Below are positions 1 to 64,000 of a stretch of DNA of 64,000 bases, piece after piece. Each line of letters starts with the position of its first letter. The first letter of the stretch is position 1. A model generated the notes under the pieces. The model searched no databases. It was not told where the DNA came from and saw only the letters and a list, made by a program, of their open reading frames with translations. The stretch spans positions 192,001-256,000 of the forward strand of contig CBDFJF010000002.1 in assembly GCA_965248265.1 (NCBI GenBank), written 5' to 3'. This DNA is from Candidatus Latescibacterota bacterium. Lineage in GTDB: Bacteria > Latescibacterota > UBA2968 > UBA8231. A program made the translations under genes and the position numbers.

Positions 1-1
1 C

Positions 2-499
2 GGTACGACGGGCGGCGCTTCATACTGGGACTTGATGGTACCCAAAGGCAGCAAGGGCGATCAGGGGGACCAAGGACTGCAGGGCATTCAAGGGCTGCCC
101 GGGCTGCCAGGGCCGTCCGGGTCCAAAGGCGACAAAGGCGAGCGCGGATCGCAAGGCATTCAGGGTTTCCCCGGGACGTCCGGATCCAAAGGCGATAAAG
201 GAGACCGTGGGCTGCGCGGACTGCAAGGTATTCAAGGTTTCCCCGGAGCGTCCGGGTCCAAAGGCGACAAAGGCGATAAAGGAAACCGCGGATCGCAGGG
301 CATTCAAGGTTTCCCCGGAGCGTCTGGGTCCAAAGGCGACAAAGGCGACCGCGGATTGCGGGGCATTCAAGGGCTGCCCGGGCCGCGCGGGTCCAAAGGC
401 GACAAAGGCGACAAGGGCGACAAGGGTGATACGCCGAGCCTCACCTCCATCTGGAGCGAGATCAATCTGCTCAAAGCCCGGGTCAGCGCACTGGAGTAA
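2..499 (+). CDS. Collagen-like (Gly-X-Y) protein, 3' part, with short C-terminal coiled coil
   Basis: Frame is open from the window start ([16 protein letters not shown]). It has uninterrupted G-X-Y triplets ([19 protein letters not shown] repeats) and ends [16 protein letters not shown]. Confidence 0.9.
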
Positions 500-599
500 A
501 GAGCCGCGCCCGTCTATCCACCGTCCCGATTGCTGACACTCGCGCGTGCCGTAATCGCTACTTCTTGGCATTGGCTTCGCACTGAAGGTTTTTGGATTC

Positions 600-882
600 A
601 TCCGATGAACAAGGGCGTGCGGCTGCACGACTGTCACTTGATCTCCAGCGGCAGAATGAGGCCGGTCTCCTCGCCTGCTTTCGGCTTCGCCGCTCCCAAA
701 CCGAGCATTCCGGGGGATGTTGGGCCATAGATACCGGTGTCCATGGAACCGACGCGCAGAGAGCGAGCGGCCAGGGTGACGGTGATATCGGCGGTGATTG
801 TCGACTTACCGACACCGCACTTGCCGTTGGATATCAGCCCACGTATCTTCGATGTCGCGATATGGGACTGCGACGACGCCAA
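600..882 (-). pseudogene. mrp: Degenerate Mrp/NBP35 (ApbC) ATPase fragment
   Basis: NGKCGVGKSTITADITVTLAARSLRVGSMDTGIYGPTSPGMLG resembles Mrp SGKGGVGKST...DADIYGPSIPxMLG, with an early stop. Confidence 0.7.
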
Positions 883-1148
883 TGGAAGTGTTGAAAGAAT
901 TCTCTCCTGGGCAGGGGGAGGTACTTCGGAACATCTCCGTGGCGAGATGGTTGTCGAGAGTTCATGTCGGCGCCAACCTGACTCATGACCGGTAATCTTG
1001 ATGCGTCGCGATGTAGACGCTATTTATACAGACGCTATTTTCCCGTGACTGCGCAGGATGGGATTCTCCTTGAAGCACCTTTAGGGACGTTGCCGCCTTA
1101 AGGGTTGGGGGGCCGGCTCGGCGCTCAAAAGGAAGAGCAGGAATCAAC

Positions 1149-2042
1149 ATGGCGAGGAAGCAGCTTGACCTGTTGCCGGCGGTTGTGACTTGGTTCGCAT
1201 TATCGAGCCAGCTGCTGGCTGAGGATGGCTTCTACTGGGGTACCGACCTCGGGCCGTCGACGGCTCCTGGTCTCGACCTGGTCGCTACGGACAACGACTG
1301 GAGCACCAAGTGCGACAGAATCTCCAATCCCACTCAGGCCGAGACCGGTGATGACTGTGCCACGGCGCCGCCGCCCTCTGCGTGGGTACATACGGTGAAC
1401 GGAGGCCGGGGGATGCTGACCGGCATCGCCCTGGGATATCGCCGCGGCAACCTGAGAGTTGAAGGGGAGTATTCCCATCGAACTACGACCTACGGCGACT
1501 ACTCCCAGACGCGCATCGGCGACGTGGTGACGCTTGCCAAGGCCGACCAGGAGCTCGAAATCGTCGATGGCGGCGTCGATGACCTGTTGTCACACGACTT
1601 GTTCGCCAACCTGAGTTACGACTTTGTCTTAAATTCCCGGCTTGTCCCGTACGCCGGTGTCGGGATAGGCAGTGCTCGGGTGTGGCTGGACTTCTTCAGC
1701 CGGTGGACGCGGAACGACGATCCGGAACAGATCCAGACGTTCAAGGATCCCATGCTGAGGGCGCAGATCGCCGGCACCACCACGATCGGCAAGGCCAGGC
1801 TCTCCGACACCGTGACCGGCTATCGGCTGTTCGCCGGTGTGGACTATCAGGCCAGCGATCCCTTCAGGGTGGGCCTCGAGATCGGGTGGGTGAAGTTCGG
1901 TGACTTCGAGGGGGAAGCGGAGTGGCTCCAGCTCCGCAGCCACGAATCCTCGGTCGGCCGCGGTGCGCGGATTCGATACCGAGTGATGACGGATGGCCTC
2001 TCCTCCTTGGGGATCAGCCTCAATCTGAAGCACCGCCTCTGA
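1149..2042 (+). CDS. Outer-membrane beta-barrel protein (opacity/OmpA-transmembrane-like)
   Basis: Signal peptide, FYWGTDLG start, ALGYRRGNLRVEGEY, LVPYAGVGIG and a terminal amphipathic strand. Confidence 0.8.
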   Translation: MARKQLDLLPAVVTWFALSSQLLAEDGFYWGTDLGPSTAPGLDLVATDNDWSTKCDRISNPTQAETGDDCATAPPPSAWVHTVNGGRGMLTGIALGYRRGNLRVEGEYSHRTTTYGDYSQTRIGDVVTLAKADQELEIVDGGVDDLLSHDLFANLSYDFVLNSRLVPYAGVGIGSARVWLDFFSRWTRNDDPEQIQTFKDPMLRAQIAGTTTIGKARLSDTVTGYRLFAGVDYQASDPFRVGLEIGWVKFGDFEGEAEWLQLRSHESSVGRGARIRYRVMTDGLSSLGISLNLKHRL

Positions 2043-2182
2043 TGTGCGTGATGCTCAAGGAGTTCCCAGCCTCCTTACCCACAGAAGAGTTAGGCAGGCA
2101 GGATCAGGAAAACCGGATATACCCATACGACGTGCGAAAATTAATGCATATCCTTCAGCAGCCCCCAAGATACGCGCGGGTT

Positions 2183-2310
2183 TGATCATCTCCAGCGGCC
2201 CTGTAGAGGCCGCCGCCAAGACCATCGTCGGCCACCGACTTAAACGCAGCGGCATGCGATGGACGCGACAGGGAGGCCAGCAGATCCTCAACCTACGAGT
2301 CCACGTTTGA
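2183..2310 (+). pseudogene. C-terminal fragment of an ISKra4/ISLre2-like transposase
   Basis: IISSGPVEAAAKTIVGHRLKRSGMRWTRQGGQQILNLR matches the GSGxxE...RLKxSGMRW motif. Confidence 0.75.
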
Positions 2311-2340
2311 TCGAAACGATGGGATGCTTTCTGGAAAATC

Positions 2341-2982
2341 ATGAGAACCTTTTCGATTTTTGTTTTGCTCGTTGCTTCACCAACGCTCCAGGCCCAAGAG
2401 CGACTGGACTACTGGCCGTTAGATGTAGGGAACAGGTGGGTCTACAGCCACAATTGGAATGACGGTGATGATGATCTGCACGAGGAGATCACGATAGAGG
2501 TTCTTACACTGACTGAAATCCAAGGACAAATATACTCCGAGTTAAGTAATGGACAGCTGTTACGAAAAGATGAGATAGGCAATATATGGGCGCTTGTCGG
2601 GAACGAAGAATTCTTGGTTTTTGACCTGAGCAACCTAGATGATCCGGATTATGACATCTCGCTCGCTTACATTGCGTTTCCTCCAGTCAATTCTCTCGTG
2701 CCGACCTATTTCCCGACAAGAGGTACAAGAGCAAATGACAAGGGAGAGCTATATACGATAACATTGTCGATCGGAATATTTCCAACCATTTGCTTCACAA
2801 CAGGAGAGCTCAGTGCAGTAAGGAGAGTGTGCCTTGCTGAGAACGTTGGGCCCGTGCTATCGACACGTTCAACCGACCTGCCGGGCAGATTTAACCTCTA
2901 TGAATTGGTGCAATATCGGATAGGGGGGAACATGCATCCCACTGTGTTGAAAAAGGCTTCTTGGGCAGAGATCAAACAGTGA
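2341..2982 (+). CDS. Secreted hypothetical protein with YxPLxxGNxWxY domain and C-terminal SWAEIK motif
   Basis: Signal peptide (…LQA-QE), YWPLDVGNRWVY, ends KKASWAEIKQ; lower GC than its flanks. Confidence 0.75.
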   Translation: MRTFSIFVLLVASPTLQAQERLDYWPLDVGNRWVYSHNWNDGDDDLHEEITIEVLTLTEIQGQIYSELSNGQLLRKDEIGNIWALVGNEEFLVFDLSNLDDPDYDISLAYIAFPPVNSLVPTYFPTRGTRANDKGELYTITLSIGIFPTICFTTGELSAVRRVCLAENVGPVLSTRSTDLPGRFNLYELVQYRIGGNMHPTVLKKASWAEIKQ

Positions 2983-3008
2983 GTCAAACACCATTTGGAG
3001 GTGAGAAG

Positions 3009-3246
3009 ATGAAACGGATTGTAGCACTGATCAATTACGCGATTTTGGTCGCAATGCTAGCGAGCGGCATGGCCTCGGCCTACACCATCGACACAGGACA
3101 TATTGATTTCAGACAGCCCAACAACGTGATATTCAAGGGGCGACAGTGGGGATCGGGTTTCAATATACACCAACAAACACATGATGGGTACGAGTTCATG
3201 AAGGGTCGAGGTGGGTACTATTACTATGCGAAGTTGGACGAACGGA
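3009..3246 (+). pseudogene. Truncated secreted protein resembling an M6 (immune inhibitor A-like) metalloprotease N-terminus, cut by an IS21 end
   Basis: Signal peptide plus FRQPNNVIFKGRQWG...THDGYEF...GGYYYYAKLD; the frame runs into IS21-like terminal repeats. Confidence 0.6.
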
Positions 3247-3503
3247 GTAAAGTGGCCACCCGTTTCGGTCTGAAAGTAGCCACTTTCTGAGGTCGGCCGA
3301 ACGGGTGGCCGGCATGTGCCGAAATGACAGCGGCGCTGGATAACCCCGCCACGGTACCTTCGCCAAAAGGAGGTGCCGAATGGCTCAGAGGAGGTTGTCC
3401 ATGCGCAAGATCCGGGAGATTCTTCGCCTTAAACACGAGGCCGGTCTCACCAACCGCCAGATCGCCCAGAGCTGCGGCCGCTCTCGCAGCACCATCGCCA
3501 ACC
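3247..3503 (+). mobile_element. istA: IS21-family left end with truncated istA
   Basis: Repeated AAAGTGGCCACC/AAAGTAGCCACT terminal motifs; MAQRRLSMRKIREILRLKHEAGLTNRQIAQSCGRSRSTIAN from 3380, which breaks at ~3503. Confidence 0.8.
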
Positions 3504-5511
3504 GTGGGCCGCGGCGATCTCCTCGGCGATTTCCGAATAGAGGATGCCGGGCGCGGGTTTCTGCCAGACCTTCTGATTCTCCTTGCCCGCCAGCTGGAAA
3601 CCCTTGTCGTAACCGTTCACGTCCCCTGTCTGAGTCGACTGGTCGTGGCGTAGGAGGGGTCTTACGGAAGGAGCGAAGGAGCTGGCTGGTTGTGGAGGGT
3701 CGCGTGGCAAGCAGTGGCGAGGTACTCGCGCACGCTGCGGCGCTGTTGCCGTAGAGTGGTACGGACGGTGAGCATGCGCTCGACGAAGCGGCTGCCCGCG
3801 GCACACTGGGTACCGAAGCTGGTGTGGCGCCAGAGGACGCCGTGACGCAGCGCCCTCTCGGCGGCGTTGTTGGTGGGTTCCACGCCAAGCTTGCTGGCGA
3901 AGGTCCACATCGCCGGTTCGACCTGCAGGAGGTTGGCGCAGGTGGTCGCCGTTTGCGGGTCAGCCAGAAACTGGCCGTACAGCAGCTCCATGTGGATGCG
4001 GTGTCGGATTCGGCTGAGATAGGTCCGGAAGCTGGACCACTCCAGGGTGCCGTCGCGGATGCGATGCCACCAGGTAAACAGCGTGTCGACCTGTTCCAGC
4101 AGGACCGTGCCGATCTTGGCGGCCTGTCCACCGCGCTCGGTGAAGACTTCGAAGGTGCGCTGCAGATGAGCCCAACACAGTTGCCGGTTGGCCACCGGCA
4201 GGTAGCGGTAGGCCGTGAAGCGGTCGGAGCCGACCACGGCCGTGGCGTTGTCGCCCAGCAGTTCCTGCGCCACGTCGCTGCCACGACTCTGCCGGATCGC
4301 GAACGTGGTGACCTCCTCGGTGGCAGCCGTCCACAGCCACGCCTTCTCGGTGCCTTCGCGCCAGCTGGTCTCATCGATGTTGATCGCCGGTTGCTCGCGC
4401 ACGTACGCTCGGGCATCCTCGACCGGCGTGGCGAGTACGTCGGACACGTGTTGCTCCAATCGGCTCACCGTGCCCAGGGACAGCTCGAGACCGAAGGCGT
4501 CGTGCAACAGCGACACGATGTTGCGCTTGCTCATCCGGTAGCTGCCCGACAGCAACCCCACCCACGCCTGAACGCTGGGGCCAAACGCGTTGCCGGGCAC
4601 ACCCTCTGGCCACTCGGCTTCGGTCAAGGTCGTACAGTGGGTGCAGCGCAGGGTGTGCATGCGATACTCGGTGACCCGCGCCTGCACCTGCGGCACCTCG
4701 ATCACCTGGTGGCGCATCGGATGTGGGTCGTCGCCCGTGAGCGGTTGCCTGCACTGACGGCAAGAGGCTGGTTTGACCGGGATCATCTCGTCGACGTGAT
4801 CCAGCGGCACCAGCGATCGTCCGTGACCTTCGTGGCCAGGCTGACCCCCGCGCGAGCGCCCCGAAGATCGCCGCTTCGACTTGCGTCCCGACATGGGCGC
4901 CGTGCCGGACTCGGACGACGGTGGGCCACCGCGCCGCCGCAGTTGTCGCTCCAACTGCTCGACCCGCTGCTCCAGCCGCTCGACTCGCTGCACGCGCTCC
5001 CACATCGCGATCACCAGCGCCTGCACTGCAACCGGCGTCTCTTGCCAATTCGCGCGGAAATGGGAAGCTCGGAAGGCTTGTTCACCAGGACTCTCAGCTC
5101 TCGGGCAACTACATGCTGCCAACTGAGCCAAAGGTACCAGTGATCGGTGGTTTCCGCTAGTCAATTGCATCGTTCCCCGGGACTGAACGGTTACCCCTTG
5201 TCGTAGGCTTTCAGGCGGATGCGCGGAGCGCCGTCTTCCGGGAAGTCGTAGTCGATGCCCTTGATCACCGCCTTCTTGCGCGGCGACAGATGGCCCACGT
5301 AGCCGAAACGGGCGACGACCTCGTGGCCCTCCTAGATGAGCGGATCGTCCACGAACCGCAGATGCCGGTCCGAGACGGACAGCTCCAGCACGTCGAGTTC
5401 CTCCTCGTTGTCCTCGAAGACGAACGAGGTGATCTCGCCGCTCAGGTCTGCCGACAACTCCCGTCCCTCGATCTGAACGAGGAACGTCGGCTGGAAGGGG
5501 TTCAGGTCCAT
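3504..5511 (-). pseudogene. Phage late control D (gpD)/baseplate-hub gene, interrupted by IS66, with internal stop and 3' truncation
   Basis: From 5511: MDLNPFQPTFLVQIEGRELSADLSGEITSFVFEDNEEELDVLEL...PLI*EGHEVVARFGYVG...KAYDKG. It resumes after the IS as DKGFQLAGKENQKVWQKPAPGILYSEIAEEIAAAHG. Confidence 0.8.
3609..5194 (-). mobile_element. IS66-family element (single long ORF, ISBst12-like), complete
   Basis: Terminal inverted repeats GTAACCGTTCA at 3609 and TGAACGGTTAC ending 5194; 8-bp target duplication CCCTTGTC at 3601-3608 and 5195-5202. The transposase has GGQPGHEG, a CxxC zinc finger, DET, CWAH and PTNNAAERALR. Confidence 0.95.
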
Positions 5512-5822
5512 GCACCGATCTCCGCTGCGACCACCGGGTGGTGGTCCTCAGCGGATACTTACCGGCGCTTGAGCGAAGGTGTCGGACGAGGGGCGTGAGT
5601 GTGGTGCCCTTGAATGAGGATGGCGGGCGTGCTGGGAAGATCTGTAGAGATGGTATATTACCGGGTCCGTCGCCAGGAGTTATCCGAATTGCGACATTCA
5701 AGGAATCCCTGGGGAGAGATCAGGCGTCATTTCAATTATCCCCCTAAACTTTGAAGAGGCAATCAGAGTATGTACCGGAAAGATGCCTGCCCCACGTGGG
5801 CGGTGTGATCTTGGAGAGAAAA

Positions 5823-7646
5823 ATGAACCGCATTCGTATGATCGTGACCTGCCTCATTTTCCTGTTCGCCCAGCTAGCACAAGCCAACGACGAAGTCGCC
5901 ATCGAGTTGCCGGGTGGGGTCCCGCTGGAGCTGGTGTGGATCGAGCCGGGCCGCTTCACCATGGGCTCCCTCGAATGGGGGGCCGAGAGAGAGGTGACGA
6001 TCTCTCAGGGCTTCTACCTCGGAAAGTACGAAATCACCCAGGAGCAGTGGCAGGCGGTCATGGGCACCGAGCCCTGGTCGTCCCTGGATGGCTCCTTTCA
6101 GGATCTGAACCATCCTGCCGTCGCCATTTCCTGGCATGATGCACAGGCCTTTGCCCAGAGACTGAACGAGCACTTTGACGAGGAAGCCTATCGCCTGCCC
6201 ACCGAAGCCGAGTGGGAGTATGCCTGCCGGGCGGGCACGACAACGCGCTGGTCCTTTGGAGATGGCGAGAGTCTGCTATCGTCCTACGCGTGGTACAGGG
6301 CCAATGCCGGGAGGCGTGTGCATCCTGTCGGCACGAAGCTGCCCAACTCTTGGGGGCTGTTCGACCTCTACGGAAACGCCTGGGAGTGGGTGCACGACCG
6401 GTATGACTTCGGCGCCCATGATGGTACGCCGCAGACGGACCCCTCGGGACCGGTAACGGGCCATGAGCACGTAGTACGAGGTGGAGGCATCCACGATTTC
6501 GCTGAAACAACGGAGCATAATTCCCGCCGTTCTGTCTCCTCAACGGGTAGCGGTCACGAGATCGGTGCACGTCTTCTCAAGGGTGCCCCTCTTACCCCCC
6601 TAGACCCCGAGCGTTCGTCTTATCCCCAGGATCGTTCCAGTCTGTTCTTACCGCTCCACGAGGGGAATATCTGGATCATGCGATCCCATCTCTTCGGGCA
6701 CGGCCCGCCCCAAGTGGATACCACGGCCTTTGTATTGCAAAGTGAGATCATTGAGGGTGAGCAGTACTGGCGGGGTCTGAGGCTAGGGCCGATCGAAGGA
6801 CTATTCCGCGTGGACGAGAACGGCAATATCTGGACAGAACAGGTAAGAAGACTCTCGCAATGGGACCTGTACGACTTCCTGCAGGGTCTGGACGATAATC
6901 CCGAATTGCGGGAGTCTCAGTATTTCCAACAGTCCTCTCTCTTTAAACACCTAGATTCCGAAAGTAAGGACCGGCTGTTCTACGACTTCGATGATGTCAC
7001 CATCGATCCAAACTCACCTACCCTCGATTTGGATCGTGAGGTTTCCAATCTCTATTTAGAATCAATCACAAGGTCAGGGGGCGCATTCGTAATGAAGAAT
7101 CCAGATCCTGGCCCCGATCAACGGTCTTTCCGTTTCGTTTGTTGTGGCAGCGAGGCGTCTTCAGGCGAGATTGTCTTTCAACGCGGTCTCGGCCCCGTTA
7201 GAACTACGTGGTGGAGTTCCTTCAACCCCAGTCGACAGACGAACATAACCCTGCTCTGGGTGCGTATCGATGGCAAAGGATACGGCGTGCATCCCGGACC
7301 CCGCTACCCTGGATACCGCGACCCGGAGACAGTGGTCACGACCTCCGACCCGACGCATGCCCGCCCCTCCGCCAGTGGCTTGGAGCCCAACTATCCCAAT
7401 CCCTTCAACGCCAGCACCCGGATTCCCTACCGCGTGGCCACGCCCGGACCGGTGCGGCTGGCGATCTATAATGCCCTGGGCCAGCCGGTGCGCACCCTGG
7501 TGGATCAGGTTCTCGCCGTCGGTGTGTACCAAGCCCGCTGGGATGCCCGCGACCAGGAGGAGACCGGGGTGGCGGCGGGGGTCTATTTCACCCGCCTGCA
7601 CTACCCCGGCGGAGTACAAACCCGGCGGTTGCTCTCCCTCAAGTAG
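5823..7646 (+). CDS. Secreted FGE-sulfatase (SUMF1/EgtB/PvdO) domain protein with C-terminal FlgD-Ig (T9SS-CTD-like) domain
   Basis: Signal peptide; RLPTEAEWEYACRAG and NSWGLFDLYGNAWEW; C-terminal NYPNPFNAST...IYNALGQPVRTLV...WDARD...GVYF. Confidence 0.9.
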   Translation: MNRIRMIVTCLIFLFAQLAQANDEVAIELPGGVPLELVWIEPGRFTMGSLEWGAEREVTISQGFYLGKYEITQEQWQAVMGTEPWSSLDGSFQDLNHPAVAISWHDAQAFAQRLNEHFDEEAYRLPTEAEWEYACRAGTTTRWSFGDGESLLSSYAWYRANAGRRVHPVGTKLPNSWGLFDLYGNAWEWVHDRYDFGAHDGTPQTDPSGPVTGHEHVVRGGGIHDFAETTEHNSRRSVSSTGSGHEIGARLLKGAPLTPLDPERSSYPQDRSSLFLPLHEGNIWIMRSHLFGHGPPQVDTTAFVLQSEIIEGEQYWRGLRLGPIEGLFRVDENGNIWTEQVRRLSQWDLYDFLQGLDDNPELRESQYFQQSSLFKHLDSESKDRLFYDFDDVTIDPNSPTLDLDREVSNLYLESITRSGGAFVMKNPDPGPDQRSFRFVCCGSEASSGEIVFQRGLGPVRTTWWSSFNPSRQTNITLLWVRIDGKGYGVHPGPRYPGYRDPETVVTTSDPTHARPSASGLEPNYPNPFNASTRIPYRVATPGPVRLAIYNALGQPVRTLVDQVLAVGVYQARWDARDQEETGVAAGVYFTRLHYPGGVQTRRLLSLK

Positions 7647-7662
7647 TGTGCCGGAAGCGCGC

Positions 7663-7941
7663 TCATCCGATCAGGCGCATGCTCGTGTGCTCCACCGATG
7701 GAATGCGCAGGACGGTCCCCCGCTCCAGCTCCAGTGCGTTGTAGTCGCACAGGACCCACCACAGCTCGGCCTGTCCCAGATAGCGTGCTGCGAGCAGGTC
7801 CACGCGGTCCCCTGTCACCACCGTATGGAAGCGGTCGCCTGGCCGGGGCGAAGTATCGAGCCGATGCCGCGCACCCAGGAACGCTTCCTCCCGACCGGTG
7901 AAGAGTACGGCGGAGGCATATCGGGAACGACGCCCGATCAT
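7663..7941 (-). CDS. Phage tail protein X / LysM-like baseplate protein
   Basis: HTVVTGDRVDLLAARYLGQAELWWVLCDYN...GTVLRIPS; ATGA overlap with the upstream gene. Confidence 0.85.
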   Translation of the reverse strand: MIGRRSRYASAVLFTGREEAFLGARHRLDTSPRPGDRFHTVVTGDRVDLLAARYLGQAELWWVLCDYNALELERGTVLRIPSVEHTSMRLIG

Positions 7942-8474
7942 CCCCGTACTTCCGTGTACTGTACCGACTCCTCGATGTATTCCTCCAGGAGCACTTCCAC
8001 CTCGGCGTGTTGGGGCCGGAGGGTGTCGCGGTCGAACAGATGGAAGAAGCGGGCCGTGACTTGGCGGACGACGCACATCACCCCTGGATAGAGATCCCCG
8101 AACAGAAACAGCACCCGGTGCGGCGCGCTCTTGAGCCTCTTCCCGTCGTGTTCGGGATACAGCAGCGAGCGCAGCCAGTCGACCGACTCTTTGACCGGTC
8201 CCTTGAAGAACAGCAGCTGGAAGCGGATCTTGCGCGGCTCCCCGGCCACGTACTGGTAGCGGGGATGGCTCAGGCCGGGGATCTTGATGGCGGCATAGGC
8301 CGTGCTCTTCTCGTCGACGATGTCGTTGGGGTTGTGTTGGAACTCCAGCCGCTGACCTGTTTCCACGTCCACCAGGTGCTCGGTGATGGCCTTTTTGTCC
8401 CAGGCCCCCGTCCGACTTGCTTGATTGGGACCCCCTTCCGTCGCGTGAATCTCGGTTTCAACTTCATGCCTCAT
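7938..8474 (-). CDS. Contractile tail tube-initiator / CIS tube-like protein (start uncertain)
   Basis: LEFQHNPNDI...IPGLSHPRYQYVAGEPRKIRFQLLF...APHRVLFLFG...CVVRQV; lies between the tape measure and LysM genes. Confidence 0.8.
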   Translation of the reverse strand: MRHEVETEIHATEGGPNQASRTGAWDKKAITEHLVDVETGQRLEFQHNPNDIVDEKSTAYAAIKIPGLSHPRYQYVAGEPRKIRFQLLFFKGPVKESVDWLRSLLYPEHDGKRLKSAPHRVLFLFGDLYPGVMCVVRQVTARFFHLFDRDTLRPQHAEVEVLLEEYIEESVQYTEVRG

Positions 8475-11400
8475 AGCGTCTCGTAGTTCTTGATCTTGCG
8501 CTCGCGGATGTCCCGGTACACCGACTGGGCAACCTGCCGGCCATCCAGGAGTGTGGTGACGGACACGTCGATGGGTCGATCGGCCAGGGCGTCGAGTTTG
8601 CCGAGCAGGGCATCCAGGATCGTCCGCAAGTCTCCAACGGAATCGTGGGACGTACCCGTGTCCCCTGGCCTGAGCGCGCCTCGGGTCTCGGCCAGCAGGC
8701 GGGACGCTTCGGGGGCCGCGGCCGAGCCGGTGGCCAGGACGGGGGGTTCCGGCCCCAGCAGCGGCATTCCGGGTTGGGACCTCTCGTCCGCGACCACAGG
8801 CGTGAGCGCCAGGGTGCCGGTGAGCAGAGCTGGCGCGGCGATTCTTCCCACTCCTTGGTTTATCGAGGCGAGGGCACCAGCAAGGGGTTGGCCCAGGACG
8901 GTCGCGGCTTGGGCCATGCCTCCCGCCAGCTTTTCCAGCAGGGTCGATCCGCCACCGGCGGTCTTCACCCGGTTCCATGCGGTCGCTGCGGCTATGGCGA
9001 GTCCCCGGAAGGGCGCCTCCATCCATGCTCCCGCGCTCCGCGACATGGTTCGAAGGCGGCTCCATGCTCCAGAGGTCGCCGTGGTGATCCGGTCCCAGAC
9101 ACTGGATGCGGCGTCGGCGATCCCGTGAAACGGCGTCGCCACGGCGTCCACCGTCGAAGCACTGATAGAGGGGAGCTGGTGCCATCCTGCGCGCACCGCA
9201 CCGAGCATGCCGTCGAGGGCCTAATCGAGGACCGTAGCGGGTAATGCCAGTACGCCCGCCATCCCCTGGGCGAGTGTTTGGAGAATCGCGGCCCCCGAAG
9301 CCGTCAGGTTGGATAGGGGTCCGGTTTCCGCGTCGGAGAACGGCAGCAGCGATCTGAGCTTGCCGAGCGCCTGCTTGAGCGATTCTAAGGGATAGCTCGA
9401 GGCCGCGGCGATGCCTTGGCCGAGGCTCTCAAGAAAGCGCCGGCCCGCCTGGAAGAAGGCTGTGTCGCTAAAGAGGAAATCCCTGGCCGCCGAGAACGCC
9501 TCTTGCAGCGTCCTCACCAACGGCAGGTCTCTGAACACCCCGACCAGGGTGGCCGCGGTCGATTGAACGATCCCACCAAAGGTCGAGAACAGCCCTGGTA
9601 GAACACCCCAGACGCTGGCGATCCCCTCCCGAGCCCGTAGAAAGGGTGTGGCCAGCAAGTCCACCACGGCGCCTTGGATGGACCTCAGCCCGTCGAGCAC
9701 CCAGCGGTCGCCGGCGAGCGCCCGCCAGCGCGCCTGTGCGGCCCGACCGGTCCTGGCCATGGCGGACGCTACTCCCGCAGCCAACCCCTCGAAGGGCACC
9801 CTCATCCCCGCTCCGGACCGTTGCGCCGTGGACTGCAGATCGATCCATGCTCCAGCGGTCATTGTGGCCGCCCGGCTCCAGGCCGCGGACGCTGCCTCGG
9901 CGATCCGCCCAAATGGCGCGATCACCGCGCCCACGGCAGATGTGGCCAGCGATTGCAGGCCCTGCCATCCTTGCGCCGCCGTGGCCAGGAGCCGGACGAA
10001 AGCGCGGGAGAGGGCCACACGGGGCGCTCCCAGCACGCCGGTCATCCCCTGGGCGAAGGTTTGAAGAATTGCCGAGCCGGAAGCTGTCAGGTCGGGTAGC
10101 CCCCCGAGCCTGGCCAGCGCCTCTTTTGTCACCTCGAAGGGATAGCTGGCGACCGACCGGATGCCCTGGCCGAGGCTCACGAACAGGTGCCTGCCCGCCT
10201 CGAAGAAGGGGGCGCCGGTGAGGAAACGACCCACCGCCCCGACCAAGTTCCTCACCGTCTGCACCAGCGACCCGTCCCGGAACACCCCGACCAGGCTATC
10301 CGCAGCAGCTTGAGCGAACCGCCCGACAGCAGACAAGGCCCCTGGAAGCACACCCGAGATGCTGGCGATCCCCTCCCGGACCCGCTGAAACGGCGTGGCA
10401 AGAAAACCCTCCACGGCGCCGCCGATGATCTTGAGTCCGAGCACGACGCGGTCTCCTGCGAACCCCTGGGCGAACCCCTGGGCCAGCGCCTGCCCAAGGC
10501 CGCCGGCGACCTGCGCTATCGTATTCGCGGCAGATCGTGCCGCGGCGGCCAACGCCTCGAAGGGCGCCGTCACCCACGCACCTGCTCGCTGGGCACGGGC
10601 TTGCAGACCCTCCCATGCGGCGGTGCCTGCGCGGGCGCCTCGGCTCCAGGCCTCAGTCGCCGCCTCGGCCATCCCCTGAAACGGCGCTGTCAGGGCCACC
10701 AGGGCCGCGCCCAGCGCGCCGGTCATCCCCTGGGCAAGTGTTTGGAGAATCGCCGCGCCGGAGACCGTCAAGTTGGAAAGCGGTCCCGTCGCCGCGTCGG
10801 AGAAGGGCAGCAGGGCCCGCAACCGTGCCAGCGCCTGCCGGAGCAGTTCGAAGGGATAGGTCACGGCCGACCGGATGCCTTTGCCGAGGGCGACCAGGAT
10901 GCGCCGACCCGCCTCGAAAAACGTCGTGTCGCCAGAGAGGAAGCTACGGACCGCGGCGAACACGTCCGTAAGCGTGCTCACCAGCGCCCGGTCTTGGAAC
11001 CCATTGAGCATGGCGGCCCTCACCGATTGCAGGGACCGACCGACGTCGAAGAACCCGGTCCGGAGCACGCTCCAGACGCCGGCGATCCCGTCTCGCGCCC
11101 GCTGCAGCGGCGTTGCCAGTGCATCTACGACACCGCCGGCGAGGGCCTTCAGCCAATCGAGCACGGAGCGGCCGCCTGCCAACCCCTGGGCCAGCGCCTG
11201 CCAGAGCACGTCCGCGGCCTGCGCTACCCTGCCAAAGCCGGAGGATGCTGTTGTGGTCAACCCCTCGAAGGGCGCCTTGATCAAAACCCCCGCCCGCTGA
11301 GCCCTGGCTTGGAGCCCGTCCCATGTAGCGGTTGCGCTGCGCGTAACCCGGCTCCAGGCCGCGGACGCCGCCTCGGTCATCCCCTGAAACGGCGCTGTGA

Positions 11401-13560
11401 CCGCGCCCGCGGCGGATGTGTGGCGCGACGGCAAGCCCCTGCCATGCCTTGTCCACCGTAGCTTGGAGCCCCGCCAAGGCGCGGGACAGGGCCACACGGG
11501 GCGCGCCCAGTGCGCCGGTCATGCCCTGGGCGAGGGTCTTCAGGATCGCCGCGCCCGAAGCGGTCAAGCTGGACAGCGGTCCGGTCTTTGCGTCGGAAAA
11601 CGGCAGCAGAGACCGCAACCGACCCAGCGCCTCTTTGAGCCTTTCCAGCGGATAGCTCACCGCAGCGCGGAGGCCGTTTCCAAGGGCGACCAAGAGGGCC
11701 TTCCCCGCCTCGAAGAAGGTCCGGTCGCCGGCCAGGAAACGGCCCACCGCACCGAACCCGTCCATCAGGGTTTGCACCAGTGGCCAGTTTCTCAAGGCTG
11801 CGGTCACCGCCATCGCAGCCTCCGATACGAACCGGTTGAGGGAGTTGAATAACCCCCGGAGGAAATCCAAGACGCCAATGACCACGTCCCGAGCCCAGCG
11901 AAACGGCGTGACCAGAAAATCCACTAGGGCGCGACCGATGCTTCTGAGTCCATCGAGCACGGAGAGGTTGCCGGCCAGCACCTGCCAGAGGGTGACGGCG
12001 ATGCGCCCCACCATCCGCAACGCCTGCACCAACAGGCGCAGCGGCAGGAAGAATTTGTGGAGGAACCGTGCCGCCGTGACCAGGGCCGTGACCACGGTCT
12101 TGCCCAGCCGCGATGACACCGAGCACGGTGCCGAGGACCGAGCCCAGGGTTCGGTAGGCGGAAGCGTCGGCCGAATCGGCCGCCAGCGAGAAGATACCGG
12201 TGACCCCGGCGATGGCCCCAAACAACCGGCCGAAGGTGGCAACCAGCGCCCGCACGGGCGGTTCGAGGATGTCCCGAATCTTGCCGAAAGCGTGGGCGAA
12301 GGCCTGCCGCAATCCCCTGAAGAATTGCCGCACGCGGTAGTAGACGCGGAACAGCGAAACCACCAGCCCCATGAGGCCGGCCTGCTCGAGGCTTTGGGCG
12401 AGAGCCGTAGACGACGAGTTTCAGGAGGAAAGCCCCCAGCGGACATCGTTCCCATGCCGCCGGTCAGCGACGAGATCAAGGCGCGCACGCCCGAGAAAAC
12501 CCGTTGGATGCGGTTCCACAGCCCGAGGATGGTGTCGCGGATGCCGCCGAGGTTGCTCTCCCAGGATTTTTTCAGCAGGTAGACGGCCAGCACCACGCCG
12601 CCGATGATAGCCACGACCGGAAGAAAGTAGGTGGCAAAGGCCGCGCCGACCCCGGCCACGGAGAGGCCCATGGCAACCAGTCCGGCCTTGATCGCCGGCA
12701 GCATCAAACCGATGGTCCCGGCCGCGGCGATGACCCCGCCCACCACGGTGAGCACGGCGCCGAGCGCCAAGGACAGGGGTCAGGACCACACGGGTCAGCC
12801 CGGGCGCGGCGCGAGCCAGCCCTTGGAAGAACAGCACCATCCGCGAGAATCCCGTCAGGACGGTTGTCACCATGGGCAGAAGGGTGCGGCCCAGGATCTG
12901 CGAAAAGTTGCCGATCTGCTGACCGACGAGCTTGAGCCGGGCACCGATGTCCCGATTCATGGATTGGGCCATCTGTTCGGTCACGGCGGTGCCGGTGCGC
13001 ATGGCGCCCGCAACAGACTGGATGTTGGTCTCCAGCGCCGCCATGCCCTGGGACACTTGCAACAAAAACTTGACGGCCTCGTCGGAGCCGAAGGCCCGCT
13101 TTATTTCAACCTGGGCGGCAGCCTGGGAAAGGTCTGGATATTTCCCCTTGACCTCCTCAAGGATGAGGATGATGCCCTTGAGCCGGCCGCTCGAATCCAC
13201 CAGCGACAGGCCGAGCTTCTCGCCCGCCTCGGAGGCCTTCATGATGAAGGCCTTGTAGAGGGTGCCGGCCTCGGAGCCGGGCATGGTGGTCTGCAGCTGG
13301 CCGAGGATGGCCAGCTGCTCTTGGAGGGGGACGTTGTTGGCGGCAGCCACGGCGCCGATGTTTTTGATGGCGTCGGCCATCTGGCGGCCGTTGGTCTTGA
13401 ACGAGGCCACGGTCTGGGCCATCGCCCCGGCGAAGGTGCCGACCATCTCCTCGGTGGTGGCCTTGGTAGCCTTGCCGGTCAAGGCGGCCATCGCCGTGAA
13501 CGAGCCCACCGCCTCGTCGGTCAAGCTCGACAAGGCGGATTTCACGTCGTAGGGGGCTGG
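8471..13560 (-). pseudogene. Phage tail tape measure protein, multiply frameshifted and 5'-deleted
   Basis: EQLAILGQLQTTMPGSEAGTLYKAF...AFGSDEAV core; repeated LRSLLPFSDAxTGPLSxLTASGAAIL units; C-terminal TLLDGRQVAQSV. It is split over at least 5 frames. Confidence 0.85.
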
Positions 13561-13579
13561 GCCCGCGAGCACGAGGAGG

Positions 13580-13840
13580 GCAAGTGATGAAGGAGATTCT
13601 CAGGGCCGCCAGCACCTCGGCCAGCCGCTCGCCGATCCCGATCAGGCGCTCCCGGTCCGGGTGCTCCGCCGCCTCCAGGGTCTTGTTGGCCTCGGCCACG
13701 TACTCCGGCATGTGGCGGTTGATGGTGTGGATGGCGGCCTCGATGCGCTGAGGCGGCCGCGTCGCGGCACAGGACGCCAGCGAGACCGCCAGCGCGACCA
13801 CCAGGGCCGTCCGGGTCATCGTTCCAACTGTTTTTCTCAT
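13580..13840 (-). pseudogene. Phage lipoprotein N-terminus, joined by deletion to the tape-measure remnant
   Basis: Lipobox LAS-C followed by a helical segment, then an abrupt transition into tape-measure sequence. Confidence 0.55.
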
Positions 13841-13947
13841 GAGAATCCTCCCGGCCCTCGCGGGGCCCGGTCTTTCTGGGTGGATGGGCTTCCGGCGCGC
13901 ACAACGCGTGCATGTGTCAGGCGCATAAGCGCTTGTGAATCAATCAC

Positions 13948-14379
13948 TTGAACCGACCGAAAGGAGGTCACGCCATAACCGACACACTACACGAGGCCGC
14001 CCAGGCCTACCTCGAACACCTCAAGGGCGAGGGGAAGAAGGCACGCACGCTCTACACCTACGGGAAGGACTTCGAGCAGATCGAAGCCTTCTTCGGCACC
14101 GACCGGAAGCTGAAGGGCATCCTGGCGCCGCACGTGGGCAAGTTCTTCCGCTCCGACGCGCTGCTGAAGCTCCCGAGTGGGAAAGAGCGCTCTGAGCCCA
14201 CGGTCAACAAGACCAAGCGGGTGCTGCGCATGTTCCTGGTCTGGGCCCATGAGACCGGCCTGATCGACAAACTGCCCCTGCCCAAGGGCACCGCCATGGG
14301 CCGGAGCGCCAAACAGGAAGGAGGTCGCCAGCATGACGAACGCCGCAAACAGCGCGCTTCGGCTGCTGCCCGGGCCTGA
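13948..14379 (+). CDS. Phage integrase N-terminal SAM-like domain protein
   Basis: EAAQAYLEHLKGEGKKARTLYTYGKDF...TVNKTKRVLRMFLVWA; no catalytic domain; start uncertain. Confidence 0.7.
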   Translation: MNRPKGGHAITDTLHEAAQAYLEHLKGEGKKARTLYTYGKDFEQIEAFFGTDRKLKGILAPHVGKFFRSDALLKLPSGKERSEPTVNKTKRVLRMFLVWAHETGLIDKLPLPKGTAMGRSAKQEGGRQHDERRKQRASAAARA

Positions 14380-15239
14380 GCCGTTCGAGCAGGTGGTCGA
14401 CGCCTTCGGCAGAAGGCTGGCCGCCGAAGGGCGCTCCCCGAACACCATCAGCGCGTACCTGCGGGACCTGCGGCAGCTGACCGAGATCCTGGCGCAGAGC
14501 CACCCGGGGCTTTCCCCGGACCGCGTGACCAGCGCCATGCTCGACGAGGCGTTGACCGCGCCGGCGGTCGTGACCCTGGCTACCGGCAGCCCCCGGTCGC
14601 CGGCGTCGCTGCACCGCTTCAAGGCGGTCGTCCGGTCCTTCTTCGCCTGGGCGGAGGAGAGCGGGCAGGTGGCCGGAGAACCCGGCGCGGTCGGTGACGC
14701 TACGGCGGCTGCCGCGCACCACGCCGAGCTTCCTGACCGAGGCCGAGAAGCGGCGGTTGTGCAAAGAGCTCCGGGGCAGGACCTCGGAGCTAGCGGTCCG
14801 GGATCGGCTCATCGTCGAGCTGTTCCTGGGCACTGGCATCCGGCTGCGGGAGCTGGTCGACCTGGACGTCGGCGACGTGGATCTCGACGCCAAGCATCTG
14901 CGCATCCGCGCCAAGGGCGACGTCCCGCAGGTGAAGTTCCTAAAGTCCACGCTGCGCACCCTCCTGCGGGCCTACCTGAAGGAGCGCCGGCACCGCGGCC
15001 GCGGTGACTGCCGGGCGCTGTTCCTCTCCAACCGCGTCAAGTACTGGCTGCGCCAGGCGGGGATCGACAAGGACGTCAGTCCCCACGGGCTGCGGCACAC
15101 CTTCGTCACCCACCTCTACAGCCGCACCGGCGACATCCTGGTGATCCAGCGGGCGCTGGGTCACCGCGACCTCTCGACCACCGAGATTTACACTCACTTG
15201 GTCGACGACGCCCTCGAGGACGCCCTCGAACGGCTGTAA
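14333..15239 (+). pseudogene. XerC/XerD-like tyrosine recombinase, frameshifted near 14680
   Basis: N-part GRSPNTISAYLRDL...SLHRFKAVVRSFFAW. In another frame: RDRLIVELFLGTGIRLREL, KG, SPHGLRHTFVTHL and LGHRDLSTTEIYTH. Confidence 0.85.
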
Positions 15240-15472
15240 GCGGAGCGATCCAGGCATCGAGCGGCCCTTCGGGGTCGCTTTTCCGTTCACGCCCACGAAG
15301 CAGACAGTCGGAGACAGTGAGCCCACAGTCTCCGCCTGAACACAATTGGCCGGTGTGAGCCGGACAGCATCGGAGCCTTCCGCCGACCGGAAGGATCGAT
15401 TGACCAAAGTTTCCGCCGCGTGCAATTCCACGCGGCGGCCGCTCAAAGAGGCCAGCGTCCGACCGGGGCGGA

Positions 15473-15500
15473 ATTGACGAGAACACGTCTTATCGGACAT
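15473..15500. other. dif-like 28-bp recombination site
   Basis: ATTGACGAGAA-CACGTC-TTATCGGACAT has an 11-6-11 imperfect palindrome layout, ~230 bp downstream of the Xer-like gene. Confidence 0.55.
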
Positions 15501-15574
15501 TCCCGCCGAGAAAAGCGGCGGAAACCCGCGTGTATCGGGGACGTCGCCGTAGGCGGCCCTGGTGTTATCCGCCA

Positions 15575-16063
15575 TCATTTCCGCGTTTTCCGCCGCTTGC
15601 GCGGTTTTCGGGCCGGTTTCGGCTGCGCCTCGGCCAGCTTCTCGAGCAGCGCTGTGGCCCACTCGGCCGGCGTGGTCTGAGGACCTGTGGGGGTGTCGCC
15701 CTCGCGGGCGATCTTGGTGGCCTTCAGGTCCTTCAGATGGCAGCGGATCATCCGGTCGAGCTTCTCGGCCGCGTCCATGTCGCCGTTGATCTGCGCGCGC
15801 ACGAGCTTCACCGAGTAGACCGCCACCAGCTCCACCTGCAGGAAGTCCGAGCTCTTGTTGAACACGAAGTCGTTCCAGAGGCGCTCGATGATCTCGCGGA
15901 AGAGCTCGCGCTCGGAATCGTCCAGGCACTGGTTGGCCCAGATGCCGTGGGTCATGGGGTTCAAGTTGCTCTGGGGGGCCCCGACGCGCTTGGGAGGCTC
16001 CGCGATTCCCTCCGCGCCATGCCAGCGGTCCAGGTTCTGCTGATCCTTCTTGTTCACTGCCAC
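15575..16063 (-). CDS. Putative phage terminase small subunit-like protein
   Basis: GAPQSNLNPMTHG matches the GAPxGNxNAxKHG motif; helical body with a basic tail; phage context. Confidence 0.55.
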   Translation of the reverse strand: MAVNKKDQQNLDRWHGAEGIAEPPKRVGAPQSNLNPMTHGIWANQCLDDSERELFREIIERLWNDFVFNKSSDFLQVELVAVYSVKLVRAQINGDMDAAEKLDRMIRCHLKDLKATKIAREGDTPTGPQTTPAEWATALLEKLAEAQPKPARKPRKRRKTRK

Positions 16064-16835
16064 CGGCCGGCTCCGACGATGTGTTCACGACAGGTCCCAT
16101 TGCTTCCCAATGTCGAGGTCCGGGGCGGAAGACGGATTTCGCTCCTGCCCGATCCTGGCCTGGGATCGGATGCCGGCGACAGACAAGGAAGTCGGACGGT
16201 CTGTTCCCGTGAGCCCGGGCCCGGTCACGGATCGGCCTGGTGCTTAGACGAGCTCGGAACAATGGTGGTCGAGAACCGGATGGGCTTACCCGTCAGCATC
16301 AAGCTGGGGGGCGACTATCCGGCTATCCTGGATGGTGAGGTCACCTTCCTGCACCTGCGGACTCTGGGCGCCGAACCGCTGGCCGATCCACCCGACCTGA
16401 TCGAGGTGAAGGGAGAAGGCTCGGCGACGGTAGCCCTCGGTGACTACTTCGAGGCGGGCGACCCGGGACGTCATGGCTGGAGCGTCGTGATTCGGGACTC
16501 CTGGCGCGAACTACCTGGATCGATGGGTCGAAGGCAACGTCTTCGAGTTCACGGCCGTCGAGCCCACCGCCGTCGAAGCGGTCAGCTGGGCCCGTGTCAA
16601 ACCCTGAGAATAGAGGCCATGTCTTCCGCCAGTACCCCCCGTCGTCCAGGTATCCTCAGGGCGTGGCGATCAACTGGGTGGTTGCTTGCACCGTATTGGT
16701 GTGAGTATGTTCTGGTACAGGGAGGAGCGCTCCGTCCCAGGGATTCCGGAGGCTAGCTATTGACCCCGCCACCATGACCTTGCGCCGTACCGATCGCCGG
16801 TGCGGGCCCAGGTGACCGAATATCAATTGCACACC

Positions 16836-17030
16836 TTGCAGGGGACGAGTACTTCACCGCCCGCACCCTCCTCAACGCCGTCAGCCACCGCCTCACACCC
16901 TCTGCTACCGCTCCGACCTCACCCCCCATCACCGCCTCCTGTTCGAAGGCCGCGCCTTCGACATCGAAGCCGTCCTCCCCGACTCCCGAAAGACCCGCCT
17001 CGTCCTCATGTGCAGCATTCCTCTGGGCGA
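16836..17030 (+). pseudogene. Phage head-closure/head-tail adaptor fragment, preceded by a ~45-bp IS66 scrap
   Basis: GDEYFTARTLLNAVSHRL...YRSDLTPHHRLLFEGRAFDIEAVLPDSRKTRLVLMCS across a frameshift. 16797-16838 reads PVRAQVTEYQLHTL (IS66-like). Confidence 0.55.
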
Positions 17031-17074
17031 CTCGTGGGCTACGGAGAATCGCCGGCCCCGCCGATGTGGGCGCG

Positions 17075-19198
17075 TCACCGCAGGAGCAGGAGCTTGTGCG
17101 CTGTTGTCTGCCCGCCAGCTTCCAGCCGGCACAAGTAGATGCCGCTGCCCACCGGCTGACCCCGATCATCACGGCCGTCCCAGGCAACGCTATGGGTTCC
17201 GGCTGAGCGGGCGCCTCTGGCCAACCGCGCGACGCGCTGACCGCCGAGGTTATATATCGACAGATCGACCTCGGCAACCGACACCAAACCATATTCGACC
17301 ATGGCTACGCCATTGAACGGGTTGGGGTAGGTGTTGAGCAGGCCCCAACCGGCACCAGACGGCCGCCCCTGGTCCTCGGCAATGGCCGTCGACAAATCGG
17401 CGGTTCGGGCGAGCAGCTTGCTGGCGCGCGTGCCGACATAGAGGGTCATGGGCAGCCGCGCTGTGGCGGCAAAGCACTCGATTTCCTGTACGGTCAGCCC
17501 GCTGTTGAATGCTGACCACGAGGTCCCGCCATCCGTGGTCGTCAGCACGCCGTCCTCAAGGGTTGCCAGATACAGTGTCGCGGGGTCGCCGCTACCGACT
17601 GCCAACCCACGGATGCCGGAGATATCCAGATCCGGGCTCAGCGATTCCCACGATGAACCACCATCTACAGTGCGGCACAGAGCGCCACGCTGGCCACCTG
17701 CATACACGGTCCCGGGTGCCGACGGATCAATGGCCAGGCTGAACACGTTCTGCGTTGTTAAGCCTGCGCTGGCGGAGGCCCAGTTACGGCCGCCGTCGCG
17801 GCTCTTGTACACGCCCGCGAGGAAGGGGGCAGCATACAGAACCTGGCCATCGAGCGGATCGATGCATATGTCCAGTACGGACAGGCCTGGCAGCCCCTGA
17901 TTGGCCGGGCTCCATGACGAGCCCCCGTCGCTGCTGACGAACACTCCCTGAGACAGCGTGCAGGCGAAGACTCGGTCCGGATTGCGCCCGTCGCCGGCCA
18001 GGCGGGTGACATGGGTGCCGGCCAAGTGCGTACTGGTCAGCCGCCACGAGCCGCCAGCAAAGTCGCGGCGATAGATGCCGCCATACCCGGCCGCCAAGTA
18101 GAGCACGTCGGGGTCGGGGCCAGCCACGGCGATGGAGACCGGGGACAGACTCGCCAGGCCCGTGTTGATGGCTTGCCAGCTGGCGCCGCCGTCATCGGTG
18201 CGGTAGGCCCCCGCGTCCGTTGCCGCATACAGGCGCCCCGGCGTGACCGCGTCGGCAGCCAGGTCGCGGACAATCACGTGGTTAAGGCCCGTTTCGGCTG
18301 ACGACCAATGGCCACCGCCATCGTCCGTGCGCACCAGGCCACCACGCTTGGCGAAGCCGGTGCCACGTATGAAGGAGGCATAGAGGATACGCGGGTCACC
18401 GGCGTCGCGCTCCAGGCAGTCGGCGTTGTCCAGAACCTCCGAGGCCAGACGGGTCCATGTCGCGCCGCCGTCCGCGGTCCTGAACAGTCCCCCGTCGCTA
18501 AGGAGGGCAGAGGTCGCGTAGACGACGTCGCGATTCAGAGGATCGAAAACGAAGTCGGCGGCCCGAAAGGAGCCGCCCGTTTCCTGCCAGGTACGGCCAC
18601 CATCCTCGCTGCGATGCACCATCCAGGCGGTGCTGGCAAAGACACGGCGTGGGTCGACTGGGTCGACGCCCACGCTTATGCCTGTCTTGCCGGAGAAGTA
18701 GTCGACGGCTGTCCAGGTCCTCCCGTCGTCGTCGCTCCTGCGCAAGCCGCCGCCTCCCGCAACATAGGCTGTGCCTTTGCCCAGAGGGGATGTCTCCAGA
18801 GCGAAGGGGTACTCGCCTAGGTCGACATCGACCGGCTGCCAGGATGCCGCATCGTCGTCGCTCCGAAAGAGGCTGGCCCTAGCGCCTCCGACGACGGCCA
18901 GTACCGTGTGTGGCGACGTGCGCGAGGTGGCCAGGAGGCCCACGTTGATCTCCCCTGCGTCTCCCAGGCCGCGGACGGCCGGGCCCCAGGAATCGCCGCC
19001 GTCCTGGCTCTTGTAGAGCCCGCCTCCGTCCCAGGCGCCCACGTACACCAACTCCGGGTCAAACGAGTTGATGGCTACCTGGCCCAGTTGCTGAGCCCCA
19101 TCAGGGCCCTGCCCAAGGAGGGTCCATCCAACTGCGTGGACGGGCGCATCAGCGGCGGCGAGCGCGAGCAGGAAGGGAACAAGCAGGGATGCTATCAT
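17075..19198 (-). CDS. Secreted BNR/Asp-box (VPS10-like) beta-propeller protein with C-terminal FlgD-Ig domain
   Basis: Start MIASLLVPFLLALAAA; many xxS/TxDGGxxW repeats; C-terminal YPNPFNG...IYNLGGQRV...WDGRDDRGQPVGSGIY. Confidence 0.9.
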   Translation of the reverse strand: MIASLLVPFLLALAAADAPVHAVGWTLLGQGPDGAQQLGQVAINSFDPELVYVGAWDGGGLYKSQDGGDSWGPAVRGLGDAGEINVGLLATSRTSPHTVLAVVGGARASLFRSDDDAASWQPVDVDLGEYPFALETSPLGKGTAYVAGGGGLRRSDDDGRTWTAVDYFSGKTGISVGVDPVDPRRVFASTAWMVHRSEDGGRTWQETGGSFRAADFVFDPLNRDVVYATSALLSDGGLFRTADGGATWTRLASEVLDNADCLERDAGDPRILYASFIRGTGFAKRGGLVRTDDGGGHWSSAETGLNHVIVRDLAADAVTPGRLYAATDAGAYRTDDGGASWQAINTGLASLSPVSIAVAGPDPDVLYLAAGYGGIYRRDFAGGSWRLTSTHLAGTHVTRLAGDGRNPDRVFACTLSQGVFVSSDGGSSWSPANQGLPGLSVLDICIDPLDGQVLYAAPFLAGVYKSRDGGRNWASASAGLTTQNVFSLAIDPSAPGTVYAGGQRGALCRTVDGGSSWESLSPDLDISGIRGLAVGSGDPATLYLATLEDGVLTTTDGGTSWSAFNSGLTVQEIECFAATARLPMTLYVGTRASKLLARTADLSTAIAEDQGRPSGAGWGLLNTYPNPFNGVAMVEYGLVSVAEVDLSIYNLGGQRVARLARGARSAGTHSVAWDGRDDRGQPVGSGIYLCRLEAGGQTTAHKLLLLR

Positions 19199-19760
19199 GG
19201 TCCGCAGGGCCGGGATCTCCACGACCTGGTGACGCTGCGGATGGGGATCGTCGCCGTTCAGCGACTGACCGCAGTGCGGGCAGGCGCTGGGCTTGATCGG
19301 CACCACCGCGTCCACCTGCTCCACCGCCCACAGCGCGCGTCCATGGCTCTTTGTGACCCGGCTGCGCGCCGGGCGACCGACCCGCAGTCGAGCGTTTCGT
19401 GCCGGATCCCTGAGAAGGTTGAGCGGTCGAGGACGACGACGAGCTCTGAGCGCCACCGCGGCCCCGTCCTTTTCGGCGCGCCAGTTCCTTTTCCAACACC
19501 GTGATCCGCGCCGCTTGCTGCTCCACCACCTGCTCGAGGTGGCTGACGCGCTCCCACAAGCTGACCACCAACACCTGCACCGCGGATCGGCGTAGCCTGC
19601 CAGTCGCTGTCGGAGATCGGAAGCTGAGGGGGTTTGTCCACGACGCCGCCCGTATCGGTAGGAACGTGCCAACCAATCAATTGCTCCCAAGATACCAGCG
19701 AACACCAAAACAGAACAGCTCTTTTTCAATTCTTGCTCAATTTCCCGTGGGGGACTGACG
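19199..19760 (-). mobile_element. IS66-family 5' remnant (frameshifted)
   Basis: SDWQATP..VQVLVVSLWERV...GAQPGH...IKPSACPHCGQSLNGDDPHPQRHQVVEIP is paralogous to the IS at 3609-5194. Confidence 0.8.
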
Positions 19761-19888
19761 CTCCGCTCCAACCCGCTCCACAACTTCCCGTCGCGCACCC
19801 GCTTTTCCAAGGACCCATCCGAATGCTTATGGGAAAGCTGGCCGCCGCCTGCGACCGATAGATACCCGACGATGCCGCGAAGACTGGC

Positions 19889-21043
19889 CTACTCAACCGG
19901 GATGATCTCCACGCGGCGGTTCAATGCGCGCCCAGCCGCCGTGGCTTTAGGGCTGGCCGGCTCGCTCTCGCCCTTGGATTCGAGGCGCATACGTCCGGCG
20001 TCAATCCCGTTCGATATCATATAATTCTCGACCGCCAGGCACCGCTTCATGCCCAACTTGGTATTGTACAAGTTGGGGCCACTACTATCGGTGTGGCCCC
20101 GCAGCACCACCGCCACCCCTGGGCGCTCCATCAGATCCTGGGTTACGCCGTCAAGGATCTGTTCGGCTTCGCCGGACAGATCCGCCAAGTTCAGGTCGAA
20201 CAGGACAGTGCGCTGAGCTATGGGCATGGGCATTTCCACGAAGCGCTCCTCGTCCTCCCCTTTTTCTAAGAGATCGATATCGAAGACGGGGCTCAGGTCC
20301 TCGTCGTCGGTATCGGCCGTATCGGGTTCGGTTTGGGGCTGCGTGACTTCCACTTCGTCATCAGTGAATTCGTTTCCGTCCGTATCCATCTGCGCTACGG
20401 AGACCGCCGGAGCGGGCCGACGGGCCGATTTGTCGCCGAAGCGGCCGAGCGTCAGACCGATCGTCCCTCGCCACAAAGCGTCGTTACCTCCGTCTTCGAC
20501 TGCATTGATGGCGTCGCTGAGGGCCATCGTATAGCCGAGAGCGACTTCCAAAGCCAGATTGTCTGATAATTTATACCGGACCCCGGTACCCAACGGAATC
20601 ATGGGAACGGAGCCGATGCCGTCCAGTCCGGGCGTGCGCAAAGGCGAAATATTGGGCTGATCCCAATCGTAGCGCAGGATGCCAATACCGCTGGATAAGT
20701 ATAGATCCCACTGCCTGCGGACGACGGGACTGAACAGGAGGCGGCCGCTGACCATCCCGACATCGACTCCCGAGTCAGAGGAATTGATCCGCTTGTAGCC
20801 TCCGTTCAATTCGAATTGCCATTTGGAAACAATGTCGCGCCGAACATAGATAGATCCCAGTACGTTGATCTCATCTTCTAACTCGGTGGTGGGCAACAGG
20901 CCGCCCACATTGCTTCCGACAGAGAAGCGAGTCAACTCATCGGGGTCGGATTGGGCCGAAGCAGCCGGGGCCAATAGTAAACCCCCTGCGATGAGCGCGA
21001 GAGCCGAGAATAACAAGTGGTGGGGGTATTGTGCGGTTTTCAT
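19889..21043 (-). CDS. OmpA-family outer membrane protein
   Basis: Signal peptide, N-terminal beta-barrel, acidic linker, and C-terminal GHTDSSG...YNTKLGMKR...GESEP...NRRVEI. Confidence 0.92.
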   Translation of the reverse strand: MKTAQYPHHLLFSALALIAGGLLLAPAASAQSDPDELTRFSVGSNVGGLLPTTELEDEINVLGSIYVRRDIVSKWQFELNGGYKRINSSDSGVDVGMVSGRLLFSPVVRRQWDLYLSSGIGILRYDWDQPNISPLRTPGLDGIGSVPMIPLGTGVRYKLSDNLALEVALGYTMALSDAINAVEDGGNDALWRGTIGLTLGRFGDKSARRPAPAVSVAQMDTDGNEFTDDEVEVTQPQTEPDTADTDDEDLSPVFDIDLLEKGEDEERFVEMPMPIAQRTVLFDLNLADLSGEAEQILDGVTQDLMERPGVAVVLRGHTDSSGPNLYNTKLGMKRCLAVENYMISNGIDAGRMRLESKGESEPASPKATAAGRALNRRVEIIPVE

Positions 21044-21059
21044 AACTATATTCCTCCAC

Positions 21060-21123
21060 TATTACTATACATGATTGTCATTTATTACTATACATGATTG
21101 TCATTGATCATTGTCATTGATCA
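21060..21123. repeat. AT-rich tandem duplications upstream of the ompA-like gene
   Basis: TATTACTATACATGATTGTCATT x2 (21060-21105), followed by overlapping ATTGTCATTGATC x2. Confidence 0.85.
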
Positions 21124-21185
21124 AAAAATTGAGATGATGAATAAAATGATGAATCTAATATTTAACTTTGCCTGCAGCAAGTTCT

Positions 21186-22513
21186 CCAGCGCCCCAGGGT
21201 TTTCTTGGACACATTAGAGGGTCCATATGGACCTGAAAGGAGTGTTCGAGATGGTTCGGGTCGGCCGATTCTCCGCTCGTCGAAAGCAGGAGGCGGTGTT
21301 GCGCCTGCTGCGTGGGGAGGACCTGGAGGTCCTGTCCCGGGAGTTGGGTGTGATGGCAGCCACGCTGAGTGAGTGGCGCGAGCAGTTCCTGGGTGGGGGT
21401 GAGTCAGCTCTGCACAGCCGTACTCGTGATGAGCGGGATGAACAGATCGCCCGCCTGAAAGCGAAGGTGGGGGATCTGACGATGGACAACGAGTTGCTGG
21501 AGTCCAAGATCCATCGCCTGGAGGATGGACTCCCTTTGGCATCCCGGAGGTCGAAGCGATGAGCCAGACCCAGTCGCCCTCCAGGAAGCGGCCGTACAGG
21601 CTGCAGCGTGTGTGTCGGGTCTGGCAGTTTCCTCGCTCCACCGTCCACGAGCATCGGCGTCGGGCGGCTCTGCGTCCGGAGGAGCGTCTTGAGCGGAAGA
21701 AACGAGGTCCCCAAGGGCCGTGTACCGACGATGAGCTAGCTGAGAAGATTCGCCAGTTGCTGAAGGCGTCCCCCTTTCACGGGGAAGGCTACCGCAAGAT
21801 GTGGGCCCAGCTGCGGGCGCAGGACATCCGCACCTCGAAGGAGCGTGTACGCCGTGTGATGCGCGAGCACGGCCTGCAGGTGCCGCAACGCGCCGGCCAG
21901 CCAAGGGGCCCGCAAGCACACGACGGGACGATCACCACCGAGCGACCAGACCAGATGTGGGGAACCGACTTGACCACCACCGTGACCACCGGCGAAGGCA
22001 CAGCTACGGTCTTCGTCGCTGTCGACCACTGCAGCTCGGAGTGCATCGGCATTCATGCAGCGGCCACAGGCGACCGTTTCGAGGCCCTGGAGCCGATCCA
22101 CCAGGGAGTCCGCGAACACTTCGGCGGCTTCGACAAGGGTATCGCCGGGGGGCTGCAGCTGCGCCACGATCATGGCTCTGCGTACATGTCCGACCACTTC
22201 CAGAAACAGATCGACTTCCTGGGCATCGAGTCGTCGCCCAGCTTCGTGCGTGCCCCGGAGGGCAATGGCTGCTCCGAGCGATTCATCCGCACCCTCAAAG
22301 AGAATCTCCTGTGGGTCCGATACTTTGCCACGGTCGAAGAGCTCCGTCTTGCCCTGCTCGAATTCAAGAGCAAGAGAGTCTACAACGAGAAATGGCTCCT
22401 CGAGCGACACAACTATCAGACGCCAGACCAGGTGCGCCGTAGCTTCCAGCAGGAGTTGTCCAAGGCGGCCTGACCATCCGCCAAATCAGTGTCCAGAAAC
22501 CCAGGGCTTTACA
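21186..22513 (+). mobile_element. IS3-family insertion sequence (orfA 21227-21562, orfB 21559-22473)
   Basis: HTH orfA and a DDE orfB (WGTD, RHDHGS, GNGCSERF) with ATGA overlap. Imperfect IRs GCCCCAGGGTTTTCTTGGACAC and GTGTCCAGAAACCCAGGGCTTTACA. Confidence 0.88.
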
Positions 22514-22679
22514 TTCTGCGGTGCCTAAGTTTCAGGCGCATTTTGGCGGCTTTCTTGAACAGAGTCGGGGGCCGTCAGGGACTGACAGCTGAACTCGAAG
22601 CGTTGAGACAGCGGGTCCGAGGCGGACGAGGGCGAAGTGGAGGTCGCCCGCGTCGAGGTCAAGCTCCGCGCCGGGATCG

Positions 22680-23560
22680 CTCCCGACAGATCGTGGACGT
22701 TGCCGCGGGTGGGCAGCAGACGGCCGTCCCTCTGGATCTCGTTGACGTATTTGGTTGACCACGGCGTTGCAGACACGCAGCAGGATGGACAGATCCAGCT
22801 GCGTGAGCAAGGCGCCCTGATCGAAGGCTTCGTGGACCGAGTCGCTTCTTGCGCAGGGAGACGGCGTTGAAGCCGTGATCGATGTCGTGATCGGTAACGA
22901 AGGAGAGGACGATCGGTTTCATCGGGGTGTTGGCGATATGGACCGGTACTTCTTGGGACGCTCCTGGGTGGGACGGCCATCCACACGATCTGACCATAGT
23001 GCAGATGGTGCAGGAGGAGACGATGCAGCCCCTTGCCTTTTGAGGCGTCGGCACTTCTTCAACTGGATCTGGGCTTTGGTCAGGGACTTGCTCATGGGAA
23101 TGGCCTCCCGGTACCGGCGCAAGGCGCCGCTTTTTTGCCGCTTCACCGGAAGACTGCGGCATCAGCTGCTGCTGGTGGAGACGTTCGTTATCCTGGCGGT
23201 CACAGGTCGTGTGGAACTCGAGGTATTCGCGCACCAGGCGGTCGGATTTCTGCGTGATGCGTCGAATCTGTTTCGGCGTGAATCCCTGGCGATGCAGGGA
23301 GGCGATCTGGATGAAGTCGGACAGGTAGCGTCGACCGCTGGTCTCGGAGTGGTTGGTCTGGCGCTCGATGTCGCTGAGGGAATAGTCCTTGAAGTAGAGG
23401 TCGAGGATGATCGTATTGTGAGACTGCCCCGGCCCCATGTCGTGCTTGCTGCCGCGAGTAAGGATGAACAAGCCCTAGCGGCGCAGATGGGGCCACGTCC
23501 CGATTGACCGTGGCCGGGCTCGTCGTCAGCAGCATGGCCAGGGCTTCGTTTTTTCGAATG
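22680..23560 (-). pseudogene. Two tandem decayed DUF1670-like genes
   Basis: RGSKHDMGPGQSH...IERQTNHSETSGRRYLSDF...LVREYL and DQGALLTQLDLSILL...LLPTRGNVHDL occur in several frames. Confidence 0.65.
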
Positions 23561-23696
23561 AGGGGAAATGTGAGGCAAAAGGACTTCCACCAGCGGGACC
23601 TCGGAGAACCATTCGTTGACGTCCGTAAGGCTCTGAAAATCAACGGATTACGCATGTCCGTACTAAGGGAGCGTGGATTGCGGGAAGGCTGCAAGC

Positions 23697-23755
23697 CCTC
23701 CACCATATTGAAAAAGGCGTGGCTCCCTGTTTTTTGGGGGTTGCGCCTTTTCTTG
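23697..23755 (+). other. att-like tmRNA 3' end remnant plus intrinsic terminator (unit 1)
   Basis: CCTCCACCA followed by TATTGAAAAAGGCGTGGCTCCC...GGGGGTTGCGCCTTTTCTTGTT. An IHF consensus AATCAACGGATTA lies at 23638-23650. Confidence 0.7.
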
Positions 23756-23769
23756 TTCTGGGCGCGTGG

Positions 23770-23985
23770 GCGGGCTCTGTGTCTGTGCCGGTCGGCCAGG
23801 CGTTCGGGCCCAGGAGCCCTGCGGGCTCCTGACGCCGCCAGCGCGGAGGGCCGACAGAGTCGGCATCCTGCTTCCACTGTCGGTTCGCGACTTCGTGTCG
23901 CGAACCCCTTCGGGGCAAAAACCCTCCGCGCTGGCGGCTTGCCCTACCGCAATGGCCGTCCGGCACAGACACAGAGACCGCTACG
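23770..23985. repeat. Nested palindromic REPIN/MITE-like element
   Basis: Outer IR CTCTGTGTCTGTGCCGG / CCGGCACAGACACAGAG, inner IR CGCCAGCGCGGAGGG / CCCTCCGCGCTGGCG, and central hairpin GGTTCGCGAC / GTCGCGAACC. Confidence 0.7.
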
Positions 23986-24120
23986 GCACAGAATCACTGT
24001 GGCGAAAACATGGACATACACATCGCCCATTTAGTGGCCCAAGAACGAGCAAAAATCGTCGAAAAGAGGTTTCACAAGACTTATACTGAGTAGAATGAAT
24101 CTCACTCAGGAGACTTTCTG

Positions 24121-27100
24121 ATGAAACGCCTACTACTTGTCGCGTCACTGCTCGCTGCTCTTCCTGCTCAGGCACAGGAGACGGTACCTAAGACGATCGC
24201 CTACATGGGCTACTTGACGGACGCCTCAGGGGACGTTGTCGATGATGGCGACCACACGATCACCTTTCGCCTTTATGAGCAGGCAGCAGGAGGTGTCGTG
24301 GTATGGGAGGCGAGCCGTACGGTGACGACGGGCGACGGGCTCTTCAGTGTGGTGCTGGGCGAGACTGTGTCTCTGGCTGAGGTGCCCTTTGACCGGCCCT
24401 ATTACCTGGGCATCTCGATCGGCGCTGGCGATGAGCTGGCCCCACGCATACCCCTGGTAGCCTCTGCCTACAGCCTTCATGCCAAGAGTGTCGAAGCGGG
24501 TGCCGTGGGTACGGAGCAGCTTGCCGATGACTCGGTGACCGGCGCCAAGGTAGCGGATGCCGCAGTAGGCACGGCGCAGTTAGCCGACGGCTCTGTGACC
24601 GCGGACAAGGTTGCGGATGCAGCGATCACGAGCGACGAGCTGGCAGCTGATGCGGTGACGGCAGTCAAGATCGCCTCGGGTGCCGTGGTCACGAGCGTGA
24701 ACAATGTCACCGGTGGGGTCACGGTCACGGGTGGCGACAACGTATCCGTGGCCACCAATGGCAGCATCGTGACTATTACGGCCACAGGCTCAGAGCTGGC
24801 CGATGATTCCGTGACCTCGGCCAAGATCGCCGCCGACGCGGTAACGGCGACACAAATCGCGGCTGATGCGGTGGGCAATTCCGAACTGGCAGATGTCGCT
24901 GTGTCCACCGCCAAGATCCAGGATGCCTCCGTGACTTCAACGAAACTGGCCACGGACACCGCGGTATTAAGCCTCAACGAGGCCACCAACGACGTAACAC
25001 TGGTCGAGGGTGCCAACATCGACATTGTTCGAGTTGGCCAGAACATCACGATCTCGACCACCGGCGGAAATGAAGTGGGCACCGGTGACATAGCGGACAA
25101 TTCGATCACGAGTGCGAAGATCATCGACAGCGCGATCGCGGAGGCGGATCTGGGTGCCGATGCCGTAACGAGTGCCAAGATCGCCGATGGCACCATCGCC
25201 GCTGCCGATCTGGCGACTAATTCAGTGGGTAGCGACGAAATCACGGCCGGTGCTGTCGGTGGTGCGGAGCTGGGTGCTGACGCCGTCACTTCGGCGAAGA
25301 TTGGTGATGGCACCATACTGGCTGCCGACATCGCCGCTGCTCAGGTAGTCACCAGCGTCAACAACCTGGAAGACGCCGTTACGCTGGCGGCAGGATCTAA
25401 CATCGCCATTACCCCGACCGGCAATACCTTGACTATCGACGCCACGGCTGGGGGTGATATTACTGGGGTAACGGCGGGTACGGGCCTTGCCAATGGCGGC
25501 ACCACCGGTGATGTAACCCTCGATATTGCTGCAGGCGGAGTCGGTACCACGGAACTGGCCGCGGGTGCGGTGACCTCGGCCGAGATTGCCAATGCGACCA
25601 TTGTGGCCGGTGATGTGGCCGCAGGGGCCGTGGTCAAGACCGTGAACAGCCTCACGGATGCCGTGACCTTGGCTGCCGGTACCAACATGGCCATCGCACC
25701 TTCGGGCAACACGCTGACCTTTAACGCTACTGACACGGATACTGATACCGACACCCAGAACACGCTTGACCAGGCATACGACGAGCCCACTGCGGGAGCT
25801 GGCCGTACCATCACAGCGGACAACGGGGCGGTTGATATCGCCGGAGCGGGAGGGTTGACGGTGAATGGCAACGTCGGTATTGGAACGACGAGTCCAACCG
25901 CAAAGGTCCACATTACCAATGGGAGCCTCCTCCTTAACGGTACGACGGGAGCGATTCCGGCCACCGGAGCGGGCACTCGGTTGATGTGGTATCCCGCGAA
26001 GGCAGCGTTCAGAGCTGGATCCGTCACTGGCACACACTGGGATGATGGAAGCGTCGGCCTCAATTCCACCGTCGGCGGTGGCTCGAACAACCAGGCTGGA
26101 GGGGCCGATGCCACGATCGGCGGTGGCAACACCAACAACGTAAGCGGCGCCCAGGCGACCATCGGTGGTGGTATTTCCAACATAGCCAGCGGCAATCAGT
26201 CCACCGTCGGCGGTGGAAACACGAACACGGCGAGCGCCGTAAACGCAGCCGTCGGTGGCGGCGCGAGCAACCAGGCCACTGCCACAAACGCCACTGTTGC
26301 CGGTGGCGGCGCAAACATCGCCAGCGCTATCAACGCCACCGTCGCTGGGGGTAACGTGAATACGGTAAGTGGTGATTACGGCTTCATCGGCAGCGGCAAC
26401 TCGAACAATGTTACCGACCACTTCGGTACGATCGGCGGTGGCTCGAGTAACCAGGCAGGCGACAATGCAGGCACGACAGCCGATGCAACCAATGCAACCG
26501 TTGGCGGCGGAATCTCGAACACCGCGACTGCAACCTACGCGACCGTCGGTGGCGGCTTGACCAATGCTGCCACCCTGAGCGCCGCCACAGTCTCTGGAGG
26601 CGCCAACAACACGGCCGCAGGCAACCAGGGGGTCATCGGCGGTGGTTCCGGCAACGATGTCACCGATGACTACGGCACCATCGGAGGTGGACAGAATAAC
26701 CAGGCCGGCGACAATGCCGGCGTCGTGACCGATCGACAGTATGCGACCGTTGGTGGTGGCGTGTCGAACACCGCGAGTGGAGCCCAGTCGACGATCGGAG
26801 GAGGGACGACGAACACGGCAAACGCCCAGAACGCCACCGTCGGAGGTGGAACGGGCAACACGGCCAGTGGCGTGAACTCTACCCTTGCAGGGGGAGCCTT
26901 AAACAATGCCATAGCCGATAACTCGGCTATTGGTGGTGGCAGTACTAACACGGCAAGCAACACCTACGCGGTTGTCGCCGGTGGATTGTCAAATACAGCC
27001 AGCGGAGACCGTGCAACGGTTGGTGGCGGCGATGCCAATACTGCCACTGGGTTGCGAGCAACAGTAGCCGGAGGGACTTCCAACAGTGCCAGCAATGCCC

Positions 27101-28224
27101 TCGCAAGTGTCAGCGGGGGGCAAGGCAATGTCGCCAGCGGCAACACCTCCACTATTAGCGGAGGCCTCACCAACATTGCCACCGACGATTACTGCGTAGT
27201 CGCAGGTGGCTGGGTCAACCAGGCCGGCGACAATGCGGGGACGACGGGTGATGAGCCTTACGCAACAGTCGGTGGGGGCAGCGGGAACACTGCAGGAGTT
27301 GACTACGCAACCGTCGGAGGCGGCAACGGGAACAGCGTTACCGGCTCCTTCGGTTCTATCAGTGGCGGTCAGACCAACACTGCCAGTGGCACGCATGCTA
27401 CCGTGGGTGGTGGATTCGGAAACACTGCAAGTGCACCCTACAGCATCGTAGGCGGCGGCAACACAAATACAGCAACCCTATCCTACGCGACCGTCGGCGG
27501 CGGCCTGAATAACGACGCTACTCACAACTATGCGACTGTTGCGGGTGGAGGTAACAACGACGCCAGCGAACAGTATTGCGCCATCGGAGGCGGCATCAAC
27601 AACGTTGCTAGCGCGCTCTATTCCACGGTGTCTGGAGGGCACACCAACACCGCCTCTGGCCAATATTCCATGGTGCCTGGAGGGCACATCAACAGCGCCA
27701 CCGCCACGTTCAGTTTCGCAGCTGGCAGGCGAGCGAAGGCCAATCACAGCGGTGCCTTTGTGTGGGGCGACGATACAGATGCAGATATTGCATCCGCTGC
27801 AGCCAATCAGTTCATCGCGCGTTCGGTTGGGGGTGCAACTTTTTACACCAACACAGGCTTGACGACGGGCGTCACCGTTGGTGCGGGTGGTGGTTCGTGG
27901 TCCAGTGTCAGCGACCGAAACGTCAAAGAGAATTTTGCCCCCGTCGACAAGCGCGAGGTGCTCGAAAAGCTGGCGTCAATACCGATTGAGACCTGGAACT
28001 ACAAGAGTCAGGAGGATGCAATCCGACACATGGGTCCGATGGCGCAGGATCTGCATTCGGCGTTCGGCGTTGGTGAGGACGAACGACATATCACCGCAGT
28101 TGACGCCGACGGCATTGCCATGGCGGCAATCCAGGGTCTGTATGAGATCGTGCAACAAAAGGATACCCGGATCGTTGCTCTTGAGGCACGGCTGTATGCT
28201 TTGGAGGCCAAGCTGGCAGAGTGA
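24121..28224 (+). CDS. Secreted tail-fibre/adhesin-like protein 1 with C-terminal peptidase S74 (intramolecular chaperone) domain
   Basis: Signal peptide; VPKTIAYMGYLTD domain; ADDSVTSAKIA repeats; long GGxxNxAxGxxATV beta-helix repeats; SDRNVKENF...HMGPMAQD; coiled coil. Confidence 0.88.
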   Translation: MKRLLLVASLLAALPAQAQETVPKTIAYMGYLTDASGDVVDDGDHTITFRLYEQAAGGVVVWEASRTVTTGDGLFSVVLGETVSLAEVPFDRPYYLGISIGAGDELAPRIPLVASAYSLHAKSVEAGAVGTEQLADDSVTGAKVADAAVGTAQLADGSVTADKVADAAITSDELAADAVTAVKIASGAVVTSVNNVTGGVTVTGGDNVSVATNGSIVTITATGSELADDSVTSAKIAADAVTATQIAADAVGNSELADVAVSTAKIQDASVTSTKLATDTAVLSLNEATNDVTLVEGANIDIVRVGQNITISTTGGNEVGTGDIADNSITSAKIIDSAIAEADLGADAVTSAKIADGTIAAADLATNSVGSDEITAGAVGGAELGADAVTSAKIGDGTILAADIAAAQVVTSVNNLEDAVTLAAGSNIAITPTGNTLTIDATAGGDITGVTAGTGLANGGTTGDVTLDIAAGGVGTTELAAGAVTSAEIANATIVAGDVAAGAVVKTVNSLTDAVTLAAGTNMAIAPSGNTLTFNATDTDTDTDTQNTLDQAYDEPTAGAGRTITADNGAVDIAGAGGLTVNGNVGIGTTSPTAKVHITNGSLLLNGTTGAIPATGAGTRLMWYPAKAAFRAGSVTGTHWDDGSVGLNSTVGGGSNNQAGGADATIGGGNTNNVSGAQATIGGGISNIASGNQSTVGGGNTNTASAVNAAVGGGASNQATATNATVAGGGANIASAINATVAGGNVNTVSGDYGFIGSGNSNNVTDHFGTIGGGSSNQAGDNAGTTADATNATVGGGISNTATATYATVGGGLTNAATLSAATVSGGANNTAAGNQGVIGGGSGNDVTDDYGTIGGGQNNQAGDNAGVVTDRQYATVGGGVSNTASGAQSTIGGGTTNTANAQNATVGGGTGNTASGVNSTLAGGALNNAIADNSAIGGGSTNTASNTYAVVAGGLSNTASGDRATVGGGDANTATGLRATVAGGTSNSASNALASVSGGQGNVASGNTSTISGGLTNIATDDYCVVAGGWVNQAGDNAGTTGDEPYATVGGGSGNTAGVDYATVGGGNGNSVTGSFGSISGGQTNTASGTHATVGGGFGNTASAPYSIVGGGNTNTATLSYATVGGGLNNDATHNYATVAGGGNNDASEQYCAIGGGINNVASALYSTVSGGHTNTASGQYSMVPGGHINSATATFSFAAGRRAKANHSGAFVWGDDTDADIASAAANQFIARSVGGATFYTNTGLTTGVTVGAGGGSWSSVSDRNVKENFAPVDKREVLEKLASIPIETWNYKSQEDAIRHMGPMAQDLHSAFGVGEDERHITAVDADGIAMAAIQGLYEIVQQKDTRIVALEARLYALEAKLAE

Positions 28225-28497
28225 AGTGCGACCTGGAGGCGCTAACAGCCGTCGTACGCAGGCTGGAAGCGATGGCGGCTGTGGAGACGGAAGTAGAGCT
28301 GGCGGCGAGATGAGGGTTTTGAGGAACAAGGACTGCGGCGCTCTTGTCCTGCTATCGCAACTCCTTGACCGATAGTTGGTGCACCGCCTCATGGGAGGTG
28401 AACCCGATCCGCCAATCCGTTGATGGGGAGGGATCAACACAGCGCCCATGGACGCGCCGTCTGCATTCTTTGCCCCAAACCCTCGTTGCGGAGACTA

Positions 28498-28764
28498 CTA
28501 CCCTTGCCGTACGAGAGCCGCAATCCGGTCCTTCACCTTTTCGGGCAGGCTGTCCCAAGCAGAGACGACGACCGCCAGATCGTCCGGCAGATTCTGTTGC
28601 ACGTATGTTGCACACTTTGGGTGCTCAGATATGTCCTGATTCTGTATTGAAAGTGCGTTCTTCTGCTTGCCACCTCTACTGGCCGATTGTTCTAACGCAC
28701 TGATCTGTTTGGTTTTCGCACTGTTTTGTGAAGGTTCTGTTGTTTCAGAAACTACTTCGGTTTG
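28498..28764 (-). mobile_element. Integrative-element end remnant
   Basis: ORF tail LPDDLAVVVSAWDSLPEKVKDRIAALV, a motif commonly seen at integrative-element ends. Arm-type direct repeat TGTTGCAC x2 at 28595-28613. Abuts the att core. Confidence 0.6.
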
Positions 28765-28842
28765 GGGTTCAACTCCCGCCGCCTCCACCATATTGAAAAG
28801 GGCGTGACTCTCTGAAATAGGGGGTTGCGCCTTTTTGTTCTG
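28765..28842 (+). other. tmRNA 3' end copy (att core) plus terminator (unit 2)
   Basis: GGGTTCAACTCCCGCCGCCTCCACCA (T-loop, acceptor stem and ACCA typical of ssrA) without the rest of the gene, followed by the same hairpin and T tract. Confidence 0.8.
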
Positions 28843-28985
28843 GGCCCGCTCTACGGGCAGATGATCGTGTCGAACATGGGCATACACATCGCCCATTTAG
28901 TGGCCCAAGAACGGCAAAAATCGTCGGAAAGAGGTTTCACAGGAGTTATACTGAGTAGAATGAATCTCACTCAGGAGACTTTCTG

Positions 28986-31900
28986 ATGAAACGCCTATTG
29001 CTACTCGCGTCATTATGGCTGGCTGCCCTTCCGACCGTACAGGCACAGGACACGGTACCTAAGACGATCGCTTACATGGGCTACCTGACCGACTCCTCTG
29101 GGGACGTTGTCGATGATGGCGACCACACGATCACCTTTCGCCTTTATGAGCAGGCAGCAGGGGGTGTCGTGGTATGGGAGGCGAGCCGTACGGTGACGAC
29201 GGGCGACGGGCTCTTCAGTGTGGTGCTGGGCGAGACTGTGTCTCTTGTTGAGGTGTCGTTTGACCGCCCCTACTACCTGGGTATCTCGATCGGGGCAGGT
29301 GATGAACTGGCTCCGCGCATACCCCTGGTAGCCTCTGCCTACAGCCTTCATGCCAAGAGTGTCGAAGCGGGTGCCGTGGGTACGGAGCAGCTTGCCGATG
29401 ACTCGGTGACCGGCGCCAAGGTCGCGGATGCTGCGGTAGGCACGGCGCAGTTAGCCGACGGCTCTGTGACCACGGACAAGGTTGCGGATGCAGCGATCAC
29501 GAGCGCCGAGCTGGCGGCTGACGCGGTGACGGCAGTCAAGATTGCTTCGGGTGCGGTGGTCACGAGCGTGAACAATGTCACCGATGGGGTCACGGTCACG
29601 GGTGGCGACAACGTATCCGTGGCCACCAATGGCAGCATCGTGACTATTACGGCCACAGGCTCAGAGCTGGCCGATGATTCCGTGACCTCGGCCAAGATCG
29701 CCGCCGACGCGGTAACGGCGGCACAAATCGCTGCTGATGCGGTGGGTAGTTCTGAATTGGCAGATGACGCCGTGTCCACTGCGACGATACAGGACGCGGC
29801 GGTGACGGCTGCCAAGGTAGCCGCTGGGACGGCCGTGTTGAGCCTGAACGAAGTCACCGACGCTATTACCCTGGTTGAAGGTGCCAACATCGAGATTATT
29901 GAAGTTGGACAGAACATCACGATTGGCACTACCGGTGGGAACGAAGTCGGTACCGGCGACATAGCGGATAACTCGATCACAAGTGCCAAGATCATTGACA
30001 GCGCCATCGCGGAGGCCGATCTGGCAACCGATGCGGTGACGAGCGCGAAGATCGTCGATGGGACTATCGTGGCCGCTGACATCGCCGGTGGAGCCGTGGT
30101 CAGCAGCGTTAACACCCTTACAGATGCGGTCACATTGGCGGCGGGTACGAACATCGCCATCAATCCCGTGGGAAATACTCTGACTATCGATGCCACTGCT
30201 GGGGGCGACATTACCGGTGTAACTGCGGGTACTGGCCTTACTGGCGGGGGCACGACAGGCGATGTCACCGTTGATATCGATGCAGGCGGGGTGGGTACCA
30301 CCGAATTGGCGGCCGACGCGGTTACCAGCGGGAAAATCGCCGACGCAACCATTGTCGCCGCTGACATCGCCACAGGCGCTGTAGCCACCGATGAAATCCT
30401 GGACGCCACCATCGCCACAGCCGATCTGGCCAATGACGCGGTGACGAGTGCGAAGATCGCGGCCTCGACCATTATGGCCGCAGACATTGCCGCAGGTGCC
30501 GTGGTCAAGACGGTGAACGGGCTCACCGACGCCGTAGTCCTGGACGCGGGGACCAACATCACAATCACACCGGCTGGCAATACGCTGACTATTGACGCTG
30601 GCAGCGGTATGGAGAATACCCTTGACGAAGCCTACAACGAGGGTGGAGCGGGAGCCGGCCGGATCATCACGGCGGACAATGGTGCCGTCGATATCCAGGG
30701 CACAGACGGCCTGACCGTCAGCGGCAATGTCGGCATCGGCCAGACGAGCCCGACGGGGCGCCTCGAAGTCAAAGGCACGGGCAATACTTCGGGCACTTAC
30801 GCGTTCAATGCCAGCAATAGCGACGGCAACACTATCCTCCACATGCGCGACGATCAGAGAGTGGCGATCGGCTACACAGCACCATTAAATCGCTTTTCGT
30901 TGCTGGCATCGGCAGACAACACCATGGACTTCGCGTTGATCAAGCACGACGCCTCCGCTCAAATCGTCCGCATCGGCGAGCAGAGCGGCGACGGTGTCAT
31001 CGGCATCTACGATTCGGGGCTCAACTCCTTCAACCATTGGCTGGAGGGCAACGACGGCTCGCACTCGAGTCTGGCAGTGCTGACAAGCTCGCGGTTGGGC
31101 ATCGGAGTCGCTTCACCGGCGTCCAAGTTAGAGGTCGGAGGCGGCGCGGTGCTTTTCGACGGGACGGCGGGGACCACGCCGACCTCGGGAGCCGGAACGC
31201 GACTGATGTGGATTCCAGCCAAAGCCGCGTTCAGAGCGGGCGCGGTGACTGGCACTCAATGGGATGATGCCAGCATCGGCCTCAACACGACGGTCGCCGG
31301 AGGGAAGGACAACGTCGCCAGCAGCAGCTACGCAACTGTTGGCGGTGGCCAAGACAACCTCGCACAGACCAACACACACGCAACAGTTGGAGGTGGATTC
31401 AACAACAACGCAAGTGGGCAATACGGGATCGTGGCGGGGGGCCGAAACAACACTGCCAGCGGCTCGGACGCGGTTGTTGTCGGCGGCTCCTCCAATACGG
31501 CAAGTGCCGATCTCTCTGTGGTTGGAGGCGGCGCCACCAACACAGCAAGCGGAATCAAGGCGACTGTCGGCGGCGGACAAACAAACACCGTCACCGATGA
31601 CTACAGCGTCGTGGGCGGAGGCCAGAACAATCAGGCAGGCAATAATGCAGGCACGACAGCCGATAGGCAACATGCAACGGTCGCTGGCGGCGTCAGCAAT
31701 ACAGCAAGCGGCGTCGAGTCCACTGTTTCAGGCGGCACGACGAACGTCGCGAGTGGACCTCAGTCAACCGTTGGCGGCGGCGACAGCAACACGTCAAGCT
31801 CTACCTACACCACGGTTGCCGGTGGGCTGACGAATACTGCGGTCCTGACAGGTGCCACAGTTGGCGGCGGCAGCCTCAACGACGCCACGAACAACTGGGC

Positions 31901-33518
31901 AACCGTGGCAGGCGGCAACAACAACGACGCCAGCTCGCAATATTCCACCATCAGCGGCGGCGTCAACAACATTGCAAGTGGCCTCTATTCCACCGTGCCG
32001 GGAGGGCACACCAACAGCGCAGCGGGGCAATTCAGCTTTGCTGCAGGCAGGCGGGCGAAGGCCAACCACGACGGCGCCTTTGTGTGGGGTGATCAGACGG
32101 ATGGGGATTTCACTTCTACCGCCGTAGATCAGTTTCTGATACGAGCCGGTGGCGGGGTCGGCATCGGTACGACGAGTCCGCAGCGAAATTTGGAAGTAGT
32201 ATCAGACAATGAATCTAATGGTATTCGTATACGCTCACAGAATACCAGCGGTCGCCCAGTGCTGGATTTTCTTCACGGTGCAGGTGCTGCTGGAACTGGC
32301 GCTGTCGTCAACGGCAGCGTACTTGGAATCATAGATTTTGGGGGGCATGATGGTATTAGCCTCGTTTCAGCCGCAGCTCGTATCCGGGCTTTGGCCGCCA
32401 CTAACTGGAACGCCAGTAACCATGACGTCAACCTTGTATTTCAAACAACACAAGGCACCTCAAACACTGAAAAAATGCGGATCACAGCCAGTGGCAACGT
32501 CGGCATCGGCACCACAAACGCAACTCACAAGCTGAGTTTCGCCAACGTGACTGGATCGAAGATTGATCTGTTTGACGATACCACAACGCCTCCAAACTAC
32601 GGTTTCGGTGTAGAAGCTTCAGAGCTAAGAATAGCTACGGCAAACTCCACGACTTTTTACTCTGGAGGTTATGGTGGCACACAAAGGATGGTGATCGATG
32701 GAAGCGGCAACGTCGGCATAGGCGCCACGCCTACAGCTCGACTCCATGTGCAGGAAACAGCCAACCCAGCAGCTCTTTTTAATCGTTCATCATCCGATGG
32801 TGTCATTATTTCCATTCGCCAGGACGGCACCGAAGAGGGCACGATCTCCGTATCCGGCACTACCATCTCTTACAATGCCTTCACCGGCTCTCACTACGGC
32901 TGGACCGATCAATCGATTGAAACCGCCACCCTCGTCACCCTGACAGGGGACAACCGCCGTCTGCAAAACAACCCGGACTCCGAAATCATCTACGGGGTCA
33001 CCCCGTCAGCCGTCCCCAACGATCCGAAGATCCTGGGAGCCTATCTCAGCCTGCAGGAATCCACTGACCCCGCTGGCCCCGATAACCCCCATTTGGTTAT
33101 GGCCGTAGGCAATGGCGAGATGTGGGTGGTCGATGACGGCCAGGACGTTGAGATCGGTGACCATCTGATCTCCTCTGAGGTCGCAGGTCACGCCATGCGG
33201 GATACCGGTGAGTTTCCGGTCAGCCACATCGTGGCTATTGCTGTCGAGCCTGTAAACTGGAACGTGGTCGAGGAATCGGTCGATGGCCGCAAGCACCGGC
33301 GGATTTCGGTGCTGTTCGAGCGTTTTGCGATGAATCACGCAGTGCAGACAGCGGCAGAATCTGCGGAGTTGACTCTGGTGAAGGCCGAGTTGTCGGAACT
33401 GCGATCCGAGAAAGAGACATTGGCTCGGAGTAACGATGAGTTGCGAACACAGTTGGACGCACTGACCGCTGTCGTGCAAAGGCTGGAGGAGTCACAGCTA
33501 AAGATGGCGGCGAGGTGA
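28986..33518 (+). CDS. Secreted tail-fibre/adhesin-like protein 2 with an alternative C-terminal domain (YNAFTGSH type)
   Basis: N-terminal ~350 aa are closely similar to protein 1; GNVGIGT-delimited modules; lacks the SDxRLK motif; terminal coiled coil. Confidence 0.88.
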   Translation: MKRLLLLASLWLAALPTVQAQDTVPKTIAYMGYLTDSSGDVVDDGDHTITFRLYEQAAGGVVVWEASRTVTTGDGLFSVVLGETVSLVEVSFDRPYYLGISIGAGDELAPRIPLVASAYSLHAKSVEAGAVGTEQLADDSVTGAKVADAAVGTAQLADGSVTTDKVADAAITSAELAADAVTAVKIASGAVVTSVNNVTDGVTVTGGDNVSVATNGSIVTITATGSELADDSVTSAKIAADAVTAAQIAADAVGSSELADDAVSTATIQDAAVTAAKVAAGTAVLSLNEVTDAITLVEGANIEIIEVGQNITIGTTGGNEVGTGDIADNSITSAKIIDSAIAEADLATDAVTSAKIVDGTIVAADIAGGAVVSSVNTLTDAVTLAAGTNIAINPVGNTLTIDATAGGDITGVTAGTGLTGGGTTGDVTVDIDAGGVGTTELAADAVTSGKIADATIVAADIATGAVATDEILDATIATADLANDAVTSAKIAASTIMAADIAAGAVVKTVNGLTDAVVLDAGTNITITPAGNTLTIDAGSGMENTLDEAYNEGGAGAGRIITADNGAVDIQGTDGLTVSGNVGIGQTSPTGRLEVKGTGNTSGTYAFNASNSDGNTILHMRDDQRVAIGYTAPLNRFSLLASADNTMDFALIKHDASAQIVRIGEQSGDGVIGIYDSGLNSFNHWLEGNDGSHSSLAVLTSSRLGIGVASPASKLEVGGGAVLFDGTAGTTPTSGAGTRLMWIPAKAAFRAGAVTGTQWDDASIGLNTTVAGGKDNVASSSYATVGGGQDNLAQTNTHATVGGGFNNNASGQYGIVAGGRNNTASGSDAVVVGGSSNTASADLSVVGGGATNTASGIKATVGGGQTNTVTDDYSVVGGGQNNQAGNNAGTTADRQHATVAGGVSNTASGVESTVSGGTTNVASGPQSTVGGGDSNTSSSTYTTVAGGLTNTAVLTGATVGGGSLNDATNNWATVAGGNNNDASSQYSTISGGVNNIASGLYSTVPGGHTNSAAGQFSFAAGRRAKANHDGAFVWGDQTDGDFTSTAVDQFLIRAGGGVGIGTTSPQRNLEVVSDNESNGIRIRSQNTSGRPVLDFLHGAGAAGTGAVVNGSVLGIIDFGGHDGISLVSAAARIRALAATNWNASNHDVNLVFQTTQGTSNTEKMRITASGNVGIGTTNATHKLSFANVTGSKIDLFDDTTTPPNYGFGVEASELRIATANSTTFYSGGYGGTQRMVIDGSGNVGIGATPTARLHVQETANPAALFNRSSSDGVIISIRQDGTEEGTISVSGTTISYNAFTGSHYGWTDQSIETATLVTLTGDNRRLQNNPDSEIIYGVTPSAVPNDPKILGAYLSLQESTDPAGPDNPHLVMAVGNGEMWVVDDGQDVEIGDHLISSEVAGHAMRDTGEFPVSHIVAIAVEPVNWNVVEESVDGRKHRRISVLFERFAMNHAVQTAAESAELTLVKAELSELRSEKETLARSNDELRTQLDALTAVVQRLEESQLKMAAR

Positions 33519-34060
33519 ACCCGATTCGCGAATAGGTCGGTAGGGGAGGGAGTACACAGCACCCACGGTAGGGCTGAACCTCTGCTCCTCAGCCTATGAC
33601 ATGGGAAAATCCAAGATCGGGTCGCACCGCATGCTTATCCTGGCTGCATGTCGGCCCACAATATCGCTCAAGCGGTCACACCGGACTTGCGCCCTCTCTA
33701 TTACCTGCGCATCGCCAGAGGCCACCAGAACCGCCCTACACGACCAGAGGACGTTATCGGCTATGTCGCCTGGAATCGGAAGGCATGGCCGTTCAGATAC
33801 ACGACAGCCATTGAGTGGAGCGCTGACGAGGTGACGCGGGAAATCATCGAGCTTGAGCGACAGATGATGGAGCCGCGCCAATACAAGAGTTTTGAGCCGT
33901 TCCCGTGATCTACTACCTCCACTTCCACACCAGTCCCCGGGAGGTCCAGGAGGACGAAGTGCGAGTTCATCATCAACAAAATCAACAACTGGGCGAATCC
34001 TGAGATGCAGGAGGACAGGTCGGAACAGTTGCTGAAGGGCGAGCAGGTTGCCATGCGTTG

Positions 34061-34777
34061 TCAGTGAGGTTCGACGGACCGTTCAAGCAACTCCTGAAGC
34101 GGTTCGGGAAAGCTCGTGTAAATCGCTACGGGCACGTCCGGCCACATCCAGTTGTGCGGACGATGGATGTATTTCGGAATGTACGCGATATTCGCACCCA
34201 CCCGGTGCCGGTCGGCAGTTGTGTTGGCGGCGCTGCGGTGCCAGAGAAAGCCGTTCCAGATCAGAAGTGATCCGGCCGGGCCGTCGGCCGTGACCTCGCG
34301 GGTGGGGTCCGGCTCGACCGTGGGGCGCTTGCCCCATCGATGGCTGCCCGGCACGACCCGCGTGCCGCCGTTTTCTGCCGTGAAATCCGTGAGCATCCAC
34401 ATGGTTTGGAGGAACATGGGCCAGGGGGGATAGGGTTCAGGGACAGGGGGCCAGTCCGAATGAAGTTCGCCGTCCGCCGCTCCGGGCTTCACCCACTTGA
34501 TGCAGACACTGTTGGCCAGAAAAAACGGCCAGCCGAAGAAGTGCTTCCCGATCTCCAACACGACCGGATGGGCACAGAGGGGCGCCAGTTCGGGCATCTG
34601 GATCAGTGCCCCTTCCAGATTACCGTACCCGTTCTTTTCATTGACCTTTCCGATCTTATCGGTCATCAGTTGCCGGGCCCGGGACTCGAAGCGAGCGGCC
34701 TCCACCGCGTCCACAAGGCCTTCCACCACGCAGTAGCCCTGCTCTTCGATCCGTCTGCATGCCGTTTGGGTATCCAT
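34061..34777 (-). CDS. Phytanoyl-CoA dioxygenase (PhyH) family protein
   Basis: LHSD, WMLTDFTAENGGTRVVPGSH, GSLLIWNGFLWHRSAAN...R. Confidence 0.9.
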   Translation of the reverse strand: MDTQTACRRIEEQGYCVVEGLVDAVEAARFESRARQLMTDKIGKVNEKNGYGNLEGALIQMPELAPLCAHPVVLEIGKHFFGWPFFLANSVCIKWVKPGAADGELHSDWPPVPEPYPPWPMFLQTMWMLTDFTAENGGTRVVPGSHRWGKRPTVEPDPTREVTADGPAGSLLIWNGFLWHRSAANTTADRHRVGANIAYIPKYIHRPHNWMWPDVPVAIYTSFPEPLQELLERSVEPH

Positions 34778-34999
34778 GGTTTGTCGGTCTCAAGGGATGG
34801 GGCGAGTTTCCCGCCGCGTTGGGGGTGCACCAGTAGCACCTTAGAAGGAGCCCCTACGGTGGATTTAGTACTTGTTCCAACTGGTCTGCAAGGATGATCG
34901 TATCTGTCGTACAAGTGCCGGGCAGCAGCACGAGAGCTATGTGGCTACTACGAACATGACACCTCCTCTTGGGGCAATGGGTGCAGCACGTCCCTACCC

Positions 35000-35165
35000 A
35001 AATGCCCTGCTCGTAAGGAACTTCCGCTGCTCCTTCTCGCTTCTCTGCAAGAAACACGATCCGCATTGCCTACGAGCGGCTGAACCATCCAACCGTTAGC
35101 TGATCGATAGCATCTACTTCAGTCTGAGATAGACGCACTGTAACCACCACTTCCTGTTTCGCCAT
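35000..35165 (-). pseudogene. Decayed ribbon-helix-helix (CopG-like) regulator
   Basis: MAKQEVVVTVRLSQTEVDAIDQLTVGWFSRS*AMRIV. Confidence 0.5.
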
Positions 35166-35284
35166 AGGATAAACTCGCGTGTCTGGTAGCCCAAGCCCAA
35201 AAAGGGGATGGCATCTACTCCCGACAGAACAAACGCCGTATGATGAGTTCCAGGTGCGGCAATTACTCACCAACGGACAGCTTA

Positions 35285-35435
35285 TGGGGGTAGAAGTGGG
35301 GGTATTTCCAATAGACATTTCATAAAATGATCTGCGCCGCAATGGGTTACGGCGGACATGCGGTGGACGCCGCCTCCACCATATTGAAAAGGGCGCAACT
35401 CTCTGACTTTGGGGGTTGCGCCTTTTCTTGTTCTG
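35285..35435 (+). other. Arm-type repeats, tmRNA 3' att core and terminator (unit 3)
   Basis: TGGGGGTA x2 (35285-35304), CGCCGCCTCCACCA (35368-35381), then the same terminator. Confidence 0.78.
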
Positions 35436-35605
35436 GGTCGCATGGTGGGCACTGTGTCAGTGCCCGTTCTACGGTACAGAATCATTGTGGCTAAAGCATG
35501 GGAATACAAACTCCCAATAACGGCCAAGAACGAGTAAAAATCGTCGGAAAGAGGTTTGACAAGACTTATACTGAGTAGAATGAATCCCACTCAGGAGACT
35601 TTCTG

Positions 35606-38600
35606 ATGAAACGGCTGTTACTACTCGCATCATTGTGGCTCGCTGCCCTTTCGACCGTACAGGCCCAGGAGACGGTACCTAAGACGATCGCCTATATGGG
35701 CTACCTAACGGACGCCTCAGGGGACGTTGTCGATGATGGCGACCACACGATCACCTTTCGCCTTTATGAGCAGGCAGCAGGGGGTGTCGTGGTATGGGAG
35801 ACGAGCCGTACGGTGACGACGGGCGACGGGCTCTTCAGTGTGGTGCTGGGCGAGATCGCGTCCCTGGAAGCCGTGTCGTTTGACCGGCCCTATTACCTGG
35901 GCATTTCGATCGGCGCTGGCGATGAGCTGGCCCCACGCATACCCCTGGTAGCCTCTGCCTACAGCCTTCATGCCAAGAGTGTCGAAGCGGGTGCCGTGGG
36001 TACGGAGCAGCTTGCCGATGACTCGGTGACCGGCGCCAAGGTAGCGGATGCCGCAGTAGGCACGGCGCAGTTAGCCGACGGCTCTGTGACCGCGGACAAG
36101 GTTGCGGATGCAGCGATCACGAGCGACGAGCTGGCGGCTGACGCGGTGACGGCAGTCAAGATCGCCTCGGGTGCCGTGGTCACGAGCGTGAACAATGTCA
36201 CCGGTGGGGTCACGGTCACGGGTGGCGACAACGTATCCGTGGCCACCAATGGCAGCATCGTGACTATTACGGCCACAGGCTCAGAGCTGGCCGATGATTC
36301 CGTGACTTCGGCCAAGATCGCCGCCGACGCGGTAACGGCGGCACAAATCGCGGCTGATGCGGTGGGCAATTCCGAACTGGCAGATGTCGCTGTGTCCACC
36401 GCCAAGCTCCAGGATGCCTCCGTGACGGCAGCGAAGCTGGCCACGGACACAGCGGTGCTGAGCCTGAACGAGGCCACCAACGACGTAACACTGGTCGAGG
36501 GTGCCAACATCGACATCGTTCGCGTGGGACAGAACATCACGATCTCGACGACGGGTGGTAATGAGGTCGGTACGGGCGACATCGCGGATAACTCGATCAC
36601 GAGTGCGAAGATCATCGACAGCGCGATCGCGGAGGCGGATCTGGGTGCCGATGCCGTAACGAGTGCCAAGATCGCCGATGGCACCATCGCCGCTGCAGAC
36701 ATAGCGGGTGGCGCTGTCGGCAGTGCGGAACTGGCCGCTGACGCCGTCACTTCGGCGAAGATTGGTGATGGCACCATACTGGCTGCCGACATCGCCGCTG
36801 CTCAGGTAGTCACCAGCGTCAACAGCCTGGAAGACGCCGTCACTCTGGCAGCGGGGTCCAACATTACCATCACCCCAGCCGGTAACACGCTTACCATCGA
36901 CGCCACGGCTGGGGGTGACATTACCGGCGTAACGGCGGGTACGGGCCTTGCCAATGGCGGCACCACCGGTGATGTAACCCTCGATATCGCTGCAGGCGGA
37001 GTCGGTACCACGGAACTGGCCGCAACTGCGGTCACGACAGCCAAGATCGCCGCTGATGCGGTCACCTCGGCTGAGATTGCCAATGCGACGATAGTGGCCG
37101 GTGATGTGGCCGCAGGGGCCGTGGTCAAGACGGTGAACAGCCTCACGGACGCAGTGACCCTGGCTGCGGGTACCAACATGGCGATTACTCCGTCAGGCAA
37201 CACCCTGACCTTTGCCGCTACTGACACAGATACCGACACCCAGAACACCCTCGACGGAGCTTACGACGAAGGTGGAGCAGGAGTTGGCCGTACCATCACG
37301 GCAGACAATGGTGCGGTTGATATCGCCGGGACCGATGGACTGCAGGTCACAAACGGCAGCGTGCTCTTTACTGGCGCCAGCGGCACTACTCCGACCAGCG
37401 GTGCAGGCACACGCATGATGTGGATACCGGCGAAGAAAGCCTTCCGGGCAGGCATCATTGCCGGAACGCAATGGGATGACGCCAACATCGGCGATGAGTC
37501 CACGGTCACTGGTGGAGGTGACAACATCGCCTCGGGACAGCGGTCTGTTGTCAGCGGCGGGGTTACGAACACGGCGAGCGGTATTACATCCACCGTCGGC
37601 GGCGGCCAACTCAATACGGCCACAGCGCTAAATGCGACGGTTGCGGGTGGAACCTTCAACGATGCGACCTTCGGCGCCGCCACCGTCGGAGGTGGCTCCA
37701 GCAATACCGCCTCTACAGTTGGGTCCACGGTCTCAGGAGGCAGCGGCAATACCGCAAATGGGAACACCGCCACCGTCGGCGGAGGCAATGCCAACACCGC
37801 GAGCGGTCAAGACGCCGTTGTAGCCGGCGGTAGCAACAATGTGGCCAGTGGAGATCGCTCCATGATCCCAGGCGGCCTTCAAAACACCGCCGCGGGGCTC
37901 TACAGCTTCGCCGGAGGTCGGCGCGCCAAAGCCAACCACACAGGGGCCTTTGTCTGGGCTGATCAGACGGACGCCGACTTCGCATCGACGGCGGTTGATC
38001 AATTCCTGATTCGCGCGTCTGGTGGAGTCGGCATCGGCACGACTACTCCGGGTGCCCGATTAGAGAGCAATGATGCGGCGGGTCTTCCCGCTACCTCTGG
38101 ATCTACTCAGACCGGATCCATGATTCGGGCGCGTAGCGGAAACGGAGTGGTAGATATTGGGATCAATACCAATGGTGATGGCTGGATTCAAAACTCCGAC
38201 GCCACCAATCTCGGTATCAACTACAACCTTCTGCTTAACCCAAACGGCGGCAACGTCGGCATCGGCACGACGAGTCCGAGCGTTCCGTTACATGTCGATC
38301 TCCCGGGAGCTGGTCATGAGGTTCGTATAGACAAGGATGTTGACTGGGTCGGCAGTGGTTGGACACATCTTCGTCTTAGCGACGCTACGACCCCGAACAA
38401 AATGCTCCGTATTGGGTATAGCGCTGTAGGTGATTTTGCTGTGCTACAGAGCCAAGAAGCTGGTGTAGGTTTCAAACCATTGACTCTGAATCCGAATGGC
38501 GGCGATGTCGGAATCGGCACGACGAGTCCGAGCGGTAAATTTCACGTCAACCTGGCCACAAATGAAACGGCACTGCTGGGCACTTCGTCAGCATCCGGGA

Positions 38601-39625
38601 TATGGGGCGTGAACGGAGGACTACTGAGCCAGTCAAGTATTTTCCAGATCGTCAGCACGGCTGCGAACCCGATGATTTTCTACACCGGGGGGACCTACAA
38701 CACTATGACAGCTGGCACAGAGAGGATGATAATAGAGAGCAGCGGCAACGTCGGCATCGGCACGACGACTCCAGGTTCTATCCTGGAGGTGAAACCGGCG
38801 GCAAATGGCGGCGTTCACGTCGTGAATTCCGGTCTGGCAAATGGGGAATACACGAGGCTCGCACTGGGAAAAAGCCCTGGAAATAATGAAGCCTTTTTCC
38901 TAATCGGAACCTACCATGCTACCGATGCAAGTCGAAAGCTCACGATCGGAACCAGTGAAAGTTGGGGAGGCACCGAGAATCTGGTTTTGACGGGTGAGGG
39001 CAAAGTCGGGATCGGCGCGACTAGCCCCACGGAAAAGCTGACAGTCGCAGGTCATGTCGCGCCCGCTACAGATGGCGTCTACACAAGCGGCACCTCCGGG
39101 CTCAAGTGGAGCGCTGTCTGGGCAACGAATGGCACCATACAGACCTCGGACCGCCGTCTGAAAGAGAATATCGAGGACAGTCCCTACGGGCTTGATGAAG
39201 TGATGGATATGCGTCCGGTCTCCTACACGTGGTTAGATCGAGCCGAGCAAGGTCGCAAGATCGGGTTGATCGCTCAGGAAATGCAGCCAATAGTCTCCGA
39301 AGTCGTGCAAGTGGGTGACGATGAGCGCAACACGCTCGGACTGAACTACTCCGATATAGTCCCTGTTCTGATCAAGGCCATCCAGGAGCAGCAGGAGATC
39401 ATAAAGCTACAGCGCGAGCAATTCGAGAGACACGAAGCGAACGAGCTTGCGAATGTGGAGCTGAGTCAGGTGAAGGAGGAGCTGTCGGAGCTGCGATCGG
39501 AGAAGGAGAAGCTGGCTCTGCACAATGAAGAGTTGCAAATGCAGTTGGAGGCGCTAACGGCTGCAGTGCGGAGGCTGGAAGCGATGGCGGCTGTGGAAGC
39601 GGAAATAGAGCTGGCGGCGAGATAA
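35606..39625 (+). CDS. Secreted tail-fibre/adhesin-like protein 3 with peptidase S74 domain
   Basis: Same N-terminus; five G(N/G/D/K)VGIG modules; TIQTSDRRLKENI...IGLIAQE; coiled coil. Confidence 0.88.
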   Translation: MKRLLLLASLWLAALSTVQAQETVPKTIAYMGYLTDASGDVVDDGDHTITFRLYEQAAGGVVVWETSRTVTTGDGLFSVVLGEIASLEAVSFDRPYYLGISIGAGDELAPRIPLVASAYSLHAKSVEAGAVGTEQLADDSVTGAKVADAAVGTAQLADGSVTADKVADAAITSDELAADAVTAVKIASGAVVTSVNNVTGGVTVTGGDNVSVATNGSIVTITATGSELADDSVTSAKIAADAVTAAQIAADAVGNSELADVAVSTAKLQDASVTAAKLATDTAVLSLNEATNDVTLVEGANIDIVRVGQNITISTTGGNEVGTGDIADNSITSAKIIDSAIAEADLGADAVTSAKIADGTIAAADIAGGAVGSAELAADAVTSAKIGDGTILAADIAAAQVVTSVNSLEDAVTLAAGSNITITPAGNTLTIDATAGGDITGVTAGTGLANGGTTGDVTLDIAAGGVGTTELAATAVTTAKIAADAVTSAEIANATIVAGDVAAGAVVKTVNSLTDAVTLAAGTNMAITPSGNTLTFAATDTDTDTQNTLDGAYDEGGAGVGRTITADNGAVDIAGTDGLQVTNGSVLFTGASGTTPTSGAGTRMMWIPAKKAFRAGIIAGTQWDDANIGDESTVTGGGDNIASGQRSVVSGGVTNTASGITSTVGGGQLNTATALNATVAGGTFNDATFGAATVGGGSSNTASTVGSTVSGGSGNTANGNTATVGGGNANTASGQDAVVAGGSNNVASGDRSMIPGGLQNTAAGLYSFAGGRRAKANHTGAFVWADQTDADFASTAVDQFLIRASGGVGIGTTTPGARLESNDAAGLPATSGSTQTGSMIRARSGNGVVDIGINTNGDGWIQNSDATNLGINYNLLLNPNGGNVGIGTTSPSVPLHVDLPGAGHEVRIDKDVDWVGSGWTHLRLSDATTPNKMLRIGYSAVGDFAVLQSQEAGVGFKPLTLNPNGGDVGIGTTSPSGKFHVNLATNETALLGTSSASGIWGVNGGLLSQSSIFQIVSTAANPMIFYTGGTYNTMTAGTERMIIESSGNVGIGTTTPGSILEVKPAANGGVHVVNSGLANGEYTRLALGKSPGNNEAFFLIGTYHATDASRKLTIGTSESWGGTENLVLTGEGKVGIGATSPTEKLTVAGHVAPATDGVYTSGTSGLKWSAVWATNGTIQTSDRRLKENIEDSPYGLDEVMDMRPVSYTWLDRAEQGRKIGLIAQEMQPIVSEVVQVGDDERNTLGLNYSDIVPVLIKAIQEQQEIIKLQREQFERHEANELANVELSQVKEELSELRSEKEKLALHNEELQMQLEALTAAVRRLEAMAAVEAEIELAAR

Positions 39626-39897
39626 GGGTTTCGAGGAACAAGGACTGCGGCGCTCTCGTCCTGCTATCGCAACTCCTTGACCTACGGTTTGGTGCCCCGC
39701 CTCATGGGAGGTGAACCCGATTCGCCAATCGGCTGATGGGAGGGCATATATACTCCCCCATATTTTAACCCAGAAATCTCCACCCTGGCCCTGTTGGTAG
39801 CCCTTCCGAATCTCCGTAGCCTATTGAACAATCCCGGCGGTCACAAAGACCAGCCAGGAGGGAATCTAACTGTGCTGGAGGGTGAAAGGATCAATAG

Positions 39898-40470
39898 ATG
39901 AAAGCGGCACTACTGTTATTGCTGACATTAGGGTTGAGCAGTACCGTTCATGCTCAGCCCGGCCAATGGCAGTTCACGATAAACAACAATTGGGGTTATA
40001 CGGTTGTCGATGTCCCCGCCGCCGTGGAGATACCCGAGATTTCCGGCGGCGAGGGATTATCTGATTGGAATCAGTTCAACTATCGAGGTTTGGCGCAGTT
40101 CCTATACCGCAGCTCGGAGACCGTCTCTTTCGGTCCCGAGATCGGGGTAAGCAGGCTCTACTTCTGGGAGGAGCGCTATGTCCCCATCGGCCTGAGTCCA
40201 CGCTACCGATGGGAAACGGTGTGGACTTGGTTTGCGGGAGGCTTGGTGCGGCTCGACTTAGGGGCCGCCTACTACGTCATGGCAGGCGCCAGCATCCATA
40301 CCTTCTTCAACGGGACCGGTACGACGGTCGGCATTCCCCTGGGGGTCGGCTATACTCTCGTCGTTACCGACCGCTTTAGCATCCCTCTCGAATTTCGAGT
40401 CGATATCGTCTTTGGCGATGCCGTTCCCATCGGTCTGGGCGGCGGCGTTGGCCTGCAGTTCAACCTGTGA
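39898..40470 (+). CDS. Small outer-membrane beta-barrel protein
   Basis: Signal peptide, amphipathic strands and C-terminal GVGLQFNL. Confidence 0.7.
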   Translation: MKAALLLLLTLGLSSTVHAQPGQWQFTINNNWGYTVVDVPAAVEIPEISGGEGLSDWNQFNYRGLAQFLYRSSETVSFGPEIGVSRLYFWEERYVPIGLSPRYRWETVWTWFAGGLVRLDLGAAYYVMAGASIHTFFNGTGTTVGIPLGVGYTLVVTDRFSIPLEFRVDIVFGDAVPIGLGGGVGLQFNL

Positions 40471-40677
40471 GCACCCAGACCCTCATCCCGACGCGGCTAC
40501 GTCCGAACAAACCGCATTTGAAACGCCTGCTTTTTGAGACTAGATCGGTTTGAGGTTCAACTCCCGCAAATGGCCCCATTCCTTGCGCGAAAGACAGAAT
40601 CGATCTGTGCCTCCGCGTTGCAGAAGGCGGAGGTCGATTCTATGTTCACATTGGGAATGCTGAAAGGACAAGAGCAA

Positions 40678-40899
40678 ATGCAATCCGTGGATTTGTCGCG
40701 TGTAGTGCACGTCGACCCTGAGATCTTGGGCGGGACGCCAGTCTTCGTCGGCACTCGGGTGCCAATCAGAAGTCTTTTCGACCATCTTGAGGGTGGAGAT
40801 TCCATAGAGGACTTCCTGCGCGGTTTCCCAAGCGTGAAACGCGAGCAGGTGATCGGAATCCTGGAGGAATCTCGCCACCGCGTTCTCGCCCCGTCCTGA
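40678..40899 (+). CDS. DUF433 antitoxin
   Basis: DPEILGGTPVFVGTRVPI...GDSIEDFLRGFPSV. Confidence 0.9.
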   Translation: MQSVDLSRVVHVDPEILGGTPVFVGTRVPIRSLFDHLEGGDSIEDFLRGFPSVKREQVIGILEESRHRVLAPS

Positions 40900-40908
40900 T
40901 TTGAGATC

Positions 40909-41220
40909 TTGCTCGACGAAAATCTGGATTGGCGACTTCAAGACAGCCTACCAGACCACCAAGTCGACTCCGTCGCTCGTCTTGGTTGGGCGGGTATCAA
41001 GAACGGAGAACTGTTGGAGCGAGCTCAAGATCGATTCGACGTTCTGATCACGATGGACAGCAACTTGCCCTGGCAGCAAAATCTCGAACGTTTCGACCTC
41101 TCAGTGATCGCTCTACGAGCTACATCGAACCGATTGTCGGATACTCGGCCACTCATGGAGCAGGTCACAGTTATTCTCCCCACACTCAAGGCTGGAAGGC
41201 TTGTTGTCGTGGCGACGTAG
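40909..41220 (+). CDS. DUF5615 PIN-like toxin (start uncertain)
   Basis: LLDENL...GWAGIKNGELL...FDVLITMDSNLPWQQNL. Confidence 0.88.
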   Translation: MLDENLDWRLQDSLPDHQVDSVARLGWAGIKNGELLERAQDRFDVLITMDSNLPWQQNLERFDLSVIALRATSNRLSDTRPLMEQVTVILPTLKAGRLVVVAT

Positions 41221-41237
41221 CTACGTGACTATGTGAG

Positions 41238-41300
41238 TCCCGCCGGCTTATTGAAAAGCGCAACTCTCTGATTTCGGGGGTTGCGCTTCTTTTTGTTCTG
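41238..41300 (+). other. Degenerate att core plus terminator (unit 4)
   Basis: TCCCGCCG..TATTGAAAAGCGCAACTCTC...GGGGGTTGCGCTTCTTTTTGTT. The 5' half of the core lies at 40546-40567. Confidence 0.7.
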
Positions 41301-41460
41301 AGTCGCGTGGGCCGGCACAGACACAGAACCCGCTACGGTACCGATGATTTACGAGCCTGCTTGCAGACACCCTATAGCCAAGAACGAGCAAAAATCATCG
41401 AAAAGAGGTTTCACAAGACTTATACTGAGTAGAATGAATCTCACTCAGGAGACTTTGTTG

Positions 41461-44400
41461 ATGAAACGCCTATTACTACTCGCGTCACTGTGGCTCGCTG
41501 CCCTTCCGACCGTACAGGCACAGGGGACGGTACCCAAGACGATCGCCTACATGGGGTTCCTGACGGACTCGTCAGGGGAGGTTGTCGGTGATGGTGACCA
41601 CGCGATCACCTTTCGCCTCTATGAGCAGGCAGTTGGGGGTGTCGCGGTATGGGAGACGACCCGCACGCTGACGACGAGCAGCGGGCAATTCAGCGTGGTG
41701 CTGGGCGAGATCGCGTCCCTGGAAGCGGTGCCGTTTGACCGACCCTATCTCCTTGGCATCTCGATTGGAGGTGGTGATGAACTGGCCCCGCGCATTGCCC
41801 TGGTGGCCGCGCCCTACAGCCTGCATGCCAAGTCCGTCGAAGATGGCTCTGTGCTGGCGGTGGATGTGGCCGATGGTCAGGTAGTGAAGAGCCTCAACGG
41901 CGCGCAGGACGAAGTCACCCTGGTAGAGGGTGCCAACATCACGATTGAGCAGGCCGGTCAGAATATCACCATCTCCGCCAGTGGGGGGAGTGAGGTTGGC
42001 GTGGGTGATCTGGCGGATAATTCGGTGACTGGCGCCAAGATCGTCGACGCCTCCATTACGGCCAGTGATCTAGCGAATGATGCTGTTACCGCAGCCAAGA
42101 TTGCATCCGGAGCGGCTGTGACGAGCGTGAATGCAGCAACCGATGGTGTCACCATTGAAGGTGGCGGCGACGTGACTGTGGCCACCGTGGGTAACACAGT
42201 GACGATCTCGGCTACGGGTGGGGATCTGGCGGATGATGCGGTGACCTCGGCGAAGATCGCTGATGGTACGGTCGCGACAGTAGATCTGGCCGACGACGCG
42301 GTGACCGCTACGCAGATTGCCGCTGACGCTGTAGCTACTGCCGAAATCCAGGATGCAGCAGTGACGGGTGCCAAGCTGGCGACGGGCAGTGCGGTGTTGA
42401 GCCTCAACGATGCCACCGACGCTGTAAACCTGGTACCGGGAGCCAACGTCACCATCGATCGCGCTGGTCCTAACATTACCATCGGCACCACAGGGGGTAA
42501 TGAGGTAGGCACCGGCGACATAGCGGACAATTCAATAACGAGCGCTAAGATCCTGGACAGTGCCGTTTCCGAGGCCGACCTGGCCACCGATGCGGTAACA
42601 AGTGCCAAGATCGTCGATGGCACGATCGTGGCTGCAGACCTAGCCGCTGGCGCTGTGACGACGACACAGATCGCTGACGCCACGATCACGGCGACCGATC
42701 TGGCGACTGATTCGGTGGACGCCGACGAAATCGCGGTTGATGCTGTAGGCAGCGCGGAGCTGGGTGCTAACGCCGTCACTTCGGCAGAGATTGGTGATGG
42801 CACCATACTGGCTGCCGACATAGCCGTCGGTCAGGTAGTCACCAGCGTCAACAACCTGGAAGACGCCATTACCCTGGCGGCAGGATCCAATATCAACATC
42901 ACCCCGGCCGGTAACACGCTACCATCGACGCCACAGCTGGGGGTGATATTACGGGGGTAACGGCGGGCACGGGCCTTGCCAATGGCGGCACCACCGGTGA
43001 TGTAACCCTCGATATCGCTGCGGGCGGAGTTGGCTCCACGGAGCTGGCCGCGGGTGCGGTCACGACGGCCAAGATCGCCGCTAATGCGGTCACCTCGGCC
43101 GAGATTGCCAATGCTACCATCGCGGCCGGTGATGTGGCCGCAGGGGCCGTGGTCTTGACGGTGAACAGCCTCACCGATGCCGTGACCCTGGATGCTGGTA
43201 CCAACATGGCCATCGCACCTTCGGGCAACACCCTGACCTTTAATGCCACCGACACAGATACGGACACTCAGAACACCCTCGACCAGGCCTACGACGAAGG
43301 TGGAGCGGGAGTTGGCCGTACCATCACGGCTGACAATGGAGCCGTCGATATCGCGGGAGCTGGGGGACTGACCGTGAATGGTAGTGTCGGCATCGGCACG
43401 ACGAGCCCATCTCATCCATTGCATGTGGTGGGAGGTGACGCATACATACCCTATCCGGGTGCCGGTTCGACGGATGGATTCAGGCTGGCACTCGGAAACT
43501 ACGATGGATACATCTGGCGGAATCAGACAGGGGTATTCACAAACGCCATGGTTCTGTCTACCAACTATGCCTTGACTGATGGTGGAGTCGACACAGTACC
43601 GAACGTTGGAGCCGCGACGACGGCTATCTCGCTGGACGATGGGGCGATCAATTTCATGACAGGCGCCATCAATACAGCGCCTTCGACGAGAATGACAGTT
43701 GAAATCGACGGTGATATCGGCATCGGCACGGTGACACCGGCAGCCAACTTAGAGGTAAACGGGGATGTCAGTAGCAATGAGATAGGTACTTTGGTCGCCG
43801 GATCTGCCTCCACGGGCTTCGGGACGGATTACCCATTTCTGGCACTGATAAACGATAACACAACGGCCAACAACTATGCTAGAATCGATTGGCGGGATGC
43901 AGACAATGTAGTCAGCGTCGCAAGTGTCGCCGGCGTGTTCACAGACCACACGAACGACTACGGTGATCTGGCTTTCATAACCCGGAGTGCCGGCGGCTTT
44001 TCCGAGAAGATGCGGATCCTCGGCAACGGCAACGTCGGCATCGGCACGACACCGCCAGGCACTCTCCTGCATCTCGACAAAGGTGGCCACGGGGAGGCAA
44101 TACGCTTAACCAACAGCGGCTTCGGGGACAACAGTATCAGCACCTTCGGAGATGGTTCGGGCCCCGGCCTCTTCCTCGGCGCCAATGCCTATCTCGATGC
44201 TGCCACTGCCGTGCAGCGGCACAACGCGGGCCAGCCGGCCTGGGACCTATCGTTGAACGCAAGCGGTGGCGATAGATTCGCCGTCAGCCGAACCAATGCT
44301 GGCGGCACTCGAACTGAGCATCTGCATATCAATAGCAGTGGCAACGTCGGCATCGGTACGTCAACTCCAGGCGCGCTCCTTCACCTGTCCAAGGGGCACG

Positions 44401-45461
44401 GGGAGGCAATACGTATGACCAACAGCGGCTTCGGAGACAACGCCATCAGTAACTTCGGTGACGGTTCGGGTGTCGGGATGTTCCTCGGCGCCAATGTCTA
44501 TCTGGATGCTGGGACGGCCAGACAGAGATACAACGCCGGTCAGGCAGGATGGGATGTCACGCTAAATGCCAGTGGCGATTATTTCCGCATCAGCCGGACA
44601 GATGCTGGTGGAACTACGACAGATCATTTCCGTATCGATAACGCTGGCCAATTCGGAATCGGCACAAACACCCCATCTCATCAATTACATGTAGTAGGAG
44701 GTGACGTATACCTCCCCTATCCGGGTGCCGGTTCGACGGATGGCTTCAGAATGAATCTGGGAAACTTCGATGGTTACATCTGGAGAAACCAAACCGGCGC
44801 GTATTCGAACAGGCTGGTCATATCAACCAACTATGAACTCAACGACGCGGGAGCCGACCTGATACCTAACGCGGGAGCATCGACGTCGGCAATTGCGCTA
44901 TCAGGCATAATCGAGTTTCAGACAGGTGCTATCAATACGGCGCCCTCAACCAGGATGACGATTGCCACTAGCGGGGAAATCGGCGTCGGCCGGGCACCAA
45001 CAGCCAATGCCTTCGAAGTCGAGGGCGCTGCCTCTAAAACAGCAGCCGGTGACTGGCTCGCCAACTCCGACCGCCGGTTGAAAACCGATGTCCAGGAAAT
45101 TGATAACGCCCTGGCCACGGTTCGCAAACTCCGACCGGTTAAATTTCGCTACAGCGAAGAGTTTCAGGAAGGTCACCCTTCCGTCGGCAACCGCGTTTAC
45201 TACAACTTCATAGCCCAGGAGTATCAGGAGATCTTTCCCGAAAGCGTCCAGGATGACGGCACTGGATATCTCCAGGTAGAAACGTATAGCGTTCGGCCTC
45301 ATCTGGTAGGCGCTGTGCAAGAACTCGATGCGCAGATACAGTCCATGACTCTGGAGAACGAGGCTCTAAAGAGGCAGAATGATGAGCTGAAGGCACAAAT
45401 GGCCTCTCTATCATCGACCATACAACGTCTCGAGAGAATGGTCAGTACAACCAACCGATAG
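41461..45461 (+). pseudogene. Secreted tail-fibre/adhesin-like protein 4 with S74 domain and a -1 frameshift at ~42920
   Basis: AACACGCTACCATCG versus AACACGCTTACCATCG in paralog 3. The downstream frame continues to ANSDRRLKTDV...FIAQEY. Could be a sequencing error. Confidence 0.85.
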
Positions 45462-45502
45462 ACAACCGGCGTACCGATCGGGGCCAGGCCACAAACCGAG
45501 CT

Positions 45503-46591
45503 TCAGGCAAGCGGCCGTGGGTACGAGGTTAGCTTTACCAGCCCCTGACCGGTGAAGTGGTAGTTTTCCTCTATCCGGATTCCCGCTTTCATCTCTTCAG
45601 AATACAACCCCGGCTCCATGGTGAAAACATCCCCTACCTCGAAAGTGGCCTCGTAGTTGGGATTGAGCTCGGGTGGCTCGTGCGGTAACAGGCCTATGCC
45701 GTGGCCCAGGTGGTGCGTCATGCCCTCGTAACCGGCCTGTTTGAAGATCTCGTCGGCGATCCGGTATACGTCGCTCGCCTTGACCCCCGGTTTTACCGCA
45801 TTTTCCAGCTCTGGGAAGACACCGTCGATGGTCTCCCACGCCTTCAGTTGAACCTGCGTCGGTTTTCCGTCGACGGCGAAGCTGCGGCAATTGTCGGCAT
45901 GATAACCGTGCAGGCTGGGACCTGAATCCAGGATGTAGAGCTCACCGGCTTGCATTGCCCGCCGGCGTGCTTTCCCTCCCCAGTCGTTGGCCCGGAAGTC
46001 GTTGCCGAAATGCTCCAGATCCTCCCCCGCTTTCACGGTGGCCTCGCGACGGATATGGGCCAACACCTCGACCTCATCCGCGCCCGGATCTATCGCGTCT
46101 CTCGCAGCATCGTACATCGTTTCGGTAATGCCGATGGCGCCGCGAATCGATTCGACTTCGTCTGCGTGTTTGCTCTTGCGCAGCCGCAAAATGAACGGCG
46201 TTATGTCGCGGGCATCGCTTCCGGCCAGGGCACAGATGCAGCCGATTCCACCTCCCACATCCGCACCCAACGATCCGATGCCGGCGATGCTAGGGGCCAG
46301 CTTTTCCGCCACCGTTTCGTACTGTCGATTGTGCATCGTGGCCAGGTACGCAGTCTCGTACGGGATGACCTTGTCGGCGGCCACCTCCGCGTCCTCAATG
46401 GCAGCGACGAGGGTGGCTTCACCGCTGGCGCCAATGAAAGCTGCGGCGGCGTGATGCCGGTCGTGCAGCCAACCAGTGAAATAATAGACGTATTCGCGAC
46501 GTGAAATGATGGCGCCATCCAGCTCGTTCTCCCTCAAGGTCTCGAGCAGACGCTGCTGTCGGGCGCGACATCCCTCCACGGTCAATTTCAT
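45503..46591 (-). CDS. Xaa-Pro peptidase (M24) family protein
   Basis: LDSG...YHADNCRSF, HHLGHGIGLLPHEPP, TMEPGLY, GIRIEE. Confidence 0.92.
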   Translation of the reverse strand: MKLTVEGCRARQQRLLETLRENELDGAIISRREYVYYFTGWLHDRHHAAAAFIGASGEATLVAAIEDAEVAADKVIPYETAYLATMHNRQYETVAEKLAPSIAGIGSLGADVGGGIGCICALAGSDARDITPFILRLRKSKHADEVESIRGAIGITETMYDAARDAIDPGADEVEVLAHIRREATVKAGEDLEHFGNDFRANDWGGKARRRAMQAGELYILDSGPSLHGYHADNCRSFAVDGKPTQVQLKAWETIDGVFPELENAVKPGVKASDVYRIADEIFKQAGYEGMTHHLGHGIGLLPHEPPELNPNYEATFEVGDVFTMEPGLYSEEMKAGIRIEENYHFTGQGLVKLTSYPRPLA

Positions 46592-46716
46592 TCTTCTTCC
46601 CTTTCGTTGTTTGAGCTACTGGCGACGGTATGCGGCCGCCATCCCCGATCGCAACAGAGCCGCCAGGCAAACATCGTTGGACAGGACGTTCTCGACCAGA
46701 GTGACGCCCTCAGTCT

Positions 46717-47898
46717 TCAAAGAGGTGACGACATCGGTTTGCGGCTCATCCGCCATTCGATGGCCAACACGAGGATCAGGCCGACGAAGAAGGCTGGTAT
46801 GATGTAAAACCCGGCTCTCAGGTCCACCCGATCTCCGATGATCCCCATCATCCAGGGTGTGAGGCCGAAACCGGCCACACCGACGACGGCGAGCATGACC
46901 ATGAGTATGGTGACATTCGCATTCAGCCTGTCGGCCGCCGCGGCGAGAATGGTCGGCCAGAAGCAGGCCGTGGCGATTCCCGCAAGCACCAGCAACGAGT
47001 AGAAGCCGGTCAGGCTGGTGGCCAACGGGACCAACCCGGTCACTACTACTCCGAGCACGGCCGAGCTCATCATCAGTGCGTTCAGACTCATGGCCTGTGA
47101 CAGCCTGGCGGCAAGCAGGCGGCCGGCGGCCATGGCGCCGGCGAAGATGACGACCGCGATGGCGCCCGCCCGCGGCACCTCATCGAGATAGGTGGCCACA
47201 TAGCTCCGGCTCCAGAACATGAACGCTGATTCGACACCGCCACCCAGAAATATGGCAGCGGCAAACAGCCAGAAGCCCCGTAGCGCGACGACATGGCCGA
47301 TCAGATTCCAGGGAGTGCTGTTCTGCTGCGCCGCGGGGGGAAATCGCGAGGCGTTGAAGAACAGCCCCATGGCGAGAGTGAGGGCAGCGGCGATGCGGAA
47401 TATGAACCGCCACGAGTACCCGAGGGTCAGGAGCTCGCCGAACAGCAGCGCCGACACCATGACGCCGATGGAAAAGAAGGCATTGGTGATGTTCAGGTAC
47501 TTCCCCGAGTCCTTCGGATGGAGATCCGCGACCAGTGGATTGATTATCGCTTCCGTCAACCCTCCGCCCATGCCCATGACCATCAGCGAGACGATCAACA
47601 TCGGGTAATTGTCCGAGTAGCTCGCCATCAACGCCCCGGCAGCGATCAGGTATTGCCCCGAGACCACCATTGGCTTCTTGCCCCAACGGTGCACCAGGAT
47701 GCCCGCCAGCATTAGCATGGCGAGGATGAGGACGCTCCTCACGGTCTCCGCGCCACCCCCTTCCGAGAGAGAGGTATTGAGGGTTTTTGAGATCTCGGGA
47801 AGACAAATGGGTGTGACCACATTGCTGGCGGCGAATACCATGAATGCGCCCCAGGAGGCCACGTCGAGTCTGGTCAGTCGGTTGTTTGGCGAGATCAC
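46717..47898 (-). CDS. MFS transporter
   Basis: About 12 hydrophobic segments and the GILVHRWGKK loop motif. Confidence 0.92.
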   Translation of the reverse strand: MISPNNRLTRLDVASWGAFMVFAASNVVTPICLPEISKTLNTSLSEGGGAETVRSVLILAMLMLAGILVHRWGKKPMVVSGQYLIAAGALMASYSDNYPMLIVSLMVMGMGGGLTEAIINPLVADLHPKDSGKYLNITNAFFSIGVMVSALLFGELLTLGYSWRFIFRIAAALTLAMGLFFNASRFPPAAQQNSTPWNLIGHVVALRGFWLFAAAIFLGGGVESAFMFWSRSYVATYLDEVPRAGAIAVVIFAGAMAAGRLLAARLSQAMSLNALMMSSAVLGVVVTGLVPLATSLTGFYSLLVLAGIATACFWPTILAAAADRLNANVTILMVMLAVVGVAGFGLTPWMMGIIGDRVDLRAGFYIIPAFFVGLILVLAIEWRMSRKPMSSPL

Positions 47899-48030
47899 TG
47901 GTCCTCACGGGCACACAGAATCCAGTTTGGTGGCTATCACTACCTTGTTCATTTTCTGCGTCGGAGTATAACCTAAGACCATACGCTGTGAGTTGATGAG
48001 TCGTTCACCCAACCTTCAGGAGGCAAGCCC

Positions 48031-48876
48031 ATGGCTCTACCCCTGCGCAATCTCGGATCCACAGGAGAGAAGGTCACCGCTCTCGGATTGGGAGGCGTCC
48101 GCTGGAGTGGCAGCGAGACTGATGCGGAAGCGATCGAGGTGGTGCATCGCGCCATCGATCTGGGCATCACCTATTTCGACACCGCCAGCAGCTACGGGGA
48201 GAGCGAACGCCGTCTCGGTCTGGCGCTGAACGAGCGCGACCGAAACCAACTCTTCCTGGCCACCAAGTGCATCGAGCGTTCAGGAGATGAGGTGAAGCGG
48301 GAGATCGCTCAAAGTTTCGAGCGCCTCGGTGTGGACGTCATCGACCTCATCCAGCTGCACGAACTCGACAGGGAGCAAACCCTGGACAGGGTTCTGGGGG
48401 CTGATGGGGCCCTGCGCGTGATCGAGGAATACCGCGAGTCCGGCAAGATTCGCTTCGTCGGCCTCACCGGACACACGCACCCGGCGCAGTTCCCCCTCCA
48501 TATCGCCGCGCACGGATTCGACACGGTTCTCAACCCGTTGGGAGTGGTAAACCGGGTCTGGAACGACTTCTCTGAGACGATTCCGGCAGCGCGGGAGCGC
48601 GGAACGGGCATCATCGCCATGAAGGTCATGGCCTACGACCAGGGTCCAACACAGCGCCGGGCGCAGTTCGTCCACTACAGCATGGGCCTGGACATCGACG
48701 TCGCTGTCATTGGAATGGACACAGTGGCGCAAGTGGAGGAGAACGTCCGTATCGCTGAGAGCTTTCGACCTCTGTCCGCGCAGGAAGAGCAAGAGGTCGT
48801 CGACATTGGATTGGAGATGGCGGCTGCGGGCAACAAGGCCTTGTTCTGGCTGCCGGAACAGCGCCGGGCCTCGTGA
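48031..48876 (+). CDS. Aldo/keto reductase
   Basis: GITYFDTASSYG.SE, LATK, DLIQLH, GKIRFVGLTGH. Confidence 0.92.
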   Translation: MALPLRNLGSTGEKVTALGLGGVRWSGSETDAEAIEVVHRAIDLGITYFDTASSYGESERRLGLALNERDRNQLFLATKCIERSGDEVKREIAQSFERLGVDVIDLIQLHELDREQTLDRVLGADGALRVIEEYRESGKIRFVGLTGHTHPAQFPLHIAAHGFDTVLNPLGVVNRVWNDFSETIPAARERGTGIIAMKVMAYDQGPTQRRAQFVHYSMGLDIDVAVIGMDTVAQVEENVRIAESFRPLSAQEEQEVVDIGLEMAAAGNKALFWLPEQRRAS

Positions 48877-49865
48877 CTATGGAACGGTTGTCATTCGCAG
48901 TCGTCGGCTACGGCGGCATCGCCGAGTTCCACGCCGAGGCCCTCAAGCAGATCGAGGGTGTCGAGTTGCGCACGCTGATGGGGCGACGAGCCGAGCCGGC
49001 CAAGGCCTTCGCTGATCGTCACGGCTTTGGTCGAACGACTACATCTCTCGAAGAGGCACTTGCCGACGACGATCTCGACGCCGTCGTGCTCACGTCCCCC
49101 AGCGAGTTGCACGTGGAGCAGGCGTTGACCTGTCTGGAGGCCGGCAAGCACGTCCTGGTGGAGATTCCGCTGGCGGTTTCACTGGCCGGGGCGCAGCGGG
49201 TGGCCGAGCGTGCGCGGCAGGTGGGCCGGCAAGTCATGGTCGCCCACACCCGACGCTTCGATGAGATCGGACAATTCGTCAAGCAGTTCATCGAATCTGG
49301 TGAAACGGGACACGTTTACCAGCATCAGTCGTACAGTTTCTGGTTCCGTCATCAGAACGTGGGCTGGACCGGTTACCAGCGCAGCTGGGTGGACGACGTC
49401 GTCTTCCACCACGGCTGTCACCTCGTCGACTTCTCGCTGTGGACGATCGGTTCTCCCGTGCGCCGCGCTCGCGGCGAAATCGCCCCCAAGCATGCTGTCA
49501 ACGACACTTCGATGGATGTGAGCCTGCTGATCCGCTACGAGAACGAGACGATGGCGACGATCAGTCTGTCTTACAACGCAGTCCAGAGCGCCACTGGCAA
49601 TCGCTACCTGTGCGAGAAGGGTGTGCTGGAGATCGAAGGGAAGCGGGTGAGTTTTGCCGGCGACACGGTGTTCGAGACGTCGAAGAAACCCGAGTCGGGT
49701 GTTCTTGTGCAGAACCAGGAATTCATCACAGCGATCCGCGAGCGCCGCACCCCTTCGTGCGACGCCGAAGAAGGTGTTCGCGCCCTGGCGCCTCTACAGG
49801 CTGCCTACGACCAGATGCTGGAGATGGAGGGCGCCCAGAAGTATCGGCGGCCGTGGGACGACTGA
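48873..49865 (+). CDS. Gfo/Idh/MocA family oxidoreductase
   Basis: VVGYGGIA, AGKHVLVEIPL, HHGCHLVD. Confidence 0.92.
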   Translation: MTMERLSFAVVGYGGIAEFHAEALKQIEGVELRTLMGRRAEPAKAFADRHGFGRTTTSLEEALADDDLDAVVLTSPSELHVEQALTCLEAGKHVLVEIPLAVSLAGAQRVAERARQVGRQVMVAHTRRFDEIGQFVKQFIESGETGHVYQHQSYSFWFRHQNVGWTGYQRSWVDDVVFHHGCHLVDFSLWTIGSPVRRARGEIAPKHAVNDTSMDVSLLIRYENETMATISLSYNAVQSATGNRYLCEKGVLEIEGKRVSFAGDTVFETSKKPESGVLVQNQEFITAIRERRTPSCDAEEGVRALAPLQAAYDQMLEMEGAQKYRRPWDD

Positions 49866-49886
49866 GGACACGGGTGAAACTTTACT

Positions 49887-50315
49887 TCAGGCTGTTGCTG
49901 CTTTGGCTGAGCGTCGGCCCCGAGGGTGATCCTCGCGCCACTGCACGATCGACAGTACGTCAGCTTCTGAGAGGATTATCGGGTGAGTCGGGCTCTCCTG
50001 TTGGCCGACGTCGAGTCCGCTGCTCCGCATCGCCTGGATGGTCTTTTGCACGGACCTCTCGCCAACGCCGATCTCCGCTGCCAGGGTAGACACCGTCTTG
50101 ACGTCGCCCATGACCACCACAAGCGAAGGGTCGCTTTCGATCTGTTCGAGCCGAACGTGGTGACTCGCACTGTCGATCTCGATACCGACAATTCTGCCGT
50201 CTTCATCGTACCGCAGCAGGAAACCGGGGGCGACCTCCTCATTGTCGACACTCGGGAAATCGTCGACGAAATCGATATCGAGCTTGTCGACTTCCGGAAA
50301 GTATTTGATTCGCAT
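49887..50315 (-). CDS. DUF2283 protein with C-terminal HTH (antitoxin-like)
   Basis: MRIKYFPEVDKLDIDF...EEVAPGFLLRYDEDGRIVGIEI, plus VSTLAAEIGVGERSVQKTI. Confidence 0.8.
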   Translation of the reverse strand: MRIKYFPEVDKLDIDFVDDFPSVDNEEVAPGFLLRYDEDGRIVGIEIDSASHHVRLEQIESDPSLVVVMGDVKTVSTLAAEIGVGERSVQKTIQAMRSSGLDVGQQESPTHPIILSEADVLSIVQWREDHPRGRRSAKAATA

Positions 50316-50868
50316 CGGTGCCTTCCTACGGCCTGAAGTACCTGTGAGTCTTCATCTATAAGATACGCATATGCGAACTTAAAACAAGCGGGCCGGTAAG
50401 GGGAGATCTGCCTTGTGGCAAGAAGGGTGCCAAGGCTGTCTCGGGAGGCATGGCAGGGACGCGCAGCCATATCATGTGAAGGAATGGTGACGCGGTTGGG
50501 GATGAATCCACACAGAAAAACGAAACGAAGTCCATGAGGCGACGCCTTCCGGTTAACTCAACTCTCGGGAAGGTAGCCCTCTTGAAAATCGATCCCCGCC
50601 TGTGCGTCTCTCAGCCACTAGGCGAGCCGGTTCAGTCAGGAGTCACAGGGAATAAGCAGTCCCTTACACGAGATAAGCATCTTCTTGCGAGTCTTCGCCG
50701 AATAAGACATACTCAGCCAGATCGAAATTGACGACCTGTTGGCCGCAACCGAACCTTGAGTCACACTCGCCTGACATCTTCTGGGAACCTGCTGATGGAT
50801 GGCCCTTGGCCTCTCACCATGGAGCCTGATCATATGTATGACACCAAGATATCCGACAGCTGGCAGCC

Positions 50869-53745
50869 ATGAACGATAGATTGGAAGCGGCACAGCCGTA
50901 CGACGGGTCTCGTATCACCAGGCTGACCGAAGTCCCGCCTTCATACAACCTCTCCCATGCCGAGGATGGCATGATCGGCCCGCCGCCGTACGAGTTCAAC
51001 GGCGTGACGATGCGGTTCTTTCCGCTGCGCGCCAAGCTGAGCCGCCTGCAAAGCTTCTGCGACAGGTACCTGAACCTCATGCCCCCGGAGATTGCCGAGT
51101 TTCGCCCCTCCCTCCCGTACGTGTTTCTACAGCTGATCAACTACGGCGAGATGACCGGTCAGATGCAGCGCGGCGGCTGGGTCTCTCAGAACGAGCTCGT
51201 GTTCTCGATCTTCCTCGACTGGTTCCGGCTCGACAACGGCAAGTACGTCTTCGAGCGGACGGCCGCCGTTGCGCCGTTTATCCTCGTCGACCAGGTGGCA
51301 TCGCAGGCCACGGGCAGGGAGATCTTCGGTTGGCCCAAGACCCAGGGCTGGCTCGGCGAGTTCGATGTTCACGGTCACTCACCCGCTCAGCGGCGGCATC
51401 CCCTGATCCGGGTCAAGTCGAATGTGTTCCCGCAGGTCTTCGAGGGCAGCCGCATGGAGAAGGAGGTGATCCTCGAGATAGATTACGACGAGCCACCGAA
51501 CCTGACACAGTGGCCGCCAAATCGCTGGAGTCCGTTCAACCCGTTTGTCGCCGTCTCCGAGGCGATTCTCAACGGTGCCGCAATCTGGGACCGGTTCGTG
51601 GGCTTGGCGGCGGGCGCCTCGATGGGCGGGTTGATGCAGAATCTGGATTCCATCCCCGCCAGGCTCTCACAGTTGTTCGAGAGCTTTCGATCCCTGTCGC
51701 CCCCGACTGCAAACACCGTGAACCTGAAACAGTTCCGGGATGGCTATTTCCCGGATGCCGTCTGCTACCAGGCCATCGTCAACAGCCAGCTGCAGCTCGT
51801 CGACTTCAACGCCGGTGGCATGCTCGGCGACGAGAACCTGCTTCGGGGAGACCCCAGTGCCGGCTTCCAGATTCGCATTCACGACTACCCCACACTGCCG
51901 GTTCTGAACACCCTGGGCATCGAGGCCGATGCGGTCGAGTATGGAGCGCCCGAGGTCGCGGTGCTGAAGCCGGACTTTCCGTTCTGGGCCGACGTCAACA
52001 TGCGTTACGTGGCGGGTGAGAACGTATGCTGGCGTACCCGGCATTTCACCGGGTGGTGGTCGAAACCGAATGGAGAGTTGGACTACAAAGAAAACCCCAA
52101 GGAGAGGCCCGAAGACATATTTTCCTACAACACCGCTCGAGGCGCGGCCGCGATCTCCCTGCCCGGGCCGTTTCGCTTCCCGAACGCGACCGTCCTCGTG
52201 CTGCCACTGCTGGCCAGCAAGGAGAAGATGTCGGAATTCGTCGACAAATACCTCAACGACGCAGAAGAGGAGCTGCGCTTCGAGGTGTTCGGCACCTACG
52301 TCTATCTTCTGATCTGGACCTACGACGGGGTGTGGTCCAAAACCGATGATATCGGCAAGTGGGCGACGCGAGAGATCCGGTTCTCGATCCCGGTTAAGCG
52401 TTACAAGAAAGTGGGCGAAAACTGGGTTCTGGCCAGCGCGGGCATGGTTTCTCCCTTCGCCTACAACGACGGAGAGATTGCCACGACGATCGGCCGAGAG
52501 CAGTACGGATGGCCGACCGTACAGAGCGTCATCCGCTCGCAAGGAGATGGTGCCCTAGAGTTGGGCGGAGCAGGTCAGCACGGTCGGGACCACCAAACCC
52601 TTATGCAGCTCGAGGTGCCGACTCTTTCGTCTCTGACGATGGGTCAGGAGATGCGGCTCAGCCGGCTCATGGATATCGTACAAGGCGATTTGCCTCTCGC
52701 CGAGGAAAGCGACAAGTGGAGCGCTGTGACCGAGTCGTGGGGCCGCGAGTTGAAGAAGGAACTTGAACGCAAGCAGCAGGCTCTCGAAGGCGAGGCCCTG
52801 GACCGACTTCGCAAGCTGCTGACTCTGGGGCTGGAGCCGCTGGCGCACAAGACCCCGATCAACGAGTTCTCACTGAAGCAGTTCAGGGACGCTGAGGAGC
52901 CCGACAAGGCCTGCTTCCAGTCGATCGTTCAGACCCCATTCGTGATCGAGAGATTACACGATCTGCGCGAGATAGAGTCCCAGATGCACGTCCACCTCTA
53001 CCGGTCAGAGAGCCAGCCGATCATGCAGAAGCTGTGGCTGAGTCACAAGCTGTGTGACTCAGCCGATGGCGTCGTCTACAGCCTGGAGCCAATCCGACCC
53101 TTCGTGATGCGGCTAGACCTCAGGGTGGACGAAGGCATCGATATCTGGGCCAAGACGGTCGGCCGAAAAAACCTGGTGCCGGAGGGAGCGCCAACTGAAC
53201 CCCCGCCCGCTAGCTATTTTGACGATGAGCACGAAGGGATAAATGTGGGTCTCGGAGCCCTGCAGGGTCTCGTCCCACCAGAGCCGGTCATGGAACACTG
53301 GGGTGATTTGTCGGACAGCCAGGACAGCAAGGCTTGCCAGGTTGCCGGTCACGCCAAGGATTGGGCGTCCAATACGCGAGAGCGCCTGTCGGTAGAGGGA
53401 GCCAGGGACGCCATGGAGCCCCATCCGGGAACCGAGGACGCCGCGTTAGATGCAGCCAAGTACGTGGAGCCGCAAATGGCAATCGAGTGCATTCTCAGCG
53501 CCGAGTGGGGTCACACCGACCGCGGAACGACCTCGCGACGCACTCTCCGCAGCGATCTCGAAGGGGACCCCTATCCCGCCAGACAGAAGCCCTGCTTCTG
53601 CGTGCGACGAGACTCCGTCGGGAAGTCGTGTGCCAAAGAGCTGTTCGGTAAGCGGGCCAAAAACGACAACGCCTACAGGCTGTCCGCTGCCGAACTTGGC
53701 TGGTACCCGGGTGAGGAACCTCCCGCAAGTACCCCTGCTTCCTGA
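50869..53745 (+). CDS. Large protein with two acetoacetate-decarboxylase-like domains
   Basis: GREIFGWPK and GREQYGWPT motifs, each followed by LKQFRD...CYQ/CFQ. Confidence 0.7.
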   Translation: MNDRLEAAQPYDGSRITRLTEVPPSYNLSHAEDGMIGPPPYEFNGVTMRFFPLRAKLSRLQSFCDRYLNLMPPEIAEFRPSLPYVFLQLINYGEMTGQMQRGGWVSQNELVFSIFLDWFRLDNGKYVFERTAAVAPFILVDQVASQATGREIFGWPKTQGWLGEFDVHGHSPAQRRHPLIRVKSNVFPQVFEGSRMEKEVILEIDYDEPPNLTQWPPNRWSPFNPFVAVSEAILNGAAIWDRFVGLAAGASMGGLMQNLDSIPARLSQLFESFRSLSPPTANTVNLKQFRDGYFPDAVCYQAIVNSQLQLVDFNAGGMLGDENLLRGDPSAGFQIRIHDYPTLPVLNTLGIEADAVEYGAPEVAVLKPDFPFWADVNMRYVAGENVCWRTRHFTGWWSKPNGELDYKENPKERPEDIFSYNTARGAAAISLPGPFRFPNATVLVLPLLASKEKMSEFVDKYLNDAEEELRFEVFGTYVYLLIWTYDGVWSKTDDIGKWATREIRFSIPVKRYKKVGENWVLASAGMVSPFAYNDGEIATTIGREQYGWPTVQSVIRSQGDGALELGGAGQHGRDHQTLMQLEVPTLSSLTMGQEMRLSRLMDIVQGDLPLAEESDKWSAVTESWGRELKKELERKQQALEGEALDRLRKLLTLGLEPLAHKTPINEFSLKQFRDAEEPDKACFQSIVQTPFVIERLHDLREIESQMHVHLYRSESQPIMQKLWLSHKLCDSADGVVYSLEPIRPFVMRLDLRVDEGIDIWAKTVGRKNLVPEGAPTEPPPASYFDDEHEGINVGLGALQGLVPPEPVMEHWGDLSDSQDSKACQVAGHAKDWASNTRERLSVEGARDAMEPHPGTEDAALDAAKYVEPQMAIECILSAEWGHTDRGTTSRRTLRSDLEGDPYPARQKPCFCVRRDSVGKSCAKELFGKRAKNDNAYRLSAAELGWYPGEEPPASTPAS

Positions 53746-53872
53746 GCACGACCAGTGCCGGCCCTATGAGGCGCTGCCGGACATGCCGTAGATGCGAACG
53801 GAAGTGATCTTGCCATCCTTCAGTTGGCACATGTGCACTTTGGCTTCCGAACCATCATAGGAGCACTCCTTA

Positions 53873-55243
53873 ATGCCAGCAATCAAAATCATGTGCCTCG
53901 GTGGGGGCAGTCTCTACTTTCGCCAGGTACTGGGCAACTTCGTGCTCGAAGAGGAACTGGCCGGATCGGACATCGTCCTCTACGACATCGATGCCGAAAA
54001 GGCTGAGCTCATGGCCGGGTTGGGTCGCCGCCTCAATGAAATGGCCGGAGGCAGCCTCAACATCACCTCCACCGGCGATCCGGACGAGGCCGTCGATGGC
54101 GCCGACTATGCCCTTTCCTCTATCGGCGGCAGTGGCGCCGAGATCGTGCGCGGCGTGCATGGCTCGTACTACCACAGCGCCGATTTGCATATCTGTGCCA
54201 AATACGGGATTCAGCTGGCCATCGGTGACACGGCAGGGCCGGCCGGCATGATGATGGGGCTGCGTTCGATCCCCGCTCACATCGACATCTGCCGGCGCAT
54301 GGAGAAGCGCTGCCCGGATGTCGTGTTCCTGAACCACTCAAATCCCATGGCGACGATCATGCGAGCGCTGCACAAGTACTCGGGCATCAAGTCGTACGGC
54401 TTGTGTCACGGTGTGCAGCATGGCATCGGCGCGGCGGCGAAATTGCTCGAGCTGCCAGCGGCAGAGCTGGAATGCAGATGGATTGGCACCAATCATTACT
54501 ACTGGTTCACGAGCGTCAACCATCGTGGCCGGGACGTGTTGCCTGAGCTCGTGAGGCGCACCCACGAATGCGAGCCTCCCGTGGACCATGCCATGACCGC
54601 GGCCTTGTCCGACGTGTATGGACACCGCATCGTGTACCCGGACGACGGTCACATCCTTGAATTCTACCCATTCGCCACTCACGTCGGTGTGAGGGAGGAA
54701 CTCCCTTACAACATGGCCGATTCGGCACGGCGTCACGGCTTCGATGCGTCTGATCCGATGCCGGTGAAACAGGAGCCGACCCCCGAGTTGCGATCCTCGT
54801 TTCTGGCAGACTATCAGAAGCTTCTGGACGAGACCCAGCTGCCGGAAGTGAAGGAGGATTCGCGCTCTGGTGAAGGTCCCGCGCAGATCATCACGGCGAT
54901 GGCTACCGGTCAGCGGATGATCTGTATCGTTAACACCGCGAACGACGGTGCGATTCCCAACCTGCCAATGACCGCCGAGGTAGAGGTCGAGGCGATCACC
55001 GAGACCCGTGGCGTCCGTGCCCTTGTCATGGGAGTGGCACCCATGGTTCTGAGGGGGATTCTCGAAAAACGATTTGTCTGGCAGGAACTGGTCGCCGACG
55101 CCGCCGTACATGGAGATCGCAGCAAGGCCATGCAGGCCATGATGGTCGATGAAATGGCGATCGAACCGGCCAGAGCAGAAGCCCTGCTCGGTGAACTGCT
55201 GCTGGCCTCGCGGGACTTGCTGCCGAAGCAGTTCTTCAACTGA
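53873..55243 (+). CDS. Family 4 glycoside hydrolase (NAD+-dependent, alpha-galactosidase-like)
   Basis: LGGGS, LYDID, GDTAGPAG, NHSNPM, GLCHG, GTNHYYW, NDGAIPNLP. Confidence 0.92.
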   Translation: MPAIKIMCLGGGSLYFRQVLGNFVLEEELAGSDIVLYDIDAEKAELMAGLGRRLNEMAGGSLNITSTGDPDEAVDGADYALSSIGGSGAEIVRGVHGSYYHSADLHICAKYGIQLAIGDTAGPAGMMMGLRSIPAHIDICRRMEKRCPDVVFLNHSNPMATIMRALHKYSGIKSYGLCHGVQHGIGAAAKLLELPAAELECRWIGTNHYYWFTSVNHRGRDVLPELVRRTHECEPPVDHAMTAALSDVYGHRIVYPDDGHILEFYPFATHVGVREELPYNMADSARRHGFDASDPMPVKQEPTPELRSSFLADYQKLLDETQLPEVKEDSRSGEGPAQIITAMATGQRMICIVNTANDGAIPNLPMTAEVEVEAITETRGVRALVMGVAPMVLRGILEKRFVWQELVADAAVHGDRSKAMQAMMVDEMAIEPARAEALLGELLLASRDLLPKQFFN

Positions 55244-55247
55244 TACG

Positions 55248-56309
55248 TCAGGCGTAGACCGACTGAATCATGGCGTTGATATAGCCGAAGCAGTAGGCAT
55301 GCGACTGGTGAGTGCCGCCGGGATCGTCGGCGCAGTGTGGAACGTGGTCGGGATCGATGCCGTAACAGTAGTCGACGTCTTTGAGGGCTCTCAAGACGCG
55401 GACGAAGTCCATGTCTCCCTCATCAGGCAGAGCTTCGCGGAAGCTGTAGCGCTTGCCGATGATGTTGCGGTAGTGAACGAGGAAAATGGTATCGCGACTG
55501 CCGAAATACTCGATAAACGGGTAGATCTCCGTGGCTGGATCTTCGAGCATTTCGCCGATCGAGCCGACGCAGAAATTCCAGCCGTGATAAAGACTGCGTT
55601 GAATCTCGATAAAGCGCTTCATGCCCTCAAAGTCGTTGAGGACTTTGTCCACGCCCTTATAGCCGGGAGGCGTGGGCGGGTCTTCCTGGGAATTGCCCAG
55701 TCGCACCTTGAACTCCTCTGCCACCGGAATCATGCGCTCCAGCAGGTACTCAATTCGCTCCCAGTGCATTTCTGCCGTAACCCGTCCGGCATCGGTCAGC
55801 GTCGCCTGGTCCTCATCGGAGATTTTGTCCAGGCGGAGGGCGGTGTGGAAATTGGCTCCACGACCCTCTTCCTGTTCCGTGCGGTCGATGTTCAGGATGC
55901 ATGTGTTGTACCGCAGAGAGTCGATGCCGGCGCGTGAAGCGGTTCGGATCATCTCGCACACCAGATCGATTTCCCGATCACGCTCCGGGCTCTTGCCGTA
56001 GTAGATGATGTTGGGAAATTGCTCGTAGATCGGTATGGAACTCATGTCCAGCGTCAGACCGAAGGCTTCGAAGCGTTCTCTCACCCGCAGCAAGTCGTCG
56101 AGATCCCAACCGCGGTCAGGGTGGAACGGAAAAACGCCACCCTTGTGACGCACACCGCACCGCTGCAAGAAGCGCAAATCAGAATCAGTGGTTCCAAAAT
56201 TCTGGGTCCGGACGTACATGCGCGCGCCATTCGTGGATGGTGTTGAGCTACGTCCGGCGGCAGATCCTGCGGCCTCACCATCCGCGAGACCCTTTTCGAA
56301 TTCCTTCAT
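55248..56309 (-). CDS. Mannonate dehydratase (UxuA)-family protein, divergent
   Basis: PVAEEFKVRLGNSQEDPP, NFCVGS, FLVHYRN, DEGDMD, PDHVP. Confidence 0.8.
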   Translation of the reverse strand: MKEFEKGLADGEAAGSAAGRSSTPSTNGARMYVRTQNFGTTDSDLRFLQRCGVRHKGGVFPFHPDRGWDLDDLLRVRERFEAFGLTLDMSSIPIYEQFPNIIYYGKSPERDREIDLVCEMIRTASRAGIDSLRYNTCILNIDRTEQEEGRGANFHTALRLDKISDEDQATLTDAGRVTAEMHWERIEYLLERMIPVAEEFKVRLGNSQEDPPTPPGYKGVDKVLNDFEGMKRFIEIQRSLYHGWNFCVGSIGEMLEDPATEIYPFIEYFGSRDTIFLVHYRNIIGKRYSFREALPDEGDMDFVRVLRALKDVDYCYGIDPDHVPHCADDPGGTHQSHAYCFGYINAMIQSVYA

Positions 56310-56355
56310 GCGATTCCCTAGTCTCTCGTCATTTGTGTCTATCCGTCATTTGTGT

Positions 56356-57357
56356 TTATTCCAGGTTCGACCAGTCGAAGATAACTCCGATGGTTTCCGC
56401 TCGGTTCTCCAGCAGGTTGGCGTAGACCTCAGGCGCCTCTGACGGCGAGTGACGCGAGGTGATCAAGTCGTCGGTGCGCATCTGGCCGCGTTCGAGGTAG
56501 GTGTGGAACAGCCGCGTCTGTCGCACGCTGGACCAGTCTTCAAGATGAGGCGCGAGTTTTTCATTGTGCGTTCCGCGGATGTTGACCTGCCGCGTCAGGA
56601 CGTCGGCCGTCAATATCTGTTTGCTAGGATGCGGTGAATCGCCGGTGAGCATGAGCGTTCCGAACTGGCGTGCCAAGCGCAGCCCCATGGGCAGCACGGA
56701 GTAGTGTCCGGTCGCGTCAAAGACAACGTCAGCAAGGACACCGTCGGTGTGGCTTTCGACGAAGGCTCCGGCATCGGCGGCGCTACCGGCGAAGGTCCGC
56801 GTGGCGCCGTGGGCGAGTGCGACTTCCAGCCGGCTGTCGATCGTGTCAATGACGATCACTTCGCTGGCACCCATCAGGCGACAGTACTGAGTCAGGAGTT
56901 GGCCAAGCGGGCCGGCTCCGATGATGACGATGAGGGCGCCCATGTCGAGCTCGGCGCGGCGAACACTGGTCTGCGTGATGGTCGCCAGCTTTGACCAGGA
57001 GGCCGCTTCGTCGCTCACCCCATCCGGTATCTTGACTGCCCCACCCAAAACGGCCGCGTATTGACGGTGATTGCTGGTAGTGAAAACGCGATCTCCGATG
57101 TCGAATCCTTCTGTACCCTTCCCGAGTTCCACGACGGTACCCACATTGCTGTAGCCCAGGTAAAACGGGTACTTGACCCAACCTTGCCAGTGGCTTCCAT
57201 CATCCATCTCGCTGCGATAGCAGATGGTCTCCGTTCCAGTGCTGATCAGGCTCAGACGTGTCTGTACCAGAAGGCCACCCACGGGAGCTTCCGGTGCTGG
57301 CTCGGCTTTCAGTTCCACCTGCTGCTTACCCGTCAGGACGATGTTGGCTGATTCCAT
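56356..57357 (-). CDS. Zinc-binding alcohol dehydrogenase (MDR) family protein
   Basis: SLISTGTE, LGYSNVG, IIGAGPLG, VFDATG. Confidence 0.9.
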   Translation of the reverse strand: MESANIVLTGKQQVELKAEPAPEAPVGGLLVQTRLSLISTGTETICYRSEMDDGSHWQGWVKYPFYLGYSNVGTVVELGKGTEGFDIGDRVFTTSNHRQYAAVLGGAVKIPDGVSDEAASWSKLATITQTSVRRAELDMGALIVIIGAGPLGQLLTQYCRLMGASEVIVIDTIDSRLEVALAHGATRTFAGSAADAGAFVESHTDGVLADVVFDATGHYSVLPMGLRLARQFGTLMLTGDSPHPSKQILTADVLTRQVNIRGTHNEKLAPHLEDWSSVRQTRLFHTYLERGQMRTDDLITSRHSPSEAPEVYANLLENRAETIGVIFDWSNLE

Positions 57358-57564
57358 GGTGACTCCGTGGGGATGGCGAATTGCGTCGCTGATGGCTTCC
57401 GCTCGAAGGAGACGCTCTCCGTAGTTCTACGGATATCGCTCCGCCCTGAATCTCGGTATACTATAGCGACCCTTGGGATGGCGAATCGCGTCGCGCGATC
57501 TCACTTGAGTTGCGAAGGCGACAGGCATGATGACCCCAGCACAGCGACATCGAGGCCAGCGCCG

Positions 57565-57948
57565 GTGGCAGTGATACTGGTAGTAGATGATTCCCCCATG
57601 ATTCTGAAGGCGGCGAAGGCGCTGCTGAGCAGAAAGGGACACGAAGTGCGTGTCGTCGGCGTCATCAAGAGTGCCCTCATCCGGATTGAGGGGGAGCCGT
57701 TCGACCTCATCATAATGGATCTAAATCTGCCCGACCTGCGAGGCGATGACGCCATTGAGATAATCCGCAGACAAATGAAAGTCGATGTGCCGATCATCGT
57801 TCTGTCGGGAGAAATCAAAACTGAAGTCATGGTGAGACTGAAGGCACTGGGCATCTCTGCCTTCGTGGCCAAGTCGGCCGACTTTATCAGCAGGCTCAGC
57901 GAAGAGGTAGACAAGGTCCTCTCCCCGCAACCGAGCATCGACAGCTGA
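57565..57948 (+). CDS. Single-domain response regulator
   Basis: ILVVDDS, DLIIMDLNLPDLRG, PIIVLSG, FVAK; start uncertain. Confidence 0.88.
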   Translation: MAVILVVDDSPMILKAAKALLSRKGHEVRVVGVIKSALIRIEGEPFDLIIMDLNLPDLRGDDAIEIIRRQMKVDVPIIVLSGEIKTEVMVRLKALGISAFVAKSADFISRLSEEVDKVLSPQPSIDS

Positions 57949-57951
57949 ACG

Positions 57952-59718
57952 TCAGGCTTGCTGTACCATTCGCCGCCGAGCCCTTGCTACGGCGCGTTGC
58001 GATGACTCATCGACCGTAAACATCTCTAGTTCATCAAAATCTTCCGATTGCTCCGGTCTGATGGCTACGTCCGTGTACTCACTCTTTAACGGATCCCTCT
58101 CCACACGCTTTTGGATGCGATAATATTTCCAATACAGTTTTGCAAAGCGTCCAAGTTTGTAAATCAGTTCCCATGCGTAGCGAGGATAGAAGGAAAACAC
58201 GCTCTCCAGTGGCATGCCCGGACGCCTTTCGGTACGGTGTTTGCAGCGTACAAGACCACCCTGCAGAGGATGCAGAGCCTCGATGATCTGGCAACCATAA
58301 AACCAACTGGCCCAGTTGGTGATCCTGTCGGCTTTCGTACCCATGGCCACCGTGCGCCGCATCAAGGTCTCGACATGCTCGTCGGTGTAGTAGGTATCCC
58401 AAGCCAATTGGTAGGTTTCAAAAAACTCCTTGCGAGACATGTTGGGATGATCGGTACAGACATGCTCTAAATCATACTTGTTCAAGTCCGGATCCATCGA
58501 AACGCCCTTGGCATCCAACACCTGATGGTCTTCGGAGCCAGGCAAAGGGGTAAGGCAGAAGAATTCAAGGATATCGATGGGCAACTCGCGCTTCAGTATT
58601 TCGATATCCCGCAGGACCCGCTCCTGGGTATCGCCGGGGAAGCCGACGATATAGCCGCAAAAGACCGTCACCTGAGACCGCTTCCAAGCCTGGAGCATGG
58701 CGCGATATTCGGTGATCTTGTTCTGCCCCTTTTTGGCCGCTTTCAGGTTGTCCGGATTGATGTTTTCCAATCCAATGAAAGCCCGGTTTACGCCGGCGCG
58801 TCTCGCCTTTTCAATAAAATTTGGAATCTTGTGGCAGAGCGTATCTACTTGAATGATCAACTTTACTCCGATGCCGGTTTCCTCGCACACCTCGATAATG
58901 CGATCGAAGATCGCCTCCCAGTTCTTGTTGCGGGCAAAGTTGTCGTCAGTGATGAAAAAACGAATAACGCCCTGGGCGAGGTTTTCTCTGAGAATCTTTT
59001 CAATGTCGTCGGCGGTGCGATAGCGTGACTTGCGACCCTGCACATTGATGATGGTGCAAAAGCTGCACTGAAACGGACAACCCCTTCCACTATCAAAACT
59101 GCTGCGCGCACTCCGCGTCCGCTTGATTCTTTGCCTGGACAAGAATGGGATCGGGACCTCCTCCAATCCCGGTAAATCGTCGGCATAATCGTAATAAGAT
59201 TTCAAGCGGTCTTGGTAGGCGTCTTTTAGAACCTCTCCGAGCCGGCCTTCGGCCTCACCTGTGAAAATGGAGACGCCCAGATCCATTGCACGCTGAATTT
59301 CGGGCCGTACCCCAGGCAACATGGTCTGACACCCACTTACGTGGAAACCGCCGATACAAACCTGCACGCCGCCCGCCCGGAGGGTGCGGGCGATATCCAT
59401 GGCTCTTGGATATTGGTTCGATTGCACGCCGACAAGGGCTACCAAACCATTACCGCCAGCTTGTCCAATCGTGCGAATTATTTCTTCGGGTTTAACACGG
59501 GTGTTTAGTTCGTCGATGGGGTGCAGGACGAGCTCGACATCGTCTCCCAGAAGATTCTGGTCAATGAGGTCGAGGGCGATCCCGTTTAACGCCGCCAAGC
59601 TGTTGGAGGGAATTTCCGACCGGAGCCACTGGACGATGTAGCCCTCGTCATCGTAGGTAGACGGTTTGACCATGTAAAAGTGCATGGTCTGAGGCGCCGC
59701 CTTGGTTTGTAACCTCAT
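57952..59718 (-). CDS. B12-binding-type radical SAM protein
   Basis: GRGCPFQCSFC motif, IGGFH, FITDDNF, FIGLE, TPLPGS. Confidence 0.9.
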   Translation of the reverse strand: MRLQTKAAPQTMHFYMVKPSTYDDEGYIVQWLRSEIPSNSLAALNGIALDLIDQNLLGDDVELVLHPIDELNTRVKPEEIIRTIGQAGGNGLVALVGVQSNQYPRAMDIARTLRAGGVQVCIGGFHVSGCQTMLPGVRPEIQRAMDLGVSIFTGEAEGRLGEVLKDAYQDRLKSYYDYADDLPGLEEVPIPFLSRQRIKRTRSARSSFDSGRGCPFQCSFCTIINVQGRKSRYRTADDIEKILRENLAQGVIRFFITDDNFARNKNWEAIFDRIIEVCEETGIGVKLIIQVDTLCHKIPNFIEKARRAGVNRAFIGLENINPDNLKAAKKGQNKITEYRAMLQAWKRSQVTVFCGYIVGFPGDTQERVLRDIEILKRELPIDILEFFCLTPLPGSEDHQVLDAKGVSMDPDLNKYDLEHVCTDHPNMSRKEFFETYQLAWDTYYTDEHVETLMRRTVAMGTKADRITNWASWFYGCQIIEALHPLQGGLVRCKHRTERRPGMPLESVFSFYPRYAWELIYKLGRFAKLYWKYYRIQKRVERDPLKSEYTDVAIRPEQSEDFDELEMFTVDESSQRAVARARRRMVQQA

Positions 59719-59888
59719 GGTTGAGACTTCCTGATGGGGGAGGAAAGCCAAAACACGAGAATGGAAGACGCCGACAAGGCGCGGCGCGACCAAGTGCTCC
59801 CGATCGTCAATCTAATGCAGATCTCTCCAGGAACCTATATTGTCCGCCCAGTTATTTCAGTCTTAACCTATTGAGGAGGAGGAGTACG

Positions 59889-60914
59889 ATGCCTGTCTGT
59901 CTCGGGGCTTTTTCGCACTGCGAGGCCGCCTTAGGGGAGCATTCCCACCTGCGCTATCTTGCCCAGTTGGGAGTGGAGAAGGTGATCATGGCCGGTCACG
60001 ATCCAAACCTCAATCCGGGCGGCAAGGCCGGGGGGGACAAACCGGGTCTGGTATGGGACTACCTCAAACTCGTGGCCCTGGTCAACGACGTACAGGAAAT
60101 GGGCATGGAGCTGGGCGGTATAGAGATTGCCGGCCAGGCACAGTCCTTTGCCATGGAACATGTCTGGCTCGGCGGCCCCCTGCGGGACCAGCAGCTCGAT
60201 ACTATGGCCACCAACATCCGCCTCGCGGGCAAGGCTGGAATCACCCTCATCGCCTACCACTGGATGTGCAATCCACAGACCATGACCCCGGCATCCTGGC
60301 GTCATTCAAACGCGGTGCCCTGCCGCGGCGGATCGCTCACGTCCGCACTCGATATGGACCGGTTGGAGCCGATGCCGCTCTTGCGCGAGCGCGAATTCAG
60401 CCGCGAAGAGATGTGGGACAATTACCAATACTTTGCCCGAAAAATCGTGCCGGTGTGCGAAGAGGCGGGCGTGCGTATGGCCATTCACCCGGATGATCCG
60501 CCGGTGGAGAGCATGGGCGGCATGCCGCGGCTGTTCCACAACCTCGAAGGACACGTACGGGCTTTGGAGATCGGCAACAGTCCAATGTGGGGGATCAATC
60601 TGTGCCTGGGAAACTGGCAGGCCATGGGTATCGACCTCGACGAGGTGATCACGACCCTCGGCGGCGACAAGATCTTTCAGGGTCACGTGCAGGCGATCAA
60701 TGGTACTGTTCCAAGATTTGAAGAGACCTTCGTCGATCTCGGAGACTGCGACTTCCTTGCCGTTATCCGCTCGTTGAACCGGGCCGGCTGCAACGCCCAC
60801 CTGGCGCCGATACACTCGCCACGGGTCAGCGGCGATGAAGGGGGTCGCCAGGTCAACGCCTTTGATCTGGGTTATTTGCGCGCGTTGATTCAGACGGCTG
60901 CCAGAGAGGGCTAA
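59889..60914 (+). CDS. Mannonate dehydratase (UxuA)-family protein
   Basis: AYHWM, PVCEEAGVRMAIHPDDPP, NLCLGN, FEETFVDLGD. Confidence 0.82.
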   Translation: MPVCLGAFSHCEAALGEHSHLRYLAQLGVEKVIMAGHDPNLNPGGKAGGDKPGLVWDYLKLVALVNDVQEMGMELGGIEIAGQAQSFAMEHVWLGGPLRDQQLDTMATNIRLAGKAGITLIAYHWMCNPQTMTPASWRHSNAVPCRGGSLTSALDMDRLEPMPLLREREFSREEMWDNYQYFARKIVPVCEEAGVRMAIHPDDPPVESMGGMPRLFHNLEGHVRALEIGNSPMWGINLCLGNWQAMGIDLDEVITTLGGDKIFQGHVQAINGTVPRFEETFVDLGDCDFLAVIRSLNRAGCNAHLAPIHSPRVSGDEGGRQVNAFDLGYLRALIQTAAREG

Positions 60915-60939
60915 CCGAGCTACTCAGGAGACACAACGC

Positions 60940-61215
60940 ATGGCGACCACAAGACACCCATACAGGGTTGGCATCATCGGCGTCGGACGCAAAGGTACAC
61001 AACACGCCCAGGCCTTCGCCGAGAACGGGCGCGCCGTGCTGGAGCTAGCCATTGCCCTGCGCGAGTCAGAACGCCGTGGCCTCACGCCCGTGAAGGTGCC
61101 GCTTGCCGACCGCAGCCTGCAGATATTGCCAGCTGCCAGCCGCATGTACTGGAAGAAGGAGGTCCATGGCGAGGAGTGGTACGCCGAACAGATGGCGAGC
61201 CAGAAGCGCGATTAG
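60940..61215 (+). pseudogene. Gfo/Idh/MocA oxidoreductase with a large in-frame internal deletion
   Basis: N-terminal YRVGIIGVGRKGTQHAQAF is joined directly to C-terminal ENGRAVLELAIALRESERRG...PLADRSL. Confidence 0.8.
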
Positions 61216-61224
61216 GAGCGGCTT

Positions 61225-62181
61225 CTACTGCGGCACGGTCAGTCGCGACATTGCTGAAGCAGGCACGGCCGTCCGAAACAGTCTTTCCGCCAGGCTGCGG
61301 CCGTTTCCTGGAACCGGGTGATCTGTCGTCGTTACCCCGTTCATCTGCAGAATGGACTGCGAGATTTCCGCGACACACCCAATGGTCTGCCGAGAGAGAG
61401 TGGAGAGACGGAGCGGCTTCCGCTTTGCCGTTGGGGAATACCTCTGCGAGTCGGAGGGGATGTAGCCATGGTTGTGGAGCGGTTTCCCCAGGAACTGGCC
61501 GACGATTCTCTGCATCTTGCCGACCGCCTCTTCGGACAGGTCCGGATCATCGATGCCGCTGGAGATGATGCCGATCCGTGTGTCACCATTCACCTGGAGA
61601 ACCGTCTTGATCAGTCCGTAGGCATCAACCATGTCGTTCCTACGCCAGGGTGTAACGACGACGACATCACGACTGGCTCTGATGACAGCTCTCGCGTGGC
61701 TGCTGAGCGCAGGACTGACGATGGCGAGGACGATATCGGCTTCCTCTTCCGCGGTCGTGAACCATCTCGCTAGTGAAGCCCGTTTGGTCGGGTCGAGATC
61801 GTCGAGGCCCGAGACGTCCACGTCGATGGTGACCAGCCTGATACCGTCAGCGCATTCGGCGGTGGGAGGCTCGTTACCACTTCCCGCGATGACGCCAAGG
61901 ATGGAGCCGTGCGCGGTGCCACTCGTGCGCATCCACAACCGCGGGTGGCTGAAATCGGCATCGAGGAGAAGCACTCGCTTGCCGCGCCTGGCAAACGCCA
62001 GGGCCAGGTTGAGAGTCAGCGATCCACGCTCTCTCACCTTGCCGTCGGCGGCAATGCAGATGACGGGTGGAGGAGCCGGAACATCGTTGCGAAAACCGGT
62101 CTCAGCGTTCGTGGCCGCGGGCGAGAGGAACAGGTGAGAGAAATCCTCCAGCCCTCGTCCCAGTCTGCGATCTCGTACCAT
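61225..62181 (-). CDS. MinD/FlhG-like protein with degenerate Walker motifs and an N-terminal ParB-like LGRGL peptide
   Basis: MVRDRRLGRGLEDF; NLALAFARRGKRVLLLDAD; VVVVTP...DAYGLIK; GYIPSD; no GKT/S. Confidence 0.8.
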   Translation of the reverse strand: MVRDRRLGRGLEDFSHLFLSPAATNAETGFRNDVPAPPPVICIAADGKVRERGSLTLNLALAFARRGKRVLLLDADFSHPRLWMRTSGTAHGSILGVIAGSGNEPPTAECADGIRLVTIDVDVSGLDDLDPTKRASLARWFTTAEEEADIVLAIVSPALSSHARAVIRASRDVVVVTPWRRNDMVDAYGLIKTVLQVNGDTRIGIISSGIDDPDLSEEAVGKMQRIVGQFLGKPLHNHGYIPSDSQRYSPTAKRKPLRLSTLSRQTIGCVAEISQSILQMNGVTTTDHPVPGNGRSLAERLFRTAVPASAMSRLTVPQ

Positions 62182-62189
62182 GGCGATCG

Positions 62190-63260
62190 TCAGTGGCCGA
62201 AAACCGTCACCAGGGAATTCCCCACGCCAATATCGTCGGTTGTCACCGCATCATTGCCGGGATCGGTTATCCATTTTCCGTCGACGATGAACTTGTATTC
62301 GTGTGTCCCCGACTCGAGGTGGAGGGAGCCCTGCCAGGTTTCGTGGTCGTGACGCTGCAGCATCACATCCTCCACGGGCTGCCAGTTGCTGAAGTCGCCG
62401 GCGATCTGCACCACTGTCGCTGCGGCGTCGCAATAGGTAAAGAGGATCTCGTTGCCAATCTGCCTGGGGCCCAGCCGGCGGGTTGTGCGGATGACATCCG
62501 ATTTCGTCTCTTCCGCGACGACCTCGGCCGCCAGGTGCATGTAATCTTCCGCCCCCGCGCTCTGCTTCCTGTATTCCTGAATGGGCAAGCCGAATCCGGC
62601 GGCCTCTCTCAATTTCACGGTGGCACGGATCACGGTGCTGTACCTGTTTTCCCCGAAGTGCTGGTCGATGTTCGTCAGAACCTCGCGGGCAAACAGGGTG
62701 TGTGCATCACAGATGGTGGCCAGTGCCCGCGACCTGATCTCATGTTCGTACTGGACCTTCAGGATTTCGATCATCTCGAGCAGCCGCGCGACCCCCTGTA
62801 AAGCGAAGACGCTCATGTCGATGGGTATGAGCGCCTCCGAACATGCTCTGAGCGCGTTGAAGGTGAGAAAACCCAGGCTGGGTGGGCAGTCGACGACGAC
62901 GTAGTCGTACTCCCGCTGCAGGTTCAGCAGAGCGCCGAGGAGGACGCTCTCGCGCTCCATCCTTCCTGCCAGCTGCTGCTCTACAGCACTGAGGACTAAC
63001 TGCGAGGGGGCGAGGTCGAGGCGGTCGCCGATTTTCACGATCACGTCGTCGAGACCTCGTCCATCCTCGACGAAGATGTCGTATATGCTGCTCTCCAGAT
63101 CCTCGACTTTCACATTCAAACCGATCGAGGCATGCGACTGAGGATCCAGATCGATCAGCAACACTTTTCTGTTGCTCGAGGCGAGGCTGGCTGAGAGGTT
63201 GATCGCGGTTGTCGTCTTGCCACAACCGCCCTTCTGATTGGCGATGGCTATCGTGCGCAT
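62190..63260 (-). CDS. ParA/Soj-family ATPase fused to a C-terminal CBM48/AMPK-beta glycogen-binding domain
   Basis: NQKGGCGKTT, DLDPQ, VVDCPPSLG; C-terminal VQIAGDFSNW...GTHEYKFIVDGKWITDP...GNS. Confidence 0.92.
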   Translation of the reverse strand: MRTIAIANQKGGCGKTTTAINLSASLASSNRKVLLIDLDPQSHASIGLNVKVEDLESSIYDIFVEDGRGLDDVIVKIGDRLDLAPSQLVLSAVEQQLAGRMERESVLLGALLNLQREYDYVVVDCPPSLGFLTFNALRACSEALIPIDMSVFALQGVARLLEMIEILKVQYEHEIRSRALATICDAHTLFAREVLTNIDQHFGENRYSTVIRATVKLREAAGFGLPIQEYRKQSAGAEDYMHLAAEVVAEETKSDVIRTTRRLGPRQIGNEILFTYCDAAATVVQIAGDFSNWQPVEDVMLQRHDHETWQGSLHLESGTHEYKFIVDGKWITDPGNDAVTTDDIGVGNSLVTVFGH

Positions 63261-63505
63261 GATTCCGCTCCCTTGTTCTGGCGATCCGCAACGCCGGTAG
63301 AAATCGACGCTGCAGATGCATCGACGCAGTTTTTCCAGACGAATGTCTGGCTGGTACGGAAACCGGGGAGGGCAATACGGGGAATGCGAACAGCAAAGGG
63401 GGATTTGGTGTTCCTACAAAAATACTGGTGTTCGGTTTGGGTCGCTACTGGTTTCTTTCTCGGCTCGCCAGGTCAAGGTCTTCGGCGATCCGAAACAGAA
63501 CCCCA

Positions 63506-64000
63506 TCAGGATTTACCGAATGTCTGCTCTACCACATGGCAACGGACGGTATGGCCGGGAACAGGCTCGATTTCCATAGGAGACTCCGTCTTGCAGATGT
63601 CGATGCATTCGGGGCACCGGGTATGGAAGCGGCAGCCCGAGGGTGGATCGATCGGACTGGGAACATCGCCCTTGAGGATGATCCGTTTGCGCTTCGATGT
63701 CGTGTCCTCCATGGGAACCGCGGAAAGCAGGGCCTTGGTGTAGGGATGGAGGGCATTCTTGTAGATCTCATCACTGGCGGCAGTCTCAACGATCTCGCCG
63801 AGGTACATGACGGCGACCCGATCACTGATGTACTCGACGACCGAGAGATCGTGAGCGATGAAGAGGTAGGACAGGTTGTGCTCCTCCCGCAGTTTCACCA
63901 GCAGATTGATGATCTGCGCCTGAATGGAAACGTCGAGTGCCGAGACGGCTTCATCACACACGATGAAGGCCGGATCGAGGGCGAGGGCGCGGGCAATTCC
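63506..64000 (-). CDS. oppF: Oligopeptide/dipeptide ABC transporter ATP-binding subunit (3' part)
   Basis: [40 protein letters not shown]. Confidence 0.92.

Follow-up and report, generated by a model that had tools for sequence, protein, structure and literature searches.

A tandem array of fibre genes bounded by displaced ssrA 3' ends downstream of the tmRNA gene in a Candidatus Latescibacterota genome

Organization of the locus

The stretch of 64,000 nucleotides analyzed here (the window) carries four copies of a fibre gene, arranged as three modules without integrase, bounded by att-like copies of the tmRNA gene end, and a terminal fourth copy. The explanation that we favor, with moderate confidence, is that the array was built by accretion at the tmRNA gene, and it is probably fixed at present. 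The first-pass annotation of this DNA had proposed an att-bounded cassette array, which remains the best description of the region.

The full tmRNA gene, ssrA, had been expected upstream on the plus strand, and it was located there (G000:C2:171541-171893, plus strand, 209 bits), outside the window, 20.1 kb to the left of its start and 43.8 kb to the left of core 1. From left to right, the locus consists of the intact ssrA, 44 kb of mobile DNA in the form of a decayed mosaic, the three modules and the terminal copy. The mosaic begins at ssrA, its first genes coding for a DUF2924 protein and for a large serine recombinase, and core 1 is its right limit. Modules 1, 2 and 3 (5.1, 6.6 and 5.2 kb, respectively) are delimited by displaced 3' fragments of ssrA, and all of them present the same layout: an ssrA-type terminator, a leader under constraint that would include the promoter, the fibre gene, a common 3' tail and flank, and then the remnant of the right end of an ssrA island of the tyrosine-integrase kind. 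An intact target gene followed downstream by displaced copies of its 3' end on the same strand, as found here, is the arrangement of tandem tmRNA islands. All four repeated units were confirmed at the positions originally claimed. No core follows unit 4 to the right, where ordinary genes adjoin it; the first of them, an M24 peptidase gene (45503-46591), is convergent to fibre gene 4.

Since stretches up to 99% identical between units could mislead an assembler, strain alleles of one fibre gene might have been chained into a false array. We consider such an artefact highly improbable, because independently assembled Logan contigs from three public runs (X2, X3 and X5) cross the unique junctions 2-4 with zero differences, which rules against a chimeric assembly at these points. 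The bridging contigs cover core 2 (28266-28910, run X2, from the spacer through the core to leader 2), core 3 (34270-35737, from the spacer through the core and leader 3 to the start of gene 3) and core 4 (40021-41427, from the spacer through the split core to leader 4); the core 1 junction is not among the listed contig pieces. It should be noted that the three runs derive from one sample, possibly the source of the genome, and they represent an assembly check and no independent isolate.

The ssrA-derived cores and the adjacent island ends

The cores had been interpreted as copies of the end of the host ssrA, and the agreement is exact in the first three. Core 1 (23697..23705, plus strand) corresponds to the final 9 nt of ssrA (CCTCCACCA), a match that is not significant by itself and that runs directly into the homologous terminator block. 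Core 2 (28765..28790, plus strand) is identical to the final 26 nt, and this 26-mer occurs in only two places of the 7.3-Mb genome, namely ssrA and unit 2. Core 3 (35368..35381, plus strand) comprises the final 14 nt; the 14-mer was found in five places of the genome, three at the array locus and two elsewhere, the latter with no terminator behind. Core 4 is split on the plus strand into a left half (40546..40567), which is a diverged copy of the ssrA T-arm with the same attP type as core 2, and a degenerate right half (41238-41248) that has lost CCACCA. The two halves are separated by an insertion of 670 nt (40568..41237, plus strand) with a toxin-antitoxin-like pair, DUF433 and DUF5615, and TCCCGC is present at either end of it.

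The identity to ssrA ends at a different point in each junction and the left flanks are mutually unrelated, which is the pattern expected of independent att junctions. A local tandem duplication, by which one unit of ssrA fragment, terminator and fibre gene was copied in place after an island had displaced the ssrA end, would instead give one junction in all copies, whereas the observed identities stop after 9, 26 and 14 nt in units 1, 2 and 3, and island ends of unrelated sequence form the left flanks. The copies would later have diverged, exchanged tips by recombination with the paralogues of the other contig and been hit separately by islands that have since decayed. This demands three separate insertions, each with a traceless deletion of the island left end and of the second core, and we regard the duplication as unlikely, although some features of the fibre genes speak for it (see below).

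The DNA to the left of cores 1-3 had been described as resembling the ends of integrative elements. This is sustained by homology for cores 2 and 3, but for core 1 no counterpart like theirs was found at the loci of relatives. To the left of core 2, the right end (P-arm) of an island carries an intact ORF of 97 aa (28498..28791, minus strand) that runs antisense through the core, its ATG being created at the CCA/T junction. Of 73 loci of relatives searched for this ORF, 7 gave matches; those in G013, G024, G021, G006 and G052 (33-41% over 29-83 residues by tblastx) are located directly beside displaced ssrA fragments. The spacer between units 2 and 3 (33561..35367) is unique, and its last letters, a GGTGGA motif, directly precede core 3; it contains, both on the minus strand, another 97-aa ORF (33761-34054) and a PhyH oxygenase gene (34061-34777). 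G021 presents a junction of the core 3 type, with GGTGGA immediately before the 14-mer, at the third of its ssrA fragments, and there 8 of the 9 nt to the left of the 14-mer are identical. Island right ends like those beside cores 2 and 3 are thus present at the tmRNA genes of other genera within the family. Tandem ssrA fragments are also frequent in the family, with three within 27 kb in G021 and two, 1.4-1.7 kb apart, in each of G024 and G052. A PhyH gene is also common to the array and to an island of G021, but this link is weak evidence, since its orientation relative to the core differs and equally similar PhyH genes are found far from ssrA in G002, G018 and G021. The spacer between units 3 and 4 (39746..40545) is also unique and includes an ORF of 190 aa (39898-40470, plus strand) with no family match.

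Terminators, leaders and the native context of the fibre gene

Behind each core there is TATTGAAAA, followed by a hairpin of 13-16 bp with a T run. In units 1, 3 and 4 this hairpin was recognized as a terminator, and unit 2 has the same structure with wobble pairs. Terminator and leader occupy, on the plus strand, positions 23706..24120 in unit 1 (hairpin 23712-23751), 28791..28985 in unit 2 and 35382..35605 in unit 3 (hairpin 35388-35426); in unit 4 they extend from behind the right half of core 4 to 41460 (terminator 41256-41288). The leader of unit 1 is broken by a short repeated element (23792-23959, about 170 nt), which is flanked by 17-nt inverted arms (23775-23791 and 23960-23976). The last 90 nt of the leader show 87-94.5% identity between units, unit 4 included despite its dS of 0.4-1.3.

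The conserved terminator is of the ssrA type, and the same kind is found directly behind ssrA in about 10 of 25 family relatives. It is also carried by integrating islands of relatives, where it adjoins a convergent tyrosine integrase, and therefore it is no marker of native DNA. The related proposal that the fibre gene is the native neighbor of ssrA found no support: no tmRNA gene was detected in up to 10 kb of flank at any of 14 distant loci with fibre relatives, and fibre gene and ssrA lie on separate contigs in all four family genomes in which both were located.

These data bear on another possible origin, namely that the block of terminator, leader and fibre gene is not chromosomal DNA and constitutes the left (P') end of small integrase-less elements, which would be dedicated fibre cassettes. 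Such elements would depend on the integrases of ssrA islands in the way that integron cassettes depend on IntI, and unit 4 would be the oldest one, having lost its right end. In the standard model each core-to-core stretch is an inserted element, and all three stretches start identically; moreover, the left ends of relatives' islands bear a terminator of this type, and the fibre relatives elsewhere are not beside tmRNA genes. In G024 and G052, in addition, there are mini-elements of 1.4-1.7 kb between cores. Nevertheless, the array combines one left end with at least two right-end att types, no terminator-leader-fibre cassette was found in the other genomes or metagenomes searched, and unit 4 adjoins ordinary genes with no att remnant. 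Dedicated mobile cassettes thus appear to us improbable.

The fibre genes

The four fibre genes of the first-pass annotation are all in place on the plus strand, but gene 4 is broken by a frameshift. Gene 1 (24121..28224, 1367 aa) codes for a signal peptide, a conserved N-domain, UspA1-head-like repeats and an S74 chaperone, and a remnant of the common C-terminal tail and 3' flank extends to about 28450. Gene 2 (28986..33518, 1510 aa) agrees with gene 1 in its N-terminal part and ends in a tip other than S74, and gene 3 has (35606..39625, 1339 aa) an S74 tip and the common 3' flank to about 39745. Gene 4 (41461..45461), with an S74 tip, is the most divergent copy, and its frameshift results from a 1-nt deletion at 42919/42920.

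The genes, of 4.0-4.5 kb, are conserved over the first 1.7 kb approximately, and their tips are unrelated between copies. When units 1 and 3 were compared, the identity was 91-99% in the initial 1.7 kb and 91% in the final 230 nt, and about 45% in the 2.4 kb of the middle part. Units 1-3 also have a 3' tail and flank in common, which had been missed earlier, and the end points of these flanks lie within about 20 nt of each other. The N-domains of genes 1-3 present pairwise dS values of 0.20-0.29 and dN/dS of 0.07-0.17; therefore, the copies are old and under purifying selection, and not fresh duplicates.

The common 5' part and 3' tail and flank, together with the nearly coincident flank ends, are what a tandem duplication would leave, and the same can be said of the patches of 97-99% identity, which show gene conversion within the array, and of the three paralogues on C1 that have the same tail. 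The foreign origin of the alleles, which the first-pass annotation derived from different lineages, is also no more than putative. Against in-place copying, the 2.4-kb variable parts are unalignable and not merely diverged, and a dS of 0.2-0.3 speaks against a recent event.

Seven fibre paralogues are present in the genome, the three additional ones being those on C1, and all seven have the architecture of signal peptide and N-domain, with a mean column identity of 81%. Peptidase_S74 was detected in genes 1, 3 and 4, with E values between 4e-12 and 2e-15, and gene 2 gave no match to it. The trimeric UspA1 head was matched with E values of 2.6e-16 and 2.9e-20, and the match to bd2133 was weak. 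The AF2 model of the N-domain is beta-rich (pLDDT 74), with no PDB match at E<=0.001. Among the 3 full-length proteins scanned, only that of gene 3 matched the NCBIfam model Bdello_MAT_N, with 20.7 bits against a cut-off of 60. By its domain composition, the protein resembles the MAT (mosaic adhesive trimer) fibres, and it is predicted to be secreted and to form a trimeric fibre at the surface of the cell.

Integrases and assembly of the array

The window had been described as devoid of an intact integrase, but it does contain a tyrosine-integrase fragment of 181 aa (14694-15236). No integrase ORF is present in 23706-45461, and tblastn with three family integrases as queries gave no match or remnant in C2:165-262 kb; the sole close homologue in the genome (C1:1923156-1923994) has an internal gap. 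The serine recombinase and the tyrosine-integrase fragments are confined to the 44-kb region adjoining ssrA. Thus, the array modules depart from the rule that tandem tmRNA islands each have an integrase close to one end. Cores 2 and 4 share their att type with relatives' islands that have a convergent tyrosine integrase, and modules 1-3 have the traits of cis-mobilizable elements, as they are att-flanked, carry no recombinase and share their att with autonomous elements.

Under accretion, circular DNAs composed of an island right end, an ssrA core, the terminator and a fibre allele would have been inserted successively, by a single crossover each, so that the newest module would be the one nearest ssrA. 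The crossover could have been site-specific, in the core, with the island integrase supplied in trans, or homologous, within the conserved 5' part of 1.7 kb. Gene conversion between copies may later have shuffled this part. Since each gene has terminator insulation and its own leader, the array may store alternative adhesive tips and could co-express them. Arguments against accretion are the absence of a cognate integrase and of a core to the right of unit 4, and the fact that modules 1-3 join one left-end type to different right-end types; such mixed right ends are odd for one element family, and an extra capture step would be needed.

A more ambitious possibility, which we consider quite improbable, is that of a working integron-like store of adhesin alleles, in which single-gene cassettes would be excised and re-inserted by core-to-core recombination with island tyrosine integrases, the recombination site would double as tmRNA terminator and the 97-aa gene would be a directionality or control factor. 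If so, populations would shuffle which adhesive tips they carry. No reliable circles or core-to-core (att-to-att) junctions were found in the public-run contigs, which are poor at showing them, and no relative with another cassette number or order appeared among the genomes and metagenomes searched.

Integrons are characterized by the IntI integrase, attI, attC sites and a common promoter. The array resembles those of class 1 type in outline only, by its single-gene cassettes, each with its own recombination site, stacked at one attachment point; it differs in the absence of IntI, attI, the attC fold and the common promoter, each gene having its own leader and a preceding terminator. Membership in this class was rejected, given that no integrase is encoded within the array or next to it and that a terminator stands ahead of every gene.

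Relation to known islands and fibres

Islander-type islands in tRNA and tmRNA genes are reportedly the subject of 'Traffic at the tmRNA gene' by Williams (2003). In the excerpted account of such islands (PMC4383910), as in our locus, the island sequence regenerates the target and a displaced 3' fragment remains at the far end; in contrast, the three inner modules of the array are integrase-less and contain one gene each.

By analogy, the array is best read as a version of the tandem ssrA islands of Dehalococcoides (McMurdie et al. 2011, PMC3146451) in which all modules carry the same gene. Of the Dehalococcoides islands, according to the excerpted text, 15 are without integration module, and the authors discuss them as cis-mobilizable elements built by accretion. 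Both cases have in common many islands without integration module that carry paralogues of one family (rdhA in Dehalococcoides) and a large serine recombinase adjoining ssrA, which in our locus has 531 aa and is accompanied by DUF2924. However, the direct repeat is a uniform one of 20 bp there, versus 9, 14 and 26 nt and at least two junction types here; the same text presents no within-strain island duplication, whereas our modules share terminator, leader and gene start; and the island ends at cores 2 and 4 belong to tyrosine-integrase islands. Similarly, ICESt1/ICESt3 of Streptococcus thermophilus (Pavlovic et al. 2004, as cited in PMC3146451) comprise recombinase-less att-flanked DNA that shares a single target gene, in tandem arrangement, with integrating elements related to it, but mobilization was shown there, and the genome with the array has no intact cognate integrase.

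With respect to the proteins, the Bdellovibrio MAT fibres (Caulton et al. 2024, PMC10769870) consist, in the excerpted description, of a signal peptide, an N-domain of about 130 aa that is conserved and rich in beta structure, a mosaic fibre, and an S74 chaperone-protease tip (as in genes 1, 3 and 4) or another tip (as in gene 2), with many paralogues per genome. The seven paralogues found here have a similar layout, with a putative counterpart of that N-domain. The sequence similarity to their N-domain model is weak, and that description does not report the genes as an att-bounded array. Tandem islands at tmRNA genes were already known; the excerpted texts of PMC3146451 and PMC10769870 contain no description of an array whose modules are all alleles of a single surface-fibre gene.

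If att recombination gathered the modules, it would provide a route to collect alternative receptor-binding tips at one safe site, each tip arriving with terminator and promoter ready, and the traffic of ssrA islands would be linked to the diversification of MAT-like adhesins. The locus offers a test bed for this, with four cores of known flanks and a candidate integrase family in related genera.

Displaced ssrA 3' ends at the fibre locus

The host genome (7.3 Mb) contains a sole tmRNA gene, located on the same contig as the window (C2:171541-171893, + strand; 209 bits; tag peptide ANDNSYALAA) and 20.1 kb to the left of the window start. The first-pass annotation had described four fibre genes, now placed at 24121-28224, 28986-33518, 35606-39625 and 41461-45461 (all on the + strand), each behind a copy of the ssrA 3' end, and had expected the host ssrA upstream on the + strand, which is where it lies. 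The four units proved to be real at this locus, and the fragments, or cores, agree exactly with the end of the host gene: core 1 (23697-23705) is identical to its last 9 nt, core 2 (28765-28790) to its last 26 nt and core 3 (35368-35381) to its last 14 nt. The 26-mer occurs at two sites in the 7.3 Mb, ssrA itself and core 2; the 14-mer has two more copies away from the locus, neither with a terminator behind it, which look like chance matches. Core 4 is in two parts, 40546-40567 and a degenerate 41238-41248, with a 670-nt insertion between them. As had also been stated, the window carries no full ssrA: no RNA gene was detected there by Rfam or ARAGORN, because the fragments are too short to score.

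Behind each ssrA fragment stands TATTGAAAA, followed by a hairpin of 13-16 bp with a T run. The terminator hairpin was called by the scan in units 1, 3 and 4, and in unit 2 the substitutions in the stem keep the pairing via wobble pairs. The insertion placed exactly inside core 4 (40568-41237) encodes a toxin-antitoxin-like DUF433 and DUF5615 pair; TCCCGC is present at both of its ends and may be the target duplication of a tiny mobile module.

The doubt that the array could be a chimeric assembly was addressed with public sequencing runs from one sample, in which 94-95% of the sampled words of 27500-36500 were present. Logan contigs bridged the junctions at cores 2 to 4 with zero differences, which removes this doubt for the three of them. 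At junction 2, contig sequence ran from the end of gene 1 through the spacer and core 2 into leader 2 (28266-28910, run X2); at junction 3, from the spacer through core 3 and leader 3 into the first 131 nt of gene 3 (34270-35737, runs X2, X3 and X5); and at junction 4, from the spacer through the split core with its insertion into leader 4 (40021-41427, the same three runs). It should be noted that the sample behind these runs may be the genome's own source, so that the comparison checks the assembly and is not an independent isolate.

Run X5 lacked cover over 26068-33400 despite cover on both sides, had its own variants at 33902, 34008 and 34196, and contained a weak joint (28793->35362) anchored on one side by no more than 20 letters. 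Taken together, these features might hint at a variant array; we did not accept them as proof, since a hole in the contigs proves nothing and the joint is out of register with the cores. The seawater run X1 gave short spacer pieces and one joint, which resembles the ssrA end of a relative with that relative's terminator behind it, and was too little to use. The att-to-att circles anticipated in the annotation did not appear, as no core-to-core circle junction was listed in the Logan contigs of the public runs.

The DNA to the left of the cores

The spacers to the left of the cores have no relation to one another. The one next to core 2 contains an intact 97-aa ORF (28498-28791, - strand) that reads antisense through the ssrA fragment, its ATG arising where the CCA end meets the next T. 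When seven query segments were compared by tblastx with 73 loci of relatives, this spacer had matches in 7 of them, and those in G013, G024, G021, G006 and G052 (genomes of relatives) directly adjoin a displaced ssrA fragment on the same side. Across the core from them, these relatives carry the same kind of terminator and then a convergent tyrosine integrase. Core 4 belongs here as well: its left half is a diverged T-arm copy identical in type to core 2 and to G021. Core 3 is preceded by GGTGGA; this junction recurs in G021 at its third ssrA fragment, where 8 of the 9 nt ahead of the 14-mer agree. Thus, the claim that the DNA left of the cores resembles the ends of integrative elements holds for cores 2 and 3, whose flanks have homologues at displaced cores; nothing informative was found in the flank of core 1.

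The 97-aa ORF represents a conserved small gene of the ssrA-island right end, present in several genera. Besides the window copy, it has relatives at loci L200 (~19430-19736), L202, L192, L171 and L203, all with a common C-terminal motif of ~27 residues. The start codon (ATG or TTG) is formed where the tmRNA CCA end joins the flank, the first residues being antisense to the tmRNA 3' end, and in G021 the frame continues from the adjacent integrase across the core. Neither Pfam nor NCBIfam contained a family for it, and a word-based protein search returned the ORF itself as the sole match. The gene may encode a recombination directionality or control factor.

The spacer between units 2 and 3 includes a PhyH gene with a relative inside the G021 island that has the matching core 3 junction. 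This link was given little weight, since several genomes have equally similar PhyH genes elsewhere and the gene is differently oriented; as DNA, the spacer matched the 76 family genomes through PhyH homologues only.

From ssrA to core 1, 44 kb (C2:171894-215696, including window positions 1-23696) form a graveyard of mobile DNA, with DUF2924 and a 531-aa serine recombinase (CcrB/XisF-like), a LexA-like repressor, transposases of the ISL3, IS1595, IS66 and IS3 types, phage tail and contractile-injection tube genes, and two tyrosine-integrase fragments. The host ssrA is immediately followed by a terminator similar to that behind ssrA of the relative G046.

The ssrA locus in the family

A tmRNA was found in 28 of the 31 genomes searched. 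A terminator of the GCGCAAC...GTTGCGC type stands directly behind ssrA in about 10 of 25 relatives, and a convergent tyrosine integrase abuts the terminator in 3 of the 21 ssrA loci of relatives whose downstream ORFs were scanned. The terminator type is therefore present on chromosomes and islands both, and alone it cannot show that the fibre gene is native DNA. Of 76 family genomes, 67 contain the 14-mer, and G021, G024 and G052 each have a contig with several copies on the same strand; in the last two, units of 1.4-1.7 kb between cores seemingly contain little beyond the convergent integrase.

In a family of ssrA islands (loci L045, L052, L055, L164, L202 and L203), the ORF of the convergent tyrosine integrase continues without a stop codon across the terminator hairpin as far as the tmRNA end, and the complement of the terminator T run encodes its conserved tail (..VGAEQE..). 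The only close homologue of this integrase in the host genome (60-64% identity) is on the other contig (C1:1923156-1923994), adjoins a tRNA gene and lacks the middle of the protein.

The fibre gene had been taken as the native neighbour of ssrA, a proposal that found no backing: fibre and ssrA are on separate contigs in the 4 family genomes in which both were located, and no other genome examined has a fibre beside ssrA. The distant relatives of the N-domain (14 loci in genome_contigs, 36-48% identity, many phyla) have a tmRNA gene in 0 of 14 cases. A native right flank could not be defined by downstream synteny either, because the M24 peptidase gene that follows gene 4 is far from ssrA in G021 and G008. 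Upstream, the TamA-ssrA synteny is kept in 4 of 5 genomes.

Likewise, the search for related genomes with other cassette numbers found none among 41 genomes, a metagenome scan and genome_contigs. The 330-aa N-terminal part had matches in 9 of the 41 genomes (best non-self identity 44%), the metagenome scan recovered its generic repeat part only (residues ~96-330, 32-49% identity), and the exact leader pattern had 0 matches in genome_contigs.

Structure and origin of the array

Between units 1 and 3, the first 1.7 kb show 91-99% identity, the following 2.4 kb cannot be aligned (~45%), and the final 230 nt return to 91%. In the pairs 1-2 and 2-3, identity is 90-98% within the first 0.8 kb; unit 4 is the outlier. 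Patches of near-identity indicate gene conversion. The coiled-coil tail and 130-220 nt past the stop are common to units 1-3, with ~105 nt of this region deleted in unit 2 and gene 1 ending early, upstream of a tail remnant; the 3' flanks of the three units all terminate within ~20 nt of one point. The N-domains of genes 1-3 differ by a dS of 0.20-0.29, with dN/dS of 0.07-0.17, and from gene 4 by a dS of 0.4-1.3. These values mark the fibre copies as old and subject to purifying selection.

When elements integrate at a tRNA-like gene, the standard model treats whatever lies between two cores as inserted DNA. The three core-bounded stretches have no integrase, carry one fibre allele each and end in an island right end. 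This is the cis-mobilizable element and accretion pattern, and the finding is real, a tidy same-gene variant of a locus type already known. The oddity is that the modules start alike (terminator, leader, gene) yet end in different att types. A circle composed of island right end, core, terminator, fibre and flank would account for the same start and the different ends. Such a circle could have arisen in another cell or lineage, through excision that was aberrant or went from core to core, and a single crossover within either the core or the conserved 5' part would then insert it so as to give exactly the observed order. The insertion may have been either site-specific or homologous, and the alleles either foreign or local in origin. 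The array is probably inert now, because the genome has no intact cognate integrase, core 4 is destroyed, core 1 retains 9 nt only and gene 4 is frameshifted. The nearest described case is that of the tandem ssrA islands of Dehalococcoides, where 15 islands without an integration module carry rdhA paralogues (PMC3146451).

The fibre genes and their leader

The product of each of the four genes begins with a signal peptide and a conserved N-domain, followed by 15-residue repeat segments, a region resembling the trimeric UspA1 head (PDB 3pr7, E 2.6e-16 and 2.9e-20) and GNVGIGT-type repeats with weak similarity to bd2133 (8ond, E 1.4e-3). The tip is a Peptidase_S74 chaperone in genes 1, 3 and 4 and a different domain in gene 2. 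Direct sequence support for membership in the mosaic adhesive trimer (MAT) family of Bdellovibrio is weak: among three full-length proteins scanned, gene 3 alone matched NCBIfam Bdello_MAT_N, with 20.7 bits against a cut-off of 60. As modelled by AlphaFold (pLDDT 74), the N-domain is beta-rich and had no PDB match at E<=0.001; the same is reported for the Bdellovibrio MAT N-domain (PMC10769870), but this agreement is not a positive test. Atlas look-up placed the N-domain in unnamed clusters only. Close relatives are rare, with 7 proteins in a search of 5.8 billion, 4 of them from the host genome, whose other contig carries 3 further fibre paralogues.

In gene 4, one T is missing at 42919/42920 in comparison with units 1 and 3. 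An extra T behind 42919 is present in a minority of the contig depth of runs X2 and X3, and may come from cross-mapping of unit 3, which carries that T.

The last 90 nt of the leader, between terminator and gene, are 87-94.5% identical among units; the leader is probably functional, because it is more conserved than synonymous sites. At 24035-24120 in unit 1 and in the same stretch of the other units, it contains a TATACT box and a 6-bp hairpin (CTGAGT...ACTCAG) just ahead of the ribosome-binding site. It is retained even in unit 4 and may therefore act as a regulatory element for the fibre genes. In unit 1 alone, the leader also contains an element of ~170 nt between 17-nt inverted arms (23775-23976), which looks like a MITE or REP-type insertion and has partial copies at C2:3000787 and C2:641227 (82-90% identity).

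What the first reader, a model, noticed from the sequence alone, without database searches (positions are those of the whole stretch)
61225..63260. ParA-CBM48 fusion plus ATPase-dead MinD with a ParB-like activator peptide: candidate glycogen-granule positioning system
Seen: a ParA with intact KGGCGKT and Walker B carries a C-terminal CBM48. That domain keeps the residues equivalent to AMPK-beta W100, K126, W133 and N150 (SNW, EYKF, GKW, GNS). Eight bp downstream is a FlhG/MinD-like gene with the P-loop replaced (AADGKVRERGSL) and no Walker B Asp (DIVLAIVSP); it starts RRLGRGLEDF. No parB, min or flagellar genes are adjacent. Established: the ParB/Spo0J N-terminal LGRGL motif stimulates ParA ATPase, and ParA/MinD ATPases position cargo with a partner (McdAB, PomXYZ, ParC/ParP). 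Inference: this is a two-protein system that positions or segregates glycogen granules, or couples carbon storage to the cell cycle. I know of no characterised example.
Basis: partly seen in the sequence, partly recalled or inferred. Interest (0 to 1): 0.85.

Follow-up and report, generated by a model that had tools for sequence, protein, structure and literature searches.

The report
ParA–CBM48 ATPase with pseudo-FlhG activator
Two adjacent genes encode a chromosome-partition-type ATPase fused to a glycogen-binding module and a dead FlhG-like partner with a ParB-like activating peptide; the pair is conserved and already catalogued, but this genome has no glycogen enzymes.

Summary
Gene A (62190-63260, minus strand) is a Soj-type ParA with an intact deviant Walker A, joined to an AMPK-beta-type CBM48 whose glucan-binding residues never vary. 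Gene B (61225-62181) has a FlhG/MinD fold with a dead P-loop and an invariant N-terminal LGRGLEDFSHLFL motif.

A stands directly upstream of B in 34 of 34 related loci that have enough upstream sequence. In Thermodesulfobacteriota the module also holds a dead restriction-endonuclease-fold protein and a free CBM48 protein. There it often lies beside a GH57 branching-enzyme cluster, among housekeeping genes.

Two things lower the finding:
- It is not new. A preprint of October 2026 (bioRxiv 10.64898/2026.10.19.760177) catalogues this "CBM-containing system" and reads it as immunity. This scan has also met it in at least 33 other genomes.
- The window's genome (92% complete, 2 contigs) has no GH13, GH57, GlgA, GlgC or phosphorylase genes and lacks the two extra module genes. 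Only 2 of 168 genomes of its phylum carry the fusion. A glycogen-granule role is therefore not supported for this organism.

Best reading: a horizontally acquired, reduced copy of an untested glucan-linked ParA/activator module. What may be new is that B looks like a FlhG whose enhancer helix was swapped for a ParB-like peptide.

The parts
62190..63260 (-). Gene A: ParA/Soj-type ATPase fused to a C-terminal CBM48 (356 aa)
   Evidence: ORF; Pfam AAA_31 at E 7e-52 plus AMPK1_CBM at E 6e-14. Of the 120 best homologues listed, 119 carry the same CBM Pfam families.
62505..63260 (-). ATPase domain of A (about aa 1-252) with the deviant Walker A KGGCGKT, D37/D39 and Walker B D124
   Evidence: PDB phmmer: ParA 8RAY at E 1e-48 and T. 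thermophilus Soj 1WCV at E 1.5e-42. The catalytic residues are invariant in 30 of 30 members. The ParB-pocket equivalents Y60, L129, G130, F131 and F134 and the DNA-binding equivalent K216 are kept. The Soj-R189 equivalent is His187 here but Arg in 26 of 30 members.
62439..62504 (-). Variable linker of A (about aa 253-274)
   Evidence: Mean identity to the window is 27% here, against 62% in the ATPase domain and 45% in the CBM.
62202..62438 (-). CBM48 / AMPK-beta-like glucan-binding module of A (about aa 275-353)
   Evidence: Pfam AMPK1_CBM scores 52.4 bits against a cut-off of 26.8. The module aligns to AMPK beta CBM structures. W293, W309, Y322, W330 and N348 are invariant in 30 of 30 members.
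61225..62181 (-). Gene B: FlhG/MinD-fold pseudo-ATPase (318 aa)
   Evidence: ORF. The 36 full-length orthologues listed (P0122-P0157, 38-62% identity) come. The model matches FlhG 4RZ2 at TM 0.80.
62122..62169 (-). N-terminal ParB-like motif of B (aa 5-20, RRLGRGLEDFSHLFLS), in a segment predicted to be disordered
   Evidence: The motif is kept in 23-24 of 24 orthologues. It is also kept in distant forms: L035 (MGRGLEDFSHLFLS) and G007 (KKLGRGLEDISHLFLS). Residues 1-33 have pLDDT below 50. In open frames of 150 aa or more, no other LG[RK]GL in the genome lies at a gene's N-terminus (my reading of the list).
62017..62052 (-). Degenerate P-loop of B (aa 44-55, AADGKVRERGSL)
   Evidence: This stretch aligns with SGKGGTGKS of active relatives. 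The lysine position is Glu51 in 24 of 24 orthologues.
61276..61296 (-). C-terminal S-L-A-E-R-L-F motif of B (aa 296-302), possibly a membrane-targeting helix
   Evidence: L301 is kept in 24 of 24 orthologues and F302 in 21 of 24. The motif aligns with the C-terminal NFFQKLF and SFLSRLL of FlhG-like proteins. That FlhG has a C-terminal membrane-targeting sequence comes from passages of PMC12826062. Membrane binding by B is inferred only.
63261..63505 (-). Intergenic region upstream of A, the presumed promoter region
   Evidence: This is a 245-bp gap after an oligopeptide ABC ATPase gene. The consensus scan found no sigma-70-like site, so the transcription start is unknown.

Best explanation
The pair is the two-gene core of the ParA-CBM system.

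Shown:
- A is a Soj-type ATPase with every catalytic residue intact.
- A keeps the surface pocket that binds ParB's N-terminal peptide in M. xanthus ParA, and one of the two basic residues used for non-specific DNA binding.
- A is permanently joined, through a variable linker, to a CBM48 whose AMPK-beta-type glucan-contact residues are invariant.
- B is derived from FlhG. It keeps the fold and a C-terminal motif like a membrane-targeting sequence, but has lost nucleotide binding.
- Where FlhG carries its DQAxxLR enhancer helix, B carries an invariant ParB-like motif on a disordered N-terminus.

Inferred:
- The ATP-bound A dimer binds DNA and, through its CBM, an alpha-glucan particle.
- B's peptide docks at the A dimer interface, triggers ATP hydrolysis and releases A. 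The module would then tether, space or hand over glucan particles, much as ParB or McdB do for their ParA.
- In this genome the copy came by horizontal transfer, kept only A and B, and sits in a cell without glycogen enzymes. Its ligand or cargo here is unknown, and it may have been put to another use.
For: - Pair conservation: A is upstream of B in 34 of 34 loci with at least 300 bp of upstream sequence. The REase-fold gene follows in 25 of 27 loci and the free CBM48 gene in 19 of 20. A GH57 branching enzyme follows in 8 of 14 loci with enough downstream sequence, and was seen in 10 loci in all, some of them near-identical.
- L026 neighbours: GH57+BE_C, DUF4912, a second GH57 and a GT4/GT5-like transferase.
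- Housekeeping setting: cmk, rpsA, sppA, mgtE and recO lie downstream (L031) and FAA hydrolase and FBPase upstream (L029). FAA hydrolase is found in 15 other loci.
- A is present in 10 of 11 genomes of one Thermodesulfobacteriota order.
- The CBM contact residues are invariant in 30 of 30 members.
- B's motif is invariant. It matches the ParB motif, whose L11, R13, L15 and L18 are required for ParA binding (PMC12462528 passages).
- A keeps Y60 (30 of 30), L129/G130/L131/F134 and K/R216 (30 of 30).
- FlhG is a precedent for an N-terminal activator peptide on this scaffold (PMC12826062 passages). B's fold matches FlhG.
- All six other carriers tested have glucan enzymes: G168-G171 have GlgB-size CBM48 frames, G172 has four GH57 matches, and G007 has 616- and 728-aa CBM48 frames.
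- Purifying selection in the window's lineage: B is 302/318 identical to a strain whose DNA differs at 73 of 2301 bases. Among the listed differences, 13 codons change synonymously and 14 non-synonymously.
Against: - No experiment exists on any member.
- The window's genome has no GH13, GH57, CBM48 enzyme, GlgA, phosphorylase, or GlgC above cut-off, by Pfam/NCBIfam scans and by tblastn with E. coli GlgP/A/C/X/B. By contrast, 65 of 75 genomes of its family have a CBM48 match, the listed ones mostly in branching-enzyme-sized frames.
- The REase-fold and free CBM48 genes are absent from it.
- The window's clade has His or Gln at the Soj-R189 equivalent, and Gln at the equivalent of the ParB-R13-contacting E117. 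DNA binding or activation may therefore be altered.
- The distribution is sporadic: 2 of 168 genomes in its phylum.
- In this topology the ATPase itself holds the cargo. No characterised ParA system works that way.
- The CBM, B and the REase-fold protein evolve faster than the ATPase domain, which is the preprint's argument for immunity.
Confidence: 0.45

Rival explanations
1. An immune (conflict) system, as proposed by the 2026 preprint. The CBM would sense a carbohydrate that appears or disappears on infection. A would then multimerise to block the invader, with the inactive ParA and inactive REase acting as extra sensors.
For: - The preprint's section 'CBM-containing system' (passages read) places the clade (ConB5) among immune ParA branches and cites rapid divergence of the CBM.
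- Here the distribution is sporadic: 2 of 168 genomes in the window's phylum.
- The CBM, B and C evolve faster than the ATPase domain. Comparing L026 with L025, identities are 52, 61 and 60% against 79%.
- A copy persists in a genome without glycogen enzymes.
- The C model resembles NucS and also the Shedu nuclease domain.
Against: - The carbohydrate-contact residues of the CBM are invariant in 30 of 30 members, which is not the pattern of an arms race.
- The module keeps its synteny among housekeeping genes and beside a GH57 glucan cluster.
- It is present in 10 of 11 genomes of one order.
- No defence genes lie in the window's neighbourhood.
- PADLOC gives only generic P-loop matches for A, none for B or the free CBM48 protein, and weak matches (best E 1.2e-5) to two candidate families for the REase-fold protein.
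- No effector domain is present.
Confidence: 0.2
2. A regulator or scaffold of alpha-glucan metabolism rather than a positioning machine. A would be an ATP-dependent switch that reports or gates access to glycogen, as AMPK-beta's CBM does. B would recruit it to the membrane or to enzymes.
For: - The module is adjacent to branching enzyme, a GH57 hydrolase and a glycosyltransferase in 10 loci.
- FBPase lies nearby in L029.
- B has a conserved motif like a membrane-targeting sequence.
- FlhG itself acts as a partner-switching regulator (PMC11407121 passages).
Against: - A keeps the Soj-like DNA-binding K/R216, and most members keep R187. That fits nucleoid binding better than enzyme regulation.
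- No enzyme domain is fused to any module protein.
- The explanation gives no role to the REase-fold partner.
Confidence: 0.15
3. In this genome the pair is a functionless passenger: a leftover of horizontal transfer that lost its partners and its substrate.
For: - The REase-fold gene, the free CBM48 gene and all glucan enzymes are absent.
- The window's A is 58-64% identical to Thermodesulfobacteriota A but only 39-40% to the genome's own ParA paralogues.
- A decayed oxidoreductase-like ORF abuts B.
- The window's clade carries substitutions at two functional positions of A.
Against: - Both frames are intact and keep every family-invariant residue.
- Relatives at 79-80% (A) and 59-61% (B) identity keep the pair on the same contigs, judged by matching contig lengths of 112,060 and 636,191.
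- Between two strains, B shows about as many synonymous as non-synonymous codon changes (13 against 14 in the listed subset). Without constraint about 1 to 3 would be expected.
Confidence: 0.12

Closest known systems
'CBM-containing system' (ParA-CBM, clade ConB5) of bioRxiv 10.64898/2026.10.19.760177 (October 2026, computational)
   Same: ParA with a C-terminal AMPK1_CBM, sporadic across phyla. The preprint's second variant adds a fast-evolving inactive ParA and an inactive REase. That variant matches A, B and the 188-aa protein found here in relatives.
   Different: - The window has only A and B; the REase-fold gene is missing.
- The main text does not contain 'LGRGL' (0 occurrences), so the ParB-like peptide, the FlhG ancestry of B and the GH57/housekeeping context may be additions. 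Its supplements could not be read.
- The preprint reads the system as immunity. The context found here points to glucan housekeeping.
Chromosomal ParABS (Soj/ParA with Spo0J/ParB), e.g. M. xanthus ParA-ParB (PMC12462528)
   Same: A's ATPase domain is closest to these proteins (8RAY at E 1e-48, 1WCV at E 1.5e-42). B's N-terminus fits the ParB ParA-binding motif L-G-R/K-G-L-x-x-hydrophobic, and A keeps the pocket residues. The genome's own ParB starts MAKKQVLGKGIHALI.
   Different: B has no ParB/Srx CTPase domain and no HTH, and no parS is implied. A carries its own cargo-binding domain. The genome has a separate canonical parAB pair.
FlhG (MinD-like ATPase) acting on FlhF
   Same: B has the FlhG fold (4RZ2, TM 0.80). 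The layout is the same: an N-terminal activator peptide, an ATPase-fold body and a C-terminal amphipathic motif. In both cases the peptide acts on a SIMIBI-class NTPase partner.
   Different: B lacks the Walker A lysine and the Walker B aspartate. DQAxxLR is replaced by LGRGLEDFSHLFL. The partner is a ParA, not FlhF, and no flagellar genes are adjacent.
McdA-McdB (carboxysome positioning) and PomXYZ
   Same: A ParA-type ATPase works with a dedicated non-ParB partner that activates it through a short N-terminal peptide, to place a non-DNA cargo (general knowledge; abstracts of PMC12139897 and PMC13170346 seen in the listing).
   Different: In those systems the partner, not the ATPase, sits on the cargo. 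Neither partner has a ParA fold. Their function has been shown by experiment, which is not the case here.
AMPK beta-subunit carbohydrate-binding module (CBM48)
   Same: Sequence match at E 3e-10 with aligned W, K, W and N contact residues.
   Different: This is a bacterial protein, fused to an ATPase rather than to a kinase scaffold. Its ligand has not been tested, and no glycogen pathway exists in this genome.

Membership tests
ParA/Soj (deviant Walker A ATPases) - gene A | Deviant Walker A KGGxxGK[ST] with the signature lysine, Motif 2 aspartates and the Walker B aspartate | tested here: met
   K10, K15, D37, D39 and D124 are each present in 30 of 30 aligned members, including the window. 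AAA_31 scores E 7e-52.
ParA/Soj (deviant Walker A ATPases) - gene A | Non-specific DNA binding through conserved basic residues (M. xanthus R238; B. subtilis Soj R189, the latter recalled) | tested here: inconclusive
   The R238 equivalent is K216, and is K or R in 30 of 30 members. The R189 equivalent is His187 in the window but Arg in 26 of 30 members. The numbering offset was mapped by hand from the 8RAY alignment. DNA binding was not measured.
ParA/Soj (deviant Walker A ATPases) - gene A | Equivalog-level match to a named ParA, MinD or RepA family | tested here: not met
   The best NCBIfam hit, ParA_partition, scores 104.9 bits against a cut-off of 180. All other families are also below cut-off.
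CBM48 / AMPK1_CBM - C-terminus of A | Profile match above the curated cut-off | tested here: met
   PF16561 scores 52.4 bits (cut-off 26.8) and PF02922 scores 29.1 bits (cut-off 22.4).
CBM48 / AMPK1_CBM - C-terminus of A | Aromatic and polar glucan-contact residues | tested here: met
   W293, K323, W330 and N348 align to the W, K, W and N of the AMPK beta CBM. They are invariant, or K/R, in 30 of 30 members.
CBM48 / AMPK1_CBM - C-terminus of A | Binds alpha-1,4/1,6-glucan | not testable with these tools
   This needs pull-down or ITC with glycogen or cyclodextrin.
ConB5 'CBM-containing system', variant 2 (preprint) | ParA fused to a C-terminal AMPK1_CBM | tested here: met
   preprint passage.
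ConB5 'CBM-containing system', variant 2 (preprint) | An adjacent second ParA-fold protein predicted to be inactive | tested here: met
   Gene B: FlhG fold, with Glu at the Walker A lysine position in 24 of 24 orthologues.
ConB5 'CBM-containing system', variant 2 (preprint) | An adjacent inactive REase-fold protein | tested here: not met
   tblastn with the L026 188-aa protein finds nothing in the window's genome. The protein is present in 25 of 27 related loci, and its model matches NucS 2VLD at E 3e-5.
FlhG/MinD - gene B | MinD/FlhG fold | tested here: met
   Foldseek: 4RZ2 at E 3e-14, 1HYQ and 5J1J. The profile search gives 1498 proteins at E<=1e-30, most of them matched from about profile position 30 onward.
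FlhG/MinD - gene B | Functional Walker A and Walker B (ATP-dependent dimer) | tested here: not met
   AADGKVRERGSL and DIVLAIVSP. Glu51 is present in 24 of 24 orthologues and Asp at the Walker B position in 0 of 24.
FlhG/MinD - gene B | N-terminal DQAxxLR enhancer helix (FlhG) | tested here: not met
   The helix is replaced by LGRGLEDFSHLFL. The canonical relative P0210 has DQAERLR.
FlhG/MinD - gene B | C-terminal amphipathic membrane-targeting helix | tested here: inconclusive
   S-[LF]-A-E-R-L-F is conserved and aligns with the FlhG-like C-termini. In the model it is only a short helix of low confidence.
ParB - gene B | N-terminal ParA-binding motif | tested here: met
   L7, R9, L11 and F14 correspond to L11, R13, L15 and L18 of M. 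xanthus ParB. This is a sequence pattern only.
ParB - gene B | ParB/Srx CTPase domain, HTH and parS binding | tested here: not met
   B has no such Pfam match, and its fold is FlhG-like.
ParA-based cargo-positioning system (McdAB-like) | The partner stimulates the ATPase, and the cargo is mispositioned on deletion | not testable with these tools
   This needs biochemistry and imaging.

The most novel reading that the evidence does not exclude
The module would be the first ParA machine whose cargo is a polysaccharide.
- The ATPase grips alpha-glucan particles directly through its own CBM48 while bound to the nucleoid.
- A FlhG-derived pseudo-ATPase imitates ParB with a grafted N-terminal peptide. 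It may work from the membrane through a retained targeting helix, firing the ATPase to release or space the particles.
- In the window's lineage the two-gene core would have been transferred into a glycogen-free cell and put to use on a different, unknown ligand.
Probability: 0.25. Interest if true: 0.8.

Novelty: new member of a known kind. Interest (0 to 1): 0.5.

Why it matters
It is not known how bacteria place or share out storage polysaccharide. A 2024 review of ParA/MinD cargos does not contain the word glycogen (0 occurrences). A ParA that binds glucan directly, switched by a dead FlhG carrying a ParB-like peptide, would add a new cargo class and a new way of building an activator.

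The competing immunity reading from the 2026 preprint makes the system a clean test case, because a few simple assays can tell the two readings apart. This window adds a natural experiment: the core pair is kept under selection in a genome that has no glycogen enzymes.

Tried and rejected
- Complex prediction. A(1-262) x2 with ATP and Mg, plus full-length B, gave no verdict (score 0.00, mark 0.32; controls not run). It says nothing for or against binding.
- Expression. No RNA holder is listed for the stretch, so nothing can be said about expression.
- Promoter and terminator scan. No promoter-like site was found, and the 3 terminator-like sites are within the chance range.
- Word-based and phylum searches with B. 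The 51 other genomes (of 168) that matched at E<=1e-10 gave 21-29% identity, matched from about residue 15-53 onward. These look like generic MinD/FlhG. That search missed the real B of G007, which is cut by a contig end and was found by reading L036.
- PADLOC. No specific defence family matched.
- Literature. 'ParA-like ATPase' + glycogen + 'carbohydrate-binding module' gave 0 papers. 'LGRGL' + ParB gave 0 papers. ParA + CBM48 + glycogen, and McdA + glycogen + ParA, returned unrelated papers because 'para' matches many words.
- A full dN/dS could not be computed. Only 39 of the 73 differences of the X5 contig were listed, 36 of them inside the two genes.
- I considered B as a true MinD or FlhG and rejected it: the catalytic motifs are dead and no min or flagellar genes are present. 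I considered B as a ParB and rejected it: it has no ParB domain.
Full report
**What is there**

On the minus strand, gene A (62190-63260, 356 aa) is followed after 8 bases by gene B (61225-62181, 318 aa).

Gene A:
- It matches AAA_31 over residues 1-175 (E 7e-52) and AMPK1_CBM over 280-353 (52.4 bits, cut-off 26.8). CBM_48 is also above its cut-off.
- No NCBIfam equivalog reaches its cut-off; the best, ParA_partition, scores 104.9 bits against 180.

Gene B:
- It gives only sub-threshold hits to AAA_31 and CbiA.

Neighbours:
- They are a GH4 hydrolase, two UxuA-like genes, a zinc alcohol dehydrogenase, a response regulator, a radical SAM protein and an oligopeptide ABC ATPase.
- No parB, min, flagellar, glg or defence genes are adjacent.

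**Gene A in detail**

- Family: among the 120 best homologues listed, 119 carry the CBM Pfam families at full length.
- Catalytic residues: in an alignment of 30 members, K10, K15, D37, D39 and D124 are invariant.
- Closest structures: the ATPase domain is closest to chromosomal ParA/Soj structures, 8RAY (E 1e-48) and Thermus Soj 1WCV (E 1.5e-42).
- Mapping onto M. xanthus ParA: I used that alignment and the numbering in passages of PMC12462528. The offset was worked out by hand from the D60A site in the chain.
  - A keeps Y60 (Mx Y81; 30 of 30 members).
  - It keeps L129, G130, F/L131 and F134 (Mx L150, G151, L152, L155).
  - It keeps K216 (Mx R238, whose R238E change abolishes DNA binding; K or R in 30 of 30).
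- Departures in the window's clade:
  - Position 187, which aligns with the Arg of the Soj 'DGRT' stretch (Soj R189, recalled), is Arg in 26 of 30 members. It is His in the window and one close relative, and Gln in another.
  - Position 96 (Mx E117) is Glu in 21 of 30 members but Gln in the window.
- CBM: it aligns to AMPK beta CBM structures at E 3e-10. W293, W309, Y322, W330 and N348 are invariant, and position 323 is K or R.
- Rates: mean identity to the window is 62% in the ATPase domain, 27% in the linker and 45% in the CBM. The CBM thus drifts faster overall, but its contact residues do not change.

**Gene B in detail**

- Orthologues: the word-based search found 49 proteins. Of these, P0122-P0157 are orthologues at 38-62% identity.
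- Conserved features across 24 orthologues:
  - The N-terminal L-G-R-G-L-E-D-F-S-H-L-F-L is kept in 23-24 of 24.
  - The Walker A lysine position is Glu in 24 of 24.
  - No Asp occupies the Walker B position (0 of 24).
- Fold: the AlphaFold model (pLDDT 74, residues 1-33 disordered) matches FlhG 4RZ2 (E 3e-14, TM 0.80), MinD 1HYQ and FleN.
- Wider family: a profile search of 1.84 billion representatives gave 1498 proteins at E<=1e-30, most of them matched from about profile position 30 onward.
- Hits that match from position 1 fall into two groups:
  - further dead-P-loop forms;
  - proteins with an LGRGL-type N-terminus and an intact SGKGGTGKS, namely P0204, P0206, P0213, P0229, P0251, P0256 and P0293. 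Some of these are labelled Acidobacteriota.
- A canonical relative, P0210, starts with DQAERLR. FlhG's DQAxxLR enhancer helix stimulates FlhF, and FlhG has a C-terminal membrane-targeting sequence (passages of PMC12826062).
- In a joint alignment, B's conserved C-terminal S-[LF]-A-E-R-L-F lines up with the FlhG-like C-termini.
- B therefore looks like a FlhG that lost nucleotide binding and swapped its enhancer helix for a ParB-like peptide.
- The ParB motif is defined experimentally: L11, R13, L15, L18 and I19 of M. xanthus ParB, and a 20-residue peptide suffices to stimulate ParA when DNA is present (passages). B matches at L7, R9, L11 and F14.
- The genome's own ParB begins MAKKQVLGKGIHALI. 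In open frames of 150 aa or more, no other LG[RK]GL in the genome lies at a gene's N-terminus, as I read the list.

**Conservation of the pair**

Scans with the B alignment returned 12 loci from species genomes (mostly Thermodesulfobacteriota MAGs) and 31 from metagenomes. Several of the 43 loci are near-identical to each other (L026, L049 and L050; L027 and L048), so the counts below are not independent. tblastn across the 43 loci gave:

| Feature | Loci with it | Loci with enough sequence |
|---|---|---|
| A directly upstream of B | 34 | 34 (at least 300 bp upstream) |
| 188-aa protein after B | 25 | 27 |
| ~98-aa free CBM48 protein on the opposite strand | 19 | 20 |
| GH57 branching enzyme next | 8 | 14 (10 loci in all show it) |

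- The 188-aa protein models as a restriction-endonuclease fold (NucS 2VLD, E 3e-5).
- In L026 the cluster continues with DUF4912, a second GH57 and a GT4/GT5-like transferase.
- In the other clade the module sits among housekeeping genes: cmk, rpsA, sppA, mgtE and recO downstream in L031, and FAA hydrolase and FBPase upstream in L029. FAA hydrolase recurs in 15 other loci.
- In the order that holds G168, 10 of 11 genomes have full-length A.
- Even the distant L035 form (B body about 21-27% identical) starts MGRGLEDFSHLFLS.
- G007, the only other carrier in the window's phylum, has KKLGRGLEDISHLFLS right after A.

**What is odd about this window**

- No glucan genes. The genome (7.32 Mb, 2 contigs, 92% complete) has no GH57, no Glyco_transf_5, no phosphorylase, no GH13 alpha-amylase domain and no GlgC above cut-off. 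Its only CBM48 or AMPK1_CBM match is gene A.
- Independent check. tblastn with E. coli K-12 GlgP, GlgA, GlgC, GlgX and GlgB and with the L026 cluster proteins found only generic GT4 and nucleotidyl-transferase matches. It found no REase-fold or free CBM48 gene.
- Contrast with relatives. In its own family, 65 of 75 genomes have a CBM48 match, the listed ones mostly in branching-enzyme-sized frames. All six other carriers tested have glucan enzymes.
- Rarity. Only 2 of 168 genomes of its phylum have the fusion.
- Likely origin. The window's A is 58-64% identical to Thermodesulfobacteriota A but 39-40% identical to its own ParA paralogues. Horizontal acquisition is the simplest reading.
- The pair is still maintained.
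  - Relatives at 79-80% (A) and 59-61% (B) identity appear to keep both genes on one contig, judged by equal contig lengths.
  - A strain contig covers 61100-63400 with 73 differences and no gaps.
  - B is 302/318 identical to that strain's protein.
  - Among the differences that were listed (36 inside the two genes), B has 13 synonymous and 14 non-synonymous codon changes, and A has 4 and 3. This is a partial count. It is well below the roughly 1:3 ratio expected without constraint.

**Prior description**

- A bioRxiv preprint of 22 October 2026 (10.64898/2026.10.19.760177; passages read) describes a 'CBM-containing system' (clade ConB5).
  - It is a ParA with a C-terminal AMPK1_CBM, sporadic across phyla.
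  - It is sometimes joined by a fast-evolving inactive ParA and an inactive REase.
  - The preprint reads it as an immune carbohydrate sensor.
  - Its main text has no 'LGRGL'.
- A 2024 review of ParA/MinD cargos has no occurrence of 'glycogen'.
- This scan has met the same system before: 33 findings in at least 33 genomes. The later ones cite the preprint, and one notes carriers that cannot make glycogen.

**Weighing the readings**

- For the family, several facts favour a glucan-linked housekeeping role over an arms-race sensor: invariant CBM contact residues, order-wide presence, fixed synteny among housekeeping genes, and the GH57 neighbourhood.
- The features cited for immunity are real: sporadic spread, and faster evolution of the CBM, B and C. 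They are also what one expects of non-enzymatic partners and of an accessory trait.
- For this organism, a glycogen-granule cargo is not supported.
- I put 0.45 on the glucan-linked ParA/activator model, with B acting through its ParB-like peptide. I put 0.20 on immunity, 0.15 on metabolic regulation, and about 0.12 on a functionless passenger in this genome.
- All mechanistic steps are inferred: DNA binding, glucan binding, stimulation by the peptide and membrane targeting.

Noticed in passing
window 60940-61215 (+): This 91-aa ORF reads like a Gfo/Idh/MocA-type oxidoreductase that kept its N-terminal Rossmann start and its C-terminal end but lost the middle. It has no Pfam hit at E<=0.001. 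It abuts the 3' end of gene B and may mark a rearrangement where the pair was inserted.
   Followed up: no
P0204, P0206, P0213, P0229, P0251, P0256, P0293: These FlhG-like proteins carry an LGRGL-type N-terminal motif and also an intact Walker A (SGKGGTGKS). Some are labelled Acidobacteriota. Their partners are unknown. P0229 and the A homologue P0039 share a longest-contig length of 4773, which hints that an active form also pairs with a ParA-CBM.
   Followed up: partly
whole genome G000: The genome has no GH13, GH57, GT5 (GlgA), GT35 (phosphorylase) or GlgC, although 65 of 75 genomes of the same family have a CBM48 match, mostly in branching-enzyme-sized frames. Four small genera listed beside it (g3-g6) lack one as well.
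   Followed up: yes
L002 (G000:C2:324687-325472) and L003 (G000:C1:1859305-1860057): The genome has a canonical parA-parB pair (L003; ParB N-terminus MAKKQVLGKGIHALI). It also has an orphan 253-aa ParA without a ParB, just downstream of a 297-aa ORF that reads to me like a sigma-70-family factor (no family search run) (L002).
   Followed up: partly
same-phylum genomes, e.g. G150, G130, G141: Many genomes of the window's family encode small stand-alone CBM48 frames of about 90-130 aa, apart from their branching enzymes. These resemble the free CBM48 gene of the Thermodesulfobacteriota module.
   Followed up: no
L033:10001-10862, L061:97-1024, L029:11741-12002: In these loci, B (L033, L061) or the free CBM48 gene (L029) is matched in two or three pieces. 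This suggests frameshifts or assembly errors in some carriers.
   Followed up: no
window 62423 (run X7): One low-depth contig (2.17x) of a related strain has 10 extra bases just inside the CBM-coding part of A. That would shift the frame. It is either an assembly error or a broken copy in that strain.
   Followed up: no
genomes G168-G178: Carriers in that order also have a second ParA, 51-55% identical to A's ATPase domain and without a CBM. This is closer than the window genome's own ParAs (39-40%). It may be the lineage from which the fusion arose.
   Followed up: no
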